The notes under the pieces: generated by a model
Told to the model about the DNA's origin: nothing
The model's database searches: none
The model's input: the letters and a program-made list of their open reading frames with translations, nothing else
Shown: positions 1 through 64,000 of the stretch, piece after piece
Layout: each line of letters starts with the position of its first letter
Numbering within the stretch: the first letter of the stretch is position 1
Translations under genes and position numbers: made by a program
Assembly (NCBI GenBank): GCA_027491415.1
Contig: JAOZFH010000055.1
Coordinates: 1 to 64,000, forward strand
Direction: 5' to 3'
DNA from: Thermoproteota archaeon
GTDB lineage: Archaea; Korarchaeota; Korarchaeia; Korarchaeales; Korarchaeaceae
Length of the DNA stretch: 64,000 nucleotides

Positions 1-551
1 TAAAGCCAAAAGACAGAGTCGTCCGGAATGTTTCCAGATAAGTAGGATTTCGCAAGGCGGAGGAGGGCTGACTTGTTCCACGCCCTCAGCCCGGAAGTAA
101 CGTCGGTGACCTTCATCTTAGTCAACCATGTGACTACCGTAGATGAAAAAGCCCTTCCGGCCTGCTTGAGTATGGAGTCGTGATCATTGAAGTCTCCCTC
201 AACGTATCTTGAGCCTATTGCTATGTCTGCATTTCCGCGGAGAACCGGCTCTAGGAGCTTTGGAAGGTCTCTCGCCCTGTGTTGACCGTCGCCGTCAATC
301 TTCAGCAGAAAGTCGTACCCCTCCCTGATCGCTAAGAGGTAGCCCGCGAGAATCGCCATGGCTCCTCCCATGTGGAACGGTAGAGAGATTACCCTGGCCC
401 CCGCTTTACTTGCCAGAATCGGTGTGTCATCGCTCGAGCCGTCGTCCACCACCACAACGTCGTAGCCCCGGTTGAGGTCCAGAACATCTTCCACAACTTG
501 AGCTATGGTGGGCGCCTCGTTGTAGGCCGGGATCATCACTAGAACCTTCAT
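1..551 (-). CDS. Glycosyltransferase family 2 (DPM1-like), 3' end outside window
   Basis: Not in the ORF track. Manual translation from ATG at 551: MKVLVMIPAYNEAPTI...VVVDDGSSDDT...KIDGDGQH...IAIGSRY...TDVTSGLRAW, the classic GT2/DPM motifs. Confidence 0.9.
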   Translation of the reverse strand, partial: MKVLVMIPAYNEAPTIAQVVEDVLDLNRGYDVVVVDDGSSDDTPILASKAGARVISLPFHMGGAMAILAGYLLAIREGYDFLLKIDGDGQHRARDLPKLLEPVLRGNADIAIGSRYVEGDFNDHDSILKQAGRAFSSTVVTWLTKMKVTDVTSGLRAWNKSALLRLAKSYLSGNIPDDSVFWL

Positions 552-859
552 TAGATCACACCCCTGTACGCTGTCCCTCGCTCCTCAACGTACCCCACCA
601 CACTTACATAGATGTGAACGCCTCCCATTATTGCATTAAACTTAAGTTCACTCACTGACCAAATTCGGGCTATAAGTCGCAGCAGCTGTAGTGTGTGTGC
701 GCATTCACAAGGGACCTGAAATTCATCTGAGCTAATGGACAATATCGTAGGGTTCGATTGGCCCGGCAGCCTTCTGACAACATCTCGTTAGTAGCCGCAT
801 TACGCAACGGCTCTACAACAATTTCTCTGTACCTGAGAAGCACAAGGTGTGCAATAATA

Positions 860-1951
860 TCACATATGTCCAAATTCGTTCATTATTATGGAAGTAATTC
901 TTTCCGACGCGCGCCCATCACCGAGAATCCCAGGGGGCGGTCTCTGCGTAGCCCTTTTTTGCAAATCGAAGTAGGCCATAACGAGCCTGTCAACATCCAC
1001 ATCAACCAACTTTACCCATCCTGTTTGGACCAGCTCAATCCACTCCGTCCTATCCCTAAGGACTATGACTGGCTTGCCAAGAAGATATGCCTCCCTCTGA
1101 ACCCCTCCCGAGTCTGTCACCACAATACTGGAGCAATTCAGGAGGCCGACAAAGTCTATGTAATCTAAAGGTTTTGTTAGTATTAAATTTTCAAGACTCG
1201 TCAAGGTGTTCATTAAACCCAGGTTCTTCAATGCTCTAAAAGTTCTCGGGTGAACAGGAAATACTATTTTCGTAAACTTCGAAAGCTCTCTTATCCCGCT
1301 AACTACCTTCGCTAGGCGGTTCGGATTATCCACATTTTCAGCTCTGTGAACCGTAAAAACTAAATATCTTGAACATTCAAGGTCTAGTTCCTCAGTTATC
1401 TTAGAATTCTTTATTTCATCTATCCATTTATATAGTACATCAACATGCACATCACCTGTCAAAAATATTTTTCCTAGAACTCTCTCTTTTCTCAAATTAT
1501 TTTCGGACTGTGGCGTGGGCGCAAATAGAAACGTTGAAATGTGATCCGTTACCCTCCGGTTGATTTCTTCTTGCATTTTAATGTCAAAGGACCGCAAGCC
1601 TGCCTCTACGTGCGCCACGGGAATCCCTGCCTTAACAGCGGCGAGTGCACCCCCCATGGTCGAGTTGGTGTCTCCGTAAACGACAACTAAGTCAGGTTTG
1701 ATCGACATTAGGTGCGATTCGGCTCTCTTGATAAGCTCACCAAGCTGATAGCCTTGAGTGCCTGACCCTACACCAAGGTATATATCCGGGTCTCGGAGCT
1801 CAAGCCTATCGAAGAACGCCTGTGACATTTCATAGTCATAATGTTGTCCAGTATGAATTACTATGTGTTCGAATTTTTCATCAAAATAATCAATAACGGC
1901 AGCAAGCTTAACAAAATTGGGCCTCGCGCCCACGACGGAGGTAACGATCAT
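860..1951 (-). CDS. wecB: UDP-N-acetylglucosamine 2-epimerase (non-hydrolysing)
   Basis: VGARPNFVK, HTGQHYD, YGDTNST, HVEAGLRS, EEINR, TDSGGVQREA, RDRTEW motifs. Confidence 0.95.
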   Translation of the reverse strand: MIVTSVVGARPNFVKLAAVIDYFDEKFEHIVIHTGQHYDYEMSQAFFDRLELRDPDIYLGVGSGTQGYQLGELIKRAESHLMSIKPDLVVVYGDTNSTMGGALAAVKAGIPVAHVEAGLRSFDIKMQEEINRRVTDHISTFLFAPTPQSENNLRKERVLGKIFLTGDVHVDVLYKWIDEIKNSKITEELDLECSRYLVFTVHRAENVDNPNRLAKVVSGIRELSKFTKIVFPVHPRTFRALKNLGLMNTLTSLENLILTKPLDYIDFVGLLNCSSIVVTDSGGVQREAYLLGKPVIVLRDRTEWIELVQTGWVKLVDVDVDRLVMAYFDLQKRATQRPPPGILGDGRASERITSIIMNEFGHM

Positions 1952-2125
1952 ATATCACCTTCCCGTCCCTCTCCTCCAAAAAAAGATTGTCAGCGAACTC
2001 CGGCCTTTATTCAGACTGTGTAAGGCCCCAAAACCCTCAGTTGTGTATACTGAGGTCAAGTAAGATTGCCGATCCACTGGCCAAGCTGGGGAGTGATAAC
2101 CGCTGCCTTTGTACCTAACATTATG

Positions 2126-3268
2126 TCAGAATACTGCTAGGGCCTCTCTATATATGGCATCTAGATCCCTAAGAACCCTGTCCCATGAGAAATTCTTCTC
2201 CACCGCCAGCCGAGCAGACTCTCCAATCCTTTTCCTGAGGTTCGAATCTCGTAAGAGAATTGACAGTGCCTCAGCAAGTCTCAAGGGGTCCCCCGGTGGT
2301 ACGAGAAGCCCGTTCTTCCCATTGATCACCACCTCTCTAACGCCTGGAAGGCTCGACGCCACCACAGCCTTCCCTGCGGCCATCGCCTCCAACAGGGCCC
2401 TAGGCATCCCTTCACTAAGAGAGGGTAGGACGAATACCTCTGCCCTAGAGAGTATGCTTGGAATCCTTTCGTGGGGAACGGCATCGCGGACAGTTATAAG
2501 CCCCTCTAGGGCCTCCTCTCTGACCAGGTTCTCAATGAACCTCCTCCTCGGACCTCTCCCGACCAGCAGAAGTCTAAAATCCAGTCCTTTTTCATTCGAT
2601 AATATCTTAGCTGCCCGGATCAGCACCTCAAGCCCCTTCTCCTTAACAAACCGGCCGTACCACACCACCAGACCAGGTAATGGCCTTCCCCCTGAGGCGA
2701 ACATGGTTAAGTCCACCGGAACGGGGACGACCCTTATCTTCTCGGGACTCAGCGAGGCCAGTTTGGAGACTCGCTCTGCATCCGATCTGGTCAAGCATAT
2801 AACGAACTTTGCTCCACGCAGGATACGTCTCCCGAGGGTTTTGAGATATGCGGTCTGTGCCAGATCTACGAAAGCGCCCCGACGAACTCTGAATCCGTGC
2901 ACGGTAACTACGTACGGTATCCCCAAGCGTGATGCAGCCTTATAGGCTTGATAGCTAGTCAGGAAGAGGTGCGAGTGTACGTGCAGAATCGTGGGGCTAA
3001 TTAACTCGATGTACTCTCCCAGCCTAGGAATGTACGGATACTCTGTCACCCAGGGCCTCAGCCCCAAGTTGAAGCCAGGTAACCTCAAGCAGACTAAATT
3101 TTCTCCCAGCTGCTCCTTCTCAGGCTTTCTTACCTTTGGGCTCCACGCAACGAGGGTCACTTTATACCGGGCGGACTGCCTTTTGGAGAGTCCGAGAGCA
3201 AAGAATGGGTCGCCTACGGTGTCCCTGGGAGAAATATGACATAGGTGCATAACGTGCGTGCACATCAA
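2126..3268 (-). CDS. Glycosyltransferase family 4
   Basis: YVVTVHG, YGRFVKEKGL, LPSLSEGMPRALLEAMAAG (EX7E), FSW C-terminus. Start codon uncertain. Confidence 0.9.
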   Translation of the reverse strand: MMCTHVMHLCHISPRDTVGDPFFALGLSKRQSARYKVTLVAWSPKVRKPEKEQLGENLVCLRLPGFNLGLRPWVTEYPYIPRLGEYIELISPTILHVHSHLFLTSYQAYKAASRLGIPYVVTVHGFRVRRGAFVDLAQTAYLKTLGRRILRGAKFVICLTRSDAERVSKLASLSPEKIRVVPVPVDLTMFASGGRPLPGLVVWYGRFVKEKGLEVLIRAAKILSNEKGLDFRLLLVGRGPRRRFIENLVREEALEGLITVRDAVPHERIPSILSRAEVFVLPSLSEGMPRALLEAMAAGKAVVASSLPGVREVVINGKNGLLVPPGDPLRLAEALSILLRDSNLRKRIGESARLAVEKNFSWDRVLRDLDAIYREALAVF

Positions 3269-3408
3269 GTGACTGAGTATAGCGCGTCTTTCGCTTTATT
3301 TAGTTGGTCCATTTACGAGTCACGAAACGACATTAGGAGCAACCGAGGCAACCCCATGGGTGTGTAAACAGGAAATTGGGTCGTATTCACGATCGGAGGG
3401 CAGAGAAA

Positions 3409-4641
3409 ATGTCCCAGAAGGTCTGCTTCTTTACGGGCTTCGGGCCAGTCCCAAACAAGACGGCTGCCTGGAGGAGGGTGGGATACTGGGCGTGCCACCT
3501 AGCGAAGGAGGGGTACGATGTCGTGGTCATCTCTTCCATAGATGTAAAGGGAGAGGACGTGACGGTAGGCTCGAGGGAATTGAAAGAAAACCTTAAAATC
3601 TACAATACATGGATGCGAATTAATTCAAATTCTCTTCCGGCATATATATTCAATACATTATCCTCCTTTCTAGTAATCCCTCCAATATTTCTATTGGAGA
3701 GGCCGCGGGTGGCGATTTTATCGGTTCCCAGTAGGGAAGGGATCTTTGCTGCGTTCATTGGAGCGAAACTCGTGGGGGCTAAGATAGTTATAGACTACAG
3801 AGACGAGTGGGAGGAATATCTTATAACTCATAGTAAAAATAGGATAAAACGTGTCATATTTAGACTAGTTAAGATATTAACGTTTTATATCTACAAGCGT
3901 AGCAACATGGTCATCGCAGTGACTCCTTTAATTCAGGAGAAGCTCCACAAACTACTACCCAGTAATGAGGTTATTTTAATACAAAATGGGGCCGACACCT
4001 CCGTGTTTTACCCCAGGAGAAAAAGTGAAGTTCGGGCGTTACTGGGAGTCCGGCCCAACGGACTCGTTCTCGTTTACACTGGATTCATCGGCAAGTACTA
4101 CGATTTGGAAACAGTCATTTCAGCCATTTCTATCGCGAAAGCTAGGGGTGTCGAAACTTCCCTGCTGGTAGCAGGCTGGGGAGAGGATGCAGCACGCATT
4201 AGGGAATTAGCACAGAGGGCGGGTGTGGACCTAAGGTATTTTGGGCCTGTGGACGATGATGAGATGTTGGCTAAGATCATATCGTCTGGAGATGTGGGCA
4301 TCATCCCGTTTAGGGACGAGGAGCTCTGGAGCAGTGCCCTCACTACGAAGTTCTTCGAGTACGCAGCGTGCGGGCTTCCGGTAATCGCCCTAGCTAGGGA
4401 CCACTGGCTTCTGGCAAGAGTCATTAGAGAGAACGATGTCGGGCTGGTCGTACCGCCCGAGAGACCCTCGGCGCTCGCAGAGGCCATATGGCGACTCTCT
4501 AATGATCTCGACCTCGCTAGAGAGATGGGGGCAAGAGCCAGGAGGATGATTCTAAGGAGCTATAGCAGGGAGGCTTTGGCGAAGAAATTCCTTCAAAGTC
4601 TCGTCGCACGTGGGATTGTGGAGCCCCTCGAGCGGAGGTAA
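3409..4641 (+). CDS. Glycosyltransferase family 4 (WbuB-like)
   Basis: IDYRDEW, NGADTSVF, YTGFIG, TKFFEYAACGLPVI. ATG at 3409 follows GGAGGG. Confidence 0.9.
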   Translation: MSQKVCFFTGFGPVPNKTAAWRRVGYWACHLAKEGYDVVVISSIDVKGEDVTVGSRELKENLKIYNTWMRINSNSLPAYIFNTLSSFLVIPPIFLLERPRVAILSVPSREGIFAAFIGAKLVGAKIVIDYRDEWEEYLITHSKNRIKRVIFRLVKILTFYIYKRSNMVIAVTPLIQEKLHKLLPSNEVILIQNGADTSVFYPRRKSEVRALLGVRPNGLVLVYTGFIGKYYDLETVISAISIAKARGVETSLLVAGWGEDAARIRELAQRAGVDLRYFGPVDDDEMLAKIISSGDVGIIPFRDEELWSSALTTKFFEYAACGLPVIALARDHWLLARVIRENDVGLVVPPERPSALAEAIWRLSNDLDLAREMGARARRMILRSYSREALAKKFLQSLVARGIVEPLERR

Positions 4642-7600
4642 GGGCCACGATTATGGTTAGCACGAGAGACAGGAGAAAAGCTGCGGACATCTCCCTCCAT
4701 CCGGCACCGACCCCGCGAAGGGGCGGGTCAATCCTGTAGCTGGTGTAGGATAAGTTCTTAATGGCGACAAGCGGTCCAAATTTAAATTCCCAACTAAAGC
4801 TCAGCCCGTCATCGAATATCAACCTCCTCTCCTTGTACTGATTTATGGACATCCTTGCCACTTTCGATAAATAGAACCGAGTCTCTGTTCGGCCGCTGGA
4901 GACGACTGTGGGGCGCCTCATGACGAGCTCGTGTAGCCCTGTTACCGCGATCCACGCTTTGGCGGTGTGAGTGCCTAGAGTTAGGGTAGATCCATTGGTA
5001 AACTGAAGAATTAGCTTGGACGGCCCGTCTAAATCGAGTATAGAGTTCTCCGTCCTTATGGCGGCGTAGAATGCGGATGGCGCGCTCGTTATCTTTGGGT
5101 CTCTCAGGTGAGCCGTGAGGCCAGGGCCTGATAGGACTGCGACCGCCGAGAGATTGCGGAAAGACTCATTTCCCTTCGATAGATTTTCTACGAACAAGGA
5201 GAGACTACTCGGATTCGCTGGCAATATTAGAGCGGAACTCCCAACCAAGGACATGTTCTCCGTCAGAAGGGTCCCCAGATACCCGTCGAACTCCCCCCAA
5301 CTCATATAAGGGGTCCAAGTAGGCGCTAAGGTCGAGATGCCGAGATCCTCCAGCGGAATATCCAATATCTTGTGAACCGCCTCTAAGCCATCCTTGTCCA
5401 GCCTCTCTTCTGATTCCAAGTACTGCCTGAGCGGGAACGCGTTGACTAGGTAAACAACTCCGCTTCCCATACGCAGCTTGACGACTGCCGGGGCCCTGCG
5501 GCCATCCCCCACGTACCAAGCGAGAACCTCCGCGGCTCCATCCAAGTCAGTTCGAATGGATGCCCCCTGAACCTCTAAGGGGCGGGGGATCCCGATGGTA
5601 ATCCCTTCTCCTGACACTTCTGTGGCGTTTAACTTCATCGCCGACGTGTCGAGAATCTCCTGGCTGAGTGAACCGTATCCGTTTAAGTTGTATACTATTG
5701 CCACCCCACCTCCCTCGACATACCCGAGGATCCGGCTTGAGGTCGTGTAAGGTCCGTAATCCAACCAGCGCTTGGACTGCGAGACGACCTTCCCGATGGA
5801 AACAACGCGTAGACCCCTGCTCACGCCTAGTACGATCCCATCGAGAGAGAACTCCCCCCTCCTACGGTACAACTCTTCTCCGTTGACTTCCACCTCCATT
5901 CGCTCCGCAGAGGCCTTGAAAGTCAAATTCATCTGACCCTTCCGACTCCAGCTCCCAACGCGATCGAAGTCCCTGATCTTAACCACGCCAGCATCGGGCT
6001 CCTTGGCCATTAGAATGGCGTAGATCTCCCCGTCACGTCTAAATAGAATCCCAACTGACTCATAGCCACCGTCTGGCCGAATACTGTAGACAATCGACAC
6101 GAGCCCTTCTCTGTGGACAAGTACCCCGCCAACCGGGGAAATCTCTACCGAGATAGATGCTGAGACGACGGGGCCACCTGAAAGATTCAGGTACGTGACC
6201 TTAACGCTCCTGGGCGGGAGCATCGAGGACAGCAGGTCGGACAGGTCTATGGTCTCGTCCCAGGCGACGGGGATTGTTTTCACCTCATCTTCTCTCAGAA
6301 CTCTACGTTCCTCGATCAAGTCGCCTCTAGGCGGGTCGTACGGGAGAATTATAGCCCTGTAGTCGACGAAAGCTCTGGGGTCACCGTCAACGACGGCCGT
6401 GACGTTAAACGCACCATTTGATATGGAGGACGCCACGATCGCGCTGGCCCAAACGGGAACGAGTCGATGGTTTATAGGGATGATGTAGGCGACAGTGGAT
6501 CTGCTCGGCGTGGGGTGATACCTGGGAAGATCGTATACACTCACATCGCCGGCTTTCTGGGGCTTAAGCCAGGAGAGAATCCCCTCTAGAAAGCCATCCT
6601 GTAAGACGCCCTGCCCCTGAGTGATGAGGTACATGTGGGAACTCATCGCGGATGGTATCATTGGAGGGGAGAGGGCCGCCAGGACGGGTTCAGGGGAATC
6701 TGAGCAAAGCATGTCAAAGTAGAGTTGAGCGGATATGGGCACCCTGGTAGCCGGGCTCCCGGCCAGGATTGCATGCTTGAAGGAGTTCAGGTCCGTCGCC
6801 ACGGCGTAGGCCGTGGGATCCGCCTCCAGCCTTAGGAACACCTCGCGTGACGCGCTCAGGTTGAGGCCGCTGCCTTTGCTGGCGAGGCTCACCACCGCGT
6901 AGGTGCCTGAAATTACGGGAATGGCCTCCATTACGATAACTAGGATGATCAGGATTGGTACTGCCACCCTCCTGGCAAGATTGCCGAATTTTTTCAGCTC
7001 GAGGGCGGCCGCCGGAGCGAGGATGGCTAGGAATCCCCGCGTGATGGGGACCATCCTGAGTTCCGAGTAACCCGTGAAGAACAGGTGAGAGTTTGCTAGA
7101 CCAACGACCGTGCCGACGATCGCCGCGGAGGCTGCAACGCAGACTGGGAGAGCCTTCCTAAGGTATGGGTCTCTTTTGAGATCTCCGTTCACGTAGGATT
7201 TAACTACGTAGATGGCGCCCATCATTCCAGACAGCCCGAGGAGGGGCGCGTAGTAGTACCACGGAACATCAGCCATGGTGAAGCTCTTGAGGGGGCTCTG
7301 TTCCCCGAGCATCCAGAGCATGACGGACGAAGCGTACACGAATATGATCAAGTAGGGGGTGAGACTGGGGAGGAGAGCGCTCCTCCCAAGAACCCCCCCT
7401 CGAACGTTGGATCTGAGGGTTCTAAGTGCGCGTCTGGCGATATCGATTGAGGCGAGCAGGGCGGCCGGAAGTATTGAGATAGCAATTAACTTTGAATCGG
7501 GAGAGAAGAGGGGCATCCACTGATCTAAGGCTATTAATGCGGCCCCCCCGAGTAAAGATCCAAGGGAGATGCCGACATTATACTTCCTCGGCCGGTCTTC

Positions 7601-8623
7601 AGTAAGCAGTGCGTGCAGGAAGAGAGACAGTGAGAGAATCGTGACCTCGACTATGTGGGTCAGAAACATTCCCAGGCTAAGTATGCCAGCGACCGCCGCT
7701 AACTGACTGCTTGCTTGGGTCTCCCTGTACTCCGCAGAAAGAAGATATAACCAAGATAGGAATAAAATCCCCCCAAATGATAGAACGTATGGACTATAGA
7801 GGAGGCCGTATTGATAATACTCCACAGTAGTAATCGGAAGTCCCTTGGCAAGCCTCTTTACCCAGGCCAGACCAGAGGAGCCTATAGTTAGATCGACGAG
7901 GGCGGCGGACAACAAGGCATGGACTCGTTGATCCGGTCCAAGGATTCTCTTTGCTAGGATGAAGGCTGCCAGGGGTACAATAAGGCTCAACCCGGAGAGG
8001 GCGCCTTTCAGGGCGCCATCCATGAAGTCGGAGAAGTGCGCCGCTAGGCCAAGGTGAACTCTGAGGAAGGGAGGATATCCCCCATTGTAGAGTCGAGGAG
8101 CCCTCCATATGGCCCTAGCCCAAGAGACATGGCGGGACTGGTCGGCGTAAGCCAGATGTCCGAGTCCGGGGTAGGCGACGGCGGCCAAAGAGATGTGATA
8201 AGCGGCTAGTGCCAGTATGCCAGCTAGGACCATGCTGTCCGCCTTAGTAGGGAGGACCAGGGCTTTCCTGACGACTTCTTCTCGATCACGCAACCAGTGC
8301 AGGAAGAGCGCAGCGTAGGCGGCCATGGTTGCAGGGAGGACGAGGGACCTGGCGGCGGCGGGCACTGGGAGTAGTAGCAAGGAGATCAGCCCAACTACCC
8401 CGTAGCTTGCAAAGAACGAGAACACAAAGAATTCCGCCAAATCCAGCTCGAGGCCCTTGCTCAGCATCAGAAGCACTAGGAGAGCCCCCGGCAGAAAGAA
8501 GCTAAGGGGGATGGATAAGGCGAGCCCAATCGCCGCGCCCGAGGGCCAGGACGTGAAGGACAACGTGATCAAAATTAGAGAGGCTGCTATGGTAGCCGAA
8601 GGTAGGGACCTCGTCAGCCGCAT
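4517..8623 (-). CDS. Large polytopic membrane protein with extracellular domains (putative GT-C-like)
   Basis: 1368 aa: many hydrophobic helices in the first ~580 aa, then ~700 aa beta-rich soluble region and a final TM helix. Sits in the glycosylation cluster. GT-C assignment is inference. Confidence 0.6.
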   Translation of the reverse strand: MRLTRSLPSATIAASLILITLSFTSWPSGAAIGLALSIPLSFFLPGALLVLLMLSKGLELDLAEFFVFSFFASYGVVGLISLLLLPVPAAARSLVLPATMAAYAALFLHWLRDREEVVRKALVLPTKADSMVLAGILALAAYHISLAAVAYPGLGHLAYADQSRHVSWARAIWRAPRLYNGGYPPFLRVHLGLAAHFSDFMDGALKGALSGLSLIVPLAAFILAKRILGPDQRVHALLSAALVDLTIGSSGLAWVKRLAKGLPITTVEYYQYGLLYSPYVLSFGGILFLSWLYLLSAEYRETQASSQLAAVAGILSLGMFLTHIVEVTILSLSLFLHALLTEDRPRKYNVGISLGSLLGGAALIALDQWMPLFSPDSKLIAISILPAALLASIDIARRALRTLRSNVRGGVLGRSALLPSLTPYLIIFVYASSVMLWMLGEQSPLKSFTMADVPWYYYAPLLGLSGMMGAIYVVKSYVNGDLKRDPYLRKALPVCVAASAAIVGTVVGLANSHLFFTGYSELRMVPITRGFLAILAPAAALELKKFGNLARRVAVPILIILVIVMEAIPVISGTYAVVSLASKGSGLNLSASREVFLRLEADPTAYAVATDLNSFKHAILAGSPATRVPISAQLYFDMLCSDSPEPVLAALSPPMIPSAMSSHMYLITQGQGVLQDGFLEGILSWLKPQKAGDVSVYDLPRYHPTPSRSTVAYIIPINHRLVPVWASAIVASSISNGAFNVTAVVDGDPRAFVDYRAIILPYDPPRGDLIEERRVLREDEVKTIPVAWDETIDLSDLLSSMLPPRSVKVTYLNLSGGPVVSASISVEISPVGGVLVHREGLVSIVYSIRPDGGYESVGILFRRDGEIYAILMAKEPDAGVVKIRDFDRVGSWSRKGQMNLTFKASAERMEVEVNGEELYRRRGEFSLDGIVLGVSRGLRVVSIGKVVSQSKRWLDYGPYTTSSRILGYVEGGGVAIVYNLNGYGSLSQEILDTSAMKLNATEVSGEGITIGIPRPLEVQGASIRTDLDGAAEVLAWYVGDGRRAPAVVKLRMGSGVVYLVNAFPLRQYLESEERLDKDGLEAVHKILDIPLEDLGISTLAPTWTPYMSWGEFDGYLGTLLTENMSLVGSSALILPANPSSLSLFVENLSKGNESFRNLSAVAVLSGPGLTAHLRDPKITSAPSAFYAAIRTENSILDLDGPSKLILQFTNGSTLTLGTHTAKAWIAVTGLHELVMRRPTVVSSGRTETRFYLSKVARMSINQYKERRLIFDDGLSFSWEFKFGPLVAIKNLSYTSYRIDPPLRGVGAGWREMSAAFLLSLVLTIIVALTSARGAPQSHVRRDFEGISSPKPPCYSSLESSSWLLPPSL

Positions 8624-8729
8624 CTGTTGGTGTGCCAGGGGCCTTTTTTAACCTTATGAGCTGTGGAGGCAGGGCATTTTGGGCGTCGAATTTCGCGCGC
8701 GAATTTAAGTCGGCAAAGTGAACCATTCA

Positions 8730-9161
8730 TTAGGATTCGGTTTTCACAGACCTAATCTTGATAGCTAGTCCCGAAGATAGGTCCCTGAAAAAGCCCGAGT
8801 GCCTTGCTAACATCTTTAGGTCTAATTTCCTGTCCCTCAGCTCATCGGGCATTACCCGTGGTATGCCCCCCACGATGGGATACCACCTCCCGCACTCTCT
8901 GCAAACCAGAATACCCTCTACTATCTGCCTTGCCTCACAGGACGCGCAATCTTCTGGTGAGGGGGTTGGGGTTCCCTGATCCTTGGCTCTCGCCCCCAAC
9001 TTCGTGTCAAATAGGGCGCAGTACCACTCGCATCTCCTCTCACTGGGCCCGCGCCTGCCTGAGTCCGAGAACCTCTCTGAAAACACGAACAGCCTGAGGG
9101 GAGTGTCCTTATGATACGGGCAAACAAGCCTATCTAGGAGACTTCTCCTCACTTCGCTCAC
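8730..9161 (-). CDS. Trm112-like protein
   Basis: LLDRLVCP...EGILVCRECGRWYPIVGGIPRVMP is the Trm112 signature, with a Cys-rich insert (CEWYC, CASC). Confidence 0.8.
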   Translation of the reverse strand: MSEVRRSLLDRLVCPYHKDTPLRLFVFSERFSDSGRRGPSERRCEWYCALFDTKLGARAKDQGTPTPSPEDCASCEARQIVEGILVCRECGRWYPIVGGIPRVMPDELRDRKLDLKMLARHSGFFRDLSSGLAIKIRSVKTES

Positions 9162-9819
9162 CCTGCTTGACGAATTTCATCACCAGCCAGTAACCCAGCA
9201 TGACTCGACCTAGCACGTTCTGTATGAGAAGCCAGAGCCTGACCGGTAGGATCCTAAAGGGTCCCCACAGCGTAATATAAGGCAGGTTGACAATGTGCAG
9301 CCTAGATACCTGCCTATATCCGTCGGGCAGGAGGCCCGTGAGGTGTTTTTCGTCCATGGAGAGAAGGTGTCCGTATCTGGGCGTAGGCCTTCCACAATGG
9401 ACGCACTTATAGTAAACGATCTTCTCCTTATATGGAATAGATATTAGGATTGTTCCGCCTTTCGTGAGTACCCTGTCAGCCTCTGCTACGGAGGCGAGCT
9501 GACTCTCCTTGGGCATATGTTCTAGCAACTCAAGCATAGAGACCGATTCGAACGAGGAGTTCCTGAACGGTAGCATCTCAGCACTGGCCTGAACAAGCTC
9601 AACCTGCCAGCCAAACCTCTCTCTGGCCGTCTCAAGGGCTTTGTCGTCTATGTCTACGGCTACCACGTATTCCACAACTTCTGATATCGCCGATGTCATG
9701 TCACCCTCTCCGCACCCGATGTCAAGGAGAGAGCGTGGACGTGGTTCTTTGAGTAGGAGCTTAATTACTTCGGCTCTCCGCCTCTGTTTTTCTTTCTCAT
9801 AAGATTCAATGGAGAGCAA
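9130..9819 (-). CDS. Class I SAM-dependent methyltransferase
   Basis: LLDIGCGEG, AVDID, ASAEMLPFRNSSFE, ELLEH motifs plus a CVHC insert. TTG start after GGAGGGTGA. Confidence 0.9.
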   Translation of the reverse strand: MLSIESYEKEKQRRRAEVIKLLLKEPRPRSLLDIGCGEGDMTSAISEVVEYVVAVDIDDKALETARERFGWQVELVQASAEMLPFRNSSFESVSMLELLEHMPKESQLASVAEADRVLTKGGTILISIPYKEKIVYYKCVHCGRPTPRYGHLLSMDEKHLTGLLPDGYRQVSRLHIVNLPYITLWGPFRILPVRLWLLIQNVLGRVMLGYWLVMKFVKQGERSEEKSPR

Positions 9820-10145
9820 TCCAAGTCACCCTCCCCAAGCCAATTGCCTGGGTCAGGGGGAAACTCCTAAAAAGGAGCCCAGCGCTATCCTATTGCTGCA
9901 GCGAGAGGCTCACGATTTTTCTTTTCCCCACATTCGATTAGCATTTTAAGTAATTTATATTGGGTAGTAATGTATTAGTGAATTAACGTTATTCGTGACT
10001 TCAAAAAGTATAAAAATCAGCTGGCATAGTTCATCTGGTAGAACTCGTATAGATAGAAATATGCTTAAGAAGGTAGCGCCCGTGTGCCTTGTCTTGGCAG
10101 AATAAGGGTAACAAGTTGTGCGTTCTGGAGAAAGGTGAGCTGTAG

Positions 10146-11162
10146 TTGCCGGTAATCGACCGTAATGTGAGCGCGATTAAAAGATTGTTTGCGAGAGAGT
10201 TTTGGTGGATAGTGTATACCATAAGCAGGCTAATAGCTGGCTCTGGAAGCGAGGCAGACGCTATAGTTATCTCCGGATCTTCCAGATCCGGCACGACGTG
10301 GCTAATGGAGATTTTAGAAACTTTACGGGGATATAGGTCTATATTTGAGCCCCTAAATAGAGAGTGGTACAAAGAAGTAAGAAATATACACCTAGAAGGG
10401 TACCCCCGTCCTTACATTCCACCGGATGTAGAGAACCCCGATCTAGAAAATTACTTAGGTAGGGTCTTCCAAGGTAAAGTATCCGGACATGTGGAGCTGA
10501 GGCCACGCCTAAAAACCATTTTCAAGTTCCTAACTTCACCTAAAGTGGTTGTCAAATTTATAAGAGCAAATAGACTATTGCCGTGGATTTATAATAGATT
10601 TAGAGTGAGAGCTATTTATCTAATGATAAGGCACCCCTGCGCAACTATAGCATCTCAGTTAAATATTGGTTGGCGGATCGATCCTCGAGTTTGGACTCCA
10701 GTTGTGAAAGAGCTCTTTAACCATGACCCGGATGTGAGGGATGAGCTGCTTAGAATCATAAAGAGACCTGAGGACCCGGTAGAGCCGTGGGCACTGATGT
10801 GGGCTCTTGATTACTACATTCCTCTTTCTATGCCGAGACCACACCCGTGGTACACAGTGGTTTACGAGAAACTCCTGCTAGACGGTGAGTCGGAGCTAGG
10901 GAACATCTTTCGTTGGATTGGTGAAACTCCCTCAGATGCAGCTTACGCTAGGCTCGCGAGACCCAGCTCTGCGGCCAACAAATCAGTTCGGAAGGTCGGG
11001 GAGATCAATCCATCCGATCAACTGATTAAATGGAAGCGCTCATTAAGCTTAGATCAAATAAAAAGAATTCTTAGAATAACGGAGCTAGTTGGCCTTACTT
11101 TTTACACAGAAAGCGAGGAACCTGACTACGTAGAGTTAGCCAAGTGGAGTAGAGTGGGTTAG
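10146..11162 (+). CDS. PAPS-dependent sulfotransferase
   Basis: 5'-PSB loop ISGSSRSGTTWL, FEPL, 3'-PB motif MIRHPCATIASQ, VVYEKLL, C-terminal KWK. Confidence 0.85.
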   Translation: MPVIDRNVSAIKRLFAREFWWIVYTISRLIAGSGSEADAIVISGSSRSGTTWLMEILETLRGYRSIFEPLNREWYKEVRNIHLEGYPRPYIPPDVENPDLENYLGRVFQGKVSGHVELRPRLKTIFKFLTSPKVVVKFIRANRLLPWIYNRFRVRAIYLMIRHPCATIASQLNIGWRIDPRVWTPVVKELFNHDPDVRDELLRIIKRPEDPVEPWALMWALDYYIPLSMPRPHPWYTVVYEKLLLDGESELGNIFRWIGETPSDAAYARLARPSSAANKSVRKVGEINPSDQLIKWKRSLSLDQIKRILRITELVGLTFYTESEEPDYVELAKWSRVG

Positions 11163-11226
11163 GCATCCAGAATTAAAATACGCGGTGGTGATGTAATAAA
11201 AAGTCTACTGAATTTTTGGCCAGCCC

Positions 11227-12156
11227 CTAATGATAAAAAATGTAAGATTCCCACCTTCTGTATGTTTCCAGAAAATAGGGGTCTCCTGTCATTTGATAGA
11301 GCCGCAGAAGCAAGAGCACATGGAGAAAGTGGTACCTAGATGCAGATCTTTTGCCAAGCAAACTATAATATGTCCAGTTACCCGAATCATACAAATTGAG
11401 ATAGGCCCGTACAGTATCGAGCCCCTCGGCGTACAGCCGCTCTGCATCTGGATCCTTTGTAACGACATAAAAGTCGTGTATACCAATCAAGGCAAATATG
11501 AAACCATTAAGTACGTGTGGCTTTTTCTCACAAACGTACTCTAGATAAAAGGGGCGACCCTGTTCATCTAGCAGCGTGACACCCCCCTCCTCGACACCCC
11601 TGCGAAAAGCCTCAAGAGCCAGCCTTGCTGAACTTAAGTATGTATCATTGTGCGTGACGATGTATGCTCTCACAAGGGCAGAGATTGCCTGGCCCTGAGC
11701 CATGCCGGATATCCAGGGGGCTCTGCACCCGTACCTAGGAAAATCAAAATCGTAGACCCAAACGCCCAAGCCATCCTCCACTACCTGATTAGTTACTAAC
11801 CAATTTACATGTCTTAAAAATCGTTCTAGGTAAGTAGTGTTTCCCGTCAGGACAAAATCGTCGAAGTTATAGAGAGCGAACTCTGCTATGAACACTGGGT
11901 TGTATTGAACACCGATATCGCCTCCATAATCTACGACAACTATCCCCTCCTCATCAAATGATTTCCAGTCTACGAAATTTACGGCATAAATTAGGTAAAG
12001 CCACTCGAACTCTTTGCCCTCCCACTGGGACTGTAGGGTTAATCCAGCATGGCTGGAGCGCATACCCAAACCATATCCGGCCAGAAAAGTGAGTAAAATT
12101 AAGACGGCAATTAAGAATATTGTGTTAACTCTTAGCCGCCATTGCGCCCTCGTCAT
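11227..12156 (-). CDS. D-glucuronyl C5-epimerase family protein with N-terminal TM anchor
   Basis: WISGMAQGQAISALVRAY, FYLEY, HVLNGFIFALIG, YDSGNWTYYSL and RYHFLH match the C5-epimerase C-terminal domain. Residues ~12-31 are hydrophobic. Confidence 0.85.
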   Translation of the reverse strand: MTRAQWRLRVNTIFLIAVLILLTFLAGYGLGMRSSHAGLTLQSQWEGKEFEWLYLIYAVNFVDWKSFDEEGIVVVDYGGDIGVQYNPVFIAEFALYNFDDFVLTGNTTYLERFLRHVNWLVTNQVVEDGLGVWVYDFDFPRYGCRAPWISGMAQGQAISALVRAYIVTHNDTYLSSARLALEAFRRGVEEGGVTLLDEQGRPFYLEYVCEKKPHVLNGFIFALIGIHDFYVVTKDPDAERLYAEGLDTVRAYLNLYDSGNWTYYSLLGKRSASRYHFLHVLLLLRLYQMTGDPYFLETYRRWESYIFYH

Positions 12157-12668
12157 AACGACGGTTTAGTTTCCAAGAAAAATTTAAGTCCGTACTCGCG
12201 CTTGATGCACGCCAACTAAATCCATTTTCCAAGTCTAACCTTTTAAATTTCTGTCATAGAAGACAAACCTCGATTTTTCGAGAAATTTTGAGGAGAAACT
12301 CCGCTCCGGGACCTTTGAGTTGTGATTAGTTGAAGGGCGTTTTGTGCGCGCTCCCTGCAAGAGGCCACAGGCGGTCAACGAGCGACTTCACGGCTTGTGA
12401 TGTGGCTAGGAATTGCGCTATCCGGGCCTGCGTGTATGCTGCCGGTCTGCTGTGAATATAAACATATCCTATGGCTTTATGACCCTTTGAGCTCAAAGTC
12501 TACTCTTCCATGCTTTAAAACGTAAAACCCACGATCTTAGGACTCTCCGGCAGAGAAAAATCCGAGGTCTATTGGGAGATGGCACCGTACCTGAAAAAAG
12601 ATCAAGAACTAGGTCCTCCTACCTCTGCTCCAAGCAAGACTGAGCGAACCGTAGGAGAGATATTAATA

Positions 12669-12692
12669 TTTAATTAATTACATATCATTACA
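12669..12692 (+). promoter_or_regulatory. TATA box and tandem ATTACA repeat upstream of leaderless RHH-sat operon
   Basis: TTTAATTA at 12669-12676, about 25 nt before GTG 12701. ATTACA at 12677-12682 and 12687-12692, 10 bp apart. Confidence 0.5.
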
Positions 12693-12700
12693 ACACCCTC

Positions 12701-12919
12701 GTGCCCAAGAGACGCTACACGACGATCTCCATCCCTATCCCGCTCTACGAGAGGGTGAAGAAGATGATTGAGGGCACTGGCTTCTCTTCGGTCAGCGACT
12801 ACGTCACCTACGTGCTGAGAGAGCTCGTCGCGTCGTACGAGGAGTCGAAGCTCGACTTCACCAGAGAGGACGAGGAGCGCATCAAGCGCAGGCTCAGGGC
12901 CCTCGGCTATCTGGACTGA
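12701..12919 (+). CDS. Ribbon-helix-helix (CopG-like) protein with RLRxLGYL tail
   Basis: YTTISIPIPLYERVKK...FSSVSDYVTYVLRE, ending EERIKRRLRALGYLD. Confidence 0.85.
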   Translation: MPKRRYTTISIPIPLYERVKKMIEGTGFSSVSDYVTYVLRELVASYEESKLDFTREDEERIKRRLRALGYLD

Positions 12920-12936
12920 GCCGGAGGTGATCTGGC

Positions 12937-14085
12937 GTGGTGTCCAGGCCGCACGGCGGCAGGCTGGTAAACAGGGTGGCCTCCGACTCCAGGAGAGAGA
13001 AGATACTCGCTGAAGCAGCCGAACTCCCCCAGATACCGATAAGCGTGGAGAAGGCAATTGAGGCCGAGAACATCGCCAGGGGGGTCTACAGCCCCCTGGA
13101 GGGGTTCATGCTGAGCGAGGACTTCGAGTCCTGCCTCACCAGGATGAGGCTGGCGAGCGACGTTCCCTGGACCCTCCCGGTAGTCCTGGACGTGGAGGAG
13201 GGCAGCCTGGTCGACATCTCTGAGGGCGACGAGGTCCTCCTGACCCTCGACGGCTCTCCAACAGCCTTGATGGAGGTTGAGGAGATCTACAGGTACGACA
13301 AGAGGCGGACCGCCGTCTCGGTGTTCGGCACCGACAGCCCAGAGCATCCCGGAGTCCGCCGAACCCTGAAGATGGGCGACCTCCTGCTGGGCGGCAGGAT
13401 AACGCTAGTGGGCTCCGTGCCGAACCCCTACGAGAGGTACACCCTCTGGCCCATTGAGACCCGCGTGCTGTTCAAGGAGAAGGGCTGGAAGACCGTCGTC
13501 GGCTTTCAGACCAGGAACGCCCCGCACCGGGGCCACGAAGAGCTTCAGAAGACTGCCCTGGCCTTCGTCGACGGCGTGTTCATCAACCCCGTCATAGGGA
13601 GGAAGAAGCCCGGGGACTTCAGGGACGATGTGATCCTGGAGGCCTACAGGGCCCTCATCCGGCACTACTACCCGAGGGACACCGCCGTGCTCGCGATCCT
13701 CAGGTACGAGATGAGGTACGCCGGCCCGAGGGAGGCTGTGCACCACGCGATCATGAGGAAGAACTTCGGGTGCACCCACTTCATCGTCGGGAGGGACCAC
13801 GCGGGAGTCGGCAACTTCTACCCGCCCTACGCCGCCCAGGAGATATTCAGGGAGTTCCCCGACCTCGGGGTCACGCCGCTCTTCTTCAGGGAGTTCTTCT
13901 ACTGCAGGAGGTGCGGCGGCCTAGCCAACGAGAAGACATGTCCCCACCCAGAGTCCGACCGGGTGAGGTTCAGCGGCACGAAGATCCGCGAGCTTATAGA
14001 GAGGGGAGAGGTCCCGCCGCCGGAGGTCATGAGGCCCGAGGTGGCGGAGGTGATCCTGAGCTTCGAGGACCCCTTCGTCAGGTGA
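12937..14085 (+). CDS. sat: Sulfate adenylyltransferase (ATP sulfurylase)
   Basis: PHGGRLVN, QTRN, HRGH, MRYAGPREA, GRDHAG, Zn site CRRC...CPH. Confidence 0.97.
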   Translation: MVSRPHGGRLVNRVASDSRREKILAEAAELPQIPISVEKAIEAENIARGVYSPLEGFMLSEDFESCLTRMRLASDVPWTLPVVLDVEEGSLVDISEGDEVLLTLDGSPTALMEVEEIYRYDKRRTAVSVFGTDSPEHPGVRRTLKMGDLLLGGRITLVGSVPNPYERYTLWPIETRVLFKEKGWKTVVGFQTRNAPHRGHEELQKTALAFVDGVFINPVIGRKKPGDFRDDVILEAYRALIRHYYPRDTAVLAILRYEMRYAGPREAVHHAIMRKNFGCTHFIVGRDHAGVGNFYPPYAAQEIFREFPDLGVTPLFFREFFYCRRCGGLANEKTCPHPESDRVRFSGTKIRELIERGEVPPPEVMRPEVAEVILSFEDPFVR

Positions 14086-14097
14086 GGAGGGAGGGCG

Positions 14098-15132
14098 ATG
14101 GATGTGAGGCTGCCGGAGCCAGACGAGCTCGGGGACACGCTCGTCCTGCACCACTGGGACGCCGACGGCGTGGCGAGCGCGAGCCTGATTCTCGACTACC
14201 TCGGGGACTACGCCGAGCTCTACGTTCCGCCGCTGGGATTCTACTGGCTCGACTCCCAGGCGGCCAACGAAATACGGGACCTGGGGACGTTCGACACGCT
14301 GATGGTGCTCGACATGGCGCTTCCCGTAGAGTCCATAGAGAGAGCCGCCTCCGCGGCCGGGGCCGGCAGGGTGGTGCTGGTGGATCACCACGTGAGGCCG
14401 AGGGAGCGCTACCCGGCCTCCTGGGTCCCCCTGGTCGACGTAAGGCAGCCATCCGCGAGCTGGCACCTGACGCAGCTGCTGGGAGTTCAGCCTGACCTTC
14501 GATCGATCCTGGGAATTGCCGGCGACCTGGGCCCCACGCTCCAGTCTCACCCAGTCTACCCCCAGGTGATAGAGGTCCTGGAGTCTCTGGGAATTGGTGT
14601 AGTGGAGCTCGAGAGGCTGGCCGAGCTTATCGACGCCAACTACAGGGTCGGAGACAGGGAAGGCGTGAGGGACGCGGTCTTCGTGCTCAGCAGGGGACAC
14701 AGGGATCCGAGGTCGCTCCTCGATCTGAAGAAGTGGGTAATAAGGCACAGATCCGCCGAGGCCGAGGTCGAGAGGGTCGTGAGGGAGGCCAGCGTGGAGG
14801 ACTTCGGCAGCGTCGTCTACGTGGAGTTCGAGTCCCCTCACCTCCTGATCTCCACCGTGGGGAGGAGGTTCGCCTGGTCGAGAGAGGGCGTTGCCGTGCT
14901 CGTGCTCAACTCCCGGTGGAGGAGGGGGTACGCTCAAGTCTACTCAAGGGTCCACGGGCTCGACCTAGACCTCACGACCCTGGCCGAGATGGCCAGGGCC
15001 CGTGGCTACAGGGCCGGTGGGAAGCGGGAGGCCGTCGGCGTCATCCTGCCCGAGCTGGAGGCGAGGGAATTCGTCCGGCGCGCCCTCGACTGGCTGATGT
15101 CGGCCGCTCGGGAAGGGAAAGGAGGTGAGTGA
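14098..15132 (+). CDS. DHH-family phosphoesterase (candidate PAP 3'-phosphatase)
   Basis: HHWDADG, MVLD, LVDHH, AGD and GG of DHHA1. Substrate inferred from context. Confidence 0.8.
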   Translation: MDVRLPEPDELGDTLVLHHWDADGVASASLILDYLGDYAELYVPPLGFYWLDSQAANEIRDLGTFDTLMVLDMALPVESIERAASAAGAGRVVLVDHHVRPRERYPASWVPLVDVRQPSASWHLTQLLGVQPDLRSILGIAGDLGPTLQSHPVYPQVIEVLESLGIGVVELERLAELIDANYRVGDREGVRDAVFVLSRGHRDPRSLLDLKKWVIRHRSAEAEVERVVREASVEDFGSVVYVEFESPHLLISTVGRRFAWSREGVAVLVLNSRWRRGYAQVYSRVHGLDLDLTTLAEMARARGYRAGGKREAVGVILPELEAREFVRRALDWLMSAAREGKGGE

Positions 15133-16522
15133 GTTGGCAGGAGAGAGGGTCATGGTCATAGGGCTGGACTCGGCGCCGCCGTCGCTGGCGTTCGAGAGGT
15201 TCCTGCCCAAGATGCCGAACCTTTCCGAGCTCCTCGACGGGGCCAGGTACGGCCCCTTGAGGAGCTGCCACCCGCCTATAACCGTGCCTGCCTGGGCCGT
15301 GATGGCCACGAGCCTCACTCCGGGCGAGCTGGGGATGTACGGCTTCAGGCACAGGAAGCCCGGCGAGTACAGGGAGTACTACCTTGTGACCTCGAGGAAC
15401 CTGACGAGGCCAGCGGTGTGGGATCACGCCGCCAGGGAGGGGAAGAAAGCCTTGCTGATAGCCTTCCCGCCCTCCTACCCGCCCCTCAAGGTTCAGGGGT
15501 GGGTGATCAGCGACTTCCACACCCCCTCGACGGCCAAGAACTACACCCACCCGCCGTGGCTCAGGCTGGAGGTCGAGAGGGTCGCGGGAGGCCCCTTCAC
15601 GCACGACGTGGAGTTCAGGGTTGAAGACCGCGGACCGCTGGTCGAGAGGCTCTTCGAGATGACCAGTCAGCACCTCCGGGTCGCCGAGCACCTGGCGAGG
15701 ACCAAGAGGTGGGACCTCATGTGGTACGTCGAGATCGGCCTGGACAGGCTCCACCACGCGTTCTGGAAGTTCTTCGACCCCAGCCACCCGAGGCACGTCC
15801 CGGACAGCGAGTTCGCCGACGTGGCCGAGCGCTACTACCGCCTCCTGGACGAGGGGATAGGTAGACTCGTTCAGGCCGCCAAGGACGCCTCAATACTCGT
15901 CGTCTCGGACCACGGGGCGAAGGCGATGACCGGCGCCTTCGCGATCAACGAGTGGCTGGCGGACAACGGCTACCTGGCCCTGGAGGAGAGGCCCACGGAG
16001 CAGACGGGCCTCGCGAAGGCGAAGGTGGACTGGGACAGGACCGTTGCCTGGGGGTGGGGCGGCTACTACTCCAGGATCTTCGTGAACCTCAGGGGGAGGG
16101 AGCCACGGGGCAGGGTGAGCCCGGAGGACTTCGAGTCCACCCTGGCCCAGCTGGTGGACGACCTGAGGCGAGTCCGGGTTCCTGGGGGCGGGAGCCTCGG
16201 CGTAGAGGCCCACAGGCCGGCCGAGATCTACCCAGAGGTCAGGGGGGACGCGCCGGACCTCATGGTGTACTTCGGGGACCTGAGCTGGCGCGCCGCGGGC
16301 ACGATGGGCCACGGCAGGTGGTTCCTCCCCGAGAACGACACCGGCCCGGACGACGCGGTCCACGACTGGGACGGGATCTACCTGATTCGCGACCCGGAGG
16401 GGAGGGTGGAACCTGGAGAGCTTGGCGCCACGATCTACGACGTGGCGCCCACGATCCTGTCCCTGATGGGGTTGGGGATACCGGATGGGCTGAGAGGAGA
16501 ACCCCTCCTAGACGTGAGCTGA
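15125..16522 (+). CDS. Alkaline phosphatase superfamily (type I phosphodiesterase/nucleotide pyrophosphatase-like)
   Basis: IGLDSA, PPITVPAW, DRLHH, VSDHG, H-DWDG, IYDVAPTIL. Alternative start TTG at 15134. Confidence 0.88.
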   Translation: MSELAGERVMVIGLDSAPPSLAFERFLPKMPNLSELLDGARYGPLRSCHPPITVPAWAVMATSLTPGELGMYGFRHRKPGEYREYYLVTSRNLTRPAVWDHAAREGKKALLIAFPPSYPPLKVQGWVISDFHTPSTAKNYTHPPWLRLEVERVAGGPFTHDVEFRVEDRGPLVERLFEMTSQHLRVAEHLARTKRWDLMWYVEIGLDRLHHAFWKFFDPSHPRHVPDSEFADVAERYYRLLDEGIGRLVQAAKDASILVVSDHGAKAMTGAFAINEWLADNGYLALEERPTEQTGLAKAKVDWDRTVAWGWGGYYSRIFVNLRGREPRGRVSPEDFESTLAQLVDDLRRVRVPGGGSLGVEAHRPAEIYPEVRGDAPDLMVYFGDLSWRAAGTMGHGRWFLPENDTGPDDAVHDWDGIYLIRDPEGRVEPGELGATIYDVAPTILSLMGLGIPDGLRGEPLLDVS

Positions 16523-16537
16523 GGAGGTGCCTGGAGC

Positions 16538-17098
16538 ATGGCGGGAACAGTCGGGCGGTCGGGGAGGGGGTTCGTGATCTGGCTGACCGGACTCCCGGCC
16601 GCCGGGAAGACCACGCTCGCGAGGGTCCTGGCCAGGAGGCTCAGGGAGATGGGCTGGCGCGTCGAGACGCTCGACGGCGACGAGGTCAGGAGGTGGCTCA
16701 GCCCGGAGGCCGGGTTCAGCAGGGAGGACAGGGAGCGACACCTGAAGAGGGTGGCTCACGTCTCCAGGCTCCTGGCGAGGAACGGCGTCGCGGTCGTCGC
16801 GTCCTTCGTGTCACCCTACAGGAGGGTCAGGGAGGAGGTCAGGAAAATCGTCGAGGGGGAGGGGCTGAAGTTCGTGGAGGTCTACGTTAGGTGCTCCGTG
16901 GAGACCGCCATGAGAAGGGATCCCAAGGGCCTCTACAGGAGGGCGCTCAGGGGCGAGATACAGAACATGACGGGAGTTCAGGACGCCTACGAGGAGCCGG
17001 AGAACCCAGAGGTGATCGTCGACTCGGAGAGGATGAGCCCGGAGGAGGAGGCGGAGGAGGTCTTAGCCGCGCTCAGGAGGCTGGGAATCTCCGCCTGA
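16538..17098 (+). CDS. cysC: Adenylyl-sulfate (APS) kinase
   Basis: WLTGLPAAGKTT, LDGDEVR, VSPYR, RDPKGLY, TGVQDAYEEP. Confidence 0.96.
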   Translation: MAGTVGRSGRGFVIWLTGLPAAGKTTLARVLARRLREMGWRVETLDGDEVRRWLSPEAGFSREDRERHLKRVAHVSRLLARNGVAVVASFVSPYRRVREEVRKIVEGEGLKFVEVYVRCSVETAMRRDPKGLYRRALRGEIQNMTGVQDAYEEPENPEVIVDSERMSPEEEAEEVLAALRRLGISA

Positions 17099-17144
17099 GC
17101 GCCGGACCAACCTCTTTAAGTGCGCGGGCGGGGGGTGGCGAGAG

Positions 17145-17366
17145 GTGAGCCGAGTGGAGGGCGAGAAGGTGACGCTGGAGATCTCAAAGGAACTCTACGA
17201 GAGGGCCAAGAAGTGGGTGGAGAGCACGTCAGACTTCTCCTCCGTGGAGGAGCTCATAGAGTTCCTGCTCGGGGAGGTCCTCTCTGAGGAGTCCGGGGAG
17301 CAGGTCTACTCCCCCGAGGAAGAAGAGGAGATCAAGGAGAGGCTCAGGAGCTTGGGGTATCTGTGA
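17145..17366 (+). CDS. Ribbon-helix-helix protein with RLRxLGYL tail (paralog of 12701..12919)
   Basis: VTLEISKELYER...FSSVEELIEFLL...EEEIKERLRSLGYL. Own TATA-like TTTAAG at 17115-17120. Confidence 0.8.
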   Translation: MSRVEGEKVTLEISKELYERAKKWVESTSDFSSVEELIEFLLGEVLSEESGEQVYSPEEEEEIKERLRSLGYL

Positions 17367-17388
17367 GCCCCTCGGAGCCGGGGTGACC

Positions 17389-18597
17389 TCAGCCGAGCCC
17401 CTCCGCGGGTTCCCGTCCCGGCCTCGCCCTGTCGACCAGCCTGGCGAGGATCGCGGCCGAGGACCTGTAGATCACGAGGGAGGCGGCGAGGCCAGCCACC
17501 CCTGCTACCCCTCCCAGGAGCACGATCGAGGCGGCGAGGATCGACATCGCCACCAGGTTCACGGCCAGCACGCGAATCGGCCTCTCCTCGCTCAGCTTGC
17601 CGGCGGCCCATATGCTGAAGGCGGCTCCGGGGACGACCGCCAGGGAGGCTATCTGGGCGGCGGTGGCGCTCACGGGGTAGAACTTGGGGAACAGGAGTTC
17701 TATCGCGACGGGCGACAGGGCCGCCCCCGCCGCGGCGGCGAGCGTCGAGATCCCCATCCCGATCAGCTCCGCCTTTCGGGTTCGGCGGCCGGACGACTTC
17801 TCGGGGAGCAGATAGTTCCTGAGGCTGGTCGGGACGACGCCGAGGGCCGCGTAGAACTGGAAGGCCAGCTGGTAGTACCCGAGCGTCTCGTCCCCATAGA
17901 GGCCGCCGATGAGGACCTTGTCGAACTTCATCACCGCCGAGGACGTCATGGCCATCGCCAGCGCCGCGAGCGAGAACTTGATGTGGGTCCTCACCGAGGT
18001 GAGGCCCCTCCTCGCCTCCCTGAGCTCGCGGAGGATCCAGGCGGAGGAGACGAGGTTGGCCAGGGCGAAGCCTAGGAGAGCGCCGTCTACCCCGAGCGCC
18101 GGGACTGCCGCGAACATCCACGCCAGCATCCCGAGCTTGCTCGACACCTGCAGGAGGGCGTACCCCCTGTAGTCCCTCCTACCGAGCCTCTCGCTGGCTG
18201 CGATCATGTAGAGGGAGTACCCAAGCGTGATGAGCGGCAGGGTCGGGTGTAGGACCACGAGGGGGAGTCCCAGGGCCAATCCAGCGGCGGCAGCGGTCAG
18301 AGCGGCCCCTGAGGCAATGTGCCTGTCTCCCTTCGGGAGGTAGGCCTGGAGAGTGGCTGGCATCCCGAAGGCCGCAACGCTGGAGGCGAGGATGGCGATG
18401 GAGGTAAGGTAGTTGACTCTCCCGTAATTCGAGACCGTCAGGAGCTTTGCGAGCAAAAACCACGTCAGCGCGCCGAGTACGACGGCCGAGGAGTTCCCCG
18501 CCGTTACGAGGATCAGCCCCCTCTGTCTCCGTATCCCCCTAGCGAAGCCCCTGATCTGGGCCGGGATGAGTTCTGGAAGTTCCAAGGCCCCCATCAC
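17389..18597 (-). CDS. Oligosaccharide flippase (Wzx/MOP superfamily)
   Basis: About 12 TM helices, YGRVNY, and DKVLIGGLYGDETLGYYQLA, typical of Wzx. Confidence 0.8.
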   Translation of the reverse strand: MMGALELPELIPAQIRGFARGIRRQRGLILVTAGNSSAVVLGALTWFLLAKLLTVSNYGRVNYLTSIAILASSVAAFGMPATLQAYLPKGDRHIASGAALTAAAAGLALGLPLVVLHPTLPLITLGYSLYMIAASERLGRRDYRGYALLQVSSKLGMLAWMFAAVPALGVDGALLGFALANLVSSAWILRELREARRGLTSVRTHIKFSLAALAMAMTSSAVMKFDKVLIGGLYGDETLGYYQLAFQFYAALGVVPTSLRNYLLPEKSSGRRTRKAELIGMGISTLAAAAGAALSPVAIELLFPKFYPVSATAAQIASLAVVPGAAFSIWAAGKLSEERPIRVLAVNLVAMSILAASIVLLGGVAGVAGLAASLVIYRSSAAILARLVDRARPGREPAEGLG

Positions 18598-18825
18598 CGC
18601 CTCAAGGTCCTCGGTGCGTCTCAGGGCCCGCCCGCCTCGCCTGAGGGGCCGGCGCTCCGCGAACCCCCGGAGCCTCCGTCGTCCCCACTTAAAGAGATCT
18701 CGCCCCCGCGCCCGGCGTCGGCACCGCGACGCGGCGGCCGTGGAGATGAGGTCTCAGGATGACACTTTTATTTCGCTGGTCTCGTTGAGCGACAGAGATG
18801 CCCAGGGGTGCTTTAAGATGGGGAG

Positions 18826-20034
18826 TTGACGTTCAGGCGACTTCCAGAGAACCTGCGACGCTACGCCAAGTCGCTCGCCAGGGCGGCCGTAGCAATGAGC
18901 TTCGGCCTGGGCGACCTCCTGGCCGGAGGCGTCCTGGCGGCCAACCTCGAGGTAGTTAGATCCATCCCCTGGGCGGTCACGGTCTACCCCGGGATGCTGA
19001 GCGCCAGGGGGGCCGTCAACGGGGTCCTGTCTGGTAGGCTGAGCACCGGCCTCAACCTCGGCTCGATAAGGCCTTCGCTTCGAAGGAACACGGAGGAATT
19101 CTGGGCGACGATCTCGGCCGCGTTCGCCCTAACCCTCCTGGCCTCAAGCTCGCTCACCCTGACTCTAGGCTCTTCACTAATGCTGACGGGTTGGTACGAC
19201 TCACGCATCCTGGCGGACCTGCTGATCGTGATAACGGCGTCCATGGGAGTATCCCAGCTCATAATGGCCCCCGCGACCTCGCTGGCCTCCTTCGCATTCT
19301 TCAAGCTCGGGATCGACCCAGACTACGTCACATACCCCAGCATGAGCACCGTGGCGGACTTCGTGGTGAGCGCGGTGTACGTCGGGTTGCTGAGGGTCTT
19401 TCGCGCCGGCTGGCTCGGCAGGGTGGCCGTGCTGGCGCTCGCCCTCGGGTTCGCCGCCTCAACGGTCGCCCTTGCCTTTACTCAGAGGGGGAGTGAGGGT
19501 TTTCGGAGCGTCCTCAGGGAAGCGTCGATGTCCATCCTGGGGGTGTCCCTCATAGTGACCCTGACCGGGAACCTCCTGCTTCGGGTTGAACGAAGGATAG
19601 GAGAGGTCAGGTCCATCTACCTGGTCTACCCCGCCCTGCTCACGATGGTCGGGGATTTCGGTTCGATAGTGGGTTCGGTGGCCACCACGCGGCTGGCCCT
19701 GGGCACCGCCAGGGCCGGGGCGGGTATTCTCCTCGACGTTTCTCCTGAGGCGACCGGGGCCTGGACGGCGTGGTTCGTGGCCTCCCAGGCCTTCGGTCTG
19801 ATCGCGGCCGCATTTGGCGGAGGAGGCCGTTTCTTCTGGCTTGCAACAGTCCTGGGGGTGAGCGGGATCCTGTCCACCCTGGCCGTGACCGCCATAGCGC
19901 TCATCGTGGCAATCCTTACCTTCAGGATGGGTCTGGATCCCGACAACTTCGTTAACCCCATAGAGAGCTCGCTCGCCGACGTGGTCACGACCGGGTCGCT
20001 GCTGCTGGCCCTGACCCTCCTGCCGCCGGCGTGA
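18826..20034 (+). CDS. MgtE/SLC41-type divalent cation transporter (two membrane repeats)
   Basis: Repeated motifs GIDPDYVTYPSMSTVAD and GLDPDNFVNPIESSLAD, plus RLSTGL and RLALG. Confidence 0.8.
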   Translation: MTFRRLPENLRRYAKSLARAAVAMSFGLGDLLAGGVLAANLEVVRSIPWAVTVYPGMLSARGAVNGVLSGRLSTGLNLGSIRPSLRRNTEEFWATISAAFALTLLASSSLTLTLGSSLMLTGWYDSRILADLLIVITASMGVSQLIMAPATSLASFAFFKLGIDPDYVTYPSMSTVADFVVSAVYVGLLRVFRAGWLGRVAVLALALGFAASTVALAFTQRGSEGFRSVLREASMSILGVSLIVTLTGNLLLRVERRIGEVRSIYLVYPALLTMVGDFGSIVGSVATTRLALGTARAGAGILLDVSPEATGAWTAWFVASQAFGLIAAAFGGGGRFFWLATVLGVSGILSTLAVTAIALIVAILTFRMGLDPDNFVNPIESSLADVVTTGSLLLALTLLPPA

Positions 20035-20072
20035 GGAAGGCTTATATTTGTTATACCGTTATACGCTATACG

Positions 20073-20591
20073 ATGGTGGAGGAGGACCGGGGCTGGGAGG
20101 AGTTCGAGAGGCGCATGGAGGAGCTCAGCCGCAAGCTCGAGCGGCTCTCAGAGGTCATAGAGGAGAGCTTGGCCAAGAGCCTCTCCAGGGCCGTGAGGAA
20201 GACCGCCAGGATGTCCATAACCACTCCTGGGGCCACCGTGGAGATGAGGGCGGGTCCGGAGGGGGTGGTGGTCAGGAGGCCCATCCCCATCAGGGGGCTC
20301 GACAGGAGGCTGTACGAGAGGATAAGGGATCTGGCCGCGGAGGAGGGCAGGACTGTCGGGCAGGTGATGAATGAGGCCATGAGGTTTTACCTGACCCACC
20401 TCGACCTCGTCGAGCTCGAGAGGGAGAGGGAGCGCATCCTGGAGAGGCTCAGGGAGATTAGCGCTCCGGGAACCCTCGAGGACGAAGAGGTCAGGGGGAT
20501 CCTGAAGAAGGAGTACCTCGAGATGCTGAGCGAGGTTAAGGGGCGGATTGCTGAGCTGAAGTCCAAGCAGGGAGGTCAGGGTGAGGCGTAA
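20073..20591 (+). CDS. Coiled-coil protein with RHH-like domain
   Basis: IRGLDRRLYERIRDLAAEEGRTVGQVMNEAMRFYL. ATG at 20073 lies about 25 nt after TTATAT. Confidence 0.65.
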   Translation: MVEEDRGWEEFERRMEELSRKLERLSEVIEESLAKSLSRAVRKTARMSITTPGATVEMRAGPEGVVVRRPIPIRGLDRRLYERIRDLAAEEGRTVGQVMNEAMRFYLTHLDLVELERERERILERLREISAPGTLEDEEVRGILKKEYLEMLSEVKGRIAELKSKQGGQGEA

Positions 20592-20691
20592 CCCCCGGGC
20601 GCCCAGCCCCTCCCGGGTAGGCCGCGGGAGAGGTCGATTCCCCCGCGGGTAGAACTATTTTACCACCGCTCGGAGCGGTCCCCCGATCCGA

Positions 20692-21549
20692 ATGGGGGCC
20701 ACCTCCAGCTACACCAGGCTGCTGAAGCTCAAGCAGACGTCCCTGCTGGTGTTTTCAGGGCTCGTGCCCATGATAGTCGCCGGATCAGGGGCAGTTGGTC
20801 TCCGCGAGGCGATCCTCTACGTCCTGGGCGTGGGCGCGGCTGTGGCCGGCACGACGGCCGTCAACATGTACTTCGACCGGGACATAGACGCCGCCATGAG
20901 GAGGACCTCAAACAGGCCGCTCCCCAAGGGCGAGATAGACCCGCCCCACAAGGCTGTGATCCTTGGGGTGGCCCTCTTCGCACTGGGGATCATGGTCTCG
21001 CTCCAGCTCAACGCCCTCGTGGCGGGCGTGGTGGCGCTGGGCTTCGCGTTCGACATCTTCGTCTACACCCTGGCCACGAAGAGGAGGACCCCCTGGTCCG
21101 TCGTCTTCGGCGGCGTCGCCGGCGCGGCCCCGGCGCTTGCCGGCTGGGCTGCGGCAACCGGCGCGCTGGGCCTGGGCGGCCTTCTGTTCGCGGCGCTGGT
21201 CATGCTGTGGATCCCGGAGCACATCTGGACCCTCGCCACATACTACGCGGACGACTACGCCAGGGCCGGCGTGCCCATGCTGCCGGTGGTCTGGGGGCCG
21301 AGGAGGTCTGCCTCAGCCACCTTCGCCTGCGCCGCCGGCACCGCGGCGCTGGCGCTCTACCTGGGACTCGTTGCCGGGCTGGGCTGGGCCTACGAGCTCG
21401 TGGTGGCGATCGCGTCCGCGATCCTGCTCTGGGCGACCGGGTCCTTCGCCATGAAATCCTCGCCCGAGTCGGCCCTGAGGGCCTTCAAGGTGGCCAACTC
21501 CTACCTGGGTATCGTCCTCCTGGCGGCCCTGGCGGCGTCGATCCTCTGA
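20692..21549 (+). CDS. cyoE: Protoheme IX farnesyltransferase (heme O synthase)
   Basis: NMYFDRDIDAAMRRTSNRPLP, WIPEHIWTLA, DYARAGVPMLPV. Confidence 0.92.
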   Translation: MGATSSYTRLLKLKQTSLLVFSGLVPMIVAGSGAVGLREAILYVLGVGAAVAGTTAVNMYFDRDIDAAMRRTSNRPLPKGEIDPPHKAVILGVALFALGIMVSLQLNALVAGVVALGFAFDIFVYTLATKRRTPWSVVFGGVAGAAPALAGWAAATGALGLGGLLFAALVMLWIPEHIWTLATYYADDYARAGVPMLPVVWGPRRSASATFACAAGTAALALYLGLVAGLGWAYELVVAIASAILLWATGSFAMKSSPESALRAFKVANSYLGIVLLAALAASIL

Positions 21550-21561
21550 CCCTAGGCGCGC

Positions 21562-22404
21562 TCACCTGTAGACTATCCACTCGGGCCTCTTCTCGTCGGC
21601 CCGGACGGCCGCCTCCAGCGCCACCCTAATCAGGCCCTCCTGCGGGGGCTTCTCGAACTGGGTCTCCTCCTCGGCGCCCTTGACGGGTGAGACCGACAGG
21701 AACACGCCGCCGACCCTCACCCTGTGCGGGATGCCTGCTTCGGCCAGCCTGGCGTTGTACTGCGCGGCCACCGCGATGATCGCGCCCAGCTCCATCTCCG
21801 TGATCAGGACACCCATCCTCCTGAGGTACTCTAGGTACCTCTCCGCCTCCCATGGCTTCGCAGCTACCGGAGCCTCCTCGACCTCGTACAGGGCGTCCTT
21901 CGCGTGCGTCACGCCCACGTGGAGGTTCTCGCCTGGGACGTACCCGAGGTCGACGGCCGCCTCCACCAGGGCCTCGGTCACCCCCGGGTCGGTGAAGAGT
22001 GGGAACCTCTCCCCGACGACCTTCGGCGTGACGCCGTCCTGGGCCACGACCCCGGTGGACACCACCAGGTCACCGACACCCACCCACGGCTGGAGCGATC
22101 CGCAGGTCCCCGGCCTTATGAGCACGGCGTCTCCTGCGGAGAGGTCTAGGGCCTCCAGGATCTCCCTCGTCACTATAGCGGCGGAGGATGGTCCTATCCC
22201 CGTGTCCACGGCCGACACGGGAACCCCCCGGTAATCTCCCGTGACGAGGAGGAACCTCCCGTCGTGCACGACCCTCGCTTCGCTCAGAAGCTCGGCGATC
22301 TTCTTGACCCGGACCCTTGAGCCGGGCATGAGCACCCTGGCGGCTACGTCGCCCTCCCGCGCCCCTACGTGGTAGAGCCTCCCCTGCTCGTCCCTGAAGA
22401 CCAT
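21562..22404 (-). CDS. Nucleoside phosphorylase (uridine phosphorylase-like)
   Basis: YHVG, PGSRVRV, GIGPSSAAI, IRPGTCGSL, EME. ATG at 22404 lies about 25 nt from TTTAAA. Confidence 0.85.
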   Translation of the reverse strand: MVFRDEQGRLYHVGAREGDVAARVLMPGSRVRVKKIAELLSEARVVHDGRFLLVTGDYRGVPVSAVDTGIGPSSAAIVTREILEALDLSAGDAVLIRPGTCGSLQPWVGVGDLVVSTGVVAQDGVTPKVVGERFPLFTDPGVTEALVEAAVDLGYVPGENLHVGVTHAKDALYEVEEAPVAAKPWEAERYLEYLRRMGVLITEMELGAIIAVAAQYNARLAEAGIPHRVRVGGVFLSVSPVKGAEEETQFEKPPQEGLIRVALEAAVRADEKRPEWIVYR

Positions 22405-22803
22405 ACTCCCATCGGCCGTGCTATTCATTTAAAGTAGGGATCTCGGGCGGCCCAGGCCGAGCTAGGGCTGGGAGGGGGCGCCAGTAGACGGGGGGATTCG
22501 CTGCCAGAGTCATCAAAAGAGGACTTGAGGCGGCCTGCGGCCAGATGCTAATTCCGACTCTCTCCGAACTTCTCGGCCCACCCTCCGGCAGCGCGCCTGG
22601 TGATCTCCAGGTTGCAGATCCCGTGCTCCCTGCACCACCTCTCGCACACCCGTGAGCTCCTCGGCAGACCAGCCCATAAGGGACGCGTAGAGTCTCTGAA
22701 TGCGAGGTTGACGTTTCCCCTGGAGCGATAGAAGTCGCCCGCGCGGCCGGTGGCCGCCGACGCCGACAAAGAGGGCCCGGCGCCCGGCGATCCAGTCTCC
22801 CGT

Positions 22804-22834
22804 GATAACACTAATACGGTAGTTTTGTGTTATC
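22804..22834. promoter_or_regulatory. Perfect 8-bp inverted repeat (candidate operator)
   Basis: GATAACAC-N15-GTGTTATC ends 1 nt before ATG 22836. Confidence 0.5.
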
Positions 22835-22835
22835 G

Positions 22836-24245
22836 ATGCATGTGAGGCCTAGGGTAGTGGCGGCGCTGGCACTGGTCGCACTGCTCGCCGCGGCGGCCTC
22901 AGCCCTGTGGCTCGTCAGGGAGGGCGGGAACTCGGAGCACCAGGAAGAAGGGGTCGTCCTCCACATCTTGACGAGGCACGACGCCACCACGCTCATGATA
23001 GCGAGGGAGGCCTTCCTCAGCTCCACCTTCGCGAGGGAGGCGGGCGTGACGGACGTGGTGTTCATCAAGCCCAACCCGGCCCTCTGGAAGGACACCATAG
23101 ACCGCCTCGGCTACCTGGACGTGGCCTGGGGGGGCGGGCCGACGGCCCACAACATCCTCGCAGACGACGGCTACCTCCTCCCCATAGAGGACGAGGTCGT
23201 GCTCACCGAGGCCTCCTCAATCCCCGACAGCGTTGGAGGGATGCCCCTCAAGAGGTTCGACTCCCGAGGCCGTCTCCTCTGGGTAGCGACTTCCATGTCC
23301 TCCTTCGGGATAATTGTGAACGAGCCCATGCTGGAGGAGTACGGCCTGCCCTCGCCGAGGCTATGGGAGGACCTGGCCAGCCCAGAGCTGGCAAAGCTGC
23401 TCCCAAAACCCGCCGTGGCATTCTCGAGGTCCACCCAGTCGGGCTCTCACACGAGGATCTACCAGATAATCCTGCAGAAGTTCGGCTGGGATCGGGGCTG
23501 GGTCGTGCTGACGGGCATAGCCGCAAACGGCAGGCCCTACGGCGGGTCGGTGGAGGCCCTCTCGGCGCTCGAGGCGGGCGAGGTGCCGATAGCCATCGGT
23601 ATAGACTTCTACGGATACACGGCCCAGATCGAGAGGCCGGGCGTGAGGTACGTGGTGCCCTACAACGAGTCCATCGTGGGCGGTGATCCCGTGTCCCTGC
23701 TGAGGACCTGCCGGAACAGGGAGGCCGCGCTGGCGTTCATCCGCTGGATACTCTCAGTGGATGGTCAGAAGATCTGGCTCGACCGCAGGGTCAACAGGCT
23801 GCCGGTCAGGACCGAGGTCTTCGACACGCCCGAGGGTCGTGAGAGGCCCGACCTCAAGGCTGCGCAGGAGATGATCCTTGGCAACGTGGGGATCAGGTTT
23901 AACGAGACCAGGGCTAGGGCCACCTACTTCGCGACCGCCTACTACTTCGACGCCGTCCTCTGCGACCCGCACGACGCCCTCGTCTCGGCGTGGTCTGCGA
24001 TGGTGAAGGCCTTGGGGTCCGGGAGGATAAGCCGGGAGGAGTTCGAGGAGCTGTGGTGGGAGCTGGGCAGGCCGATCAGCTGGGAGGAGAACGGCACCGT
24101 CCTCACGTTCACAGAGGAGTACGCCGCCTCCGTGAACCGGAGGATGAGGGACGACCCCACCTTCGCGTCAAAGATGACTTCGATATGGAGGGAGGCCGCA
24201 CAGAGAAGGTACGAGGAGATCGCGGCCAGGCTGTCGGGGGGGTAA
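22836..24245 (+). CDS. ABC transporter substrate-binding protein (Fe3+/AfuA-like class)
   Basis: N-terminal TM, ILTRHD, DVAWGGG, WEDLA, SGSHTRIY, GIDFYG, FIRWILSVDGQ. Confidence 0.85.
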   Translation: MHVRPRVVAALALVALLAAAASALWLVREGGNSEHQEEGVVLHILTRHDATTLMIAREAFLSSTFAREAGVTDVVFIKPNPALWKDTIDRLGYLDVAWGGGPTAHNILADDGYLLPIEDEVVLTEASSIPDSVGGMPLKRFDSRGRLLWVATSMSSFGIIVNEPMLEEYGLPSPRLWEDLASPELAKLLPKPAVAFSRSTQSGSHTRIYQIILQKFGWDRGWVVLTGIAANGRPYGGSVEALSALEAGEVPIAIGIDFYGYTAQIERPGVRYVVPYNESIVGGDPVSLLRTCRNREAALAFIRWILSVDGQKIWLDRRVNRLPVRTEVFDTPEGRERPDLKAAQEMILGNVGIRFNETRARATYFATAYYFDAVLCDPHDALVSAWSAMVKALGSGRISREEFEELWWELGRPISWEENGTVLTFTEEYAASVNRRMRDDPTFASKMTSIWREAAQRRYEEIAARLSGG

Positions 24246-24274
24246 CCCCACGGCCGCGGGGATGAGGGTGGAGC

Positions 24275-24697
24275 TCAGTCGGAAAGCGTTCTCAGTAGGT
24301 CGCTCGCCCTCAGGGCGAGCCCGGGGAACTTCCTCAGCAGCTCGCCGTCGTACGTGACCAGCCTCCCACCCAGGGTCCTGGCCAGGGATACGTACAGGGC
24401 GTCGTACAGGGTTACTCCCTCCTCAAAGGCCAGCCCCACGGCCTCGCCGAGGATCTCGAGGTCGCCCTCCAACTTCAGGCGGAGGGACCTAACAGCATCC
24501 ACCGCCTTGAGGACATCCGTCGGGCCTATACCGCTCGCGTACCTCAGGGCGTTTGCCAGCTCCACGAGCAGGAACTCGGGGGAGTGGAGTTCGAGTCTGC
24601 CCGAGAAGTACTGGTTGAGCAGCTCTCTCATTTCCTCGGACTCCTCCTCCCTTACGAACCACTTCAGGGCGGCGCTGGCGTCCAAGACCACCCTCAC
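24275..24697 (-). CDS. vapC: PIN-domain toxin (VapC family)
   Basis: VVLDASAALKWF, E-LAN, TLYDALYV, LVTYD. GTG at 24697 overlaps the antitoxin TGA (GTGA). Confidence 0.9.
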   Translation of the reverse strand: MRVVLDASAALKWFVREEESEEMRELLNQYFSGRLELHSPEFLLVELANALRYASGIGPTDVLKAVDAVRSLRLKLEGDLEILGEAVGLAFEEGVTLYDALYVSLARTLGGRLVTYDGELLRKFPGLALRASDLLRTLSD

Positions 24698-24939
24698 GGC
24701 GCCCTCGCTCCCGAGCGGCCGTTTCTGTGCTCCCTTATCACCAGACTGCCGGGCCTCGGTAGCTTGGCCCTTGACGAGATGTCCCTCATCACTCCGAGGG
24801 CCCACCGGATCTCCTCCTCCCTCACCCTCCTCTCAATAGCCTCCCTTATGACCTCACTCGCGTTTATCCCGTACCTCTTCATCTTTTCCCAGAGGTCCCG
24901 CCTGATCTTCGCGGAGACCGTCACGTAGGTAGCCATCAT
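24694..24939 (-). CDS. RHH-type antitoxin (VapB/CcdA-like)
   Basis: VTVSAKIRRDLWEKMKRYGINASEVIREAIE, coupled to the PIN gene. Confidence 0.85.
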   Translation of the reverse strand: MMATYVTVSAKIRRDLWEKMKRYGINASEVIREAIERRVREEEIRWALGVMRDISSRAKLPRPGSLVIREHRNGRSGARAP

Positions 24940-24942
24940 CTT

Positions 24943-24978
24943 TGACTACATTACTGGTAGTAATTAAGGTGTAGATCA
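24943..24978. promoter_or_regulatory. Nested inverted repeats in TA promoter
   Basis: ATTACT-GGT-AGTAAT (24950-24964) inside TGACTACA...TGTAGATCA. Confidence 0.45.
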
Positions 24979-25055
24979 AGAGCTGGATCGCCCGCAGCCC
25001 GCGGCGGGCCGACTCCGACGGGATGATTTTAGTTTCCCGGGCCGCCTCGCCCTCG

Positions 25056-25733
25056 ATGAGCCACGACACCAGCTCCGACCCGAGGATTGTGGTCGCCGAG
25101 ATAGCCGTGGCCGGTCTGGCCAAGCACCTTCCCCAGCTGCCCAGGCAGTGCCAGAGGGAACTCCAGCCCGTCGTCGGCCCCCTGCGCCAGCACGTCGCGA
25201 CCCTGCGATACTCCTTCCTCCCCCCCGGGCAGGCGGCTGAGCAGGGCCTCCTGGACCCCATCGAGTCGGCCGGCGCCAGCCTGTTGAGGAGTTGGGACGA
25301 ACTCTCGAAGCTGCAGAAGCCGTATGAGAGGATGGCGGCCAGCTGGGTCAGGTTCGCTGGCATCACGCTGGCTGGGCTGAAGAGGAGGCTTCTCGAGGGG
25401 GAGCCTAGGTTCGCACACTCGATCGAGGCGGCCTGGGGGAGCGTCGCCCACGTCGAGCCCATAGCGGAGAGGCTCTGGAAGCTCAAGATCGACGCGGGCA
25501 GGCTGGGGAAGTTCAACGTCGTCACGAACCTCCCCGGCGTCTCCAGCGGCGACGTGAGGGCCTTCGCCGCGCTCCCTCCCAGGAGGATAGGGGGTGAGAT
25601 CAGCCAGGGGATGCTGATCGAGGCCGAGGGGGAGGGCGAGCCGGGCTCCTCGGCCGTGCCGGTCGGCAGGTCCGAGGGGGAGGTGGAGGCCGCCCTCAGA
25701 GAGGCCGCCAAGGAGCTCGGGGTCAGGGTATAG
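25056..25733 (+). CDS. Archaeal tRNA/RNA-binding protein with C-terminal EMAP/OB domain
   Basis: N-terminal DTSSDPRI, and VVTNL...ALPPRRIGGEISQGML typical of tRNA-binding OB folds. Confidence 0.75.
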   Translation: MSHDTSSDPRIVVAEIAVAGLAKHLPQLPRQCQRELQPVVGPLRQHVATLRYSFLPPGQAAEQGLLDPIESAGASLLRSWDELSKLQKPYERMAASWVRFAGITLAGLKRRLLEGEPRFAHSIEAAWGSVAHVEPIAERLWKLKIDAGRLGKFNVVTNLPGVSSGDVRAFAALPPRRIGGEISQGMLIEAEGEGEPGSSAVPVGRSEGEVEAALREAAKELGVRV

Positions 25734-25751
25734 GCCTCAAGCCGATGAAGC

Positions 25752-26990
25752 TCACTCCAGGAGGTCGGTGAGCCTAGTCTGGCCCCTGAACTCCCTCAGC
25801 ATCCTGCTCTTAGCCAGGAGACCGCGTAAGTTGAACCTGACCTCGGAGGCCAGCCTCGAGAGGGCCCCCTCGAGCTCGTCGAACTCCTCTGGCCTGGACC
25901 TCAGGGCGACCCGGATCGATTCTCTGATCTGCCAGCTCCCCACCGGCGCGAAGTAGCCCGGCCCTATCTCCCTGATGGCCAGCACTGAAGCCTGGCGCCT
26001 GAGCTCGTGGACGAGGTGCTCCAGTATCGGGAGCCTCATGGCGTAGTGCCCGCCGTCCATCACCGGGAACCCCCTGTCCAAGGTCCCCTCGTAGTTCGTG
26101 ACGACCCTCGCCCTGTCGCCCGTCCAGATGCTCCCGGGGAGCCAGGCCTCGACCACCTCGAGCCTGTACGGGCCCGGAAGTATGAGGACCCAGTAGCGGT
26201 TGTCGGAGAAGCTCGACCTGTGGAGCCTGACCCTGCCAGAGTACTCGGGGAGCCCGAGGGCCCTCCTCTTGAGCTCGAGCCCCACCGTAGAGTCGACGGC
26301 GGTGATTGCCCACCTGGTCGGGACGAGGCGCCTCCTCCCCTCCGCCCCCAGCAGGGCGAGGCTCAGGAGCCTGGTGGAGTGGTAGACGTCCACGCCCGAG
26401 TCGTAGAGCTCTACCAGGAGTTCTGAGGCCCGGGCGTCCCTGTCGGAGACGGCCCTCTCCACCGGCGTGGGGACGCGGGGCTCGGCCTCCAGCTCAACCC
26501 TCTCGGCCTCGGCCACCGGGCCGAGGGGGGCCAGTACGCCGTCGAAGTCCAGCCTGGGCCTGGGCGGCTTGAGGAGCCTGGCCTCCATGGGCAGGGGCTT
26601 AGATGACATCGCGGCCAGCTGAATCGGCTCGAGCGCCCTCTCGTCAAGTCTCCTTGCGTTGACCCTTAGAGAGGCCGCTAGCAGGCCCGCCCTGACCCTT
26701 ATCACGTCGTCGAGCCCCCACCCGATCCACTCCCTCGGAGCATCGGCCCGGGAGGCGGTCTCGAGATCGTGGGCCATCATCGGGGCCACCCTGACGCGGG
26801 GGTAGGCCCACTCCCCGACAAGCACGGACGGCGGGGTGCCGCCCTCGAGAGTCCGGGCGTCCACCAGCCTGGGGAGCGGCAGGGTCCTCTGCGCGCGGAG
26901 CCTCTCCAGTATGGGGCACCGCTCGAGGCCGCAGAGCCTCTTGACCCCCTTACATTTCACGCAGAGGTCTCGAGAGATCCGCTTGGGCAA
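25752..26990 (-). CDS. nreA: Nre DNA repair protein (PCNA-interacting)
   Basis: LCVKCKG...LCGLERCPI, PPSVLVGE, RRLVPTRWAITAVD, APVGSWQIRE, C-terminal PIP-like QTRLTDLL. Confidence 0.92.
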   Translation of the reverse strand: MPKRISRDLCVKCKGVKRLCGLERCPILERLRAQRTLPLPRLVDARTLEGGTPPSVLVGEWAYPRVRVAPMMAHDLETASRADAPREWIGWGLDDVIRVRAGLLAASLRVNARRLDERALEPIQLAAMSSKPLPMEARLLKPPRPRLDFDGVLAPLGPVAEAERVELEAEPRVPTPVERAVSDRDARASELLVELYDSGVDVYHSTRLLSLALLGAEGRRRLVPTRWAITAVDSTVGLELKRRALGLPEYSGRVRLHRSSFSDNRYWVLILPGPYRLEVVEAWLPGSIWTGDRARVVTNYEGTLDRGFPVMDGGHYAMRLPILEHLVHELRRQASVLAIREIGPGYFAPVGSWQIRESIRVALRSRPEEFDELEGALSRLASEVRFNLRGLLAKSRMLREFRGQTRLTDLLE

Positions 26991-27099
26991 GGCCCCACAT
27001 CCCCTCGCGTCTCACGGATCACGCCGACGGGGGGATATCAATGTCTCACCCCTGTCAAGTTGCGAAGAGAAGAGGGGGGGTGGAGGGTGGAGGAGAGGA

Positions 27100-28101
27100 T
27101 CAGGACAGCGGCCTCCGGGGGATCAGGTCAACGACCGTGAGGAGCCCGGGATCTGCGCCCAGCAGCGTGGGTATCATGTTGAGTATGGATCCCACGGTGC
27201 CCCAGTCTCCCTGCACACCCGGCCTTATGGTTGCGTGCACCGGGGGCCTGCCCTTGACCAGGAACTCGTCGCGCTCGTCCTCGGCCCCCACGTAGGCCTC
27301 CAAGAGGAGGTCTATTCTCCTGCCGCCCTCGGACTCCAGTCTGAGGGTCTGCCTGACCCCCGCCACCATGCCGGGCTCAACCTTGACGTAGTCGGTCGCG
27401 ACCTCCCTCTCGGCTGTGACGGGCTCCACCGGAGAGACTTCCATACCCAAGGGCCTCCAGCCGAGGGCTTCGGCTAGCAAGTAGGCCGACTGCTCGAGGC
27501 CCACGTGGGCCGTGATCCTCCCCGTGCTCACGGCGTCCCTGAAATCCTCTGGAGTCATACCGGCCCCTATCTTCCTCTGGAACGGCTCCCTCCTCTTGGA
27601 GGCGTCCACCACCCTCCTGACCTCCACCCCCTCGACCTTGGTGCACGGGAGGGTGAGGATCGCCGGGAGCAGGTCCATCATGAAGCCGGGGTTGACGCCA
27701 GCCCCCAGGACGGACACGCCGGCCCACCTCGCGGCGTCGTCAAGCAGGCGCGCGGCCGCCGGGTCAACTATCCAAGGATAGGCCAGCTCCTCGCAGGTCG
27801 AGATGACGTCGGACCCGAAGCCGACCGAGGTGAGCAGGGTGTCGAAGATGTCTCCCAGCCGGGAGGAGGTCGTCACGATCACGACGTCGGGAACGGACTC
27901 GACGAGGGCCACCTCCAGGTCATCCTCGACCTCCAGGCCCAGCTCCTCCTCGAGGCCGACCACCTCTCCCAGGTCCCTCCCCACCTTACCTGGGGCCACG
28001 TCCACGGCCGCGACCAGGTCGATCCACGGATAGTCCTCCAGTATGGCCCGGACGACCATGGAGCCTATGGCCCCGACTCCGACCAAGGCTGCGTCGATCA
28101 T
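27100..28101 (-). CDS. DapB-like / 2,4-diaminopentanoate dehydrogenase-family oxidoreductase
   Basis: GVGAIG Rossmann motif, ISTCEELAYP, GVNPGFMMD, HVGLEQS, GDWGT. Confidence 0.8.
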   Translation of the reverse strand: MIDAALVGVGAIGSMVVRAILEDYPWIDLVAAVDVAPGKVGRDLGEVVGLEEELGLEVEDDLEVALVESVPDVVIVTTSSRLGDIFDTLLTSVGFGSDVISTCEELAYPWIVDPAAARLLDDAARWAGVSVLGAGVNPGFMMDLLPAILTLPCTKVEGVEVRRVVDASKRREPFQRKIGAGMTPEDFRDAVSTGRITAHVGLEQSAYLLAEALGWRPLGMEVSPVEPVTAEREVATDYVKVEPGMVAGVRQTLRLESEGGRRIDLLLEAYVGAEDERDEFLVKGRPPVHATIRPGVQGDWGTVGSILNMIPTLLGADPGLLTVVDLIPRRPLS

Positions 28102-28453
28102 GACTGGCACCGCGCCCCTCGGGGGCGGCACCTGTTAAAGACCTCGAGTCAGATGTTGTTGAGAAGCCGCCTCGGCCCCCGACGCTGAGGCCATCCGAGT
28201 CGATTCAGGCTTCCCATCACCCGGCTCCCCTCCGGGATCCTTTCACGGTCTCAAGGCTCCCTTGAAACTGCTGCGACGACGTCAGCGGCAGAGAGGACCA
28301 CCTCGCGCCGTCATCCTGAGTTCCGCTTGCCAGGGCGGGTTGGGCTGCAGGCGCGCCGGCCCTCATGGGGGTGGAGCGCGGCCTCCCAGGCTGAGGCGTA
28401 CTCCTTCGCGCCACTACCGAACCCGGGCCGATCTCGTCTACAGCCCGTTGCTC

Positions 28454-28786
28454 TCAGCCCTCGCCTATCTCGATCCCCTCCTCGAGCGCTACCGCTACCA
28501 CCCCGATCTCGCGGGCCTTTCTCCTCAGCTCCTCTGGCGTGTAGCACAGCAGCTCGAAGTCCCCGTACACACCCCTCCTGTACAGCTCCTTCAGGATAAC
28601 CGCGGCCCTCCTCGAGAAGGGCATTCCCTGAAATCTGGGGGATACCACTATCAGGTCGTAGTCCGAGTCAAGGAGGTGATCTCCCCTCGCCCTGCTGCCG
28701 AAGAGTATAACCCTGGCCTTCGGGTCCCACGAGCGTATGGCCTCTAAGGCCCTCCTCAGGAGGTCACTCCCAGCAGCTCCCCGCAC
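28454..28786 (-). CDS. Minimal nucleotidyltransferase (MNT)
   Basis: VILFGSRARGD...SDYDLIVV. Confidence 0.88.
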   Translation of the reverse strand: MRGAAGSDLLRRALEAIRSWDPKARVILFGSRARGDHLLDSDYDLIVVSPRFQGMPFSRRAAVILKELYRRGVYGDFELLCYTPEELRRKAREIGVVAVALEEGIEIGEG

Positions 28787-29139
28787 CTCTTCACCACCCG
28801 CTCGGCGCGCCTCAGGTGTCTCTCCGCGATCGACTCTGTGTACATCCTAGCGGGGACCCCGTTAGCCGCGTCCGGATACCTGGAGATGGTGTACTCGGGG
28901 TTCAGTTCCATGAGGTCCTCCATCACGTCATCCAGACCCAGCAGCCTCCCCAGCTCGACGAGATTGCGCGTCCTGGGGTGAATTTGCCTCTTCACCTCGA
29001 TGTATGTCGCCTTTAGGGCCTTCTCCGCCGCCTGATGGGAGAAGAACGCGACCACGTAGTAGGCCCCCCTCAAGAGCACCCTGGCGGTCTCCAGATCCTC
29101 CAGAGCCTACTCCCACAGAGCCTCAGATTCCCGCCTCAC
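28756..29139 (-). pseudogene. HEPN-domain protein interrupted by in-frame TAG
   Basis: GTG 29139 MRRESEALWE*ALEDLETARVLL...HQAAEKALKA...ISRYPD, with TAG at 29107-29109. Confidence 0.7.
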
Positions 29140-29399
29140 GGGGGCCCTACCCACAACTACCCAGGGGCGATCCCCTAAAAGTCGCGCGCCACAGATTTTA
29201 GGGCCCCACCCTGGTCCACTCACTTGTGCGGTCTCCTTTCTCGGCCCCGTCGAGTTCCGGGAGAGCTGTATCACCAAAAAACCACAGACCGAGCGCAACC
29301 CTGGACCACTCGTTCTGGTGTCCTCTCCTGCTCCAACGCCTCGAAGGGCGTCTTCGACTCGCAGACCCACGTGTCTGGCATGCGCGGATCTGGCCCTGG

Positions 29400-29760
29400 C
29401 CGGTCAGGGGTCCCCTTCACGATTGCCCCATAGGTCTCGAGCGCAGCCCCTAGACCCAGGACAGGGCACTCCGACGTTGGGGGGCGTCGTTGGGCAGAAA
29501 CCTCGTCTCAGAGTTGTCCTTCACGTCGATCACCAGATCGACATCGGATATCAGGTCCCGGACATTCCTGTGATCTACGCGGTAACGACGGACTCCGCCT
29601 CAAACTCAAAGATCCTCTCCGCGCGCCAAGGCCTTGGGGTGTGCCCCAGGCTGCGCGGCGCTCGTCGCGGAGCGCCTGTCGGCGCAGGTTGCCGAGCTCC
29701 ACTACGACCATGCCAGCTTGGGCCTCCTAACCCAGTGATTCTCGAGCCCACCGAGACGCG
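29400..29760 (-). pseudogene. Degraded ThiF/MoeB (E1-like) gene remnant
   Basis: Colinear fragments in shifting frames: ITGLGG, VVELGNLRRQ, DVDLVIDVKDNSETRFLPND, GAALETYG. Confidence 0.6.
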
Positions 29761-29837
29761 CACGAGGGTAGCGGGAGGCGGCTCGCTGGGAGACTTTAAA
29801 TGGGGGAAACCGGTGTCTCCGCGAGAGGATCTCGAAG

Positions 29838-30278
29838 TTGAGGGGTTCTGTCCCTGCCCCCGCCGACCTGGGATCCATCCTAGCAAGGGCAAGGAGAGTC
29901 CTAGAGGGTGAGGATCGCGTGCTCTACGCGATAGCCTTCGGCTCCCGAGTCGAGGGAAGGGGGAGGAGGGGCAGCGACCTCGACATAGGGATCAGGTACT
30001 CCACAAGTGGAATCGATCCGTACGAGCTGGGATCACTCGCCTCGCGCCTGACAGCCGCGACCGGCATCGACGTTCACCTGGTGGATCTAGCCGGGGCCCC
30101 GGCCTCGTTGAGGTACGTGGCGTTCTCCAAGGGTGTGCCCATCCTAGTCAGGGACAGGCGCGCCTTGGTCAACGACATCGCCAGGGCCGTGGACGAGTAC
30201 CTGGACATTCAACCCATGCAGAGGCGCGTGTCTGAGGGGATCAGGAGGGCGCTACTGAATGCCCACGCCCGGCCTTAA
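29838..30278 (+). CDS. MntA-type nucleotidyltransferase antitoxin
   Basis: AFGSRVEG...SDLDIGI, VHLVDL. Confidence 0.88.
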   Translation: MRGSVPAPADLGSILARARRVLEGEDRVLYAIAFGSRVEGRGRRGSDLDIGIRYSTSGIDPYELGSLASRLTAATGIDVHLVDLAGAPASLRYVAFSKGVPILVRDRRALVNDIARAVDEYLDIQPMQRRVSEGIRRALLNAHARP

Positions 30279-30684
30279 TGCTAGGGTCTCCAGGCTGAGG
30301 GTCGCTTTGATGAGGCTCAGGAAACTTGGGGGGATGAGGTCTGAGTTGGAGGCGGAGCCCCTCCTCGTTGACTCTGCTGAGCGGAACTTGCAGGTTGCGA
30401 TAGAAGCCCTGCTAGACATCGGATCTCACATAATAGCCGCGAAGGGCTGGTCACTCCCCTCAACGTACGCCGAGATCGGTGAGATCCTGGGGAGACACGG
30501 GGTGCTAAAAGGTGACCTTGCCGCCAGGCTCTCGGCGCTCGCCGGCCTGAGAAACGTGCTGGTGCACCTGTACTCTGAGGTAGATCGAGAGAGGATCCTG
30601 ATGTTCCTGGATCGGGTGGATGAACTCGAGGAGTTGGCCTCCCGCATGCTCGAGTACGTGGAGGCCGAGGGAATAGACCCGTGA
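30259..30684 (+). CDS. HepT/DUF86-type HEPN ribonuclease toxin
   Basis: ERNLQVAIEALLDI, intact RX4HXY (RNVLVHLY), overlaps the MNT gene. Confidence 0.88.
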   Translation: MPTPGLNARVSRLRVALMRLRKLGGMRSELEAEPLLVDSAERNLQVAIEALLDIGSHIIAAKGWSLPSTYAEIGEILGRHGVLKGDLAARLSALAGLRNVLVHLYSEVDRERILMFLDRVDELEELASRMLEYVEAEGIDP

Positions 30685-30810
30685 GGTTTGACCCGGTTCC
30701 GGGATCACCACTCTGATCAGAGGAGTACATCTCCTTTCTTAGCACCGGTGTGAATCCGTCGCGCGTGAACATATTTGGAATGGATCTACTGGGGTCGGCG
30801 GTTGATGTTC

Positions 30811-30951
30811 ATGCCGTTCTATCCCGTGTGCGGTGCCGAGGTCTCTGAGGAGACGAGGTGGAAGGCCGAATATGAGGGTAGAGTTTACTACTTCTGCTGC
30901 AAGCACCGTCTGGCAAAGTTCCTGAGGGAACCCGGGAGGTATGCTCGCTGA
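30811..30951 (+). CDS. YHS/TRASH metal-binding small protein (possibly decaying)
   Basis: Not in the track: MPFYPVCGAEVSEETRWKAEYEGRVYYFCCKHRLAKFLREPGRYAR. The usual DPVCG Asp and a second Cys are replaced. Confidence 0.7.
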   Translation: MPFYPVCGAEVSEETRWKAEYEGRVYYFCCKHRLAKFLREPGRYAR

Positions 30952-30960
30952 TTAGACCGG

Positions 30961-31980
30961 GTGATCGCACTGAGGGTCAGGGGTTCCCGGGCTATCTCGC
31001 TCAAGATATCCGGCATGCACTGTCAGAACTGCGCGCTGACGATTGAGAGGGAGCTGAGGTCCCTCGACGACGTACTGAAGGCTAACGTGAGCTTCGCATC
31101 CGGCAAAGCCTTGGTGATCGTGGAGCCCGGGCGCCTCTCGGTGGACGAGTTGGAGAGAGCCGTCCGTCGCGTGGGCTACGGCGTTGAGCGGGAGAAAGTC
31201 AGGCTGAGGCTGAGGGAGGCGGTCGACCCCGCCCTGGCGGCGAGGCCGGAGGGGGAGCTGGTCAGGCTCGAGGGGTGAGGCGGGCGTCGGTGGACGCCGC
31301 GACCGGCGCCGCGACCGTGGAGTACCTGGGTTCGCACCCCCCTCGCGGAGGCCATAGTCAGGAGGGCGGTCGAGCTTGGGCTGGAGGTGGGGGAGCCGGA
31401 CGAGTTGACCGTGGTGCCCGGGGCCGGGTGAGGGGCACGGTCGGCGGGCGCAGGGTGGTGGTGGGGAGCGCGAGAATGGTCGGGGGAGAGGTCGAGCTCG
31501 ACGAGGCGGTCAAGGCCGCGGTGAACGCCATGCAGTCCCGGGGGGAGAACGTAGTGGCTGTGGAGGTGGACGGGGACCTGGCCGGAGGTGACTCCCGAGG
31601 GAAAGGTGGAAGCGATCGCCGAGCTGCAGAGGGAGGGATGCGCGGTCGCGATGGTGGGAGACGGGGTCAACGGCGCCCCGGCGCTCTCGAGGGCCGATCT
31701 GGGGGTGGCCATAGGCGGCGGGACCGACGTGGCGGTCGAGGTCGGGGACGTAATCCTCATCAGGGACGACCCGAGGGACGTGGCCGTGGCGCTGAAGATC
31801 GGGCGGAGGATCGTCAGGCAGATAAGGCAGAACCTGGCGTGGGCGTTCGCGTACAATGTCGTGCTGATACCCCTAGCGACCTTGGGCGTACTCTACCCCG
31901 TCTACGCGGGCCTTGCGATGGCCATGAGCTCCATCTCCGTGACGGGGTGGTCTCTCACCCTCGCCAAGTATCGACCATAG
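30961..31980 (+). pseudogene. copA: Heavy-metal P1B ATPase remnant with large internal deletions
   Basis: HMA GMHCQNC, then SHPLAEAI, VVVGS, PEGKV...GDGVNGAPAL...QNLAWAFAYN. TM core, TGE and DKTGT are missing, and there are stops and frameshifts. Confidence 0.85.
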
Positions 31981-32202
31981 ATGTGGGGAGCGCGGGGGCC
32001 ACCTCTCCGGATCAAGAACCCTATTGCCGAGGGACTGAGGGTAGAGGACCAAGCCCGTGCGTGAACTTCCCTCAATGAGGGAATAGATCACTTGGAGTGG
32101 TACGCCCTCTCGGTAAAAGTCGTAGATCTGGAACGTGAGTTGCGGCAACGCTTAATAGAGAACGTGAGGGGAAAAAGAACGGCCTGTAGGAGGTCTTTTG
32201 CC

Positions 32203-33432
32203 TTGCCTTCTTTGGTGAGGGTCGTTGTTCTCTTCACCCTTCTGGTGGGCGTCTCTCTCGCGTCGATCTCACCGGCCTCGGCCAGCCCAGACCTGTACTA
32301 CGACAACTTCGACGCGGCTCAGGCGAAGGAGTACGGAGACGCATGGATAGACGCTGTCTGGATGGAGGTCAGCGGGAACGAGACGCACCTGACGGTGGTG
32401 ATCCACACGGCGGCCCCCGTGCCGACGTCAAGCATACTCCGCATCGACGGGCCCGTGGCCTACCTGGACACGGACGGCGACGGAGACGATGAGTACTACG
32501 TGACTCTGGGGATCAAAGGCGACGGCAGCGTATACACCTTCAGGCTCTGCGATACCACCGTGTCCCCGCCCGCATGCACGAACCTCCCCTTTGATGAGAT
32601 CCTGTTCCAGGTCGGGGGGGACTACGTGGGCTTCACCATACCCTACTCGGACATAGGGGTCGCCCCCGGGGATCAGGTGGGCGTCAGCGGACATCTGGGC
32701 ACCAGGTTCATCGACACGGTCCTCCAAGAGTTCGACTACACCCTGGGCGGGGGAACGGCCGTATCCGTGGACGGGGACCTGAGCGAGTGGGCCGGCGTGC
32801 CGGACAACTTCGACGACGGGTACGACGGAGAGATTCCCCAGGAGTTCGACTTCAGGGCGTTCGCGACGGTGGACAACGCGACGGCCGGGACCGGCCAGGC
32901 CATATCCCACAGGTTCACCGTGGAGGGCGGCTCTCCCGCGGCGTCCCTCTCTCAGGGTTACATGAGGATCTCCAGGTTAGTCTACGTCTACTACGACACT
33001 GACAACGACGGGACGTACGACTACGAGGCCTGGGTCGCGTATTACCTGATCAGATCGGGTGCTAGTCAGCAGAGGTACATCCTCTACTCCCTCTACCAGT
33101 GGAACGGAGCGAGCTGGAGTTTCCTGTACTCCAAGTCCCCATCGAGCTGGGACTGGGGGCCGGGATTCGAGCTGTCCACACCACTCGCCGACATTGGGTC
33201 CCCGGCGAGCGGAGACACCATCGGGATCAAGGTGCAGTCCGTCACCTTCTCCGACACAAGTGACCCGATTCCGGGATCAGGTGCAACCGACTTCGTGTAC
33301 TACGCGCTGCCGGCTCCGGGGCCTGCCGTCGGCGGAGAGTTGGAATTCCCGCTTGCTGCAGCTCTCTCAGGAGTCCTGGCCGCCGTCGCGGCCGTGGCAC
33401 TCCTAATTTTCTCGACGAGGGGGAGAGCCTGA
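32203..33432 (+). CDS. Secreted/surface protein with two CBM9/DOMON-like repeats and C-terminal PAVGG-TM anchor
   Basis: Signal peptide ending ASA. Repeats YLDTDGDG/YYDTDNDG and IPYSDIG/TPLADIG, plus VDGDLSEW. Tail is PAVGGEL-TM-RGR. TTG start after GGAGG. Confidence 0.7.
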   Translation: MPSLVRVVVLFTLLVGVSLASISPASASPDLYYDNFDAAQAKEYGDAWIDAVWMEVSGNETHLTVVIHTAAPVPTSSILRIDGPVAYLDTDGDGDDEYYVTLGIKGDGSVYTFRLCDTTVSPPACTNLPFDEILFQVGGDYVGFTIPYSDIGVAPGDQVGVSGHLGTRFIDTVLQEFDYTLGGGTAVSVDGDLSEWAGVPDNFDDGYDGEIPQEFDFRAFATVDNATAGTGQAISHRFTVEGGSPAASLSQGYMRISRLVYVYYDTDNDGTYDYEAWVAYYLIRSGASQQRYILYSLYQWNGASWSFLYSKSPSSWDWGPGFELSTPLADIGSPASGDTIGIKVQSVTFSDTSDPIPGSGATDFVYYALPAPGPAVGGELEFPLAAALSGVLAAVAAVALLIFSTRGRA

Positions 33433-33585
33433 GGGGCGACGCCCACCTCTCTTCCTCGGCGGACACAATTTTCCGTCGTGCGTTGGGGTCCCATCGACCC
33501 CCTTCCTTTTATCGATCCAGCCGAGATGGAGGGGTCTGGTCCCGGAGGGTCTCTCATGCCACCCCCGGCCTAGCTCTACGCCCTG

Positions 33586-34296
33586 GTGTCTGTCCTCCTG
33601 ATCGTTGCGGGCGTCTCCTTCTCGCTCATCCTGAAAAGGCTCGCTGGGGACGCTGAGATTACCTTTCCTATCGCGCTGCCCGTAACGGCAGGTGCGATCC
33701 TCTACTACGGGATTCGGGAGGGGAGCCTGCGCCCCCTCGGATTCTCCGCGGATCACCTCCTGAGGGACGCCTGCGTGGGGGCGCTGACCTTCGCGCCGAT
33801 GATTGTCGCGTTCCTCCTGATAGACGCGGCGTTCTCCGGCCTGCTGGCCAGGGCTGTGGAGAGACCTGGGTCGGTGAGCGGGACGCTGCTCAGGGGCCTA
33901 CGCGCTCCGTGGAACTGGGTCGCTCAGGCGGCCTACTCTTTCACGCTGCTTGCCCCGGCCGAAGAAGTGGTTTTCAGGGGTCTCCTCCAAAGGTGGCTCC
34001 AGGGGGCGGTAGGTCCCCTGGAGGCGATTCTGATCCAGTCGGCGGTCTTCGGTCTGGCTCACGGGGTGCCGGCCGCACTGTCGTGGGACAGAGCGACGTC
34101 TCTCGGCTACTTCCTTTTGGGGTTCTCGGGTGGTGCGATACTAGGCTCGGCGTTCTACCTGACCGGAAACAGCATCGTGGCCCCCTGGATCGGCCACGCC
34201 CTGGCGGACTCGCCCATCGCCATTCTCGTGCTGGTCGCCACAGGGAGGCTTTCAAGGGACATGCTCCACACGATGGCGGCGGACGCGAGGTCCTGA
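33586..34296 (+). CDS. CPBP (CAAX/Abi) intramembrane glutamic metalloprotease
   Basis: EEVVFRG, FGLAH, GHALAD motifs. An upstream in-frame ATG at 33556 is separated by TAG at 33571. Confidence 0.85.
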   Translation: MSVLLIVAGVSFSLILKRLAGDAEITFPIALPVTAGAILYYGIREGSLRPLGFSADHLLRDACVGALTFAPMIVAFLLIDAAFSGLLARAVERPGSVSGTLLRGLRAPWNWVAQAAYSFTLLAPAEEVVFRGLLQRWLQGAVGPLEAILIQSAVFGLAHGVPAALSWDRATSLGYFLLGFSGGAILGSAFYLTGNSIVAPWIGHALADSPIAILVLVATGRLSRDMLHTMAADARS

Positions 34297-34336
34297 GGGC
34301 GAGCCCGGATCCTCACGGCTGGGCAGAACCCGGTCT

Positions 34337-35120
34337 TCAGGAGTCTGTTCTGGGGACGTACTGCTCATAAAACTCCACCTTCAGCATCCTCTCCTGCAGA
34401 TCACCCACGTCGCGACAGATAGCGTCCGCTGACCTAACCAAGCTCGAGTACAGGCATATGTCAGCGAGCTTCACTTCATACAGAGTCTTTCCTCCCACGT
34501 CGATCGTCAGGTCGAGCGCGTGGGTTGGCTCATCCTCATCGGCGCCGCCGAGGAACTCCTCGAGCGCCGGATCTCGGTTGATTGCGTAGAAGAGTATGGC
34601 CCTCACCGCCCCGTCTTCAACGAGTTCGGTTACGATCCTCCCGACGGCCGCGTGGGCCTCGCTTCGGCGGAAACCCGTCACAGGGTGGAACGTAACTATC
34701 AGGTCCGGTGACTCAGAGAGGACCAGGGCCCTGATCTTCTCCTCTGGCGTGGAGCCAGGGTACTCTGAGGCGTAGACGTACCTGCACCCAAGCAGATCCG
34801 CAGACCTCCGATTTACCTCTCTCCTGAACTCGTCGGCCGCGTATGCCGCTATCACGCACTCCCACCCGCGAGCGTGGGCATAGTAGAGCAGGCCCGCCGC
34901 GTACATCTCATCGTCGGCGTGCGGGCCGATCCAGAGTATTTTCCCGGGGGCCCAGCTCGGCTGCCATGGGGGTGGCGCCGGGGAAATGCGCTGGGCCGGC
35001 CGCGCCCTTCCACCACTGTTCTGGGAGCGGGGATTCCGCCTGCCACCTCAGGGATAGGAGGGCCATCGACGACGCGGCCGCGGCGATCAGGGCCAGGGCG
35101 ACGATCACCTTTCGGCTCAC
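34337..35120 (-). pseudogene. Secreted PIG-L/LmbE-family deacetylase split by a frameshift
   Basis: Signal-peptide frame starts at GTG 35120. The catalytic frame KILWIGPHADDEM...PDLIVTFHP...AHAAVG is offset by +1 and has no canonical start before the HxDD motif. Confidence 0.65.
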
Positions 35121-35311
35121 CCGGAGGTCACCTGCTCAGCCGAGGCGGGCCTCGTTTAACGGATCACGCTGGAACGTGGGTGAAACGACCGGATCGTCCC
35201 GGCGGGCTGGCTATCCCAAACCGGGGCCAGCGGCGCCGCGCCTCAGGCTCTCCGATCACCCCCTCCCGGAGTCCGCGCTCTCCTCGATATCCCCGGAGAC
35301 GCCGGTGGAGG

Positions 35312-36232
35312 CTAGGGCGCGGCGGGATCGGCATCACGGAGCGCCGCAGAGCCGTGCTGCCCGGCACCTGACCGGCGAGGTCGACGCGGCAGGTTAGCGT
35401 CTGGTTTCAGGCCCAGGGGACGTGGGGGAGGCGAGAGAGGACCTACCGGCCGCACCGTCCCAGAAGACTCGGCCCACTCCCTCAGCCTGCGGTGCAGGAC
35501 GGCCCCCAGAGCCACGAAGATGGCCGCGAACGCCAGAAGACCCGCGACGTCGAGGACCGCGCTCATCATCCCTCCAGCGCCGTACGAGACCCTGGCCAGG
35601 TCGTTTGAGTAAGTCAGGGGTGAGATCAGCGAGGCAAGTCGCACGGCCAGGGACGCCCCGCTGAGCGGGACGAAGACCCCGCTCACGAAGAGCATCGGGA
35701 GCCTGACAAAGTTCATGGCGATGGTTACGTTCCCCGGGTTCTCCGTCGGAAAGGACGCGAACATGACCCCCATAGCGGCAAAGCACGCCGAGGACACCGC
35801 CAGATCGAGGATGAGGAGGCCAGGGCTCTGGACCTCGGCGCCGAGCGCCAGCGTCCCGACCGCCACCGGGACGGTCCCGACCGCCACCCCGTAGAGCGCG
35901 CCAGCGAACACCTTCCCGGCCAGTATGGCGTGGAAGGATATGGGGGCCGAGAGGAGCCTGTCGAACGTCTTGAGTCTCCTCTCCAGCGGTATGGAGAAGG
36001 GCCCTATCGAGGAGGCGCTGAACATCACCACCATTGACGTCAGGCCGGGCAGGGCCTGCTCCACAGGGATGTTCCTCCCCACGATGAAGGAGAGGAACAT
36101 GAAGAGCGGGAACATGATCCCGAACATCACCGCCCCCGGCCTAGCGTAGTAGCTCTTGAGGTCCTTCTTGGCTATGGCCCAAGCGGCCATGAGGTCTAGG
36201 CGAATGTGGCTCGCACCCACAGGCATGTTCAT
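35312..36232 (-). CDS. ABC-2 type exporter permease
   Basis: About 6 TM helices, ERRLKTFDRLLSAPIS, FVSGVFVP, SPLTY. Confidence 0.9.
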   Translation of the reverse strand: MNMPVGASHIRLDLMAAWAIAKKDLKSYYARPGAVMFGIMFPLFMFLSFIVGRNIPVEQALPGLTSMVVMFSASSIGPFSIPLERRLKTFDRLLSAPISFHAILAGKVFAGALYGVAVGTVPVAVGTLALGAEVQSPGLLILDLAVSSACFAAMGVMFASFPTENPGNVTIAMNFVRLPMLFVSGVFVPLSGASLAVRLASLISPLTYSNDLARVSYGAGGMMSAVLDVAGLLAFAAIFVALGAVLHRRLREWAESSGTVRPVGPLSPPPRPLGLKPDANLPRRPRRSGAGQHGSAALRDADPAAP

Positions 36233-37164
36233 CCCCCCGTGAGCCTGACGAACACGTCCTCCAAGGTCGGGCCCGAGGTGTTCAGACTCAGGATCCTCAG
36301 CCCCTCTGCCTTGGCCAGCTCGAACACCGCCTCCAAGACAGTGGGAGGGTCTCCTGTGTAGAGCCTGAACTTGTCTCCCTCCTCAAGCACCCCCTCAACG
36401 GACGGCAGCCCTTCGAGCCTCTGCCTCAACCAGGACGGGCGAGAAGAGAAGGACACCACGACCGAGTGGGTCTTCTCGACTATCATCTTCAGCCTCTCTG
36501 GCGTATCTATGGCTGCTATCCTGCCCCGGTTTATCACGGCGACCCTGTGGCAGAGCGTGTTGGCCTCGTCCATGTTGTGCGTGGTGAGGAAGATCGTTGT
36601 GCCGTTGTCGTTCAGCTCCCTCACGATCCGCTTCACAAGCCTGGCCGCCTGGACGTCGAGCCCTGAGGTAGGCTCGTCCAGGAAGAGCACCTCCGGGTCG
36701 TGCACCAGAGCCATTGCTATTGACAGCCTCCTCTTCAATCCCTTCGATAGCTTTCCGGCCTTTTGCTTTCTCCTGCCGTAGAGTTCAAACATCTCCAAGA
36801 TCTCCTTCGCTCTCCTTTTCCTCTCCTCCCTGGGAACGCCGTGGATCTCTCCGGAGAACATCACGTTGTCCCACACGGACAGCTCCGCATAGACGTTGGA
36901 GCCCTCGGGCACCAGCCCGATGACCATCTTCGCAGCCCTGGGCTCCCTGACCACGTCGTGCCCGGCCACCCTGGCGGTCCCGGAGGTCGGTTCGGTGAGG
37001 CCCGTCAGCATCCTCACGGTCGTGGTCTTTCCGGCCCCGTTTGGCCCGAGGAAGCCGAAGATCTCTCCCCTCTCCACGGAGAAGGACACGTGATCCACCG
37101 CCAGCAGGGGGCCGTAGTACTTGGTCAGCCCCTCCGCCTCAATTGCCTTCTCCACTCCCACCAC
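36229..37164 (-). CDS. ABC exporter ATP-binding protein (DrrA-like)
   Basis: GPNGAGKTT, LSKG, FLDEPTSGLD, TTH, TLEDVF. Confidence 0.95.
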   Translation of the reverse strand: MVGVEKAIEAEGLTKYYGPLLAVDHVSFSVERGEIFGFLGPNGAGKTTTVRMLTGLTEPTSGTARVAGHDVVREPRAAKMVIGLVPEGSNVYAELSVWDNVMFSGEIHGVPREERKRRAKEILEMFELYGRRKQKAGKLSKGLKRRLSIAMALVHDPEVLFLDEPTSGLDVQAARLVKRIVRELNDNGTTIFLTTHNMDEANTLCHRVAVINRGRIAAIDTPERLKMIVEKTHSVVVSFSSRPSWLRQRLEGLPSVEGVLEEGDKFRLYTGDPPTVLEAVFELAKAEGLRILSLNTSGPTLEDVFVRLTGG

Positions 37165-37516
37165 CCCACGTCTTCTCGTAGAACTCGAACAGCTCCTCGA
37201 AGAGTCTCCTCCTCGCCGAGAGGGCCTCTAAACCCCCCCTGAGCGTCTCGACCCCCGCTTCCGTTATCTCGTAGACTCGCTTGTCGCCTCCCGCCGCCCC
37301 CTCCACCCACCGAGAGGTCAGGAGGCCCCTCCTCTCCATCCTCCTCAGCGCGGTGTAGACGACGCCGGTCTCCGGGGCGTAGTCGCCAGACGTCATCTCT
37401 CTCACCCTCTCGATAATCTGGTAGCCGTGAACCGGCCCCTCATACGCCAGCCTGAGTATCAGGAGCGGTATCAGGCCCGGAGGGCCTGACCGGCAGTGGC
37501 CTCGGCACCCGTTCAT
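37139..37516 (-). CDS. PadR-family transcriptional regulator
   Basis: GPVHGYQII, GVVYTALRRME, KRVYEITEAG. Confidence 0.9.
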   Translation of the reverse strand: MNGCRGHCRSGPPGLIPLLILRLAYEGPVHGYQIIERVREMTSGDYAPETGVVYTALRRMERRGLLTSRWVEGAAGGDKRVYEITEAGVETLRGGLEALSARRRLFEELFEFYEKTWGGGSGEGN

Positions 37517-37551
37517 ATCAGCGGTAGGCGTATCAGTGATATGTATATAAG
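37516..37551 (-). promoter_or_regulatory. TATA box plus two dyad boxes upstream of padR
   Basis: Minus-strand CTTATATA (37544-37551). Palindrome TATCAGTGATA (37531-37541) and degenerate copy TATCAGCGGTA (37516-37526). Confidence 0.55.
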
Positions 37552-37659
37552 TGCTTTTGTTCGCCGGAGTTGTCGACGCTTCGTGAAAGTTCCGTTTCAC
37601 GACGCCAAGCTCCCGCCGCCCCTTTGTTAGGTATATTAGTCAAACAACGTAGTTTAACC

Positions 37660-37920
37660 ATGATGAGCGTGGTCAGGGTGTACCGGAAGGGCATAGTGGC
37701 CCTCCCGAAGGCCGTCAGAGAGAGCGCCGGGATAAGGGAGGGGATGCTCCTGCTTGTCGAGGTGATTGATGGAAAGATCGTGATGTCCCCTCTCAACCTC
37801 TGGGAGAGGGTCTGGGGCTCCGGCGCCGGGTTGGGAACGGCTGAGGGGGCCGAGAGGGAACTCGACGAGGAGGAGGCCGAGAGAGCTCGGGTGAGGGCCC
37901 GTGATTGGAAAGAGGGGTAG
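37660..37920 (+). CDS. AbrB/MazE/SpoVT-family antitoxin
   Basis: VRVYRKGIVALPKAVRESAGIREG. Imperfect IR GTCAAAC-N6-GTTTAAC at 37639-37658 just upstream. Confidence 0.9.
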   Translation: MMSVVRVYRKGIVALPKAVRESAGIREGMLLLVEVIDGKIVMSPLNLWERVWGSGAGLGTAEGAERELDEEEAERARVRARDWKEG

Positions 37921-38374
37921 GGCGGGCAGAGACAGGGTTATCGTGGACACCTACGCCCTCATGGCCATGGTCTTCGGGGAGCTGTCCCCGAGGGCGGAGC
38001 GTGTGCTGCGCGGGATCAGGGAGGGCGAGTTCGAGGGGCTCGTCCCCCCGACGGTGCCATATGAGTTCGCCGTCCACTGGCTCAGGGGCAGGGTGCCCGG
38101 GCTCGGCAGCATGGGGGAGGTCAGGGCCTTCTTCTCAGCCTACTTCAGGGTGCTGGAGATGACGCTCGAGGACTACCTGGCGGCCGCGGAGATAAAGGAG
38201 AGGGGCGACGGGATCTTGGCCTCCTCCGGCGACCCGGAGCTGTCGGCCAGGAGGCTGAGCCTGACGGACGCCACGGTCATACGCGCCGCCCGGGCGGAGG
38301 GTGCGCCGATCCTGACTGGAGACGCCGACCTTTCCTACGTGGCCAAGAGCCTCGGCGTGGAGGTCGTGTGGTGA
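37901..38374 (+). CDS. vapC: PIN-domain toxin (VapC family)
   Basis: VIVDTYAL, YEF, LSLTDATV, ILTGDADL. Confidence 0.9.
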   Translation: MIGKRGRAGRDRVIVDTYALMAMVFGELSPRAERVLRGIREGEFEGLVPPTVPYEFAVHWLRGRVPGLGSMGEVRAFFSAYFRVLEMTLEDYLAAAEIKERGDGILASSGDPELSARRLSLTDATVIRAARAEGAPILTGDADLSYVAKSLGVEVVW

Positions 38375-38506
38375 CCCCCCGGCCCCGGCCGGGTAGGGGG
38401 GCCGACCATCGACGGCCAGGGTCGCGGCCGCGCACATTCCAGGGTTACCCTGATTCGGTGGGCGGCGGCCCGCTCAGCGCAAAAAATGTAGAGGAGTGGG
38501 CGGAGA

Positions 38507-40777
38507 TCAGGCCTCCACGCGAGACGGCCCCTCGACCTCCGAGTGGGTCTGAGGCTGGGAAGCACCCCCCTCGACTCTCCTGCGGCTGACCACGATCAGC
38601 AGGAGGACCAGCAGAACGACGAGGGCGGCGAGCAGGAAGACGATCAGGTCCGGCCACAGCCTGATCTCCAAGAGCCCGACCATGCCACCACCCTCTCGCG
38701 GACCGGGGCTCGACTCGGGGGGCCTGGTCACCCTGCAGCCGGCCTCGGTGCAGCCAGGCTCGGGCGTCCCGCCAGCCCCAGCTCCCGAGACCGAGAGCCC
38801 GATGACCTTCTCGTCTTGGGCGCCCCCGGCCGTGGCCCTCACCCTGATCGTGTAGCTCCCGGGAGATTCGGCCCAGAGGTAGAGGATGACGCGGTCGCCC
38901 GGGGAGGCCTGCTGGGCCGAGAGCTCGTAGTGGACCCCGGGATCCGCCTCGACCACCTCGAACGACGCCACGTCGGCATGGCCGTGGGTGACGGTGACCG
39001 CCAGCCAGGTCCTCACCTTCTGCCCGGGGGGCGCCGTTAAGGAGGGCTCCCCGACCAAGAGCTCGATGGCCGCCGCGGCTCCTCCCGGCGGCGGGCTCGT
39101 CTCAGGCGAGGTCGGGGTCCCGGCGGCGGACTTGGACTCCACGTTGAGGAATGCGGAGGTCGACCTGTGGATCCCGCCGCCCGCCGCGATCAGCATGAGC
39201 TCGTACGTTCCGGGCGGGGTCCCCTCCGTGGGGAGGACCCTCACGTGCGCCGCACTCCCCGGGTGGACGGGGGAGCCGTGTACGATGAACTTGGACCCCT
39301 GGGGCGGGTTGACCAGGAAGAGGTCAACGTCCTCCTGGAAGTCCCCGACTGGCTGGACGTAGACCTCGAAGGTGGCCGCGACCCCCTGAGTCGTCGACTG
39401 CTCCTTCGGGGAGACTATCAGGTAGAAGTCGCCCTCCGCTCCGGCCGGGGGCTGCTCCGGCTGTCCCGGCTGGGGCTGGACCATGATCCACGCGGAGGCG
39501 GAGTCGAGGAGCTGGCCGGACTGACCCACCACCGTGATGAGGTAGTTACCGGGCGGCGCCCAGCCGGGTATCTGCACCGTCAGAGTCGCCTCGGGCTTGG
39601 TAGCCGCGGCAGGGTTGACCGAAGGAGGAGTAAGCGTGATGGAGCTGCCTGCGGGTCCCCCAGAGGCGGAGAGCTGGACCCAGTCCGAGAATCCGAAGTG
39701 AGGGATCACGTGAACGGTGAAGGTGACCGTGCCTCCCGCCTGCACCGACTGCAGGGCCGGGGTCATCTGCAGGCTGAAGGTGGGCGGGTACTCCGGCGGG
39801 GGTGGCATGGTCGGCGGCGGCGGGAGGGTCGGCACCGGGGTCGGGAGTATTGGTATCTGGGGTATGACTATCTTCGGTATCTCAGAGATCTGGTCCCACG
39901 GGATGTCTGGCAGCGGGACCGGCTCTCCCCCCTCGCCCTCCATCGCGGAGATTATGTCCCCGAGGTTCGGAGGGATGGGAGGATCTTGTGGGATGAAGGG
40001 GATGTCCGGCAGGCCGTACCCCTCCACCTCGTACTCTTTGGGACCGTACTCAACGTAGAGGACGGGCCCACCCTGGTTAGACTCTGAGGAACTAAATAGA
40101 AGCTGGCAGGTCATCCCAGGGCCCCACTCGTACCCCTCCCACTCTAGGAGGGGTGCCAAGGCCATGTAGAAGTCCCCCGCCTCCTGTATCCTGTCCCTCA
40201 GCTCGTCGGTCAGGTCTATGACTATGGGGCTCCCCGTGCTGGGGGTTACGTAGAACCCAGCGACGGGGATGACGTAGTCCCACGGATCCCAGGCGGCCCC
40301 CTCGTCCTTCATCCAGTGCCCCCAGGTGGTCTGATCCTCGAAGAAGATGTGGTCGAATTTGGCGATCGCGAACCTGCACAGCTCAGAGTAGTCGTCGCCC
40401 GGCAGGTCGTAGTAGAGGTAGGTCGCCGGAATTATCAGGAAGACCCTCTTGACCTCCCAGCCCCCGGGGTCCGGCAGCTCGTACTTGAGGAGCGTGATGA
40501 CGTCCCACTTCTGCAGTATGGAGATGCAGGGCCCCCCGCCGCAGTACTGCCCCTCGGTCCACAGGTACCCAACGTCGAGGTATTCCATGTACCCGTAGTT
40601 GGACTCCTCATCCTCGGGGTGCTCGACTACCGTTAGGTCCGCGGCTGGGGAGATGTAGACCTTCAGGACATCGTCGGAGGGCGTCGACTGGACGGCCGTG
40701 AACGTTGCGGAGAGGAGGGCCGGCCCTAGGAGGGAAAGTATGATCAGTAATGTTTTGACGACATCACCATTGTTCAT
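38507..40777 (-). CDS. Cell-surface protein: DNRLRE-like domain, Pro-rich stalk, Ig-like repeats, C-terminal TM
   Basis: Signal peptide. PAAD...NYG...LDVG...LLKYELP...TTW...FSSSE...PVLYVEY. Pro-rich linker, three beta-sandwich repeats ending PPGNY/PPGTY/SPGSY, then TM plus RRR. Confidence 0.65.
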   Translation of the reverse strand: MNNGDVVKTLLIILSLLGPALLSATFTAVQSTPSDDVLKVYISPAADLTVVEHPEDEESNYGYMEYLDVGYLWTEGQYCGGGPCISILQKWDVITLLKYELPDPGGWEVKRVFLIIPATYLYYDLPGDDYSELCRFAIAKFDHIFFEDQTTWGHWMKDEGAAWDPWDYVIPVAGFYVTPSTGSPIVIDLTDELRDRIQEAGDFYMALAPLLEWEGYEWGPGMTCQLLFSSSESNQGGPVLYVEYGPKEYEVEGYGLPDIPFIPQDPPIPPNLGDIISAMEGEGGEPVPLPDIPWDQISEIPKIVIPQIPILPTPVPTLPPPPTMPPPPEYPPTFSLQMTPALQSVQAGGTVTFTVHVIPHFGFSDWVQLSASGGPAGSSITLTPPSVNPAAATKPEATLTVQIPGWAPPGNYLITVVGQSGQLLDSASAWIMVQPQPGQPEQPPAGAEGDFYLIVSPKEQSTTQGVAATFEVYVQPVGDFQEDVDLFLVNPPQGSKFIVHGSPVHPGSAAHVRVLPTEGTPPGTYELMLIAAGGGIHRSTSAFLNVESKSAAGTPTSPETSPPPGGAAAAIELLVGEPSLTAPPGQKVRTWLAVTVTHGHADVASFEVVEADPGVHYELSAQQASPGDRVILYLWAESPGSYTIRVRATAGGAQDEKVIGLSVSGAGAGGTPEPGCTEAGCRVTRPPESSPGPREGGGMVGLLEIRLWPDLIVFLLAALVVLLVLLLIVVSRRRVEGGASQPQTHSEVEGPSRVEA

Positions 40778-40955
40778 GCAGTCTACACTCTCCTAAACTG
40801 CGGCAGGACCTTATCACGATTTAAGTTATTACAGCCAGCCGCCGGCCCCGCGCCTGTAAACCTTGGCGACGCTCACTATGGTAGGTCAAGCTGAGAGAAA
40901 GGTTGATCCTAAAGGCTCCTTATGATGATATATTCAGAGCCGAGGCCAGAATAGC

Positions 40956-41681
40956 GTGAACCTACCGAGGGTCAAGATTCTCAAGCTGGGAACTCTCCTG
41001 GCCGAACCCGGGTCAGACGATCGCTATGTGACGCTTAGAGCCCTCTTGGGGGTTGGGGGCGGCTCGACGGTCACCCTGATCGAGTGCGTGGACGACAGGC
41101 TCATCCTGGTGGACACGGGATTCGACAGGGAGTGGGATCTCTCCGAGGAGAACGTGAAGAGGAACGCGAGATGCCTCAGAACTGCGCTCGAGGGTGAGGG
41201 GTTGAGGCCAAACGATGTAGACATCGTCTTCCTCACGCACCACCACCTAGACCACGCCGGGAACCTCCACATGTTCACGTCGGCCCTATGGCTGGGGTCG
41301 AGGCCGCTGGAGGGACGGATAAGGGGCCTTATGGGGGTGCGGGACGGGGAGGAGATCTGCCCGGGCGTCAAGGTGATCTACACCCCGGGGCACGTCGCAT
41401 CACACGCGTCGCTGCTGGTGGACGCGGTCCTCAGGGGGAGACCCTGGGGGGTGAACACCCTCACCAGGGCCAAGGTGGCGGTCGCAGGGGACGCGGTGAT
41501 CTCGGAGTCTTGGTTCAGGTCGGGCAAAGTCTACTCGCTTAACCGGGACTTCTACTCGGCCGAAGAGGCTAGGAGAAGCGCCTCGCTTCTGGCGAGGCTG
41601 GCCGAGGTGGTGATACCGGGGCATGGAATCCCTTTCACCACCGAGGGTTCCGCTTTTGACCGTCGCGCCGGGCCCGGATAG
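40956..41681 (+). CDS. Metallo-beta-lactamase fold hydrolase
   Basis: LVDTG, THHHLDHAGN, TPGH, AGDA, IPGHG. Confidence 0.88.
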   Translation: MNLPRVKILKLGTLLAEPGSDDRYVTLRALLGVGGGSTVTLIECVDDRLILVDTGFDREWDLSEENVKRNARCLRTALEGEGLRPNDVDIVFLTHHHLDHAGNLHMFTSALWLGSRPLEGRIRGLMGVRDGEEICPGVKVIYTPGHVASHASLLVDAVLRGRPWGVNTLTRAKVAVAGDAVISESWFRSGKVYSLNRDFYSAEEARRSASLLARLAEVVIPGHGIPFTTEGSAFDRRAGPG

Positions 41682-41789
41682 CCTCCGCCTGACCCGCCGG
41701 CTCCCTGTGGGTGATGAGCCCTCGTGGTCGCGGCGCTAACGTGCGCGCTCTCAGATTCGGCGCCCCCGCGCCTCCAGCGGACGTGAGAC

Positions 41790-41985
41790 CCGACAACCCT
41801 CTTGAAGGCTTCGGGGGTCATCACCAAGTCGGTTGGCAGGCCGTGATCCCTCAGGAACTCCAGGAACCGCGTCAATCGTGAGGAGGTGGATCCTGAACTC
41901 CCGCAAGGAGGCGTAGATGAGGTCGTCAATCAGGTCCCTGTGCCCCAGTGAGTATAGCTCCATGGCCAGCGCGCGCGAGCTGAGC
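41790..41985 (-). pseudogene. C-terminal PIN-domain remnant
   Basis: LYSLGHRDLIDDLIYASL...LLTID, then a frameshift into RFLEFLRDHG. N-terminal half absent. Confidence 0.5.
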
Positions 41986-42022
41986 GTCCCTTTGGATCCG
42001 AGCCTCCGCAGGGGCCGACCGC

Positions 42023-43279
42023 TCAGAGCGTCCCTATGGAGGACAGGTAGGCCTCTACCTGCTCCACCGTCGGCTCCACGACTGGCGGCGTCCCAACGGC
42101 CTCCACCACCACATCCGGGTCCTTCAGGCCGGAGCCTGTGATCTCCACCACTATGAGGTCGGTGGGATCCACGACCCCCTCGTCCTTGAGCCTGATCAGG
42201 CCCGCCAGGGACGCGACACCTGAGGGCTCGGCGAATATCCCCTCGTACCTCGCGAGGAGGCGCTGGGCCTCGAGGATCTCCTCGTTCGTCACAGCCACGG
42301 CCGTCCCGTTTGACTCCCTTATCGCCGTGAGGGCCGCATCTCCGTCCCACGGGAACGGGTCCTCCAGTCCTGTCGCCACGGTGTCGGGCTTCCCCCACGG
42401 CTCGATCTCGAAGGGTCCCCTGCCCTGCTGATAGGCTCTGACCAGGGGTGCGCACCCCGTCGACTGCACCGCGGCTATCCTCGGGAGGTCTCCGACGAAG
42501 TCAAGCTCCTTGAACTCCTTGAAGCCCTTCCAGTTGCCCGCCAGGAGCCCTCCTCCCCCCACGGGGATCATGACCCAGTCCGGCGCCATCCACCCCAGCT
42601 GCTCGAGGATCTCGTACGCCATGGTCTTGTTCCCCTCGAACTGGTAGGGGTTGAAGGGGCCGAAGCTTGGGGAGGGGTACCAGCCGTGCCTCCTCACCAT
42701 CTCGACCATCATCTTGACCGTGGGGTCCTCGTCAGTCTCCCACTTCAGCCGGACCACCTTGGCCCCGTAGAGCTGGAGCTGGGCCACCTTCCCAAGACCG
42801 GCGAAGTGCGGGACGAAGGTGATCACATCGATCCCCGCCTTTGCTCCGAAGGCCGCGAGCGCGGCGGCGGCGTTCCCGCTAGACGCGGTAACGGCGGTCT
42901 TTACGCCGAACTCGATAGCCTTAGCCACGCCGACGGCCATAGGCCTGTCCTTGAAAGACCAGGTTGGGTTCCTGGTCTCGTCCTTCAGGTACAGGTTCCT
43001 GAACCCAAGCCTGTCCGCCAGCCTGGTCGCCCTAATCAGCGGAGTGTTCCCCTCTCCCAGGTATACAACGGGGGTATCCTCCTCAATGGGAAGGAGCTCG
43101 CGGTACCTCCAAGTGCCCCCGGGCCTGAGCTCCAGCTCCTCCCTCGTCAAGACATCCGCTATGGCGTCGTAGTCGTAGTGGATATCCAGCCGGCCGTCCA
43201 TGTTGCTGCAGAAGTAGACCCTCTCTTCCGGGCTGTGCTCCTCGCCGCAGCGGGCGCAGACGAGCTTGGTCACGTACAT
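42023..43279 (-). CDS. thrC: Threonine synthase (PLP, fold type II)
   Basis: LGEGNTPL, NPTWSFKDR, ASSGNAA, PVGGGG, EGIFAEP, TGSGLKD. Confidence 0.88.
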   Translation of the reverse strand: MYVTKLVCARCGEEHSPEERVYFCSNMDGRLDIHYDYDAIADVLTREELELRPGGTWRYRELLPIEEDTPVVYLGEGNTPLIRATRLADRLGFRNLYLKDETRNPTWSFKDRPMAVGVAKAIEFGVKTAVTASSGNAAAALAAFGAKAGIDVITFVPHFAGLGKVAQLQLYGAKVVRLKWETDEDPTVKMMVEMVRRHGWYPSPSFGPFNPYQFEGNKTMAYEILEQLGWMAPDWVMIPVGGGGLLAGNWKGFKEFKELDFVGDLPRIAAVQSTGCAPLVRAYQQGRGPFEIEPWGKPDTVATGLEDPFPWDGDAALTAIRESNGTAVAVTNEEILEAQRLLARYEGIFAEPSGVASLAGLIRLKDEGVVDPTDLIVVEITGSGLKDPDVVVEAVGTPPVVEPTVEQVEAYLSSIGTL

Positions 43280-43367
43280 CTGGACCTCATGTCTCAGCGG
43301 GTCCCAAATTTTAACTGCTCCGCAGAGGCGAAGCCCTCATAAGGGGGGCCGGGTCGAAGTCTGGAGG

Positions 43368-44127
43368 GTGCTCAGCTACAAGGCGCGTCTACAAGACCTA
43401 CGGTTACCTCTCCGTGATAAACGGTGTCACGGTCGACTTCGAGCCTGGGGTCGTCCACGCGCTTCTGGGACCCAACGGATCCGGGAAGAGCACCCTCATC
43501 CGGATGGCGGTCGGGCTCACGAGGCCCGACTCCGGGAGGGTCACCGTGGCCGGGGTCAACCCGGCCGAGAGTCCGGAGGAAGCCAAGAGGGTGGCGGGCT
43601 ACGCGCCCGAAGAGGTGACCCTGTACGACAGCCTGACCCCCAGGGAGACCCTGGAGCTGGTGAGCTGGGCCCACGGTCTGGACGAGAGGCGCGCGGACAG
43701 GTTGGAGAGACTCTTTGGGCTGTTCGGGCTAGATGAGGAGGGAGACAGGCTCGTTGGGGAACTCAGCCTTGGAGCCAAGAGGACGATCCTCCCGTTCTCA
43801 TAATTGACGAGCCCTTCTCGGGGCTGGATCCGGAGGGGGGCCGCCATCCTGAGGGAGGTGATGAGGGAGGAGGCTGCGAGGGGGAAGACCGTGGTGTTCA
43901 CCACCCACGTGATGCCCGTAGCCGAAGCTCTTGCGGATGTGGTCACTATCCTGCACATGGGCAGGGTCGTGGCCAGGGGAAGGCCGGACGAGCTAAGAGA
44001 GGCTGTCTCCGCCTCGAGCCTGGAGGAGGTCCTCCTTAGGACGACGGGGATCGACGAGAGGATCCGCTCGCTGCTGAGGGTCCTGGAGGCGGGGGCTGAT
44101 CCGAGATGGGCCAGGAGTATGGCGTGA
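43368..44127 (+). pseudogene. Decayed ABC ATPase (paralog of 48250..49008)
   Basis: GPNGSGKST retained. Frameshift near the start and a deletion/frameshift between the signature and DEPFSGLDP. Confidence 0.8.
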
Positions 44128-44710
44128 GGAGGCTCGCCTCGCTCCTGGCTAGGGAGGCGGCCTACAGGGCGGGCGCCGGGAAGAGGGCGGGAAGATCCTC
44201 GCTCACCCGGTTTAACTCAATCTGGGCCATCCTTCTCGCCTCCTACTCAACACTCGTCGGAGCTTCGTCCGCCGCGACCCCCTGATAGCGGTGAAGCTCC
44301 CCCCGGCCTCCCTGCTCCTCGGCGGCCTGGCCGGATGGGTGGCCGTGTACCTGCTCGCCCTGGAGGGGAAGGGGGTTGAGTTCCTCGCCACCCTCCCCGT
44401 TGGAGTGCGGGAGGTCGTCCTGTTCAAGTCTGTCCTGTCCACCCTGATCTGCGTCCCCCCGGCGGCGGGGATCGCCGCGCTCGGAGTCAGGTTGGGCTCC
44501 TCGCAGGCTGGAGCCGCGTCGGGGGCGGCGTATCTGGCCGCGGTCGCGTCCTCGTCGGCGCTCATCTCCTCAAAGCCGATTACCTCCGTATCCCGGGGAG
44601 ATGAGAGGGGTCTCCGGTCCCTACACTCGGTCAGCGGCACGGAGACCCTTCTGATGCTCGGGACGTCGGCCCTATACGCCCGGGCCTGGCCTGGGTGGCC
44701 GACTTGGTAG
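44106..44710 (+). pseudogene. Decayed ABC permease (paralog of 49009..50547)
   Basis: LLAREAAYRA matches ILAKEASYRA, and YLLALEGKG...LP matches YLYALDAEG...LP. Most of the gene is deleted. Confidence 0.65.
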
Positions 44711-44802
44711 TGAGGGCATCCCTGGAGTTCGGGGCAGCCTGGCCTGGTGGGCTGCCTGCTGGATCCTTGCCGTCCTCCCGTTGGCCGTTGTGAGGGAGGT
44801 GC

Positions 44803-45339
44803 TCAGCGAAACCTGGAGGCCAGGTTCCTGAGGTGCTGGCTTATCCCGCCGAGCCCGAGGGTCATGAGGACCAGGCCCAGCAGGACGGTGACCGGCTCTC
44901 TGATGACTACCAGGAAGGACCCCAGGACCGTGAGTCCCCCGAGCCTGTCGAGCTTGAACCCGATCGGGGTTGCCTTCGCCACGTCGTGGGCCAGCAGGCC
45001 GATGACGGCCATGGGCAGAACCTCGCCCACAGAGCCGAGCGCGGACGCTAGGTTCCCCTGAGGCGCCAGGAGCTCCGCCGCGAGGGCCGCGGCGGAGGCC
45101 CCAAAAAGGGCCCCAGCCGCCCTCGCCCTCCCCGGTCGAGGCCAGGAGAGGGCCCACGTTGCGTGGGCCATGGCCGCGAGGAGAACGATCAGATAGACCC
45201 TGGAGGACAGCAGGAGGACGAGGGACCCAGCCAGGTATCCGACTACCGAGAACAGCGGGTAGAAGGCTGTCAGCCCCACCAGATCCCCGAGCTTAGCCAG
45301 CCTCCTTGGATCCGGGGGACTGGATCGCTCGTTGTCCAT
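44803..45339 (-). CDS. Hypothetical membrane protein
   Basis: About 5-6 hydrophobic helices, GGTGAT SD before ATG 45339. Confidence 0.6.
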   Translation of the reverse strand: MDNERSSPPDPRRLAKLGDLVGLTAFYPLFSVVGYLAGSLVLLLSSRVYLIVLLAAMAHATWALSWPRPGRARAAGALFGASAAALAAELLAPQGNLASALGSVGEVLPMAVIGLLAHDVAKATPIGFKLDRLGGLTVLGSFLVVIREPVTVLLGLVLMTLGLGGISQHLRNLASRFR

Positions 45340-45382
45340 CGAGATCACCGTGAGGCTGAAAGGAAAAAGTGGGAGGGGCGGC

Positions 45383-46981
45383 TCAGAGCGGGGCCGCCTG
45401 GGAAGCCAGCTTCCTCTCGACCTCGTCGATCCTCTTGGCCAGCTCTGGGTTCTCCCTCTCGAGCCTCTCCAGTCGGAGCATGTAGAGTTCCTCGGAGTTC
45501 TTGGTGAGCAGATCCTTGATGGAGACGCCGATGGCCTTGGAGCCGGTCCTAAGGGCGAAGACGAGTAGGCCGACCCAGAGCAGGATCCACAGGAGCCAGA
45601 TGACGATCTGCCCCGTGTAGCTCTTGGCGATCATGGCTGGCAGGAAGGTGGTGTCGGTGTACGGGTAGCCGCCCATGAGGCCATCCCAGAAGTCCCTCGC
45701 AAGTGTGTACGGCAGGTATCCGAGGTAGAAGAACGGCCAGATCAGCAGCCCAGTTATGTAAAGCATCCCGGTCCTCCCGTAGTTCCTGAACTCGCAGCCG
45801 AGCATGAAGACGGTCCCCATCCCCAGGAGGAACCCGCCGAAGAGGTCCATGGGCAGGCTGGTCATCTCTCTTATCGCAACGCCGGTGTGGTGGAACTCAA
45901 GACCCGTGGCCGCGGCGTAGGCCTCGGCAAAGCTCTCTGTTGCCCAGTGGTGACCCTCCATTATGCCGAAGACGGCGAACCCAATGAAGAAGGCCGTGCT
46001 AGCTATGATGATGTGGACGGCAAGTGCCGTGAACGGCTGCATGGCCATGAATATCGTCCTCAACGAGTAGGGCATCTTCCACTTCTTGGCGAACCCCAGC
46101 TCGTCCCTGGCTATCATCGGACCCATCTCGGCGTTGAGCACGGCGCACTCCGTGCCTATCCCCGTCTTAGCAACGGACGCGCCGAGCAGCCCGCCGACGA
46201 TGAGCCACAGGACTATGTTTGGCAGGTTCTTGGCGTTGATCATCACGCCCGCCATCTTCGTCTTGGCGAGGCTGTCGGCCCAGCCCATCTTGATGGCGTA
46301 GTCCACGCCGAATATCGCGTTGATGACGATCACTATCGCGAAGATAGCCCAGAACGCGTAGAGGGCCAGCCTGAGCCAGTCTCTGTTTGGGTTGTAGGAG
46401 TCGTCGAGGGTGAGGCCGTCTGCCCAGCCCCTCTTCTTGGCCTCCTCCACGTACCACTTGGTCTCCTGGGACTTGAAGTACTGCACCAGGCCGAACTTGC
46501 TCATTATCGCTATTCCGATCGCCGCGGCTATCGTGGCCGTGATCATCACCACGAAGCTCTTCACGTTCAGCGCCGACCATCCGCCGAGGAGGTGGTGGAG
46601 CGTGCAGCCTCCTGCCACCCTGGTGCCCCACGCGAACATGAAGGCCCCGAGCGCCGTGAAGACGTAGAAGGTCTTGGGGTACCTGACCCAGGTCCTCGTC
46701 TCTCCCTCGAGCCAGACCAGGACCAGCCCGGCCAGCAGGGCGCCGATGATTATCCACTGGATCGACGGCTGGTAGTCGGGCTTGGTGGCTATGAGGCTCC
46801 GGCCGAAGAGCCTGGCCTCGAGGCCCGCGAGCATCCTGGCCATGCCCGAGGTGACGCCGATGAACTTGTGCTTTGGGTGGCCGTAGGGGATGAACCAGTA
46901 GTTGATGGCCTCGGCGAGGCCGGTCATGACGCCCGCGGTCCACCAGGGCCACTGCTTCCCGAGCCAACCGGTCTTCGACAT
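45383..46981 (-). CDS. YeeE/YedE-family sulfur-compound transporter
   Basis: WPWWTAG, GTRVAGGCTLHH, GTEC, GGFLLGMGTVFMLGC. GGAGG before ATG 46981. Confidence 0.78.
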   Translation of the reverse strand: MSKTGWLGKQWPWWTAGVMTGLAEAINYWFIPYGHPKHKFIGVTSGMARMLAGLEARLFGRSLIATKPDYQPSIQWIIIGALLAGLVLVWLEGETRTWVRYPKTFYVFTALGAFMFAWGTRVAGGCTLHHLLGGWSALNVKSFVVMITATIAAAIGIAIMSKFGLVQYFKSQETKWYVEEAKKRGWADGLTLDDSYNPNRDWLRLALYAFWAIFAIVIVINAIFGVDYAIKMGWADSLAKTKMAGVMINAKNLPNIVLWLIVGGLLGASVAKTGIGTECAVLNAEMGPMIARDELGFAKKWKMPYSLRTIFMAMQPFTALAVHIIIASTAFFIGFAVFGIMEGHHWATESFAEAYAAATGLEFHHTGVAIREMTSLPMDLFGGFLLGMGTVFMLGCEFRNYGRTGMLYITGLLIWPFFYLGYLPYTLARDFWDGLMGGYPYTDTTFLPAMIAKSYTGQIVIWLLWILLWVGLLVFALRTGSKAIGVSIKDLLTKNSEELYMLRLERLERENPELAKRIDEVERKLASQAAPL

Positions 46982-47122
46982 GAGTCTACCTCCCGGAGGC
47001 TTGCTGCGGGCGCGCGTCGAGCGCGCTCCTATAAGTGTTATAACGCAGTTATTGCCCAAATCTGGGCCGTTGCTGGCACATAGTGCCCATAACTATCGCT
47101 TTTTGTGGCCAGAAGGATGAGG

Positions 47123-48124
47123 TCACAGGGCGACCCAGACGGCGGTCCTGCCCTCCCCGACGGCCGTCACGAATCCGGCCTCGCGGAGAATCCTCAGGGC
47201 ATTGTTCACGGTCCTCCTCGGGAGCCCGGTCATCCTGACTATCTCCCGGGTGGGAAGGGGCCCCTCGTGCTTGAGCAGGTAGTAGACGAACTTGCTGGAG
47301 GGGCCGCCCGGGACGTCCAGGCTGCTGGGCATCATGAAGGTGTCCCCCCTGAGGCCCAGCCTGAGGCTCTCGAGCGAGAGTACCTCCGACGGCGATATGT
47401 TCGCCAAGTTGACGTTCGGTCCCAGGTACTTGATCAGGGCAGCCTGCTGGTGCGTGAAGGGGGCCTCGAATACGAGGCTGTCCGGGCCGAAGGTCGACGC
47501 GAGGGAAGTTAGCCAGCCCCACCTGATGTTGCCGTGTGAGTCGAAGATGCAGGCCGATTTGCCAGATTCCCTGCCCTCGATTACCACCTTCCACGCCACC
47601 CCGTGCTTCAGGATGCCCGAGATCTCGCCTATCACGGCGGACAGGGGCATTTGTCTCGCCGGATCCTTCTTCCCCACCTCGGCGAACACCCTGAAGCCCC
47701 TGTCGCTGGCCTCCTCTATGAGCCTCAGGCGCCTCTCCAAGGGTATGTCCACGCTGCCCGAACTAACCTCCACCGCGTCAAACCCCAGCTCCCACAGCCG
47801 GTCCAGGAGATGAGAGCTAACCCCCTTGACCTCCGCCAGCTCTAGGAGGGTTCCCCCGACGCCCACGGATATGTCCCACTCTTGGTAGGTGCGGACCCGG
47901 TCGGTCAGGTCTCGAAGGTCGACTAGGAGGGGAAGGCCCCACCCGATCTTAGCGTAGTCCACGTACCTGGAGGCCATCTCGAGCCACTCCTCCGTGGGCC
48001 TCTGGGACAGCTTGTCGAGCACTATCGTCAGCCCAGCCTCCCGGGGCTTTCCCTCCCTCACCTCAGGAACCAGGTCCTCCATGAGCCACTCCGCCTTCCT
48101 GCCTCGGCCCCTCGGGCTGACCAT
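47123..48124 (-). CDS. comA: Phosphosulfolactate synthase (ComA) fused to C-terminal winged HTH
   Basis: GLTIVLDK, YAKIGWG, GGTLLE, EVSSG, EVGKK, IEGRESG, FEAP...GPNVNLANI...LRLGLRGDT, then wHTH (LLKHEGPL...TGLPRRTVNNALRILREAGFV). Confidence 0.85.
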   Translation of the reverse strand: MVSPRGRGRKAEWLMEDLVPEVREGKPREAGLTIVLDKLSQRPTEEWLEMASRYVDYAKIGWGLPLLVDLRDLTDRVRTYQEWDISVGVGGTLLELAEVKGVSSHLLDRLWELGFDAVEVSSGSVDIPLERRLRLIEEASDRGFRVFAEVGKKDPARQMPLSAVIGEISGILKHGVAWKVVIEGRESGKSACIFDSHGNIRWGWLTSLASTFGPDSLVFEAPFTHQQAALIKYLGPNVNLANISPSEVLSLESLRLGLRGDTFMMPSSLDVPGGPSSKFVYYLLKHEGPLPTREIVRMTGLPRRTVNNALRILREAGFVTAVGEGRTAVWVAL

Positions 48125-48249
48125 CTCCAGGCCGCGCTCGGCGTTGCGGTAATTATAGTGTTGACACCCGGAGAGACCCGCGAGGGGGCACATCGACACC
48201 TAGTTCTGCCAAATCTTTTTACACCGGTCGAGAATCGGTCCTTGGGAGA

Positions 48250-49008
48250 ATGCTCTCCTACCTCGACGTGACCAAGCTCTACGGTGAGGTCAAAGCCCTA
48301 GACGGCGTGACCGTCGAGTTCCGCTCGGGCGTCATCAACGCCCTGCTGGGTCCCAATGGCTCCGGAAAGAGCACCATGATGAAGATGTCCGTCGGCCTCG
48401 TCAGACCGGACTCAGGCCAAGTGAGGGTCGACGGCGTCGATCCCTCGAAGGATCCCGTCGCGGCCAGGAGGATCGTGGGCTACTCGCCCGAGGAGATCGT
48501 ACTCTACGAGAGCCTCACGCCCGCAGAGCTGTTCTCCTTCGTGGGATCCATTCACGGCATCCCGAAGGAGACGCTCAAGGAGAGGGTGAACACTCTGATC
48601 CGCCTCTTTCGGCTGGAGGAATACATGGGAAAGCTCATCGGAGAGCTGAGCCACGGGAACAGGAGGAAGGTGTCAATAGCACTTGCCCTACTCCACGATC
48701 CTCGGGTGGTTATTCTAGACGAGCCCTTCTCGGGTCTGGACCCACAGGCTGGCAAGATACTAAAGGAGCTCCTGAGGAAGTACGCCAATGAGGGCAGGAC
48801 CGTCCTCTTCTCGACGCACGTGCTCGAGCTGGCCGAGGCCGTGGCAGACAGGATCACCATACTCCATCAGGGAAGAGTGGTGGGGTTCGGCTCTCCGAAG
48901 GACCTGAAGGAGAGGCTGGCTGCAGCGGACCTGGAGACCGCCTTCCTGAAGGCCACGGGCCTTTCAGAGGAAGTCCGAGAGCTTCTCGAGACCCTCTGGG
49001 GATCTTGA
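48250..49008 (+). CDS. ABC transporter ATP-binding protein
   Basis: GPNGSGKST, LSHG, ILDEPFSGLDP, STH. Confidence 0.95.
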   Translation: MLSYLDVTKLYGEVKALDGVTVEFRSGVINALLGPNGSGKSTMMKMSVGLVRPDSGQVRVDGVDPSKDPVAARRIVGYSPEEIVLYESLTPAELFSFVGSIHGIPKETLKERVNTLIRLFRLEEYMGKLIGELSHGNRRKVSIALALLHDPRVVILDEPFSGLDPQAGKILKELLRKYANEGRTVLFSTHVLELAEAVADRITILHQGRVVGFGSPKDLKERLAAADLETAFLKATGLSEEVRELLETLWGS

Positions 49009-50547
49009 ATGGCGCGCTGGTCGGAAATCGCGGGCATCCTGGCAAAGGAGGCTTCCTACAGGGCCCGGAGGAGGGCGGGGGCCGAGAGATCCCGCCTGAT
49101 CAAGCTTGTGGGCGGGGGACTCGTGAGGTCCAACCTGCTCGGCGCACTCCTGTTCACCGGCATGTCCCTGTTCTTCTGCATCGGCGCAGTCTTCGACCAG
49201 AGGTTCATAGTCCCCATGATGGGCGTCCTCGGCCTGGTGGAACTCCTCGTCGGGGCCTTCGCCACCGCCAGCACGGTGCACGTGATACTCACTGAGGGGC
49301 TCTTGGAGCCCCTCTCAACGCTTCCCGTGACCGAGTCCGACATCAGACTGGCCCTCCTGAGCGTTGGGGTCTACTGGGGTGGCCTCTCCATGGTGTTCGC
49401 CGTGATCCCGGGCGCCCTCCTGATTGCCGCGAGGAGGGGGATGTGGACGGTCGCCCTGTGGGGGACCTTGGAGGCCGTAGCCCTCCTGCTCTTGGCCTTC
49501 GGAGTGGGCTACCTCTTGGGGTCGCTCAGCCCGAAGTACACTAGGAGTAGGATCTCCAGAGCTCTACAAACTGTTGCCTGGCTCCTCTTCTTCGGGTTCG
49601 GTCTCTTGTTCCAGCTGCTGCCTCACCAGGCCGCTGGCTTCGAGGGAGAGGCTGGAGTCCCGGGGTGGCTGCTCTTGGTCCCGCCCTTCTCGTTCCCTGC
49701 AGCCGCGCTGGGCGTTCGAGAGGCCATCGCCTCGTCTCTGGCGTTCGCAGCCTTGAGCTCCGTAATCCTGAGGGTTGGCGCAGGGAGGCTGTGGAGGGCC
49801 GCCTCCTCCGGCCGATTCGCCTTACCCACGTCTGCGCCCACGGGGAAGTGGGTCATAACGGCTGGGAGACTTCAGCCCCTGAAGAAGGATCTCAGGCTCC
49901 TCGGGATGAACCCGAGGATGCTCGCCTCCACCGTTTACTACGCGGTGATCGGGCCCGCAATAGTCATCGCGCCGATGCTCGCAGATGTCATGACTGGAGA
50001 CTCCGGGATCAGCCGCTTCCTCCCGGCGATCGGCTTGTTCTTCGGAGGCGTGGGTGGAGCAGGGGTCTACTACCTGTACGCCCTCGACGCCGAGGGGGCC
50101 AGGCTGCTCTACCACCTCCCCCTAACGAGGGGGGAGGTCGCGAGACAGAAGGCCCTGACGCTGGCCGCGACCGTGTCGCCTATAGTGCTCATCGTGGGGG
50201 TGGTTGGGGCACTCTCCGGCGGAATGCTGGCGGGCTTGGCGGCGGTGGTCACCTACGGGCTCACGCTGCTGGGATCGGCCATGCTCAACTCGGCGATCCT
50301 GGCCAAGAGACTCCCGAGGGAGCCCTCCGCCTGGACCCAAGAGACTTTCTCCAAGGGAACCCTGGGGCTCCTCATGCTGGCGGAGTTTGTCGTCTTCGGC
50401 GCCGCTGCCGCCGCGGCCGTCGTTCCGGCGATGCTGTTCGGAGGAGTTGGAAGTGACCTGCTCTCGACGGCCCTGGCGCTCATAGAGTCGATATTTACCC
50501 TCTACCTAGGGTGGAAGTGGACGAGGGGGTTGAGAGACCCCCTCTGA
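49009..50547 (+). CDS. ABC exporter permease (fused two-repeat type)
   Basis: About 12 TM helices, LSTLPV, KKDLRLL, starts immediately after the ATPase stop. Confidence 0.8.
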   Translation: MARWSEIAGILAKEASYRARRRAGAERSRLIKLVGGGLVRSNLLGALLFTGMSLFFCIGAVFDQRFIVPMMGVLGLVELLVGAFATASTVHVILTEGLLEPLSTLPVTESDIRLALLSVGVYWGGLSMVFAVIPGALLIAARRGMWTVALWGTLEAVALLLLAFGVGYLLGSLSPKYTRSRISRALQTVAWLLFFGFGLLFQLLPHQAAGFEGEAGVPGWLLLVPPFSFPAAALGVREAIASSLAFAALSSVILRVGAGRLWRAASSGRFALPTSAPTGKWVITAGRLQPLKKDLRLLGMNPRMLASTVYYAVIGPAIVIAPMLADVMTGDSGISRFLPAIGLFFGGVGGAGVYYLYALDAEGARLLYHLPLTRGEVARQKALTLAATVSPIVLIVGVVGALSGGMLAGLAAVVTYGLTLLGSAMLNSAILAKRLPREPSAWTQETFSKGTLGLLMLAEFVVFGAAAAAAVVPAMLFGGVGSDLLSTALALIESIFTLYLGWKWTRGLRDPL

Positions 50548-50556
50548 GCACAGACA

Positions 50557-51936
50557 CTACGCCAGGAGGTCCTCGTACTCGAACTTGGCCCCGTACTTGC
50601 TCTTGAAGGTCTCCCTGAGCCTAGTGGCCACCTTGTCGGCCTCTTCCATCACGCGCTCCTCGTCGTAGGCCAGCACCTTCCCGTTCTCCATCAGCACCCT
50701 CCCGTCGACAACCACGTCCTCCACGTCCCCTATGGTGGCTGAGTACACGAGCGACCCGACGGGGTCGTGCACCGGCCATATCCAGGGTCTCTTGGCGTTG
50801 AGCACCATTATGTCGGCCCTCTTGCCAACCTCGAGCGAGCCTATCTCCCGCTCCAGCCCAAGGACCCTGGCCCCGTTGACCGTGGCCATCTCCAGGACGT
50901 CCCAGGCGGTTATCACGGACGCATCCAGCTTCGCCACCTTGTGGAGGAGGGCCGCGAACTTCATCGAGGTGATCAGGTCGTGATTGTCGTTGCTGGCCGG
51001 CCCATCCGTTCCCAGGGCCACGTTCACGCCCGCCCACATCATCTCGGGGATCTTGGCTATGCCCGAGGCTATGTACATGTTGCTCACCGGGTTGTGGATC
51101 ACGTGGGCCCCCGTCTCGGCCAGCATCTTGATCTCCTCGTCTGACACCCAAACCGAGTGGACCGCGTGGTACCTGGGCCCGAGAACGCCCAGTCCCTTCA
51201 GGTAGGTCACGTCAGTCTTTCCATGCACCTTCTTCTGGAGTTCCTGGTCCCCCATTGACTCCCCCGTGTGCACATGGAGGGGCACGCCGTACCTGTCCGA
51301 CAGGTCCTTCGCCCTCAGCAGGAACTCGTCGGAGGCGAAGCAGGGGTGCATCGGCGCCACCCCCACCATTATCCGGCCGTTCTCAGCCCCGTGGTACTTC
51401 TTGATCAGCCTCTCAGCGTCGGAGATGATCGTGTCCACGTCCTCAAGCAGGGGCTCGTGGGCGTTAATCTCGTACCCGCCCCTGGGCACGCAGCCCCTGA
51501 TCCCGGACTCGATCATGGTGTCCAGGACCTCGTCGTAGAACCTCCCGCCGTAGTGGTTGTCTATGATCGTGGTGACGCCGGACTTCAGGTTCTCGATTAT
51601 CCCCAGCTTCGACGACACCCTCACGTCGTCGGCCGTCATCTCAGCCAGCATGGGCCAGACCGAACTCCTGAGCCACTCCAACAGGGGCTTGTCAACGGCC
51701 AGCGTCCTTATCAGGACCTGGAACATGTGGTCGTGTCCATTCACCAGGCCGGGAAACACCAGCCTGCCGGGCCCGCCCAGCTCCCTCTCGAAGGGGCCGA
51801 ACTTTTGCCTAGCCTCCTCGGCCCTGCCCACAAAGGCGATCCTGTCTCCCTCAACGACGACGGCCCCGTTCCGGTAGATCCTCCTCTCCGGGTCGACGGT
51901 AACTACGTAATCCCCGAAGACGGCCAGCTCGGCCAT
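50557..51936 (-). CDS. Amidohydrolase (MTA/SAH deaminase, Atz/Trz-like)
   Basis: PGLVNGHDH, HTGES, AVHSVW, NPVSN, GTDGPASN, GSLEVGKRAD. Confidence 0.88.
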   Translation of the reverse strand: MAELAVFGDYVVTVDPERRIYRNGAVVVEGDRIAFVGRAEEARQKFGPFERELGGPGRLVFPGLVNGHDHMFQVLIRTLAVDKPLLEWLRSSVWPMLAEMTADDVRVSSKLGIIENLKSGVTTIIDNHYGGRFYDEVLDTMIESGIRGCVPRGGYEINAHEPLLEDVDTIISDAERLIKKYHGAENGRIMVGVAPMHPCFASDEFLLRAKDLSDRYGVPLHVHTGESMGDQELQKKVHGKTDVTYLKGLGVLGPRYHAVHSVWVSDEEIKMLAETGAHVIHNPVSNMYIASGIAKIPEMMWAGVNVALGTDGPASNDNHDLITSMKFAALLHKVAKLDASVITAWDVLEMATVNGARVLGLEREIGSLEVGKRADIMVLNAKRPWIWPVHDPVGSLVYSATIGDVEDVVVDGRVLMENGKVLAYDEERVMEEADKVATRLRETFKSKYGAKFEYEDLLA

Positions 51937-51969
51937 CAGAAGACACCGGCCGAGCCAGCGGGGGATTCC

Positions 51970-52617
51970 TTATTTCTGTTTGGACCTTTTGGCCTTCCTG
52001 CCCTTCTTCGAACCGGTCGACCTCAGCTTGAGGAAGGCCAGCGCCCCGCCGACGGCGGCCGGCGCGGCCAGGGCCAGAACCCAAGCTGGGAGGCCGACTC
52101 CGGAGGAGGGCTCGACGTAGTACCTCCCGACCAGCTCGCACAGCTGGTTTGGCTGGGTCTCGCCGACCTTGGCGAACTTCACCTGCCCGTCGGGCCCGAC
52201 GACAACTATGGTCGGGACGTACAGGAGCCTGTAGTCCAGGGCGACCTGCTGGGTCGCCTCCGCGAACTCCCAGCCGTCGACCCTGTGCTCCTCGAATAGC
52301 GCCCTGTCTGCCTCCTCGTCGCCGCTGACGCCGACGAGGAGCACTGTGGCCTTGTCAGAGTTGGGGCAGTAGGCCCACTCCCCGGAGAGCTGGGTTATCT
52401 CCGCCTGGCAGTGGGGGCAGTAGTGGGCGAAGAACACCAGGATAACGGGCTTGCCCTCTGAGAGGAGCTCGGAGAGCGTCAGGTTATACCCATACGGCGA
52501 TGCCAGCGTAAAGTTCGGGGCCTGCGTGCCTACCTTTGGCTGGGCGATTGCGGACGACGCCCCTGTGACCAATAGAATGGCGGTCGCCAGGGTGATTAGT
52601 CTAAGACGTCGGTTCAA
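51970..52617 (-). CDS. Exported TlpA/ResA-like thioredoxin with C-terminal TM anchor
   Basis: Signal peptide, APNFTL, FFAHYCPHC, VPT, then TM plus basic tail. Confidence 0.82.
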   Translation of the reverse strand: MNRRLRLITLATAILLVTGASSAIAQPKVGTQAPNFTLASPYGYNLTLSELLSEGKPVILVFFAHYCPHCQAEITQLSGEWAYCPNSDKATVLLVGVSGDEEADRALFEEHRVDGWEFAEATQQVALDYRLLYVPTIVVVGPDGQVKFAKVGETQPNQLCELVGRYYVEPSSGVGLPAWVLALAAPAAVGGALAFLKLRSTGSKKGRKAKRSKQK

Positions 52618-54293
52618 ACTCGACCCCCGCGGCCGAACTGGGACTCGTATATTTCCCTCACCCTGTCGATCGTGTCGGCCTCTTCCGGAGACTTGTCGTC
52701 CCTGATCCTCACTATGCGGGCGAACCTGAGGGCATAGCCCGACGGGTACTTGGGGCTCCTCTGGACCTCGTTGAAGGCGACCTCCACCACCACCTCGGGC
52801 CTCACCCTGATGAAGCTGCCCCTGTCCTCCACGGCTATCTCACGCAGCCTCTGCGTCATCCACTCGAACTCCTCGTCCGTCAGGCCCTTGAACGTCTTTC
52901 CGACGACTAGGAACTCGCCGGTCTCCGGGTCCCTGGCGGCGAGGTAGTAGTCGCTGAACCACCTGTGCCTCCTGCCGTAGCCTCTCTCCGCCGCCACTAT
53001 GACGAGGTCCAGTGTCTTGGCCCGCTTGATCTTCAGCCAATGCTTCCCCCTGACCCCTGGGATGTAGGGGGACCTGAGCCCCTTGGCCATGAGGCCCTCG
53101 TGGCCCTCCGACAGCGCCCGCTCCAGGAACTCGCCAGCCTCGCCGGGGTCCCCGGAGACTATCGTGGGGACGATGCGCAGGGGCTCTGATATCGCGTCCT
53201 CCAGCGCGCGCCTCCTCTCGAGGTAGGGCTCGTCTATCAGAGGCCTCCCGTCGACCATGAGGGCGTCGAACAGGTAGACCCTCAGCGGTATGGACTGAAT
53301 CAGCTCGGGGGTCACGTTCACCCTCCTGAATCGCCTCATCAGGACCTGGAAGGGAAGCGGCCGACCCGACTCGCCGACCGCTATGACCTCTCCCTCCAGT
53401 ATCACCTCGTCCGCCCTCAGCCCATTCAACACCGCCTCGACCACGTCTGGGATGCTCCGCGTCACGTCCGAGAGCCTCCTGCTGAACACCCTAACCCTGC
53501 CCCCCCTCGCGTGAATCTGGACCCTGGCTCCGTCCAGCTTGTACTCGAAGGCTGCTCGTCCGCCGAGCTCCGCGAGCGCCTCGTCCACGGTCTCGGCCGT
53601 CTGTGCCAGCATAGGCCTGAGGGGCCTGAAGACCTCGGGCCTGAGGGTCCTGGCGGCCTGGGGACCTCCCCTGGCCGCGGCCTCTATGACGGCGGCCGGA
53701 TCTCCGGTGACCATGACGGCCCTCTCGACCTCCTGCCTCGACAGGCCGTAGGCCTCGGCGATGGCGTCGATCAGGAGACCCTCGCTCAGGCCCAGCCTCG
53801 TCTCGCCAACCATCGCGTTGACCAAGAGCCAGGCCTCCCTCGGGCTGGCCCTGGAGAGGAGAGACCTCAGGATCGCCTCCTTCTTGGCCCTGGATCCGGG
53901 GCCGCTGGCGGAGGCAATCGCCTCCAACTGAGCGTAGACCTCCCCCAGCGTGAGCTCCTCCTCGAACAGCGTGGCCTGCCTTCGCCTAGGAAACGCCTCG
54001 AAAACCCTCCTGACAGCGTCTCCCAGGTCGACCCCCTCGGACGCCACCCTTCTGACCTCAGTCGGCTTGGCGGGGATCAGGGACTCAACAACCCTCCAGA
54101 TCGTCGCCCAGGAGACGTCGAGAGATCTCTCGTCCCACGCCGGGAATACCTTCCCGGTGAGGATCAGGGCGGCCCGGACGGCGGCCTCAGGCTCCAGTCT
54201 CCTGAGGAGCGAGGCCATCAGCCTGACCTTCTCCAGCCTGGACGAGGTCGAGGCGATCTTCTCTGCAACGTCAACGAGCTCGGAGAACCTCGT
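52614..54293 (-). CDS. lig: ATP-dependent DNA ligase
   Basis: PMLA, EYKLDGAR, EGEV, EGLMAK, WLKIK, DLVI, ALRFAR. The conserved N-terminus RFSEL...SSRLEK extends upstream of ATG 54218, so the start is uncertain. Confidence 0.93.
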   Translation of the reverse strand, partial: TRFSELVDVAEKIASTSSRLEKVRLMASLLRRLEPEAAVRAALILTGKVFPAWDERSLDVSWATIWRVVESLIPAKPTEVRRVASEGVDLGDAVRRVFEAFPRRRQATLFEEELTLGEVYAQLEAIASASGPGSRAKKEAILRSLLSRASPREAWLLVNAMVGETRLGLSEGLLIDAIAEAYGLSRQEVERAVMVTGDPAAVIEAAARGGPQAARTLRPEVFRPLRPMLAQTAETVDEALAELGGRAAFEYKLDGARVQIHARGGRVRVFSRRLSDVTRSIPDVVEAVLNGLRADEVILEGEVIAVGESGRPLPFQVLMRRFRRVNVTPELIQSIPLRVYLFDALMVDGRPLIDEPYLERRRALEDAISEPLRIVPTIVSGDPGEAGEFLERALSEGHEGLMAKGLRSPYIPGVRGKHWLKIKRAKTLDLVIVAAERGYGRRHRWFSDYYLAARDPETGEFLVVGKTFKGLTDEEFEWMTQRLREIAVEDRGSFIRVRPEVVVEVAFNEVQRSPKYPSGYALRFARIVRIRDDKSPEEADTIDRVREIYESQFGRGGRV

Positions 54294-54329
54294 GGGCCGC
54301 CCCCTCGAGGGAGGCAGGGGGAGAACCTA

Positions 54330-54626
54330 TTAACCGGGCCCGCCCTCACGCTCCGCCAGCTCAGCAGCCTCCGCGATCATGTCAGCGATCTCCTCGGCGC
54401 TGGCCCCCAGAAACTCTATGCCAAACTTCCTGATGACCTTGAGGACCTCATCGCGCGACGGCTCGACGCCAGATAGTGATTCCTCGAAGGCCTCCAGGGC
54501 TCCCTCGGGGTAAGCGAAGAAGTCCCCTGAGATCACGACCCTCCTTAGCCTCCCAGCCTCCACCTCTACCTCCACGTCGACGGTCTTGCCCCCGACGCAC
54601 CTCCTCCTGACCCTTGCGGCTCCCAA
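54330..54626 (-). CDS. lplB: Lipoate-protein ligase accessory (C-terminal) domain subunit
   Basis: GGKTV...ISGDFFAYP...EESLSG. TTG start after GGAGGTGA. Confidence 0.8.
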   Translation of the reverse strand: MGAARVRRRCVGGKTVDVEVEVEAGRLRRVVISGDFFAYPEGALEAFEESLSGVEPSRDEVLKVIRKFGIEFLGASAEEIADMIAEAAELAEREGGPG

Positions 54627-54631
54627 GCGGC

Positions 54632-55387
54632 TCACCTCCCCAGGTTCCACGCTTCCCTCCCGTACCTCTCCCTGGCCAGCCTCTCCGCCTCAGCCAGCTC
54701 CCGGTCGGTGGGCTCTCCCCGCTGAAACTCGGCGCCAAGGGCCTCCTCGAACCCCCTGAGCATGGCCTCCTGGACCTCCTCCCGAGAGATCCCCCTTCCC
54801 AGCTCGATGGAGACCGTCGTCACCCTCTCCCTGATGCTTGACACCCCGTGAGACTCGAGCTTCTCCCTAGGGGCCCTGAGCAGGCTCGCAAGCGTGTCAA
54901 GGTCCGTGGCGTACATCAGCGTGCCGTGTTGGAGCAGTGCACCCGCCCTCCTCACTTGGGCGCTTCCGGAGATCTTCTTCCCGTTAACCACCACGTCGTT
55001 CACTGGGACGAACTGGGCCCTGAGGCCTAGGATATCAAGCGCCTTGACGAGTCCAGAGCATATAACCCGGTAGCTGTCCAGGATGCTCCCTGGGAACAGC
55101 CTCACAGGCGCCACGACGGAATAGGTCACCTCGCCGAGCTCGTCGTGGTATACTGAGCCCCCACCTGTTATCCTCCTCACGACGGGGACGCCCAGCCTCC
55201 TGGCCGCATCGAGGTCTACCGACTCCCTGACCCTCTGGAACCGACCTATCGTGACGGCGCTGGGTTTGAAGGCGTAGAGCCTCAGAGTCGGCGGAGACTC
55301 CCCCCTAGAGACCGAGTTCAGGATCGCCTCGTCTAGGCCCATGTTAAGCGGCCCGTCGCCGTCAAGGAAGACCAATCTCCACCTCAG
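54632..55387 (-). CDS. lplA: Lipoate-protein ligase catalytic subunit
   Basis: NMGLDEA, PTLRLY, RRITGGGSVYHD, NDVVVNGKKISGSAQ, LQHGT. Start CTG 55387 or TTG 55375. Confidence 0.9.
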   Translation of the reverse strand: MRWRLVFLDGDGPLNMGLDEAILNSVSRGESPPTLRLYAFKPSAVTIGRFQRVRESVDLDAARRLGVPVVRRITGGGSVYHDELGEVTYSVVAPVRLFPGSILDSYRVICSGLVKALDILGLRAQFVPVNDVVVNGKKISGSAQVRRAGALLQHGTLMYATDLDTLASLLRAPREKLESHGVSSIRERVTTVSIELGRGISREEVQEAMLRGFEEALGAEFQRGEPTDRELAEAERLARERYGREAWNLGR

Positions 55388-55451
55388 GGCCTCTCCCCTC
55401 CGCCGGCCCAACTCGGGATGTTTCTTAATCAACCTGTTCACCGCGCCTGCG

Positions 55452-56363
55452 ATGCGAATCAGGGCCTCCCTTGGGACCCTTGCAGCCCTCGGGATGTCTC
55501 GGGTGCGGGTCGCGGCTGAGACTACCACAGCCTACCTGCTGCAGGCCCAAGAAGCCGGGTGCCTCGGCTCCTGTACCTTCTGCCCGCAGTCGAGGGTCTC
55601 GCAGTCCTCGAAGGAGCTCCTCTCTAGGGTCGAGTGGCCCGAAGTCGAGCTGGAGGAACTCGCAAGGAGGCTGGCCGCCGACCCCGGGCCAATAAGGAGG
55701 GTCTGCCTGCAGACCGTCATGTCGGAGGGTTTCGAGGAGGGGGCCCTGGAGATCCTCTCAACCCTCAGGGAGGCAGGAGTCGGGCTGCCTATCTCGGTGG
55801 CCATCACCCCCGTTGAAGAGAGTCTCCTCGAGCTGTTCAGGGTGCTCGGGGTGACCCACATCGGGGTGGGTCTCGACGCCGCCACCCCCGAGCTGGTAGA
55901 GAAGGTGGGCAAGCCCTTCAGCTGGGGCGAGTACTGGGACTTCACCGAGCGGGTTGTGAGGGTCTTCGGGCCCAGGAGAGCGCTAGTCCACCTCATATTT
56001 GGGCTGGGGGAGACGGAGGAGGAGTTCATCAGGGCCATGGCCTGGGCCTATCGCGTGAAGGCGGATGTGGCCCTGTTCGCCTTCACCCCCGTCCCAGGGA
56101 CGCCGATGGCCTCGAACCCCCCGCCGGATCTGGGGGCGTACAGACGGATGCAGGCCGCCAGGCACCTCCTATCGAGAGGCGCGAGCCTGGACGAGGTGCT
56201 TGAAAGGCTCAGGAAAGGTGAGCTGAGGCCGCCCCCCGAGGCGACCGTCACGTCGGGCTGCCCCTGGTGCAACAGACCGTTCTACAACGAGAGGCCCTCG
56301 GGACCCATCTACAACTTCCCCAGCCTGGAGATGGCCCTCTCCGCAAAGGGTGAGGGGATTTGA
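55452..56363 (+). CDS. lipS2: Archaeal-type lipoyl synthase subunit LipS2 (radical SAM)
   Basis: CLGSCTFC plus C-terminal TSGCPWCNRP, matching the TxGCPxC(N/D)RP motif of LipS2. Confidence 0.85.
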   Translation: MRIRASLGTLAALGMSRVRVAAETTTAYLLQAQEAGCLGSCTFCPQSRVSQSSKELLSRVEWPEVELEELARRLAADPGPIRRVCLQTVMSEGFEEGALEILSTLREAGVGLPISVAITPVEESLLELFRVLGVTHIGVGLDAATPELVEKVGKPFSWGEYWDFTERVVRVFGPRRALVHLIFGLGETEEEFIRAMAWAYRVKADVALFAFTPVPGTPMASNPPPDLGAYRRMQAARHLLSRGASLDEVLERLRKGELRPPPEATVTSGCPWCNRPFYNERPSGPIYNFPSLEMALSAKGEGI

Positions 56364-57217
56364 CCGCAATCGCCTTCTACCCGGGTAGGGCCTACCCCTC
56401 CGTCAGCGTCACCGGGCCAACGTGCCCGCTGAACTGCGACCTCTGCAGGGGCAGGTACCTGAGGGGGATGGCGAGCCCGCTGCCCGGGGAGACCCTGCTG
56501 GATCTGGCCAGGAGGCTGTCGGCGGAGGGGGCGAGGGGCATCCTGATAAGCGGGGGCTCCGACCTGAGGGGGAGGCTTCCGGTATTCGGGCTTCTGGATC
56601 AGGTGTCGGCCATCAAGAGGGAGCTCGGCCTCTACCTGAGCGTCCACCCCGGCCTCGTGGACAGGGCGGAGGCAGAGGCCCTCAGGCTGGCCGGGTTCGA
56701 CTCCGTGGACTACGATCTGCCCCCAGGCGATAGGGCGGCTGGGATAAGGGGCTTCCCCTACTCCGAGTTCCTGAGGTCGCTGGAGGCCGTGACCGAAGCC
56801 GGGCCTGGAAGGGTGGTCCCGCACGTCACCCTGGGACTCCCGGGGGTGAGGCCGGAGGACGAACTCTCCGCCATAGAGGAGGTGGCGTCCCGGGGATACG
56901 ACGAGCTGGTCCTGCTGGTCTTCATCCCAACTCAGGGCACGCCATTCGAGGGACTGAACCCGCCCTCGATGTCGAGGGTCCTGCCCGTCGTGAGGGAAGC
57001 CCGGAGGATCTTCGGCGGGGAGCTGTCGCTCGGGTGCATGCGGCCGAAGATCCTGAAGAGGGCACTCGATCCCGCGGTGGTTGAGGAGGGTCTGGTGGAC
57101 AGAATCGCCGTTCCAAGACCTGAGCTGGTCAAGCAGAGGGGTCTCGAGACGGTCGCGGCCTGCTGCGCCGTCCCAAGGTCCGAGTTCGGCAGGTTCCCCA
57201 GGGGGTTCCGCCCGTAG
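56360..57217 (+). CDS. lipS1: Archaeal-type lipoyl synthase subunit LipS1 (radical SAM)
   Basis: CPLNCDLC, LISGG, GCMR and C-terminal CC motifs of LipS1. TTGA overlap with lipS2. Confidence 0.85.
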   Translation: MTAIAFYPGRAYPSVSVTGPTCPLNCDLCRGRYLRGMASPLPGETLLDLARRLSAEGARGILISGGSDLRGRLPVFGLLDQVSAIKRELGLYLSVHPGLVDRAEAEALRLAGFDSVDYDLPPGDRAAGIRGFPYSEFLRSLEAVTEAGPGRVVPHVTLGLPGVRPEDELSAIEEVASRGYDELVLLVFIPTQGTPFEGLNPPSMSRVLPVVREARRIFGGELSLGCMRPKILKRALDPAVVEEGLVDRIAVPRPELVKQRGLETVAACCAVPRSEFGRFPRGFRP

Positions 57218-57234
57218 CCTCCCTTGGGTGGGGA

Positions 57235-58389
57235 TCACGGGGCTAGGAGGGCCCACAGGCATATGACGACGAGCAGGGAGCCCGCCGCCAGGTTCAGTAC
57301 GTGGAGCTTCTTCGACCTCCAGACCTTGACGTCCCTCACCCTGCGCTCCAGCAGGCCCACCACGAGCAGGATCAGGACGAGCGGCGTCACGAAGATGGTG
57401 TTGTACATGCCGAGGAGGGCCAGCCTCTGGCAGCCCGGCAGCCCGGCCAGGAGCGAGGTGGCCACCAAGTAGGGTCCCGAGGAGCACGGGAGGAGGGTCA
57501 CGCTAATCAGGAGGCCGGCGCAGAAGGCCAGCGGGACGCTCGCGGCGTGCGAGGTCCACTCCACCAGGCGTGAGGTGGTCCTGTAGAGCGGGTCGGGCAG
57601 GGGGGACTTGAAACTTCCGCCCAGCGACGTGATCACCTCGTAGGACCCCACCGCCAGTCCGAGTATGGCGACTGCATACTTGAGCCACGGGATAGTCGAG
57701 AAGACCCTGATCAGGCCGAGTCCGAGGGCGTAGTACGCCATGAAGACGGCCGCGATGAAGGCCCCTCCCACGCTCAGCGACCTCCTCTTCCCGCCGGCGG
57801 ACATGGAGAGGAGCAGAAGTGCGGTGAAGACGCTGAAGGTGCACGGGTTCACGCTGTCCGCCAAGGCCGCTGTAGTCACGGGAATCAGGACCTCGGCGGC
57901 CGTCCTGGTGGCGGGGCCCGTAGGAGAGGATGCTCCGCCGAATATCTCCTCCAAGGAGCTTATGAGCTGCGGATCCTCGCTCTGGATAGTCGTGCCATTG
58001 TGCAGGACCAGCAGGATGCCGTCCCTCCGTGAAGCAAGTTCCCTCCAGAAGGACTCGTCGAGCTCGGGCACGCCCACCACGACCGCTACCAGCCGCCCGT
58101 TGCAGAACACGCCCGTGACCGGGATGTATCGCTCGTGGGCGGGCAGGTTCGGGAAAGCCAGGTCGTATATTCTGGCGAGCTTCTCGGCGTTGGTCTCGTT
58201 TCCATAGACCTCGTTAAACCTGAGGACATCCGAGCCAAACTCCTCCGTCAGGAACTTCTTCAACTGGACGCACGCTGGACAGGAACTCGACCCGTAGATG
58301 CAGAAATTCACGCTGCCCTGAGCTGAAACCACAGAGAGCCCCAGAATCAGCGAGACCAGCGCTGCGGCAGTGACGGCCTTCTTGAGCAT
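57235..58389 (-). CDS. Glutaredoxin-like domain fused to CcdA/DsbD-like membrane domain
   Basis: Signal peptide, CPAC, ADSVNPCTF, LPCSSGPY, about 6 TM helices. Confidence 0.8.
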   Translation of the reverse strand: MLKKAVTAAALVSLILGLSVVSAQGSVNFCIYGSSSCPACVQLKKFLTEEFGSDVLRFNEVYGNETNAEKLARIYDLAFPNLPAHERYIPVTGVFCNGRLVAVVVGVPELDESFWRELASRRDGILLVLHNGTTIQSEDPQLISSLEEIFGGASSPTGPATRTAAEVLIPVTTAALADSVNPCTFSVFTALLLLSMSAGGKRRSLSVGGAFIAAVFMAYYALGLGLIRVFSTIPWLKYAVAILGLAVGSYEVITSLGGSFKSPLPDPLYRTTSRLVEWTSHAASVPLAFCAGLLISVTLLPCSSGPYLVATSLLAGLPGCQRLALLGMYNTIFVTPLVLILLVVGLLERRVRDVKVWRSKKLHVLNLAAGSLLVVICLWALLAP

Positions 58390-58494
58390 CGGAGGTGAAA
58401 CCTAGCAGGCGCATATAACCATTGATCAGCTGAAGTCAACCCAAGGCGCAACGCATATATGCTTTGTATGACATGTAACACAACGGTGATCGTG

Positions 58495-58992
58495 ATGGCG
58501 GCGGAGAGGGAGGATGAGTTCAGAGAGGAGAGGAAGAAGGACGTCACGATAAGGGGCGTGGACTCGGACCTCTATGACAGGGCGGCTGAGATAGCCCGCA
58601 GGACAGGTAAGACCATCGGTGAGATCATCAACGAGGCCCTCGGGCTTTTCATCGACCTGACCGAGGGTATAAGGTCCGGCATCCAGCCGCTGGTGGACAG
58701 CGCCAAGGAGGCGAGCAGGAGGATCGGTGAGGGTCTCACCTCCGCGGTCCCCACCGTGATCTCCGACCTAGAGGAGATAGAGGTTACCAAGACCGACCTG
58801 GAGCAGTTCGGAAGGAGGGTCGTCTTCCAGAACATAGACCGCCTGATATTCACGGACGACGTGGACGCGGAGACCTTCGACAAGTACGTCGCCCTGATCA
58901 GAAACTGCGACGAGGTCAAACCTCCCAAGGGAGTGTCCAAGCTGCTGGTGCTCTCCAAGTGCAGGCGGGTGGAGAGGCTGGTCACCCAGTAG
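58495..58992 (+). CDS. Hypothetical protein with N-terminal RHH-like domain
   Basis: VTIRGVDSDLYDRAAEIARRTGKTIGEIINEAL. GGTGAT SD before ATG 58495. Confidence 0.7.
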   Translation: MAAEREDEFREERKKDVTIRGVDSDLYDRAAEIARRTGKTIGEIINEALGLFIDLTEGIRSGIQPLVDSAKEASRRIGEGLTSAVPTVISDLEEIEVTKTDLEQFGRRVVFQNIDRLIFTDDVDAETFDKYVALIRNCDEVKPPKGVSKLLVLSKCRRVERLVTQ

Positions 58993-59031
58993 GGGAAAAC
59001 CAATAAGCCAAGCCTGGAGCCGCCTGGTGCG

Positions 59032-60495
59032 TTGAAGATAACCTTCTACGGTGGAGTCGGGGAGATCGGGGGCAACAAGGTCCTGCTGGAGTGCGGCGGC
59101 TCCAGGCTCTTTCTCGATTTTGGGAGGAACTTCAGGCAGGAGGACTCCTTCTTCCAGTACCCGTTCGACCCCCCGCTCGACGTCGGCGACCTGATCAGGA
59201 CGGGCATCCTGCCCGACATCGCCGGGCTGTACTCGGGGGGAGGGGCCGTCGACGCGGTCGTGGTCAGCCATGCGCACTCGGACCACTACGGCCACATTCC
59301 CCTGCTCGCCGAGGGCACGAGGGTCATGATGGGGGAGACTGCCTGGCTCATAGTCAGGGCCAGGCTGGAGGCCATGGCCAGGCAGACGTGGACCGACCGG
59401 GTGGATCACCTCGACGTGGAGACCTTCAGGACCGGCGACGAGCTCACCGTGGGGCCGTTTAGGCTCAGGCCAGTCCATGTGGACCACTCAGTCCCGGGAG
59501 CTTACGGCCTGCTGGTGGAGTGCGAGGCAGAGGGTCGGAGGCTCGTCTACACCGGTGACCTGAGGACCCACGGGGAGGCGTCGAGACTCACCGAGGACTT
59601 CGTGAGGGAGGCCTCAGACTGGGGCGCAGACGTGGCCCTCGTGGAGGGAACGAGGGTCGCGCCCGAGGCGGACCCCGAGGCGGCCGCTGCTAGGCTGTTC
59701 GAGCAGATGCTCGCCCTGAGGTTGGGCGACAGGATTCCGAAGAGGGTCGCGAAGGAGGCTAGAAGGGAGGGAGACGTGCTCCAGGAGCTGGTGGCGGTGG
59801 CCGACGACCACCCGGACAACCTCCTCATGGTCGAGGCCGCCTGGGCGGACATAGACAGGGCTCGGACGGTCTGGAGAACCTCCATCAAGACTGGCAGGAG
59901 GCTGGTGGTGGACGAGAGGGAGGCGTACCTTCTTCATAGGATGCGCGAGGATCCGGGGCTCCAGGGGCTCCCTGACGCCCGGGACCTCACGGTAATGGTT
60001 TGGCGGAGGAGAAAGTCCTCGGGCCCCGCGAGTAGGCGTCTCGCTGAGGCCCTGGAGGAGATTGAGGATGCCGGAGGAGAGGTGCTCGACGCCGACTCTG
60101 CGGCCAGGGAGGTCTGGTCAAACCCCGGCGGATTCCTGTTCTTGACGGGGCACCCCACCAGGGCCCTGAAGGACCTTATGGCGTCCGGCCAGGAGTGCCG
60201 CGGCAGGCTCACCTACGTGATGAGCCGGTCCGAGCCCTTCACCGAAGAGATGGTGATCGGTCTGGACAGGCTCCTCAACTGGCTGGCCCTCTACGGCGTC
60301 AGGAGCTACTACAGGATCCACGTGTCCGGGCACGCCGCCCCCGAGGAGCTGAGGGAGATCGTTGAGGAGATCGATCCGGCGAGGATCGTTCCGATGCACA
60401 CCGAGCACCCGGACCTGTTCAGGCTCTACGTCCCGAGGGACAAGAGAGACTCGCTGATCGTGCCGTCCCTCGGCGAGCCGATATCGCTGGGCTGA
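59032..60495 (+). CDS. MBL/beta-CASP ribonuclease (RNase J-like)
   Basis: GGVGEIGGN, SHAHSDH, DHSVPG, YTGD, HVSGHA, PMHTE. Confidence 0.85.
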   Translation: MKITFYGGVGEIGGNKVLLECGGSRLFLDFGRNFRQEDSFFQYPFDPPLDVGDLIRTGILPDIAGLYSGGGAVDAVVVSHAHSDHYGHIPLLAEGTRVMMGETAWLIVRARLEAMARQTWTDRVDHLDVETFRTGDELTVGPFRLRPVHVDHSVPGAYGLLVECEAEGRRLVYTGDLRTHGEASRLTEDFVREASDWGADVALVEGTRVAPEADPEAAAARLFEQMLALRLGDRIPKRVAKEARREGDVLQELVAVADDHPDNLLMVEAAWADIDRARTVWRTSIKTGRRLVVDEREAYLLHRMREDPGLQGLPDARDLTVMVWRRRKSSGPASRRLAEALEEIEDAGGEVLDADSAAREVWSNPGGFLFLTGHPTRALKDLMASGQECRGRLTYVMSRSEPFTEEMVIGLDRLLNWLALYGVRSYYRIHVSGHAAPEELREIVEEIDPARIVPMHTEHPDLFRLYVPRDKRDSLIVPSLGEPISLG

Positions 60496-60543
60496 CCTAA
60501 GGGTCGTGCGAGACCTATAACGTGTCGCTGGAGAGCAAGTCGG

Positions 60544-61671
60544 ATGGGTACCTGCCGAATCTGCGGAAGGAGCGGCGTCACGATCAGCGACGTCGTGGGA
60601 GTCTGCGCCGACTGCCTGAGGGAGAGTCCGAAGGAAGCGCTTGAGGTCGCTCTACAGGCCCACGGGAGGTGGAGGTCGCGCGCCGGCCTCCCGCCAGAAC
60701 CGCCCAAGGACGCCGGTGGGGTGAGGTGCGAGTCCTGTGTCAACCGCTGCTCCATCCCGGAGGGGGGCACAGGGTACTGTGGGTTCGTCGTCAACGAGGG
60801 TGGGAGGCTCAGGCGCTCGACCGGGAGCTGGGACGTCGCGCCCGGGATCTGGTACTACGACCCCCACCCGACCAACTGCGTCTCGGCCCCGTTCTGTCCC
60901 GGAGCCACGTGCAGGGGCTTTCCGGCTTACACGGAACGCTGTGGGACCGAGACGGGGAGGGTCAACCTCGCGGTCTTCTACGGCGGCTGCGGGCTCGACT
61001 GCCTGTTCTGTCAGAACTGGGAGCACAAGCAGATGGCCCTCACCTTGGATAGAGTTATCTCAGTGGGGGACCTGGTATCGGCGGGACTCGACCGCAGGGT
61101 CACGTGCGTCTGCTACTTCGGGGGCGACCCGGCCCCATTCGGCGCGCACTCGCTTGCAGTCGCCAGGAGGCTCATCGAGGAGGCAGAGATGGACGGGAGG
61201 AAGTTCAGGGCATGCTGGGAGACCAACGGCACCGTCAACCCCAGGGTCGCGTGGGCCTGGATGGAGCTCGCCCTCAGGAGCGGGGGGAACGTCAAGATAG
61301 ACTTCAAGGCGTGGACTCCCTCCATCTATCAAGCCCTCACGGGGATAGACGCTAGAGATAGGGTGCTGGAGAACCTAAGGCTTCTCTCCAAGGCCGTGGG
61401 GGAGAGGCCGGACCCTCCCCCCCTCACCGTCAGCGTGCTCCTGGTTCCCGGATACGTCGACGTGACCGAGGTCAGGCAGATAGCCAGGGAGGTTGCGAGG
61501 CTCGATCCCAGGATCCCCGTGGTCCTCTTGGGGTTCAAGCCCGACTTCCTCCTGAGGGATCTACCCACCACCAGCAGGTACCACGCCAGGCGCTCGGCTG
61601 AGGCAGCAGAGGAGGAGGGGGTGGAGGAAGTCTACGTCGGAAACCCCTGGCTCCTGGGATCTGCCTACTGA
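60544..61671 (+). CDS. Radical SAM protein (PFL-activase-like, Cys-rich N-terminus)
   Basis: CRIC...CADC, CESC...C...C, DPHPTNC, CGLDCLFCQN, FGGDP, WETNG. Confidence 0.85.
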   Translation: MGTCRICGRSGVTISDVVGVCADCLRESPKEALEVALQAHGRWRSRAGLPPEPPKDAGGVRCESCVNRCSIPEGGTGYCGFVVNEGGRLRRSTGSWDVAPGIWYYDPHPTNCVSAPFCPGATCRGFPAYTERCGTETGRVNLAVFYGGCGLDCLFCQNWEHKQMALTLDRVISVGDLVSAGLDRRVTCVCYFGGDPAPFGAHSLAVARRLIEEAEMDGRKFRACWETNGTVNPRVAWAWMELALRSGGNVKIDFKAWTPSIYQALTGIDARDRVLENLRLLSKAVGERPDPPPLTVSVLLVPGYVDVTEVRQIAREVARLDPRIPVVLLGFKPDFLLRDLPTTSRYHARRSAEAAEEEGVEEVYVGNPWLLGSAY

Positions 61672-61680
61672 CCGGGGGAC

Positions 61681-62145
61681 TCACTCGGTGAGCACCTTGA
61701 TCACTCCGTAGAGTATCAGAAGGCCCACCACTATAAAGGCCAAGTCGTAGATCACGTTTGCGACCCCGGCCACCTGCGGGTAGAGCCCGAGTATCTCCAC
61801 CACCGGGGACCTCAGGGCCACGTACAGTATTGCGAGGGCCACCAGATCCAGCAGGCTTCCGGTGACGCCTGACGCGGCCTTGGCCCTGCTTGGAATGCTC
61901 TCCCTGTAGATGGACTCCAGGGGGCCCCCCAGGCCCTTCACCAGGCCAGCTATCACAATGGCCAGCAGGACGGCCAGGCCGTCAGGGAGCGTTATGTGGG
62001 GTCTGGTGACCAGGACTATTCCGCTCAGCTGGCCGTAGAACACCACGCGGAGGATCCACCAGAGGATGAACGCGATCACTATCGCGGAGATCTGCCTAAC
62101 CAGCTGCTTGGCTCCACTCCTGGCGGACATGCTATCGCCTACCAT
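61681..62145 (-). CDS. Hypothetical membrane protein (4 TM)
   Basis: Four hydrophobic helices. TATA-like TTAAAATAA upstream on the minus strand. Confidence 0.65.
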   Translation of the reverse strand: MVGDSMSARSGAKQLVRQISAIVIAFILWWILRVVFYGQLSGIVLVTRPHITLPDGLAVLLAIVIAGLVKGLGGPLESIYRESIPSRAKAASGVTGSLLDLVALAILYVALRSPVVEILGLYPQVAGVANVIYDLAFIVVGLLILYGVIKVLTE

Positions 62146-62176
62146 CCCCGATATGGGTCATTATTTTAAGCGGCCT

Positions 62177-64000
62177 CTAAGGTCCCTGCCGACCTCCTGG
62201 TGGCTCCTCAAGCTCCCTGAGCGCCAGGTACAGCTTCATCAACAGGATGGAGTTCTCCCTCACGTACTCCTCGGCCTTAGCCCTCAGGTACTTGGTGAAC
62301 CTCGGCCAAGAGGCCTCACCCCTCTCCTGGAGGAGGCTCGTAGACCTCTCCAGCTCCCTCCTCACGGCGTCCAGCGGAACTTCCTTTCCCCAGCCTATCG
62401 CCTCGGTGAGCGACTCGAGGGGTGCGACCTCTAGGTTCAGGAGGCGCCTCGCCATGGGGAGGACCTCGACCACCCTCCCCCGCTCCCTCAACCCGGACAG
62501 CATGAAGGCCAGGGAGGCCGACCCCGACTCCTGGAGGGTCTTCAGGGCGGAGTCCGCATCGTAGACCACGAAGGTGAAGCCGGAGTCTATGAGGGAGCCC
62601 ATCGCCCGGGGGATCTCCTCCCAACCGCCGGGACGGAAGAACTCCCTCCATCCGACCTCGCTCGTGACGACCTCGCCGTCGTAAACTGCGGCCGCCACGA
62701 GGTTCACCTGCTCGCCGACGGGCAAGGTCACCGCGTCGAGCGCCGCGAGCTTGAGGGCCCTCGACGGCTTGGGTATCGGCACCTCCATCCCGGCCATCCT
62801 CAGCACGATCCTCTCCCTGAGGAGCAGGTACTCGACCGCCCTCCGAGCCCAGGCCTTGGCCAGATCCCACCTGCCCGAGGTGAGGAGCGTGAGCCTCGCC
62901 TGTTCGTCTAATTGCTCCATCAGGACGTCCGCCACGTCGTCGGGTTGGAAGGCCTCGACCTCCTCGAGGACCCTGCTCCAGTCGAGCGTCTCGAGGAGGC
63001 CGGCGCTCTCGGGCTCGTGCAGGGACATTACCTTCCTGTCGCCGACGTTGGCGAGGCTGTAGACTATGGACTCGAGCTCAATCCCCATCCTGAGCCTGAG
63101 GACCACCATCAGGGTGGCCAGGCCCACCCTCATCCACTCGAGGTCCTCGCCGGGCTCTAGCTCGACCACGATTCCGTAGGTGTAGTCCCTGTACCTCCCT
63201 CCGGTCGGGCCGATAACGGGAAGGCTCCGCCTGTCCACCACGAAGTAGGTCCTGTCGCCAGCTGTGACCGGCCTATACTTGCCGGACCTGACGACCCAGT
63301 AGACGCGGTTTGGCGTCTTCACCAGAAGGTCGAACCCCCTCCTCGGCGGGTCGACGACGCAGATCACCTCGCTGTGGAGCCGGCCCCTGTAGTAGTCTCC
63401 CACCACGTCCGGCTCCTCTCCCCAGCTCATCTTGACCCTGGCGTACTCCTCGTACGCGTGGGCTAAGGGGTCGTAGGAGAGGACGGTTCTCGTGTTGAGG
63501 GGCCTCTCCACCACGCCCGTGATGACCCGCCCCCTCTTGAGCAGGTCCACCACGACGGCGTTGGCCGAGTAGTCGATGCTCCCCGGCTGGAACCTCTCCA
63601 CGAGGTCGCAGTGCCCTATGTCCTCCAGGTAGCGCTGCTCGCCGTCCTCCACCAGCAGGCGCTTCATCCCGTAGGGCGGGCCGAACTCGTAGAAGTTCAT
63701 GTAGGACCAGGTCCTCTTCCCCTTCTGAGTTAGCCCTCCCGGCTCTATGAGGCCTAGCTCCTTCAGGAGCTCGACCTCTTCCTCGGTCAGCGTGCCTCTC
63801 AGCTCCGGGGAGGCTGCCTTGAACAGCCCCTCGAACAGGGCGCGGTACTTGTTCCTCGAGTTGATGAGGGCCTTCTCCAGGGGGAGCTCGACCCAGGTCC
63901 GGAGTGTCTCCGCCCCCCTGAGCAGGAGCTCCCTGTCCCAGCCGGACAGTGGTATGATGATGGACTCCGTGAACTCTATCTCCTCCCTCCGCCCCTTCCT
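62177..64000 (-). CDS. SF2 DEAD/DEAH helicase, C-terminal part (5' end outside window)
   Basis: Frame open to 64000, starting RKGRR (motif VI-like). Then a winged-helix-like segment, EPESAGLL, and an extra C-terminal ~190 aa domain. Confidence 0.6.
   Translation of the reverse strand, partial: RKGRREEIEFTESIIIPLSGWDRELLLRGAETLRTWVELPLEKALINSRNKYRALFEGLFKAASPELRGTLTEEEVELLKELGLIEPGGLTQKGKRTWSYMNFYEFGPPYGMKRLLVEDGEQRYLEDIGHCDLVERFQPGSIDYSANAVVVDLLKRGRVITGVVERPLNTRTVLSYDPLAHAYEEYARVKMSWGEEPDVVGDYYRGRLHSEVICVVDPPRRGFDLLVKTPNRVYWVVRSGKYRPVTAGDRTYFVVDRRSLPVIGPTGGRYRDYTYGIVVELEPGEDLEWMRVGLATLMVVLRLRMGIELESIVYSLANVGDRKVMSLHEPESAGLLETLDWSRVLEEVEAFQPDDVADVLMEQLDEQARLTLLTSGRWDLAKAWARRAVEYLLLRERIVLRMAGMEVPIPKPSRALKLAALDAVTLPVGEQVNLVAAAVYDGEVVTSEVGWREFFRPGGWEEIPRAMGSLIDSGFTFVVYDADSALKTLQESGSASLAFMLSGLRERGRVVEVLPMARRLLNLEVAPLESLTEAIGWGKEVPLDAVRRELERSTSLLQERGEASWPRFTKYLRAKAEEYVRENSILLMKLYLALRELEEPPGGRQGP

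Follow-up and report, generated by a model that had tools for sequence, protein, structure and literature searches.

The genome of an uncultured archaeon whose closest homologue with a name is korarchaeotal, a metagenome-assembled genome that is 96% complete, probably encodes the making of a sulfated surface sugar chain. At the left end of the 64,000-nucleotide stretch analyzed here (the window), glycan genes that include a sulfotransferase and a GLCE-type epimerase lie beside an operon for PAPS synthesis and PAP removal. The best overall explanation, held with slightly better than even confidence, is that an acquired glycan island works with this neighboring operon to yield a sulfated, epimerized short oligosaccharide; the narrower claim that island and operon together make a sulfated glycan is a little more secure. 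An earlier, sequence-only reading had proposed one contiguous block for a glycosaminoglycan-like product, naming recurrence of the linkage in related genomes as a check. Its pairing of a sulfotransferase and epimerase glycan set with PAPS metabolism stands. The block, however, is not a single unit, the linkage does not recur in relatives, and the glycosaminoglycan-like product is unsupported. Every gene that it listed is found in place (Table 1), and a CopG-like regulator gene joins the list. Three Pfam calls are weak (sulfotransferase, DHH and flippase), the first two being backed by other evidence.

Table 1. Genes of the glycan island, the PAPS operon and the adjoining flank, in window coordinates
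Feature	Position	Strand	Evidence
GT2 glycosyltransferase	3-551	-	PF00535 E 3.5e-22; truncated by contig end
WecB	860-1951	-	PF02350 E 5e-103
GT4 (GT-B fold)	2126-3268	-	PF00534 E 9e-40, PF13439 E 3e-18
Second GT4	3376-4641	+	PF13692 E 5e-17, PF00534 E 2.6e-15
Giant polytopic protein, 1368 aa	4517-8623	-	Pfam: no match
Trm112-like zinc-ribbon partner	8730-9161	-	PF03966 E 9e-10
Class I SAM methyltransferase (Methyltransf_11)	9130-9819	-	PF08241 E 3e-20
Predicted PAPS-type sulfotransferase	10146-11162	+	Family profile vs PDB
GLCE-type (PF06662) hexuronyl C5-epimerase homologue, 309 aa	11227-12156	-	PF06662 E 1.2e-52
CopG-like ribbon-helix-helix regulator, 72 aa	12701-12919	+	RHH_1 weak, E 0.006
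ATP sulfurylase (Sat)	12937-14085	+	PF01747 E 7e-94, PUA_2 E 3e-51
DHH-family pAp phosphatase	14098-15132	+	PDB 8a8k E 1.3e-29
AlkP-superfamily type I phosphodiesterase / nucleotide pyrophosphatase	15125-16522	+	PF01663 E 7.5e-42
APS kinase (CysC)	16538-17098	+	PF01583 E 1.4e-58
Candidate Wzx/MOP-type flippase	17389-18597	-	PF01943 E 1.7e-6, 28.1 bits

A Low-GC Island Beside a Conserved Operon

What had been taken for one contiguous block does consist of adjoining genes, but these form two units, a low-GC island and a PAPS operon conserved in the genus. Base 1 of the window is the first base of contig C28, whose left neighbor is contig C8: the last 206 nt of C8 align with the first 206 nt of the window, in matching orientation and with 97.1% identity, so that the join is based on a 206-nt overlap with six mismatches. 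The GT2 gene crosses it, with the N-terminal 183 aa in the window and the remaining ~52 aa on C8, where residues 116-183 reappear at the contig end (97% identity). Across the join the island measures ~16 kb (window 1-12,600 plus 3.4 kb of C8). Its GC content is low, at 45-55% (window 1-12,000; C8 11,001-14,688) vs. 62-69% elsewhere.

The operon copG-sat-DHH(pAp phosphatase)-AlkP-cysC (12,701-17,098) is conserved in three genomes of the same genus (G004, G003, and G001), where Sat, AlkP, and CysC are 80-94% identical at the protein level and DHH 60-83%; the island genes are absent from all three. In the sister genome G004, AlkP2 and copG are divergent and ~130 bp apart where the island sits in the window genome. 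They are 87 and 93% identical to their window-genome counterparts, copG lies immediately 5' of sat, the operon AlkP is 94% identical, and the flanks are syntenic (SDR 94%, ThiF 95%). The window genome holds two PF01663 genes, the second of which flanks the island on C8; for the operon AlkP a sequence search found no solved relative. The island is therefore an insertion, probably acquired horizontally, and it separates the two diverging halves of a sulfation locus that the genus conserves (AlkP2 vs. copG-sat-pApase-AlkP-cysC). Its placement next to the PAPS operon happened once, in one metagenome-assembled genome, which weighs against a joint role. The flippase, just under the Pfam cut-off of 28.2 bits and with ~8 hydrophobic segments, belongs to the conserved flank and not to the island, as a 57% identical protein occupies the same place in G003, where MgtE and UbiA come next, just as they do here.

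Do island and operon work together, or are they neighbors by chance? In the second case, which we consider unlikely, the island was inserted into a variable region beside a PAPS operon serving another purpose, such as unrecognized assimilation, synthesis of sulfonates or sulfolipids, or a sulfation carried out by AlkP-fold proteins; the island sulfotransferase would then use PAPS from genes wherever located, or a non-glycan substrate. The operon does have another use, judging by G004, G003, and G001, which retain it although they lack the island and hold neither a homologue of this sulfotransferase nor a strong PF06662 gene. The linkage of epimerase, sulfotransferase and PAPS genes recurs in 0 of 40 relatives, and none of these has a homologue of the window sulfotransferase. 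PF06662 and CysC are distributed independently among them (both in 9, PF06662 only in 11, CysC only in 11, neither in 9) and never lie within 20 kb on one contig. Within 10 kb of the PF06662 gene, 12 genomes of related archaea contain none of the partners that it has in the window. Chance is also favored by a published treatment of the cluster as one for sulfate assimilation (in passages of PMC8268124). Against it, glycan genes border the operon in each of the three genus members whose flanking sequence is long enough (G004, GT2 and giant GT-C genes; G003, a flippase; G000, the window genome, the island itself), and the fate of PAPS points the same way.

The Operon and the Fate of PAPS

Sat and CysC score above their cut-offs (NF003166, 533 vs. 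387 bits; TIGR00455, 206 vs. 139 bits). DHH is marginal in Pfam, but among solved structures it matches the Methanothermococcus thermolithotrophicus PAP phosphatase, and its gene holds the position of the characterized pApase gene in the Pyrococcus yayanosii cluster, which is headed by copG (passages of PMC8268124). The same passages describe operons of the copG-sat-DHH-AlkP-cysC type in other archaea, with the gene order seen in the window, and a sulfotransferase gene adjoining the PAPS cluster.

The lack of PAPS or APS reductase claimed for the window extends to the entire genome (96% complete): neither PF01507 nor PF01077 has a match, and SdhA, with SdhB adjoining, is the sole full-length FAD_binding_2 protein. 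No PAPS, APS or sulfite reductase, and no other reductive sink for PAPS, was found in the genome, which supports its role as a sulfo donor and argues against chance neighborhood. The window additionally encodes a ComA-type phosphosulfolactate synthase; this enzyme requires sulfite, a point on the side of chance.

The Sulfotransferase

The sulfotransferase falls under both Pfam cut-offs (24.1 vs. 27 and 20.6 vs. 22). A profile built from 24 proteins of the family, however, retrieves almost solely PAPS-dependent sulfotransferases from the PDB, including all 40 matches with E < 0.02 (best 1.9e-6). Family-invariant residues are G44, R47, G49, T51, and W52, and R162, H163, P164, C165, and S170. Neither the window protein nor any of 119 homologues has an N-terminal hydrophobic helix by hydropathy. 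From its sequence, the enzyme is predicted to be cytoplasmic and of the PAPS type. A search of the genome with PF13469 and PF00685 gives no other sulfotransferase-like gene, leaving it as the sole PAPS-type consumer detected, which again speaks against chance neighbors.

The family is mainly archaeal (Thermococcus, Thermoplasmatota, and Asgard groups), with GT4 genes at 23 and WecB at 7 of 78 loci. Among 19 loci titled as archaeal, cysC is near in three, all from Thermococci (L033, L036, and L040), where the family lies next to cysC/sat/DHH, a point against chance neighborhood. PF06662 accompanies the family at 1 of the 78 loci, in a Cloacimonadota MAG (L076) that provides one independent repeat of the combination: one strand encodes Wzy, Wzx, GT4, sulfotransferase, GT4, PF06662, GT9, GT4, deacetylase, and WecB.

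The Epimerase

The PF06662 protein matches GLCE of zebrafish (E 2e-27) and human (E 2e-26) and keeps all five catalytic residues: E206, Y207, N217, Y264, and Y275 correspond to human E499, Y500, N510, Y560, and Y578. In a set of 120 family members, E, N, and the two later Y are invariant, and 111 members retain the first Y. Differently to GLCE, it lacks the β-hairpin and β-sandwich domains. One N-terminal transmembrane helix (residues 13-31) follows three Arg, and the closest relatives (P0003-P0006, 42-46% identical) have such a helix after 3-11 Lys/Arg. This anchor predicts an outside-facing catalytic domain, in line with the epimerization outside the membrane proposed earlier; a public gene call begins at Met32 and would remove it.

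Of 80 loci that hold close relatives in metagenomes, 13 carry WecB, 24 GT4, 18 DegT, and 9 a 4,6-dehydratase; 4 (L134, L187, L195, and L155) carry an NDP-sugar dehydrogenase. In L134, PF06662 lies beside an acetyltransferase (73%), DegT (57%), dehydratase, dehydrogenase, and WecB (48%). The nearest neighbors (134 ORFs, 43 loci) include ~25 GT4, ~19 Wzx-type flippases, 8 hexapeptide transferases, and 4 PMT_2. Sulfotransferases are not among the 25 commonest neighbor families, the window's family occurs at no more than 1 of the 80 loci, as a weak match (L143), and Sat or CysC was found at none.

C5-epimerization of a uronate in the island glycan is a serious possibility, if just short of even. 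That the protein is instead an outside-facing alpha/alpha-barrel binder or cleaver of glycans, or acts on a non-uronate sugar, is improbable. Such a role would suit the absence of an assayed archaeal PF06662 member from the literature found, the housekeeping gene contexts in related archaea (a PAPS_reduct-ferredoxin protein adjoining in three genomes of one genus; a position flanked by AglB and a PMT_2 protein in another), and an island without a dehydrogenase. It is countered by the strict conservation of the residues with which GLCE removes and returns the C5 proton, and by the dehydrogenase genes of the four cognate loci.

Sugars, Assembly, and Product

WecB scores 318 bits with TIGR00236 (cut-off 210) vs. 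64.6 for NeuC (cut-off 236), and by these scores is a non-hydrolyzing UDP-GlcNAc 2-epimerase, with UDP-ManNAc as predicted product. The C8 part of the island adds a bacillosamine-type amino-sugar trio (UDP-GlcNAc 4,6-dehydratase, DegT aminotransferase, and acetyltransferase). The UDP-sugar 6-dehydrogenase once expected left of base 1 is not on C8, and the island has no uronate-forming dehydrogenase, although cognate locus L134 does. A uronic-acid source, whose absence from the genome had been named as grounds for rejecting the pathway, may exist elsewhere: two unlinked WecC-like NDP-sugar dehydrogenases best match archaeal UDP-ManNAc dehydrogenase (380 bits vs. 210 for AglM) and not UDP-glucose dehydrogenase, both assignments being below equivalog or curated cut-offs. 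ManNAcA rather than GlcA as the island uronate is a tentative suggestion.

GT2 resembles polyprenyl-phosphate (Dol-P) sugar synthases: among its solved relatives, dolichol-phosphate mannose synthase of Pyrococcus ranks first (5mlz, E 9.4e-13) and ArnC next. The giant protein is rare, with only 36 representatives among 1.84 billion proteins. Its hydropathy indicates ~11 transmembrane helices at the N-terminus, then a domain of ~700 aa outside the membrane, and an anchor at the C-terminus; a public gene call begins 49 residues later. In the AlphaFold2 model (31 sequences, pLDDT 85.5, pTM 0.89) the N-terminal 640 aa adopt a predicted GT-C fold, the best Foldseek matches being AglB, STT3, DPY19, PglB, and ArnT (E from 5e-5, TM 0.40-0.44). 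This fold is that of lipid-phospho-sugar-dependent transferases working outside the membrane. AglB itself is on another contig. The methyltransferase, whose gene overlaps that of the Trm112-like protein (NF038101 Trm112_arch, E 2.4e-11, under its cut-off) by 32 nt, best matches the mycofactocin oligosaccharide methyltransferase MftM in NCBIfam (E 3.8e-15, far under cut-off) and is taken to be a candidate sugar O-methyltransferase.

Would the product be a heparan-like polymer of GlcA and hexosamine, sulfated and with GlcA converted to IdoA? The conserved GLCE-type residues and the PAPS-type sulfotransferase invite this literal form of the earlier idea, which is nevertheless very unlikely, as is any glycosaminoglycan-like polymer. 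The Pfam matches of the island ORFs include no heparosan/hyaluronan-type synthase, Wzy or chain-length regulator, both dehydrogenases are nearer to UDP-ManNAc than to UDP-glucose dehydrogenase, WecB and the bacillosamine-type genes indicate other sugars, and the epimerase is without the domains that form GLCE's long substrate cleft and dimer. The gene make-up of the island fits a short lipid-linked oligosaccharide. The most likely product is of this kind, sulfated, methylated, and epimerized outside the cell, perhaps at ManNAcA.

For this oligosaccharide we infer the following pathway. The C8 trio would make a di-N-acetylated 4-amino-4,6-dideoxyhexose, and WecB UDP-ManNAc, which one of the two WecC-like dehydrogenases may convert to a uronic acid, most likely UDP-ManNAcA. 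On the cytoplasmic side, the two GT4 enzymes would assemble a short oligosaccharide with dolichyl phosphate as carrier; there the soluble sulfotransferase may add sulfate from operon-derived PAPS, DHH clearing the inhibitory pAp, and the methyltransferase with its Trm112-like partner may add O-methyl groups. After export by the Wzx-like flippase, the anchored GLCE-type enzyme could epimerize one of the chain's hexuronates at C5, and the giant GT-C enzyme, supplied by the Dol-P-sugar-synthase-like GT2, could add a sugar or transfer the chain to an acceptor.

Comparison With Known Systems

The analogy with heparan sulfate suggests the reverse topology, whereas here sulfation must be cytoplasmic and epimerization extracytoplasmic. 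In archaea, a sulfated, IdoA-bearing glycan and its enzymes are already known from Halobacterium salinarum, but the enzyme families involved there are unrelated to those of the window (PMC12624080; PMC11980604).

Organization of the locus

The start of contig C28 (71,952 bp) in the metagenome-assembled genome G000 (1.78 Mb in 63 contigs, 96% complete) carries glycan genes next to genes for PAPS supply. Open reading frame and profile searches recovered every gene that the sequence-only reading had named, each in its assigned place. The assignments are strong for WecB, both GT4 glycosyltransferases, the GT2 fragment, Methyltransf_11, the Trm112-like protein, PF06662, Sat, CysC and PF01663. Three Pfam calls are weak, namely the sulfotransferase, the DHH protein and the flippase; the first two are backed by other routes, while the flippase remains weak. 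A short CopG-like gene had been missing from that reading. The block had been read as one contiguous pathway, and its genes are indeed all present, but GC content and synteny show a composite of a PAPS operon (copG-sat-DHH-AlkP-cysC) and a low-GC island.

GC content is 45-55% across window positions 1-12,000 and 62-69% thereafter, and this low-GC stretch is the most extended one in the genome. It continues on the left in contig C8, from ~11,284 to the contig end. The join depends on a 206-nt overlap, in which the end of C8 matches window positions 1-206 at 97.1% (six mismatches, no gaps, same orientation). These mismatches suggest that strain variants differing within the island were co-assembled, which may be why the assembly breaks there. 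Contig C58, which ends in a truncated dehydrogenase, was rejected as left neighbour, since its end has 65.5% GC and no overlap, whereas the end of C8 overlaps. Beyond the island part of C8, the next gene (66% GC) encodes a second PF01663 protein, AlkP2. In the same-genus genome G004, AlkP2 (87% identical) and copG (93%) are divergent, lie ~130 bp apart and have syntenic flanks; ~16 kb of foreign DNA therefore appears to separate the two genes in G000. A tRNA gene as integration site was discarded, as the window contains none.

Features of the sulfation locus and of compared loci (single metagenome-assembled genome G000 unless another genome is named)
Feature	Location	Coordinates	Strand	Remark
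Polysacc_synt_2 enzyme	C8, low-GC stretch			solved relatives CapD (E 9e-70; UDP-GlcNAc 4,6-dehydratase/5-epimerase), Cap8E, WlaL
DegT aminotransferase	C8, low-GC stretch			E 1e-115
Hexapeptide acetyltransferase	C8, low-GC stretch			
DUF2304 membrane protein	C8, low-GC stretch			
Rest of GT2	C8 end			whole protein ~236 aa
AlkP2 (PF01663)	C8 (L208)	9644-11200	-	flanks island
Giant GT-C protein	C28	4517-8623	-	
Sulfotransferase	C28	10146-11162	+	
Epimerase (PF06662)	C28	11227-12156	-	
CopG-like gene	C28	12701-12919		72 aa
PAPS operon	C28	12701-17098		
AlkP (PF01663)	C28	15125-16522	+	within operon
Threonine-synthase-like PLP enzyme	C28	42023-43279	-	weak cysteate-synthase match
Sulf_transp membrane protein	C28	45383-47059	-	
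ComA-type phosphosulfolactate synthase	C28	47123-48199	-	fused to winged-helix domain
Two giant GT-C homologues and GT2	G004 (L026)	1-6639		same genus
TauE/SafE-family exporter	G003 (L028)	3954-4727		same genus
PF06662 and PAPS_reduct-ferredoxin genes	G024 (L110)	9816-12519		
PF06662 and PAPS_reduct-ferredoxin genes	G020 (L117)	7850-10572		
PF06662 and PAPS_reduct-ferredoxin genes	G022 (L118)	9725-12428		
AglB/STT3, PF06662 and PMT_2 genes	G025 (L111)	6641-11715		
Wzx/Wzy cluster	Cloacimonadota MAG (L076)	3062-19625		30.6% GC, single strand

The epimerase homologue

The PF06662 protein matches its family profile at E 1.2e-52 over positions 3-188 of 188. Residues 98-306 align with solved GLCE from zebrafish (4pw2, E 2.3e-27) and human (6hzz, E 2e-26), but only with chain residues 361-577 and 300-519, respectively. 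At 309 aa, against 527 and 585 aa for the solved chains, the protein consists of the helical domain only and is devoid of the N-terminal beta-hairpin (dimerisation) and central beta-sandwich domains of GLCE. The catalytic residues described for human GLCE, E499, Y500, N510, Y560 and Y578 (PMC13308652), correspond in the alignment to E206, Y207, N217, Y264 and Y275, which are kept in 120, 111, 120, 120 and 120 of 120 family members.

A hydrophobic helix at residues 13-31 is preceded by R3, R7 and R9, and only ~65 residues separate it from the aligned helical domain. Following the positive-inside rule, a helix placed after three arginines would leave the catalytic domain facing the outside of the cell. 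The same layout is found in the four closest full-length relatives; among 119 family members, 14 have an N-terminal helix, and the public gene call for the epimerase begins at Met32. A full-text literature search for the string 'PF06662' returned no paper, and no report was found in the literature of an assayed archaeal PF06662 protein or of one beside a sulfotransferase.

The sulfotransferase

The sulfotransferase scores below the cut-offs of both curated models, with 24.1 bits against PF13469 (cut-off 27) and 20.6 bits against PF00685 (cut-off 22). Its family counts at least 189 proteins, labelled 'sulfotransferase' in records from Thermococcus, Thermoplasmatales and Asgard archaea, and most of its homologues have a precomputed PF13469 and/or PF00685 match. 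In the PDB, the family profile matches PAPS-dependent sulfotransferases almost exclusively (from E 1.9e-6). Residues G44, R47, G49, T51 and W52 (GxxRxGTTW) and R162, H163, P164, C165 and S170 (RHPCxxxxS) are invariant in 24 family sequences, and the first of these motifs can be aligned to the PKSGT(H/T)W loop seen in solved sulfotransferases. We take the two motifs to be the 5'-phosphosulfate-binding loop and the 3'-phosphate-binding motif.

An N-terminal hydrophobic helix is absent from the protein and from 119 of 119 homologues. Since PAPS is cytoplasmic, sulfation by an enzyme with no such helix should come before export. The nearest relatives are proteins of Thermoplasmatota and Thermococci (42-46% identity), in keeping with horizontal transfer. 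The G000 genome encodes no further PF13469 or PF00685 sulfotransferase and no PF00884 sulfatase-like protein.

PAPS supply and the AlkP proteins

The order of the four PAPS genes is kept in three same-genus genomes, with identities in G004 of 92% for Sat, 83% for DHH, 85% for CysC and 94% for AlkP, the best conserved; G003 and G001 give comparable values. Downstream of the operon in G003 lie flippase, MgtE, coiled-coil and UbiA genes, with the synteny seen in the window. G003 also has a TauE/SafE-family anion exporter after cysC, which is not found at that place in the window.

Sulfotransferases are inhibited by pAp, which needs to be removed. The DHH protein, which matches the solved PAP phosphatase 8a8k over residues 14-319 (E 1.3e-29), is a predicted pAp phosphatase. 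The operon has the same five genes in the same order as the Pyrococcus yayanosii cluster pych_17520-17560 (copG, ATP sulfurylase, DHH, type I phosphodiesterase, APS kinase), whose DHH enzyme has been demonstrated to be a pAp phosphatase (PMC8268124). According to the same source, a sulfotransferase gene adjoins the PAPS cluster in other archaea and TauE is also nearby (PMC8268124). Differently from the P. yayanosii cluster, the operon of G000 has a 16-kb glycan island with its own sulfotransferase directly upstream and a second PF01663 paralogue flanking that island.

What do the AlkP proteins do? The phosphodiesterase of the P. yayanosii cluster was speculated to remove PPi (PMC8268124). Alternatively, because the glycan sulfotransferases of Halobacterium have the AlkP/sulfatase fold, the PF01663 proteins might transfer sulfate instead of hydrolysing PPi or nucleotides. 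By this analogy, the AlkP-fold proteins found alongside sat and cysC across the archaea may serve as native sulfotransferases of the lineage, like Agl30 and Agl31. The only two PF01663 genes of G000 both lie at the sulfation locus. A search by sequence found no solved relative of the operon's AlkP protein, whose nearest named homologue (71% identical) comes from 'Candidatus Korarchaeota archaeon'.

The absence of a PAPS reductase, noted in the sequence-only reading, extends to the whole G000 genome, which has neither PF01507 nor PF01077. A hidden AprA-type PAPS/APS reductase was also rejected among full-length proteins: the sole full-length FAD_binding_2 protein is SdhA, adjoined by SdhB. The 13 other PF00890 matches span at most 213 of 414 profile positions. 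Three sulfur-related genes lie elsewhere in the window, at 42023-48199(-). Among them, ComA requires sulfite, yet no PAPS, APS or sulfite reductase was found in the genome.

Uronate source, chain type and the giant GT-C protein

A UDP-sugar 6-dehydrogenase had been expected possibly to the left of base 1, but C8 encodes none, nor is there any uronate-forming dehydrogenase among the island ORFs on C28 and C8. G000 encodes two NDP-sugar dehydrogenases, one on C17 and one where C58 ends; each matches best as archaeal UDP-ManNAc dehydrogenase, at scores below the equivalog cut-offs. Pfam searches of the same ORFs revealed no glycosaminoglycan-type polymerising synthase, only the short GT2, two GT4s and the GT-C protein. 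The proposed glycosaminoglycan-like polymer thus finds no support, as the island holds neither a heparosan-, hyaluronan- or chondroitin-type synthase nor a dehydrogenase. For the epimerase, gene context favours ManNAcA as predicted substrate no less than GlcA.

Only 36 representatives of the giant protein's family occur among 1.84 billion proteins. The predicted model of residues 1-640 (pLDDT 85.5) has a GT-C fold, the multi-helix membrane fold common to STT3/AglB, PglB, ArnT, PMT, ALG and DPY19. In a fold search with this model, all 10 matches with E <= 0.001 are GT-C enzymes, as are 23 of the 25 matches listed down to rank 30 (probability 1.00, TM 0.40-0.44). The fold search replaced the PTPS_related and DUF1616 look-alikes of a protein atlas, which were sub-threshold (0.81-0.85). 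Across 31 sequences D161, a candidate for the acidic residue of the first outside loop of GT-C enzymes, is invariant, and H165 nearly so. The best solved relative of the GT2 is dolichol-phosphate mannose synthase, and together the two proteins fit an outside sugar transfer from a Dol-P-sugar.

In G004, the opposite side of the PAPS operon carries a GT2 and two tandem giant GT-C homologues (30% identical; one of 1403 aa). This rare family travels with the sulfation locus in the genus, independently of the island.

Judged by its genes, the product of the island is most likely a short dolichol-linked oligosaccharide that is sulfated and methylated and contains a bacillosamine-type sugar and ManNAc or ManNAcA; a hexuronate within it would be epimerised after export. 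A fuller scheme is possible but on balance unlikely: enzymes of the animal-type epimerase and sulfotransferase superfamilies would act on a short lipid- or protein-linked oligosaccharide, and a chain that is already sulfated would be epimerised outside the cell, from ManNAcA to L-GulNAcA rather than from GlcA to IdoA. If true, a function would be assigned to an archaeal PF06662 protein for the first time, the family would gain a new substrate, and the pairing of sulfation and epimerisation would have a prokaryotic model. Glycans that are both sulfated and C5-epimerised characterise animal matrices, and within Archaea they are proven only in Halobacterium, by unrelated enzymes. The locus offers a small set of soluble-domain enzymes with which to ask whether prokaryotic PF06662 proteins epimerise uronates besides GlcA. 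It also bears on the order of sulfation and epimerisation across a membrane, and on the purpose of the widespread archaeal sat-pApase-AlkP-cysC operon in organisms unable to reduce PAPS. Its practical value is modest and lies in thermostable candidates, an epimerase and a sulfotransferase, for the chemo-enzymatic synthesis of sulfated sugars.

Recurrence of the linkage

The linkage of PF06662, sulfotransferase and PAPS genes, which had been read as one pathway, was sought in 40 relatives, which are kin rather than independent samples, and in 158 loci. It does not recur in the relatives, where PF06662 and CysC are unassociated: each is present in 20 (strong matches for PF06662), both in 9, PF06662 only in 11, CysC only in 11 and neither in 9. 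Where the two share a contig they are 97 and 271 kb apart. Within the genus, CysC is found in 3 of 4 genomes, and strong PF06662 and the sulfotransferase in 0 of 4 each. Around 12 related PF06662 loci (±10 kb), tblastn gave no match to the other genes of the window.

The PF06662 genes of the relatives lie beside a PAPS_reduct-ferredoxin protein (three genomes), between AglB and PMT_2 (G025), or else among housekeeping genes. In the three genomes, the gene abuts or overlaps one of 557-562 aa with a PAPS_reduct and a 2x[4Fe-4S] ferredoxin domain, a second and different link of PF06662 to adenylyl-sulfate-type chemistry; as they form one genus, the adjacency counts as one event. In G025, the 498-aa PF06662 gene stands between genes for the AglB/STT3 oligosaccharyltransferase and a PMT_2 (GT-C) protein, an arrangement in keeping with a part in outside-facing glycosylation of proteins in this lineage.

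Neighbouring genes at loci of the two families, from simple ORF calling (sulfotransferase family, 78 genome loci; closest epimerase relatives, 80 metagenome loci, 660 kb in total, 32 loci of at least 8 kb)
Neighbour	Sulfotransferase loci	Epimerase loci
PF06662	1/78 (L076)	
Sulfotransferase-family HMM		1/80, weak
CysC	4/78 (three within the 19 loci with archaeal titles)	
Sat and DHH	1/78 (L040)	
Sat or CysC		0/80
AlkP-like	7/78	
GT4	23/78	24/80
WecB	7/78	13/80
NDP-sugar dehydrogenase	3/78	4/80
DegT		18/80
4,6-dehydratase		9/80
Methyltransferase		6/80
Trm112-like		2/80

Members of the epimerase subfamily occur regularly in glycan clusters of the Wzx type that are rich in amino sugars and WecB. 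One locus of the subfamily, L134, repeats most of the island and has a dehydrogenase gene lying between those for the dehydratase and WecB. Glycan clusters likewise regularly contain the sulfotransferase family, which in archaea is repeatedly found next to the PAPS operon. It is rare for the two families to occur together. On these counts (one locus in the first set, at most one in the second) and on the lack of association in the relatives, the idea that PF06662 is generally linked to sulfotransferases or to PAPS genes was rejected.

In the bacterial cluster of the Cloacimonadota MAG, a sulfotransferase belonging to the family of the G000 enzyme is combined with PF06662, polysaccharide deacetylase, WecB, GT9 and three GT4 genes. 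The combination of deacetylase, sulfotransferase and epimerase is reminiscent of the way heparan sulfate matures. Two loci were found in which a PAPS-type sulfotransferase stands beside a GLCE-type epimerase whose catalytic residues are intact, and only that of G000 also adjoins complete genes for PAPS supply and pAp recycling.

Comparison with known systems

In animals, GLCE spans the membrane once and exposes its catalytic domain on the non-cytoplasmic side, and sulfation and epimerisation share the Golgi lumen. The locus of G000 draws on the same two enzyme superfamilies as heparan sulfate maturation, GLCE and PAPS-dependent sulfotransferases. It differs in that the island has no polymer synthase, that sulfation must be cytoplasmic and precede export, and that the sugars are likely ManNAc(A) and a bacillosamine-type sugar.

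The closest archaeal parallel is Halobacterium salinarum, where Agl25-Agl32 make a sulfated Glc-GlcA-IdoA-GlcA N-glycan tetrasaccharide (PMC12624080). It too is a short lipid-linked glycan, built on dolichyl phosphate, C5-epimerised, sulfated, methylated, flipped and transferred, with epimerisation acting on the chain-bound uronate (PMC12624080), like the product predicted for G000. By their descriptions, the key enzymes of the two systems are unrelated. Agl32 is described as an AGE/cellobiose-2-epimerase-like protein that does not have the GLCE catalytic residues (PMC13308652), and Agl30 and Agl31 as sulfatase/AlkP-fold proteins (PMC11980604), whereas the epimerase of G000 is GLCE-type with all five residues and its sulfotransferase has the PAPS-sulfotransferase fold. 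In the Halobacterium working model, the epimerase and sulfotransferases act before flipping (PMC12624080), while the epimerase of G000 is predicted to face outside. Furthermore, the Halobacterium cluster is anchored on aglB; G000, which also encodes archaeal Nre, has AglB on another contig (C36). The hallmarks of an Agl30/31/32-type pathway are thus not seen at the locus, given its GLCE-type epimerase, a genome free of PF00884 genes and an AglB on a separate contig.

An in silico survey of 2011 listed archaeal PF06662 candidates from a korarchaeon, methanogens and Thermococcus (PMC3068255; Raedts et al.), and the epimerase shares with such prokaryotic candidates both the family and the short architecture of a putative signal or anchor sequence and a C-terminal domain. 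In that survey the word 'sulfotransferase' occurs 0 times (PMC3068255). A bacterial PF06662 enzyme from 2013 is also cited (PMC13308652).

In the VPS system of Vibrio cholerae (VpsA/VpsB/VpsK/VpsJ), ManNAcA is incorporated and then C5-epimerised to L-GulNAcA on a lipid-linked intermediate (PMC13463779). Unlike the locus of G000, this system is bacterial, undecaprenyl-linked and devoid of sulfation, and VpsJ is proposed as a new epimerase class with similarity to a 2-epimerase-like fold, not PF06662 (PMC13463779). It is nevertheless fed, as G000 would be, by WecB and a UDP-ManNAc dehydrogenase (PMC13463779), and so provides a precedent for the ManNAcA reading.
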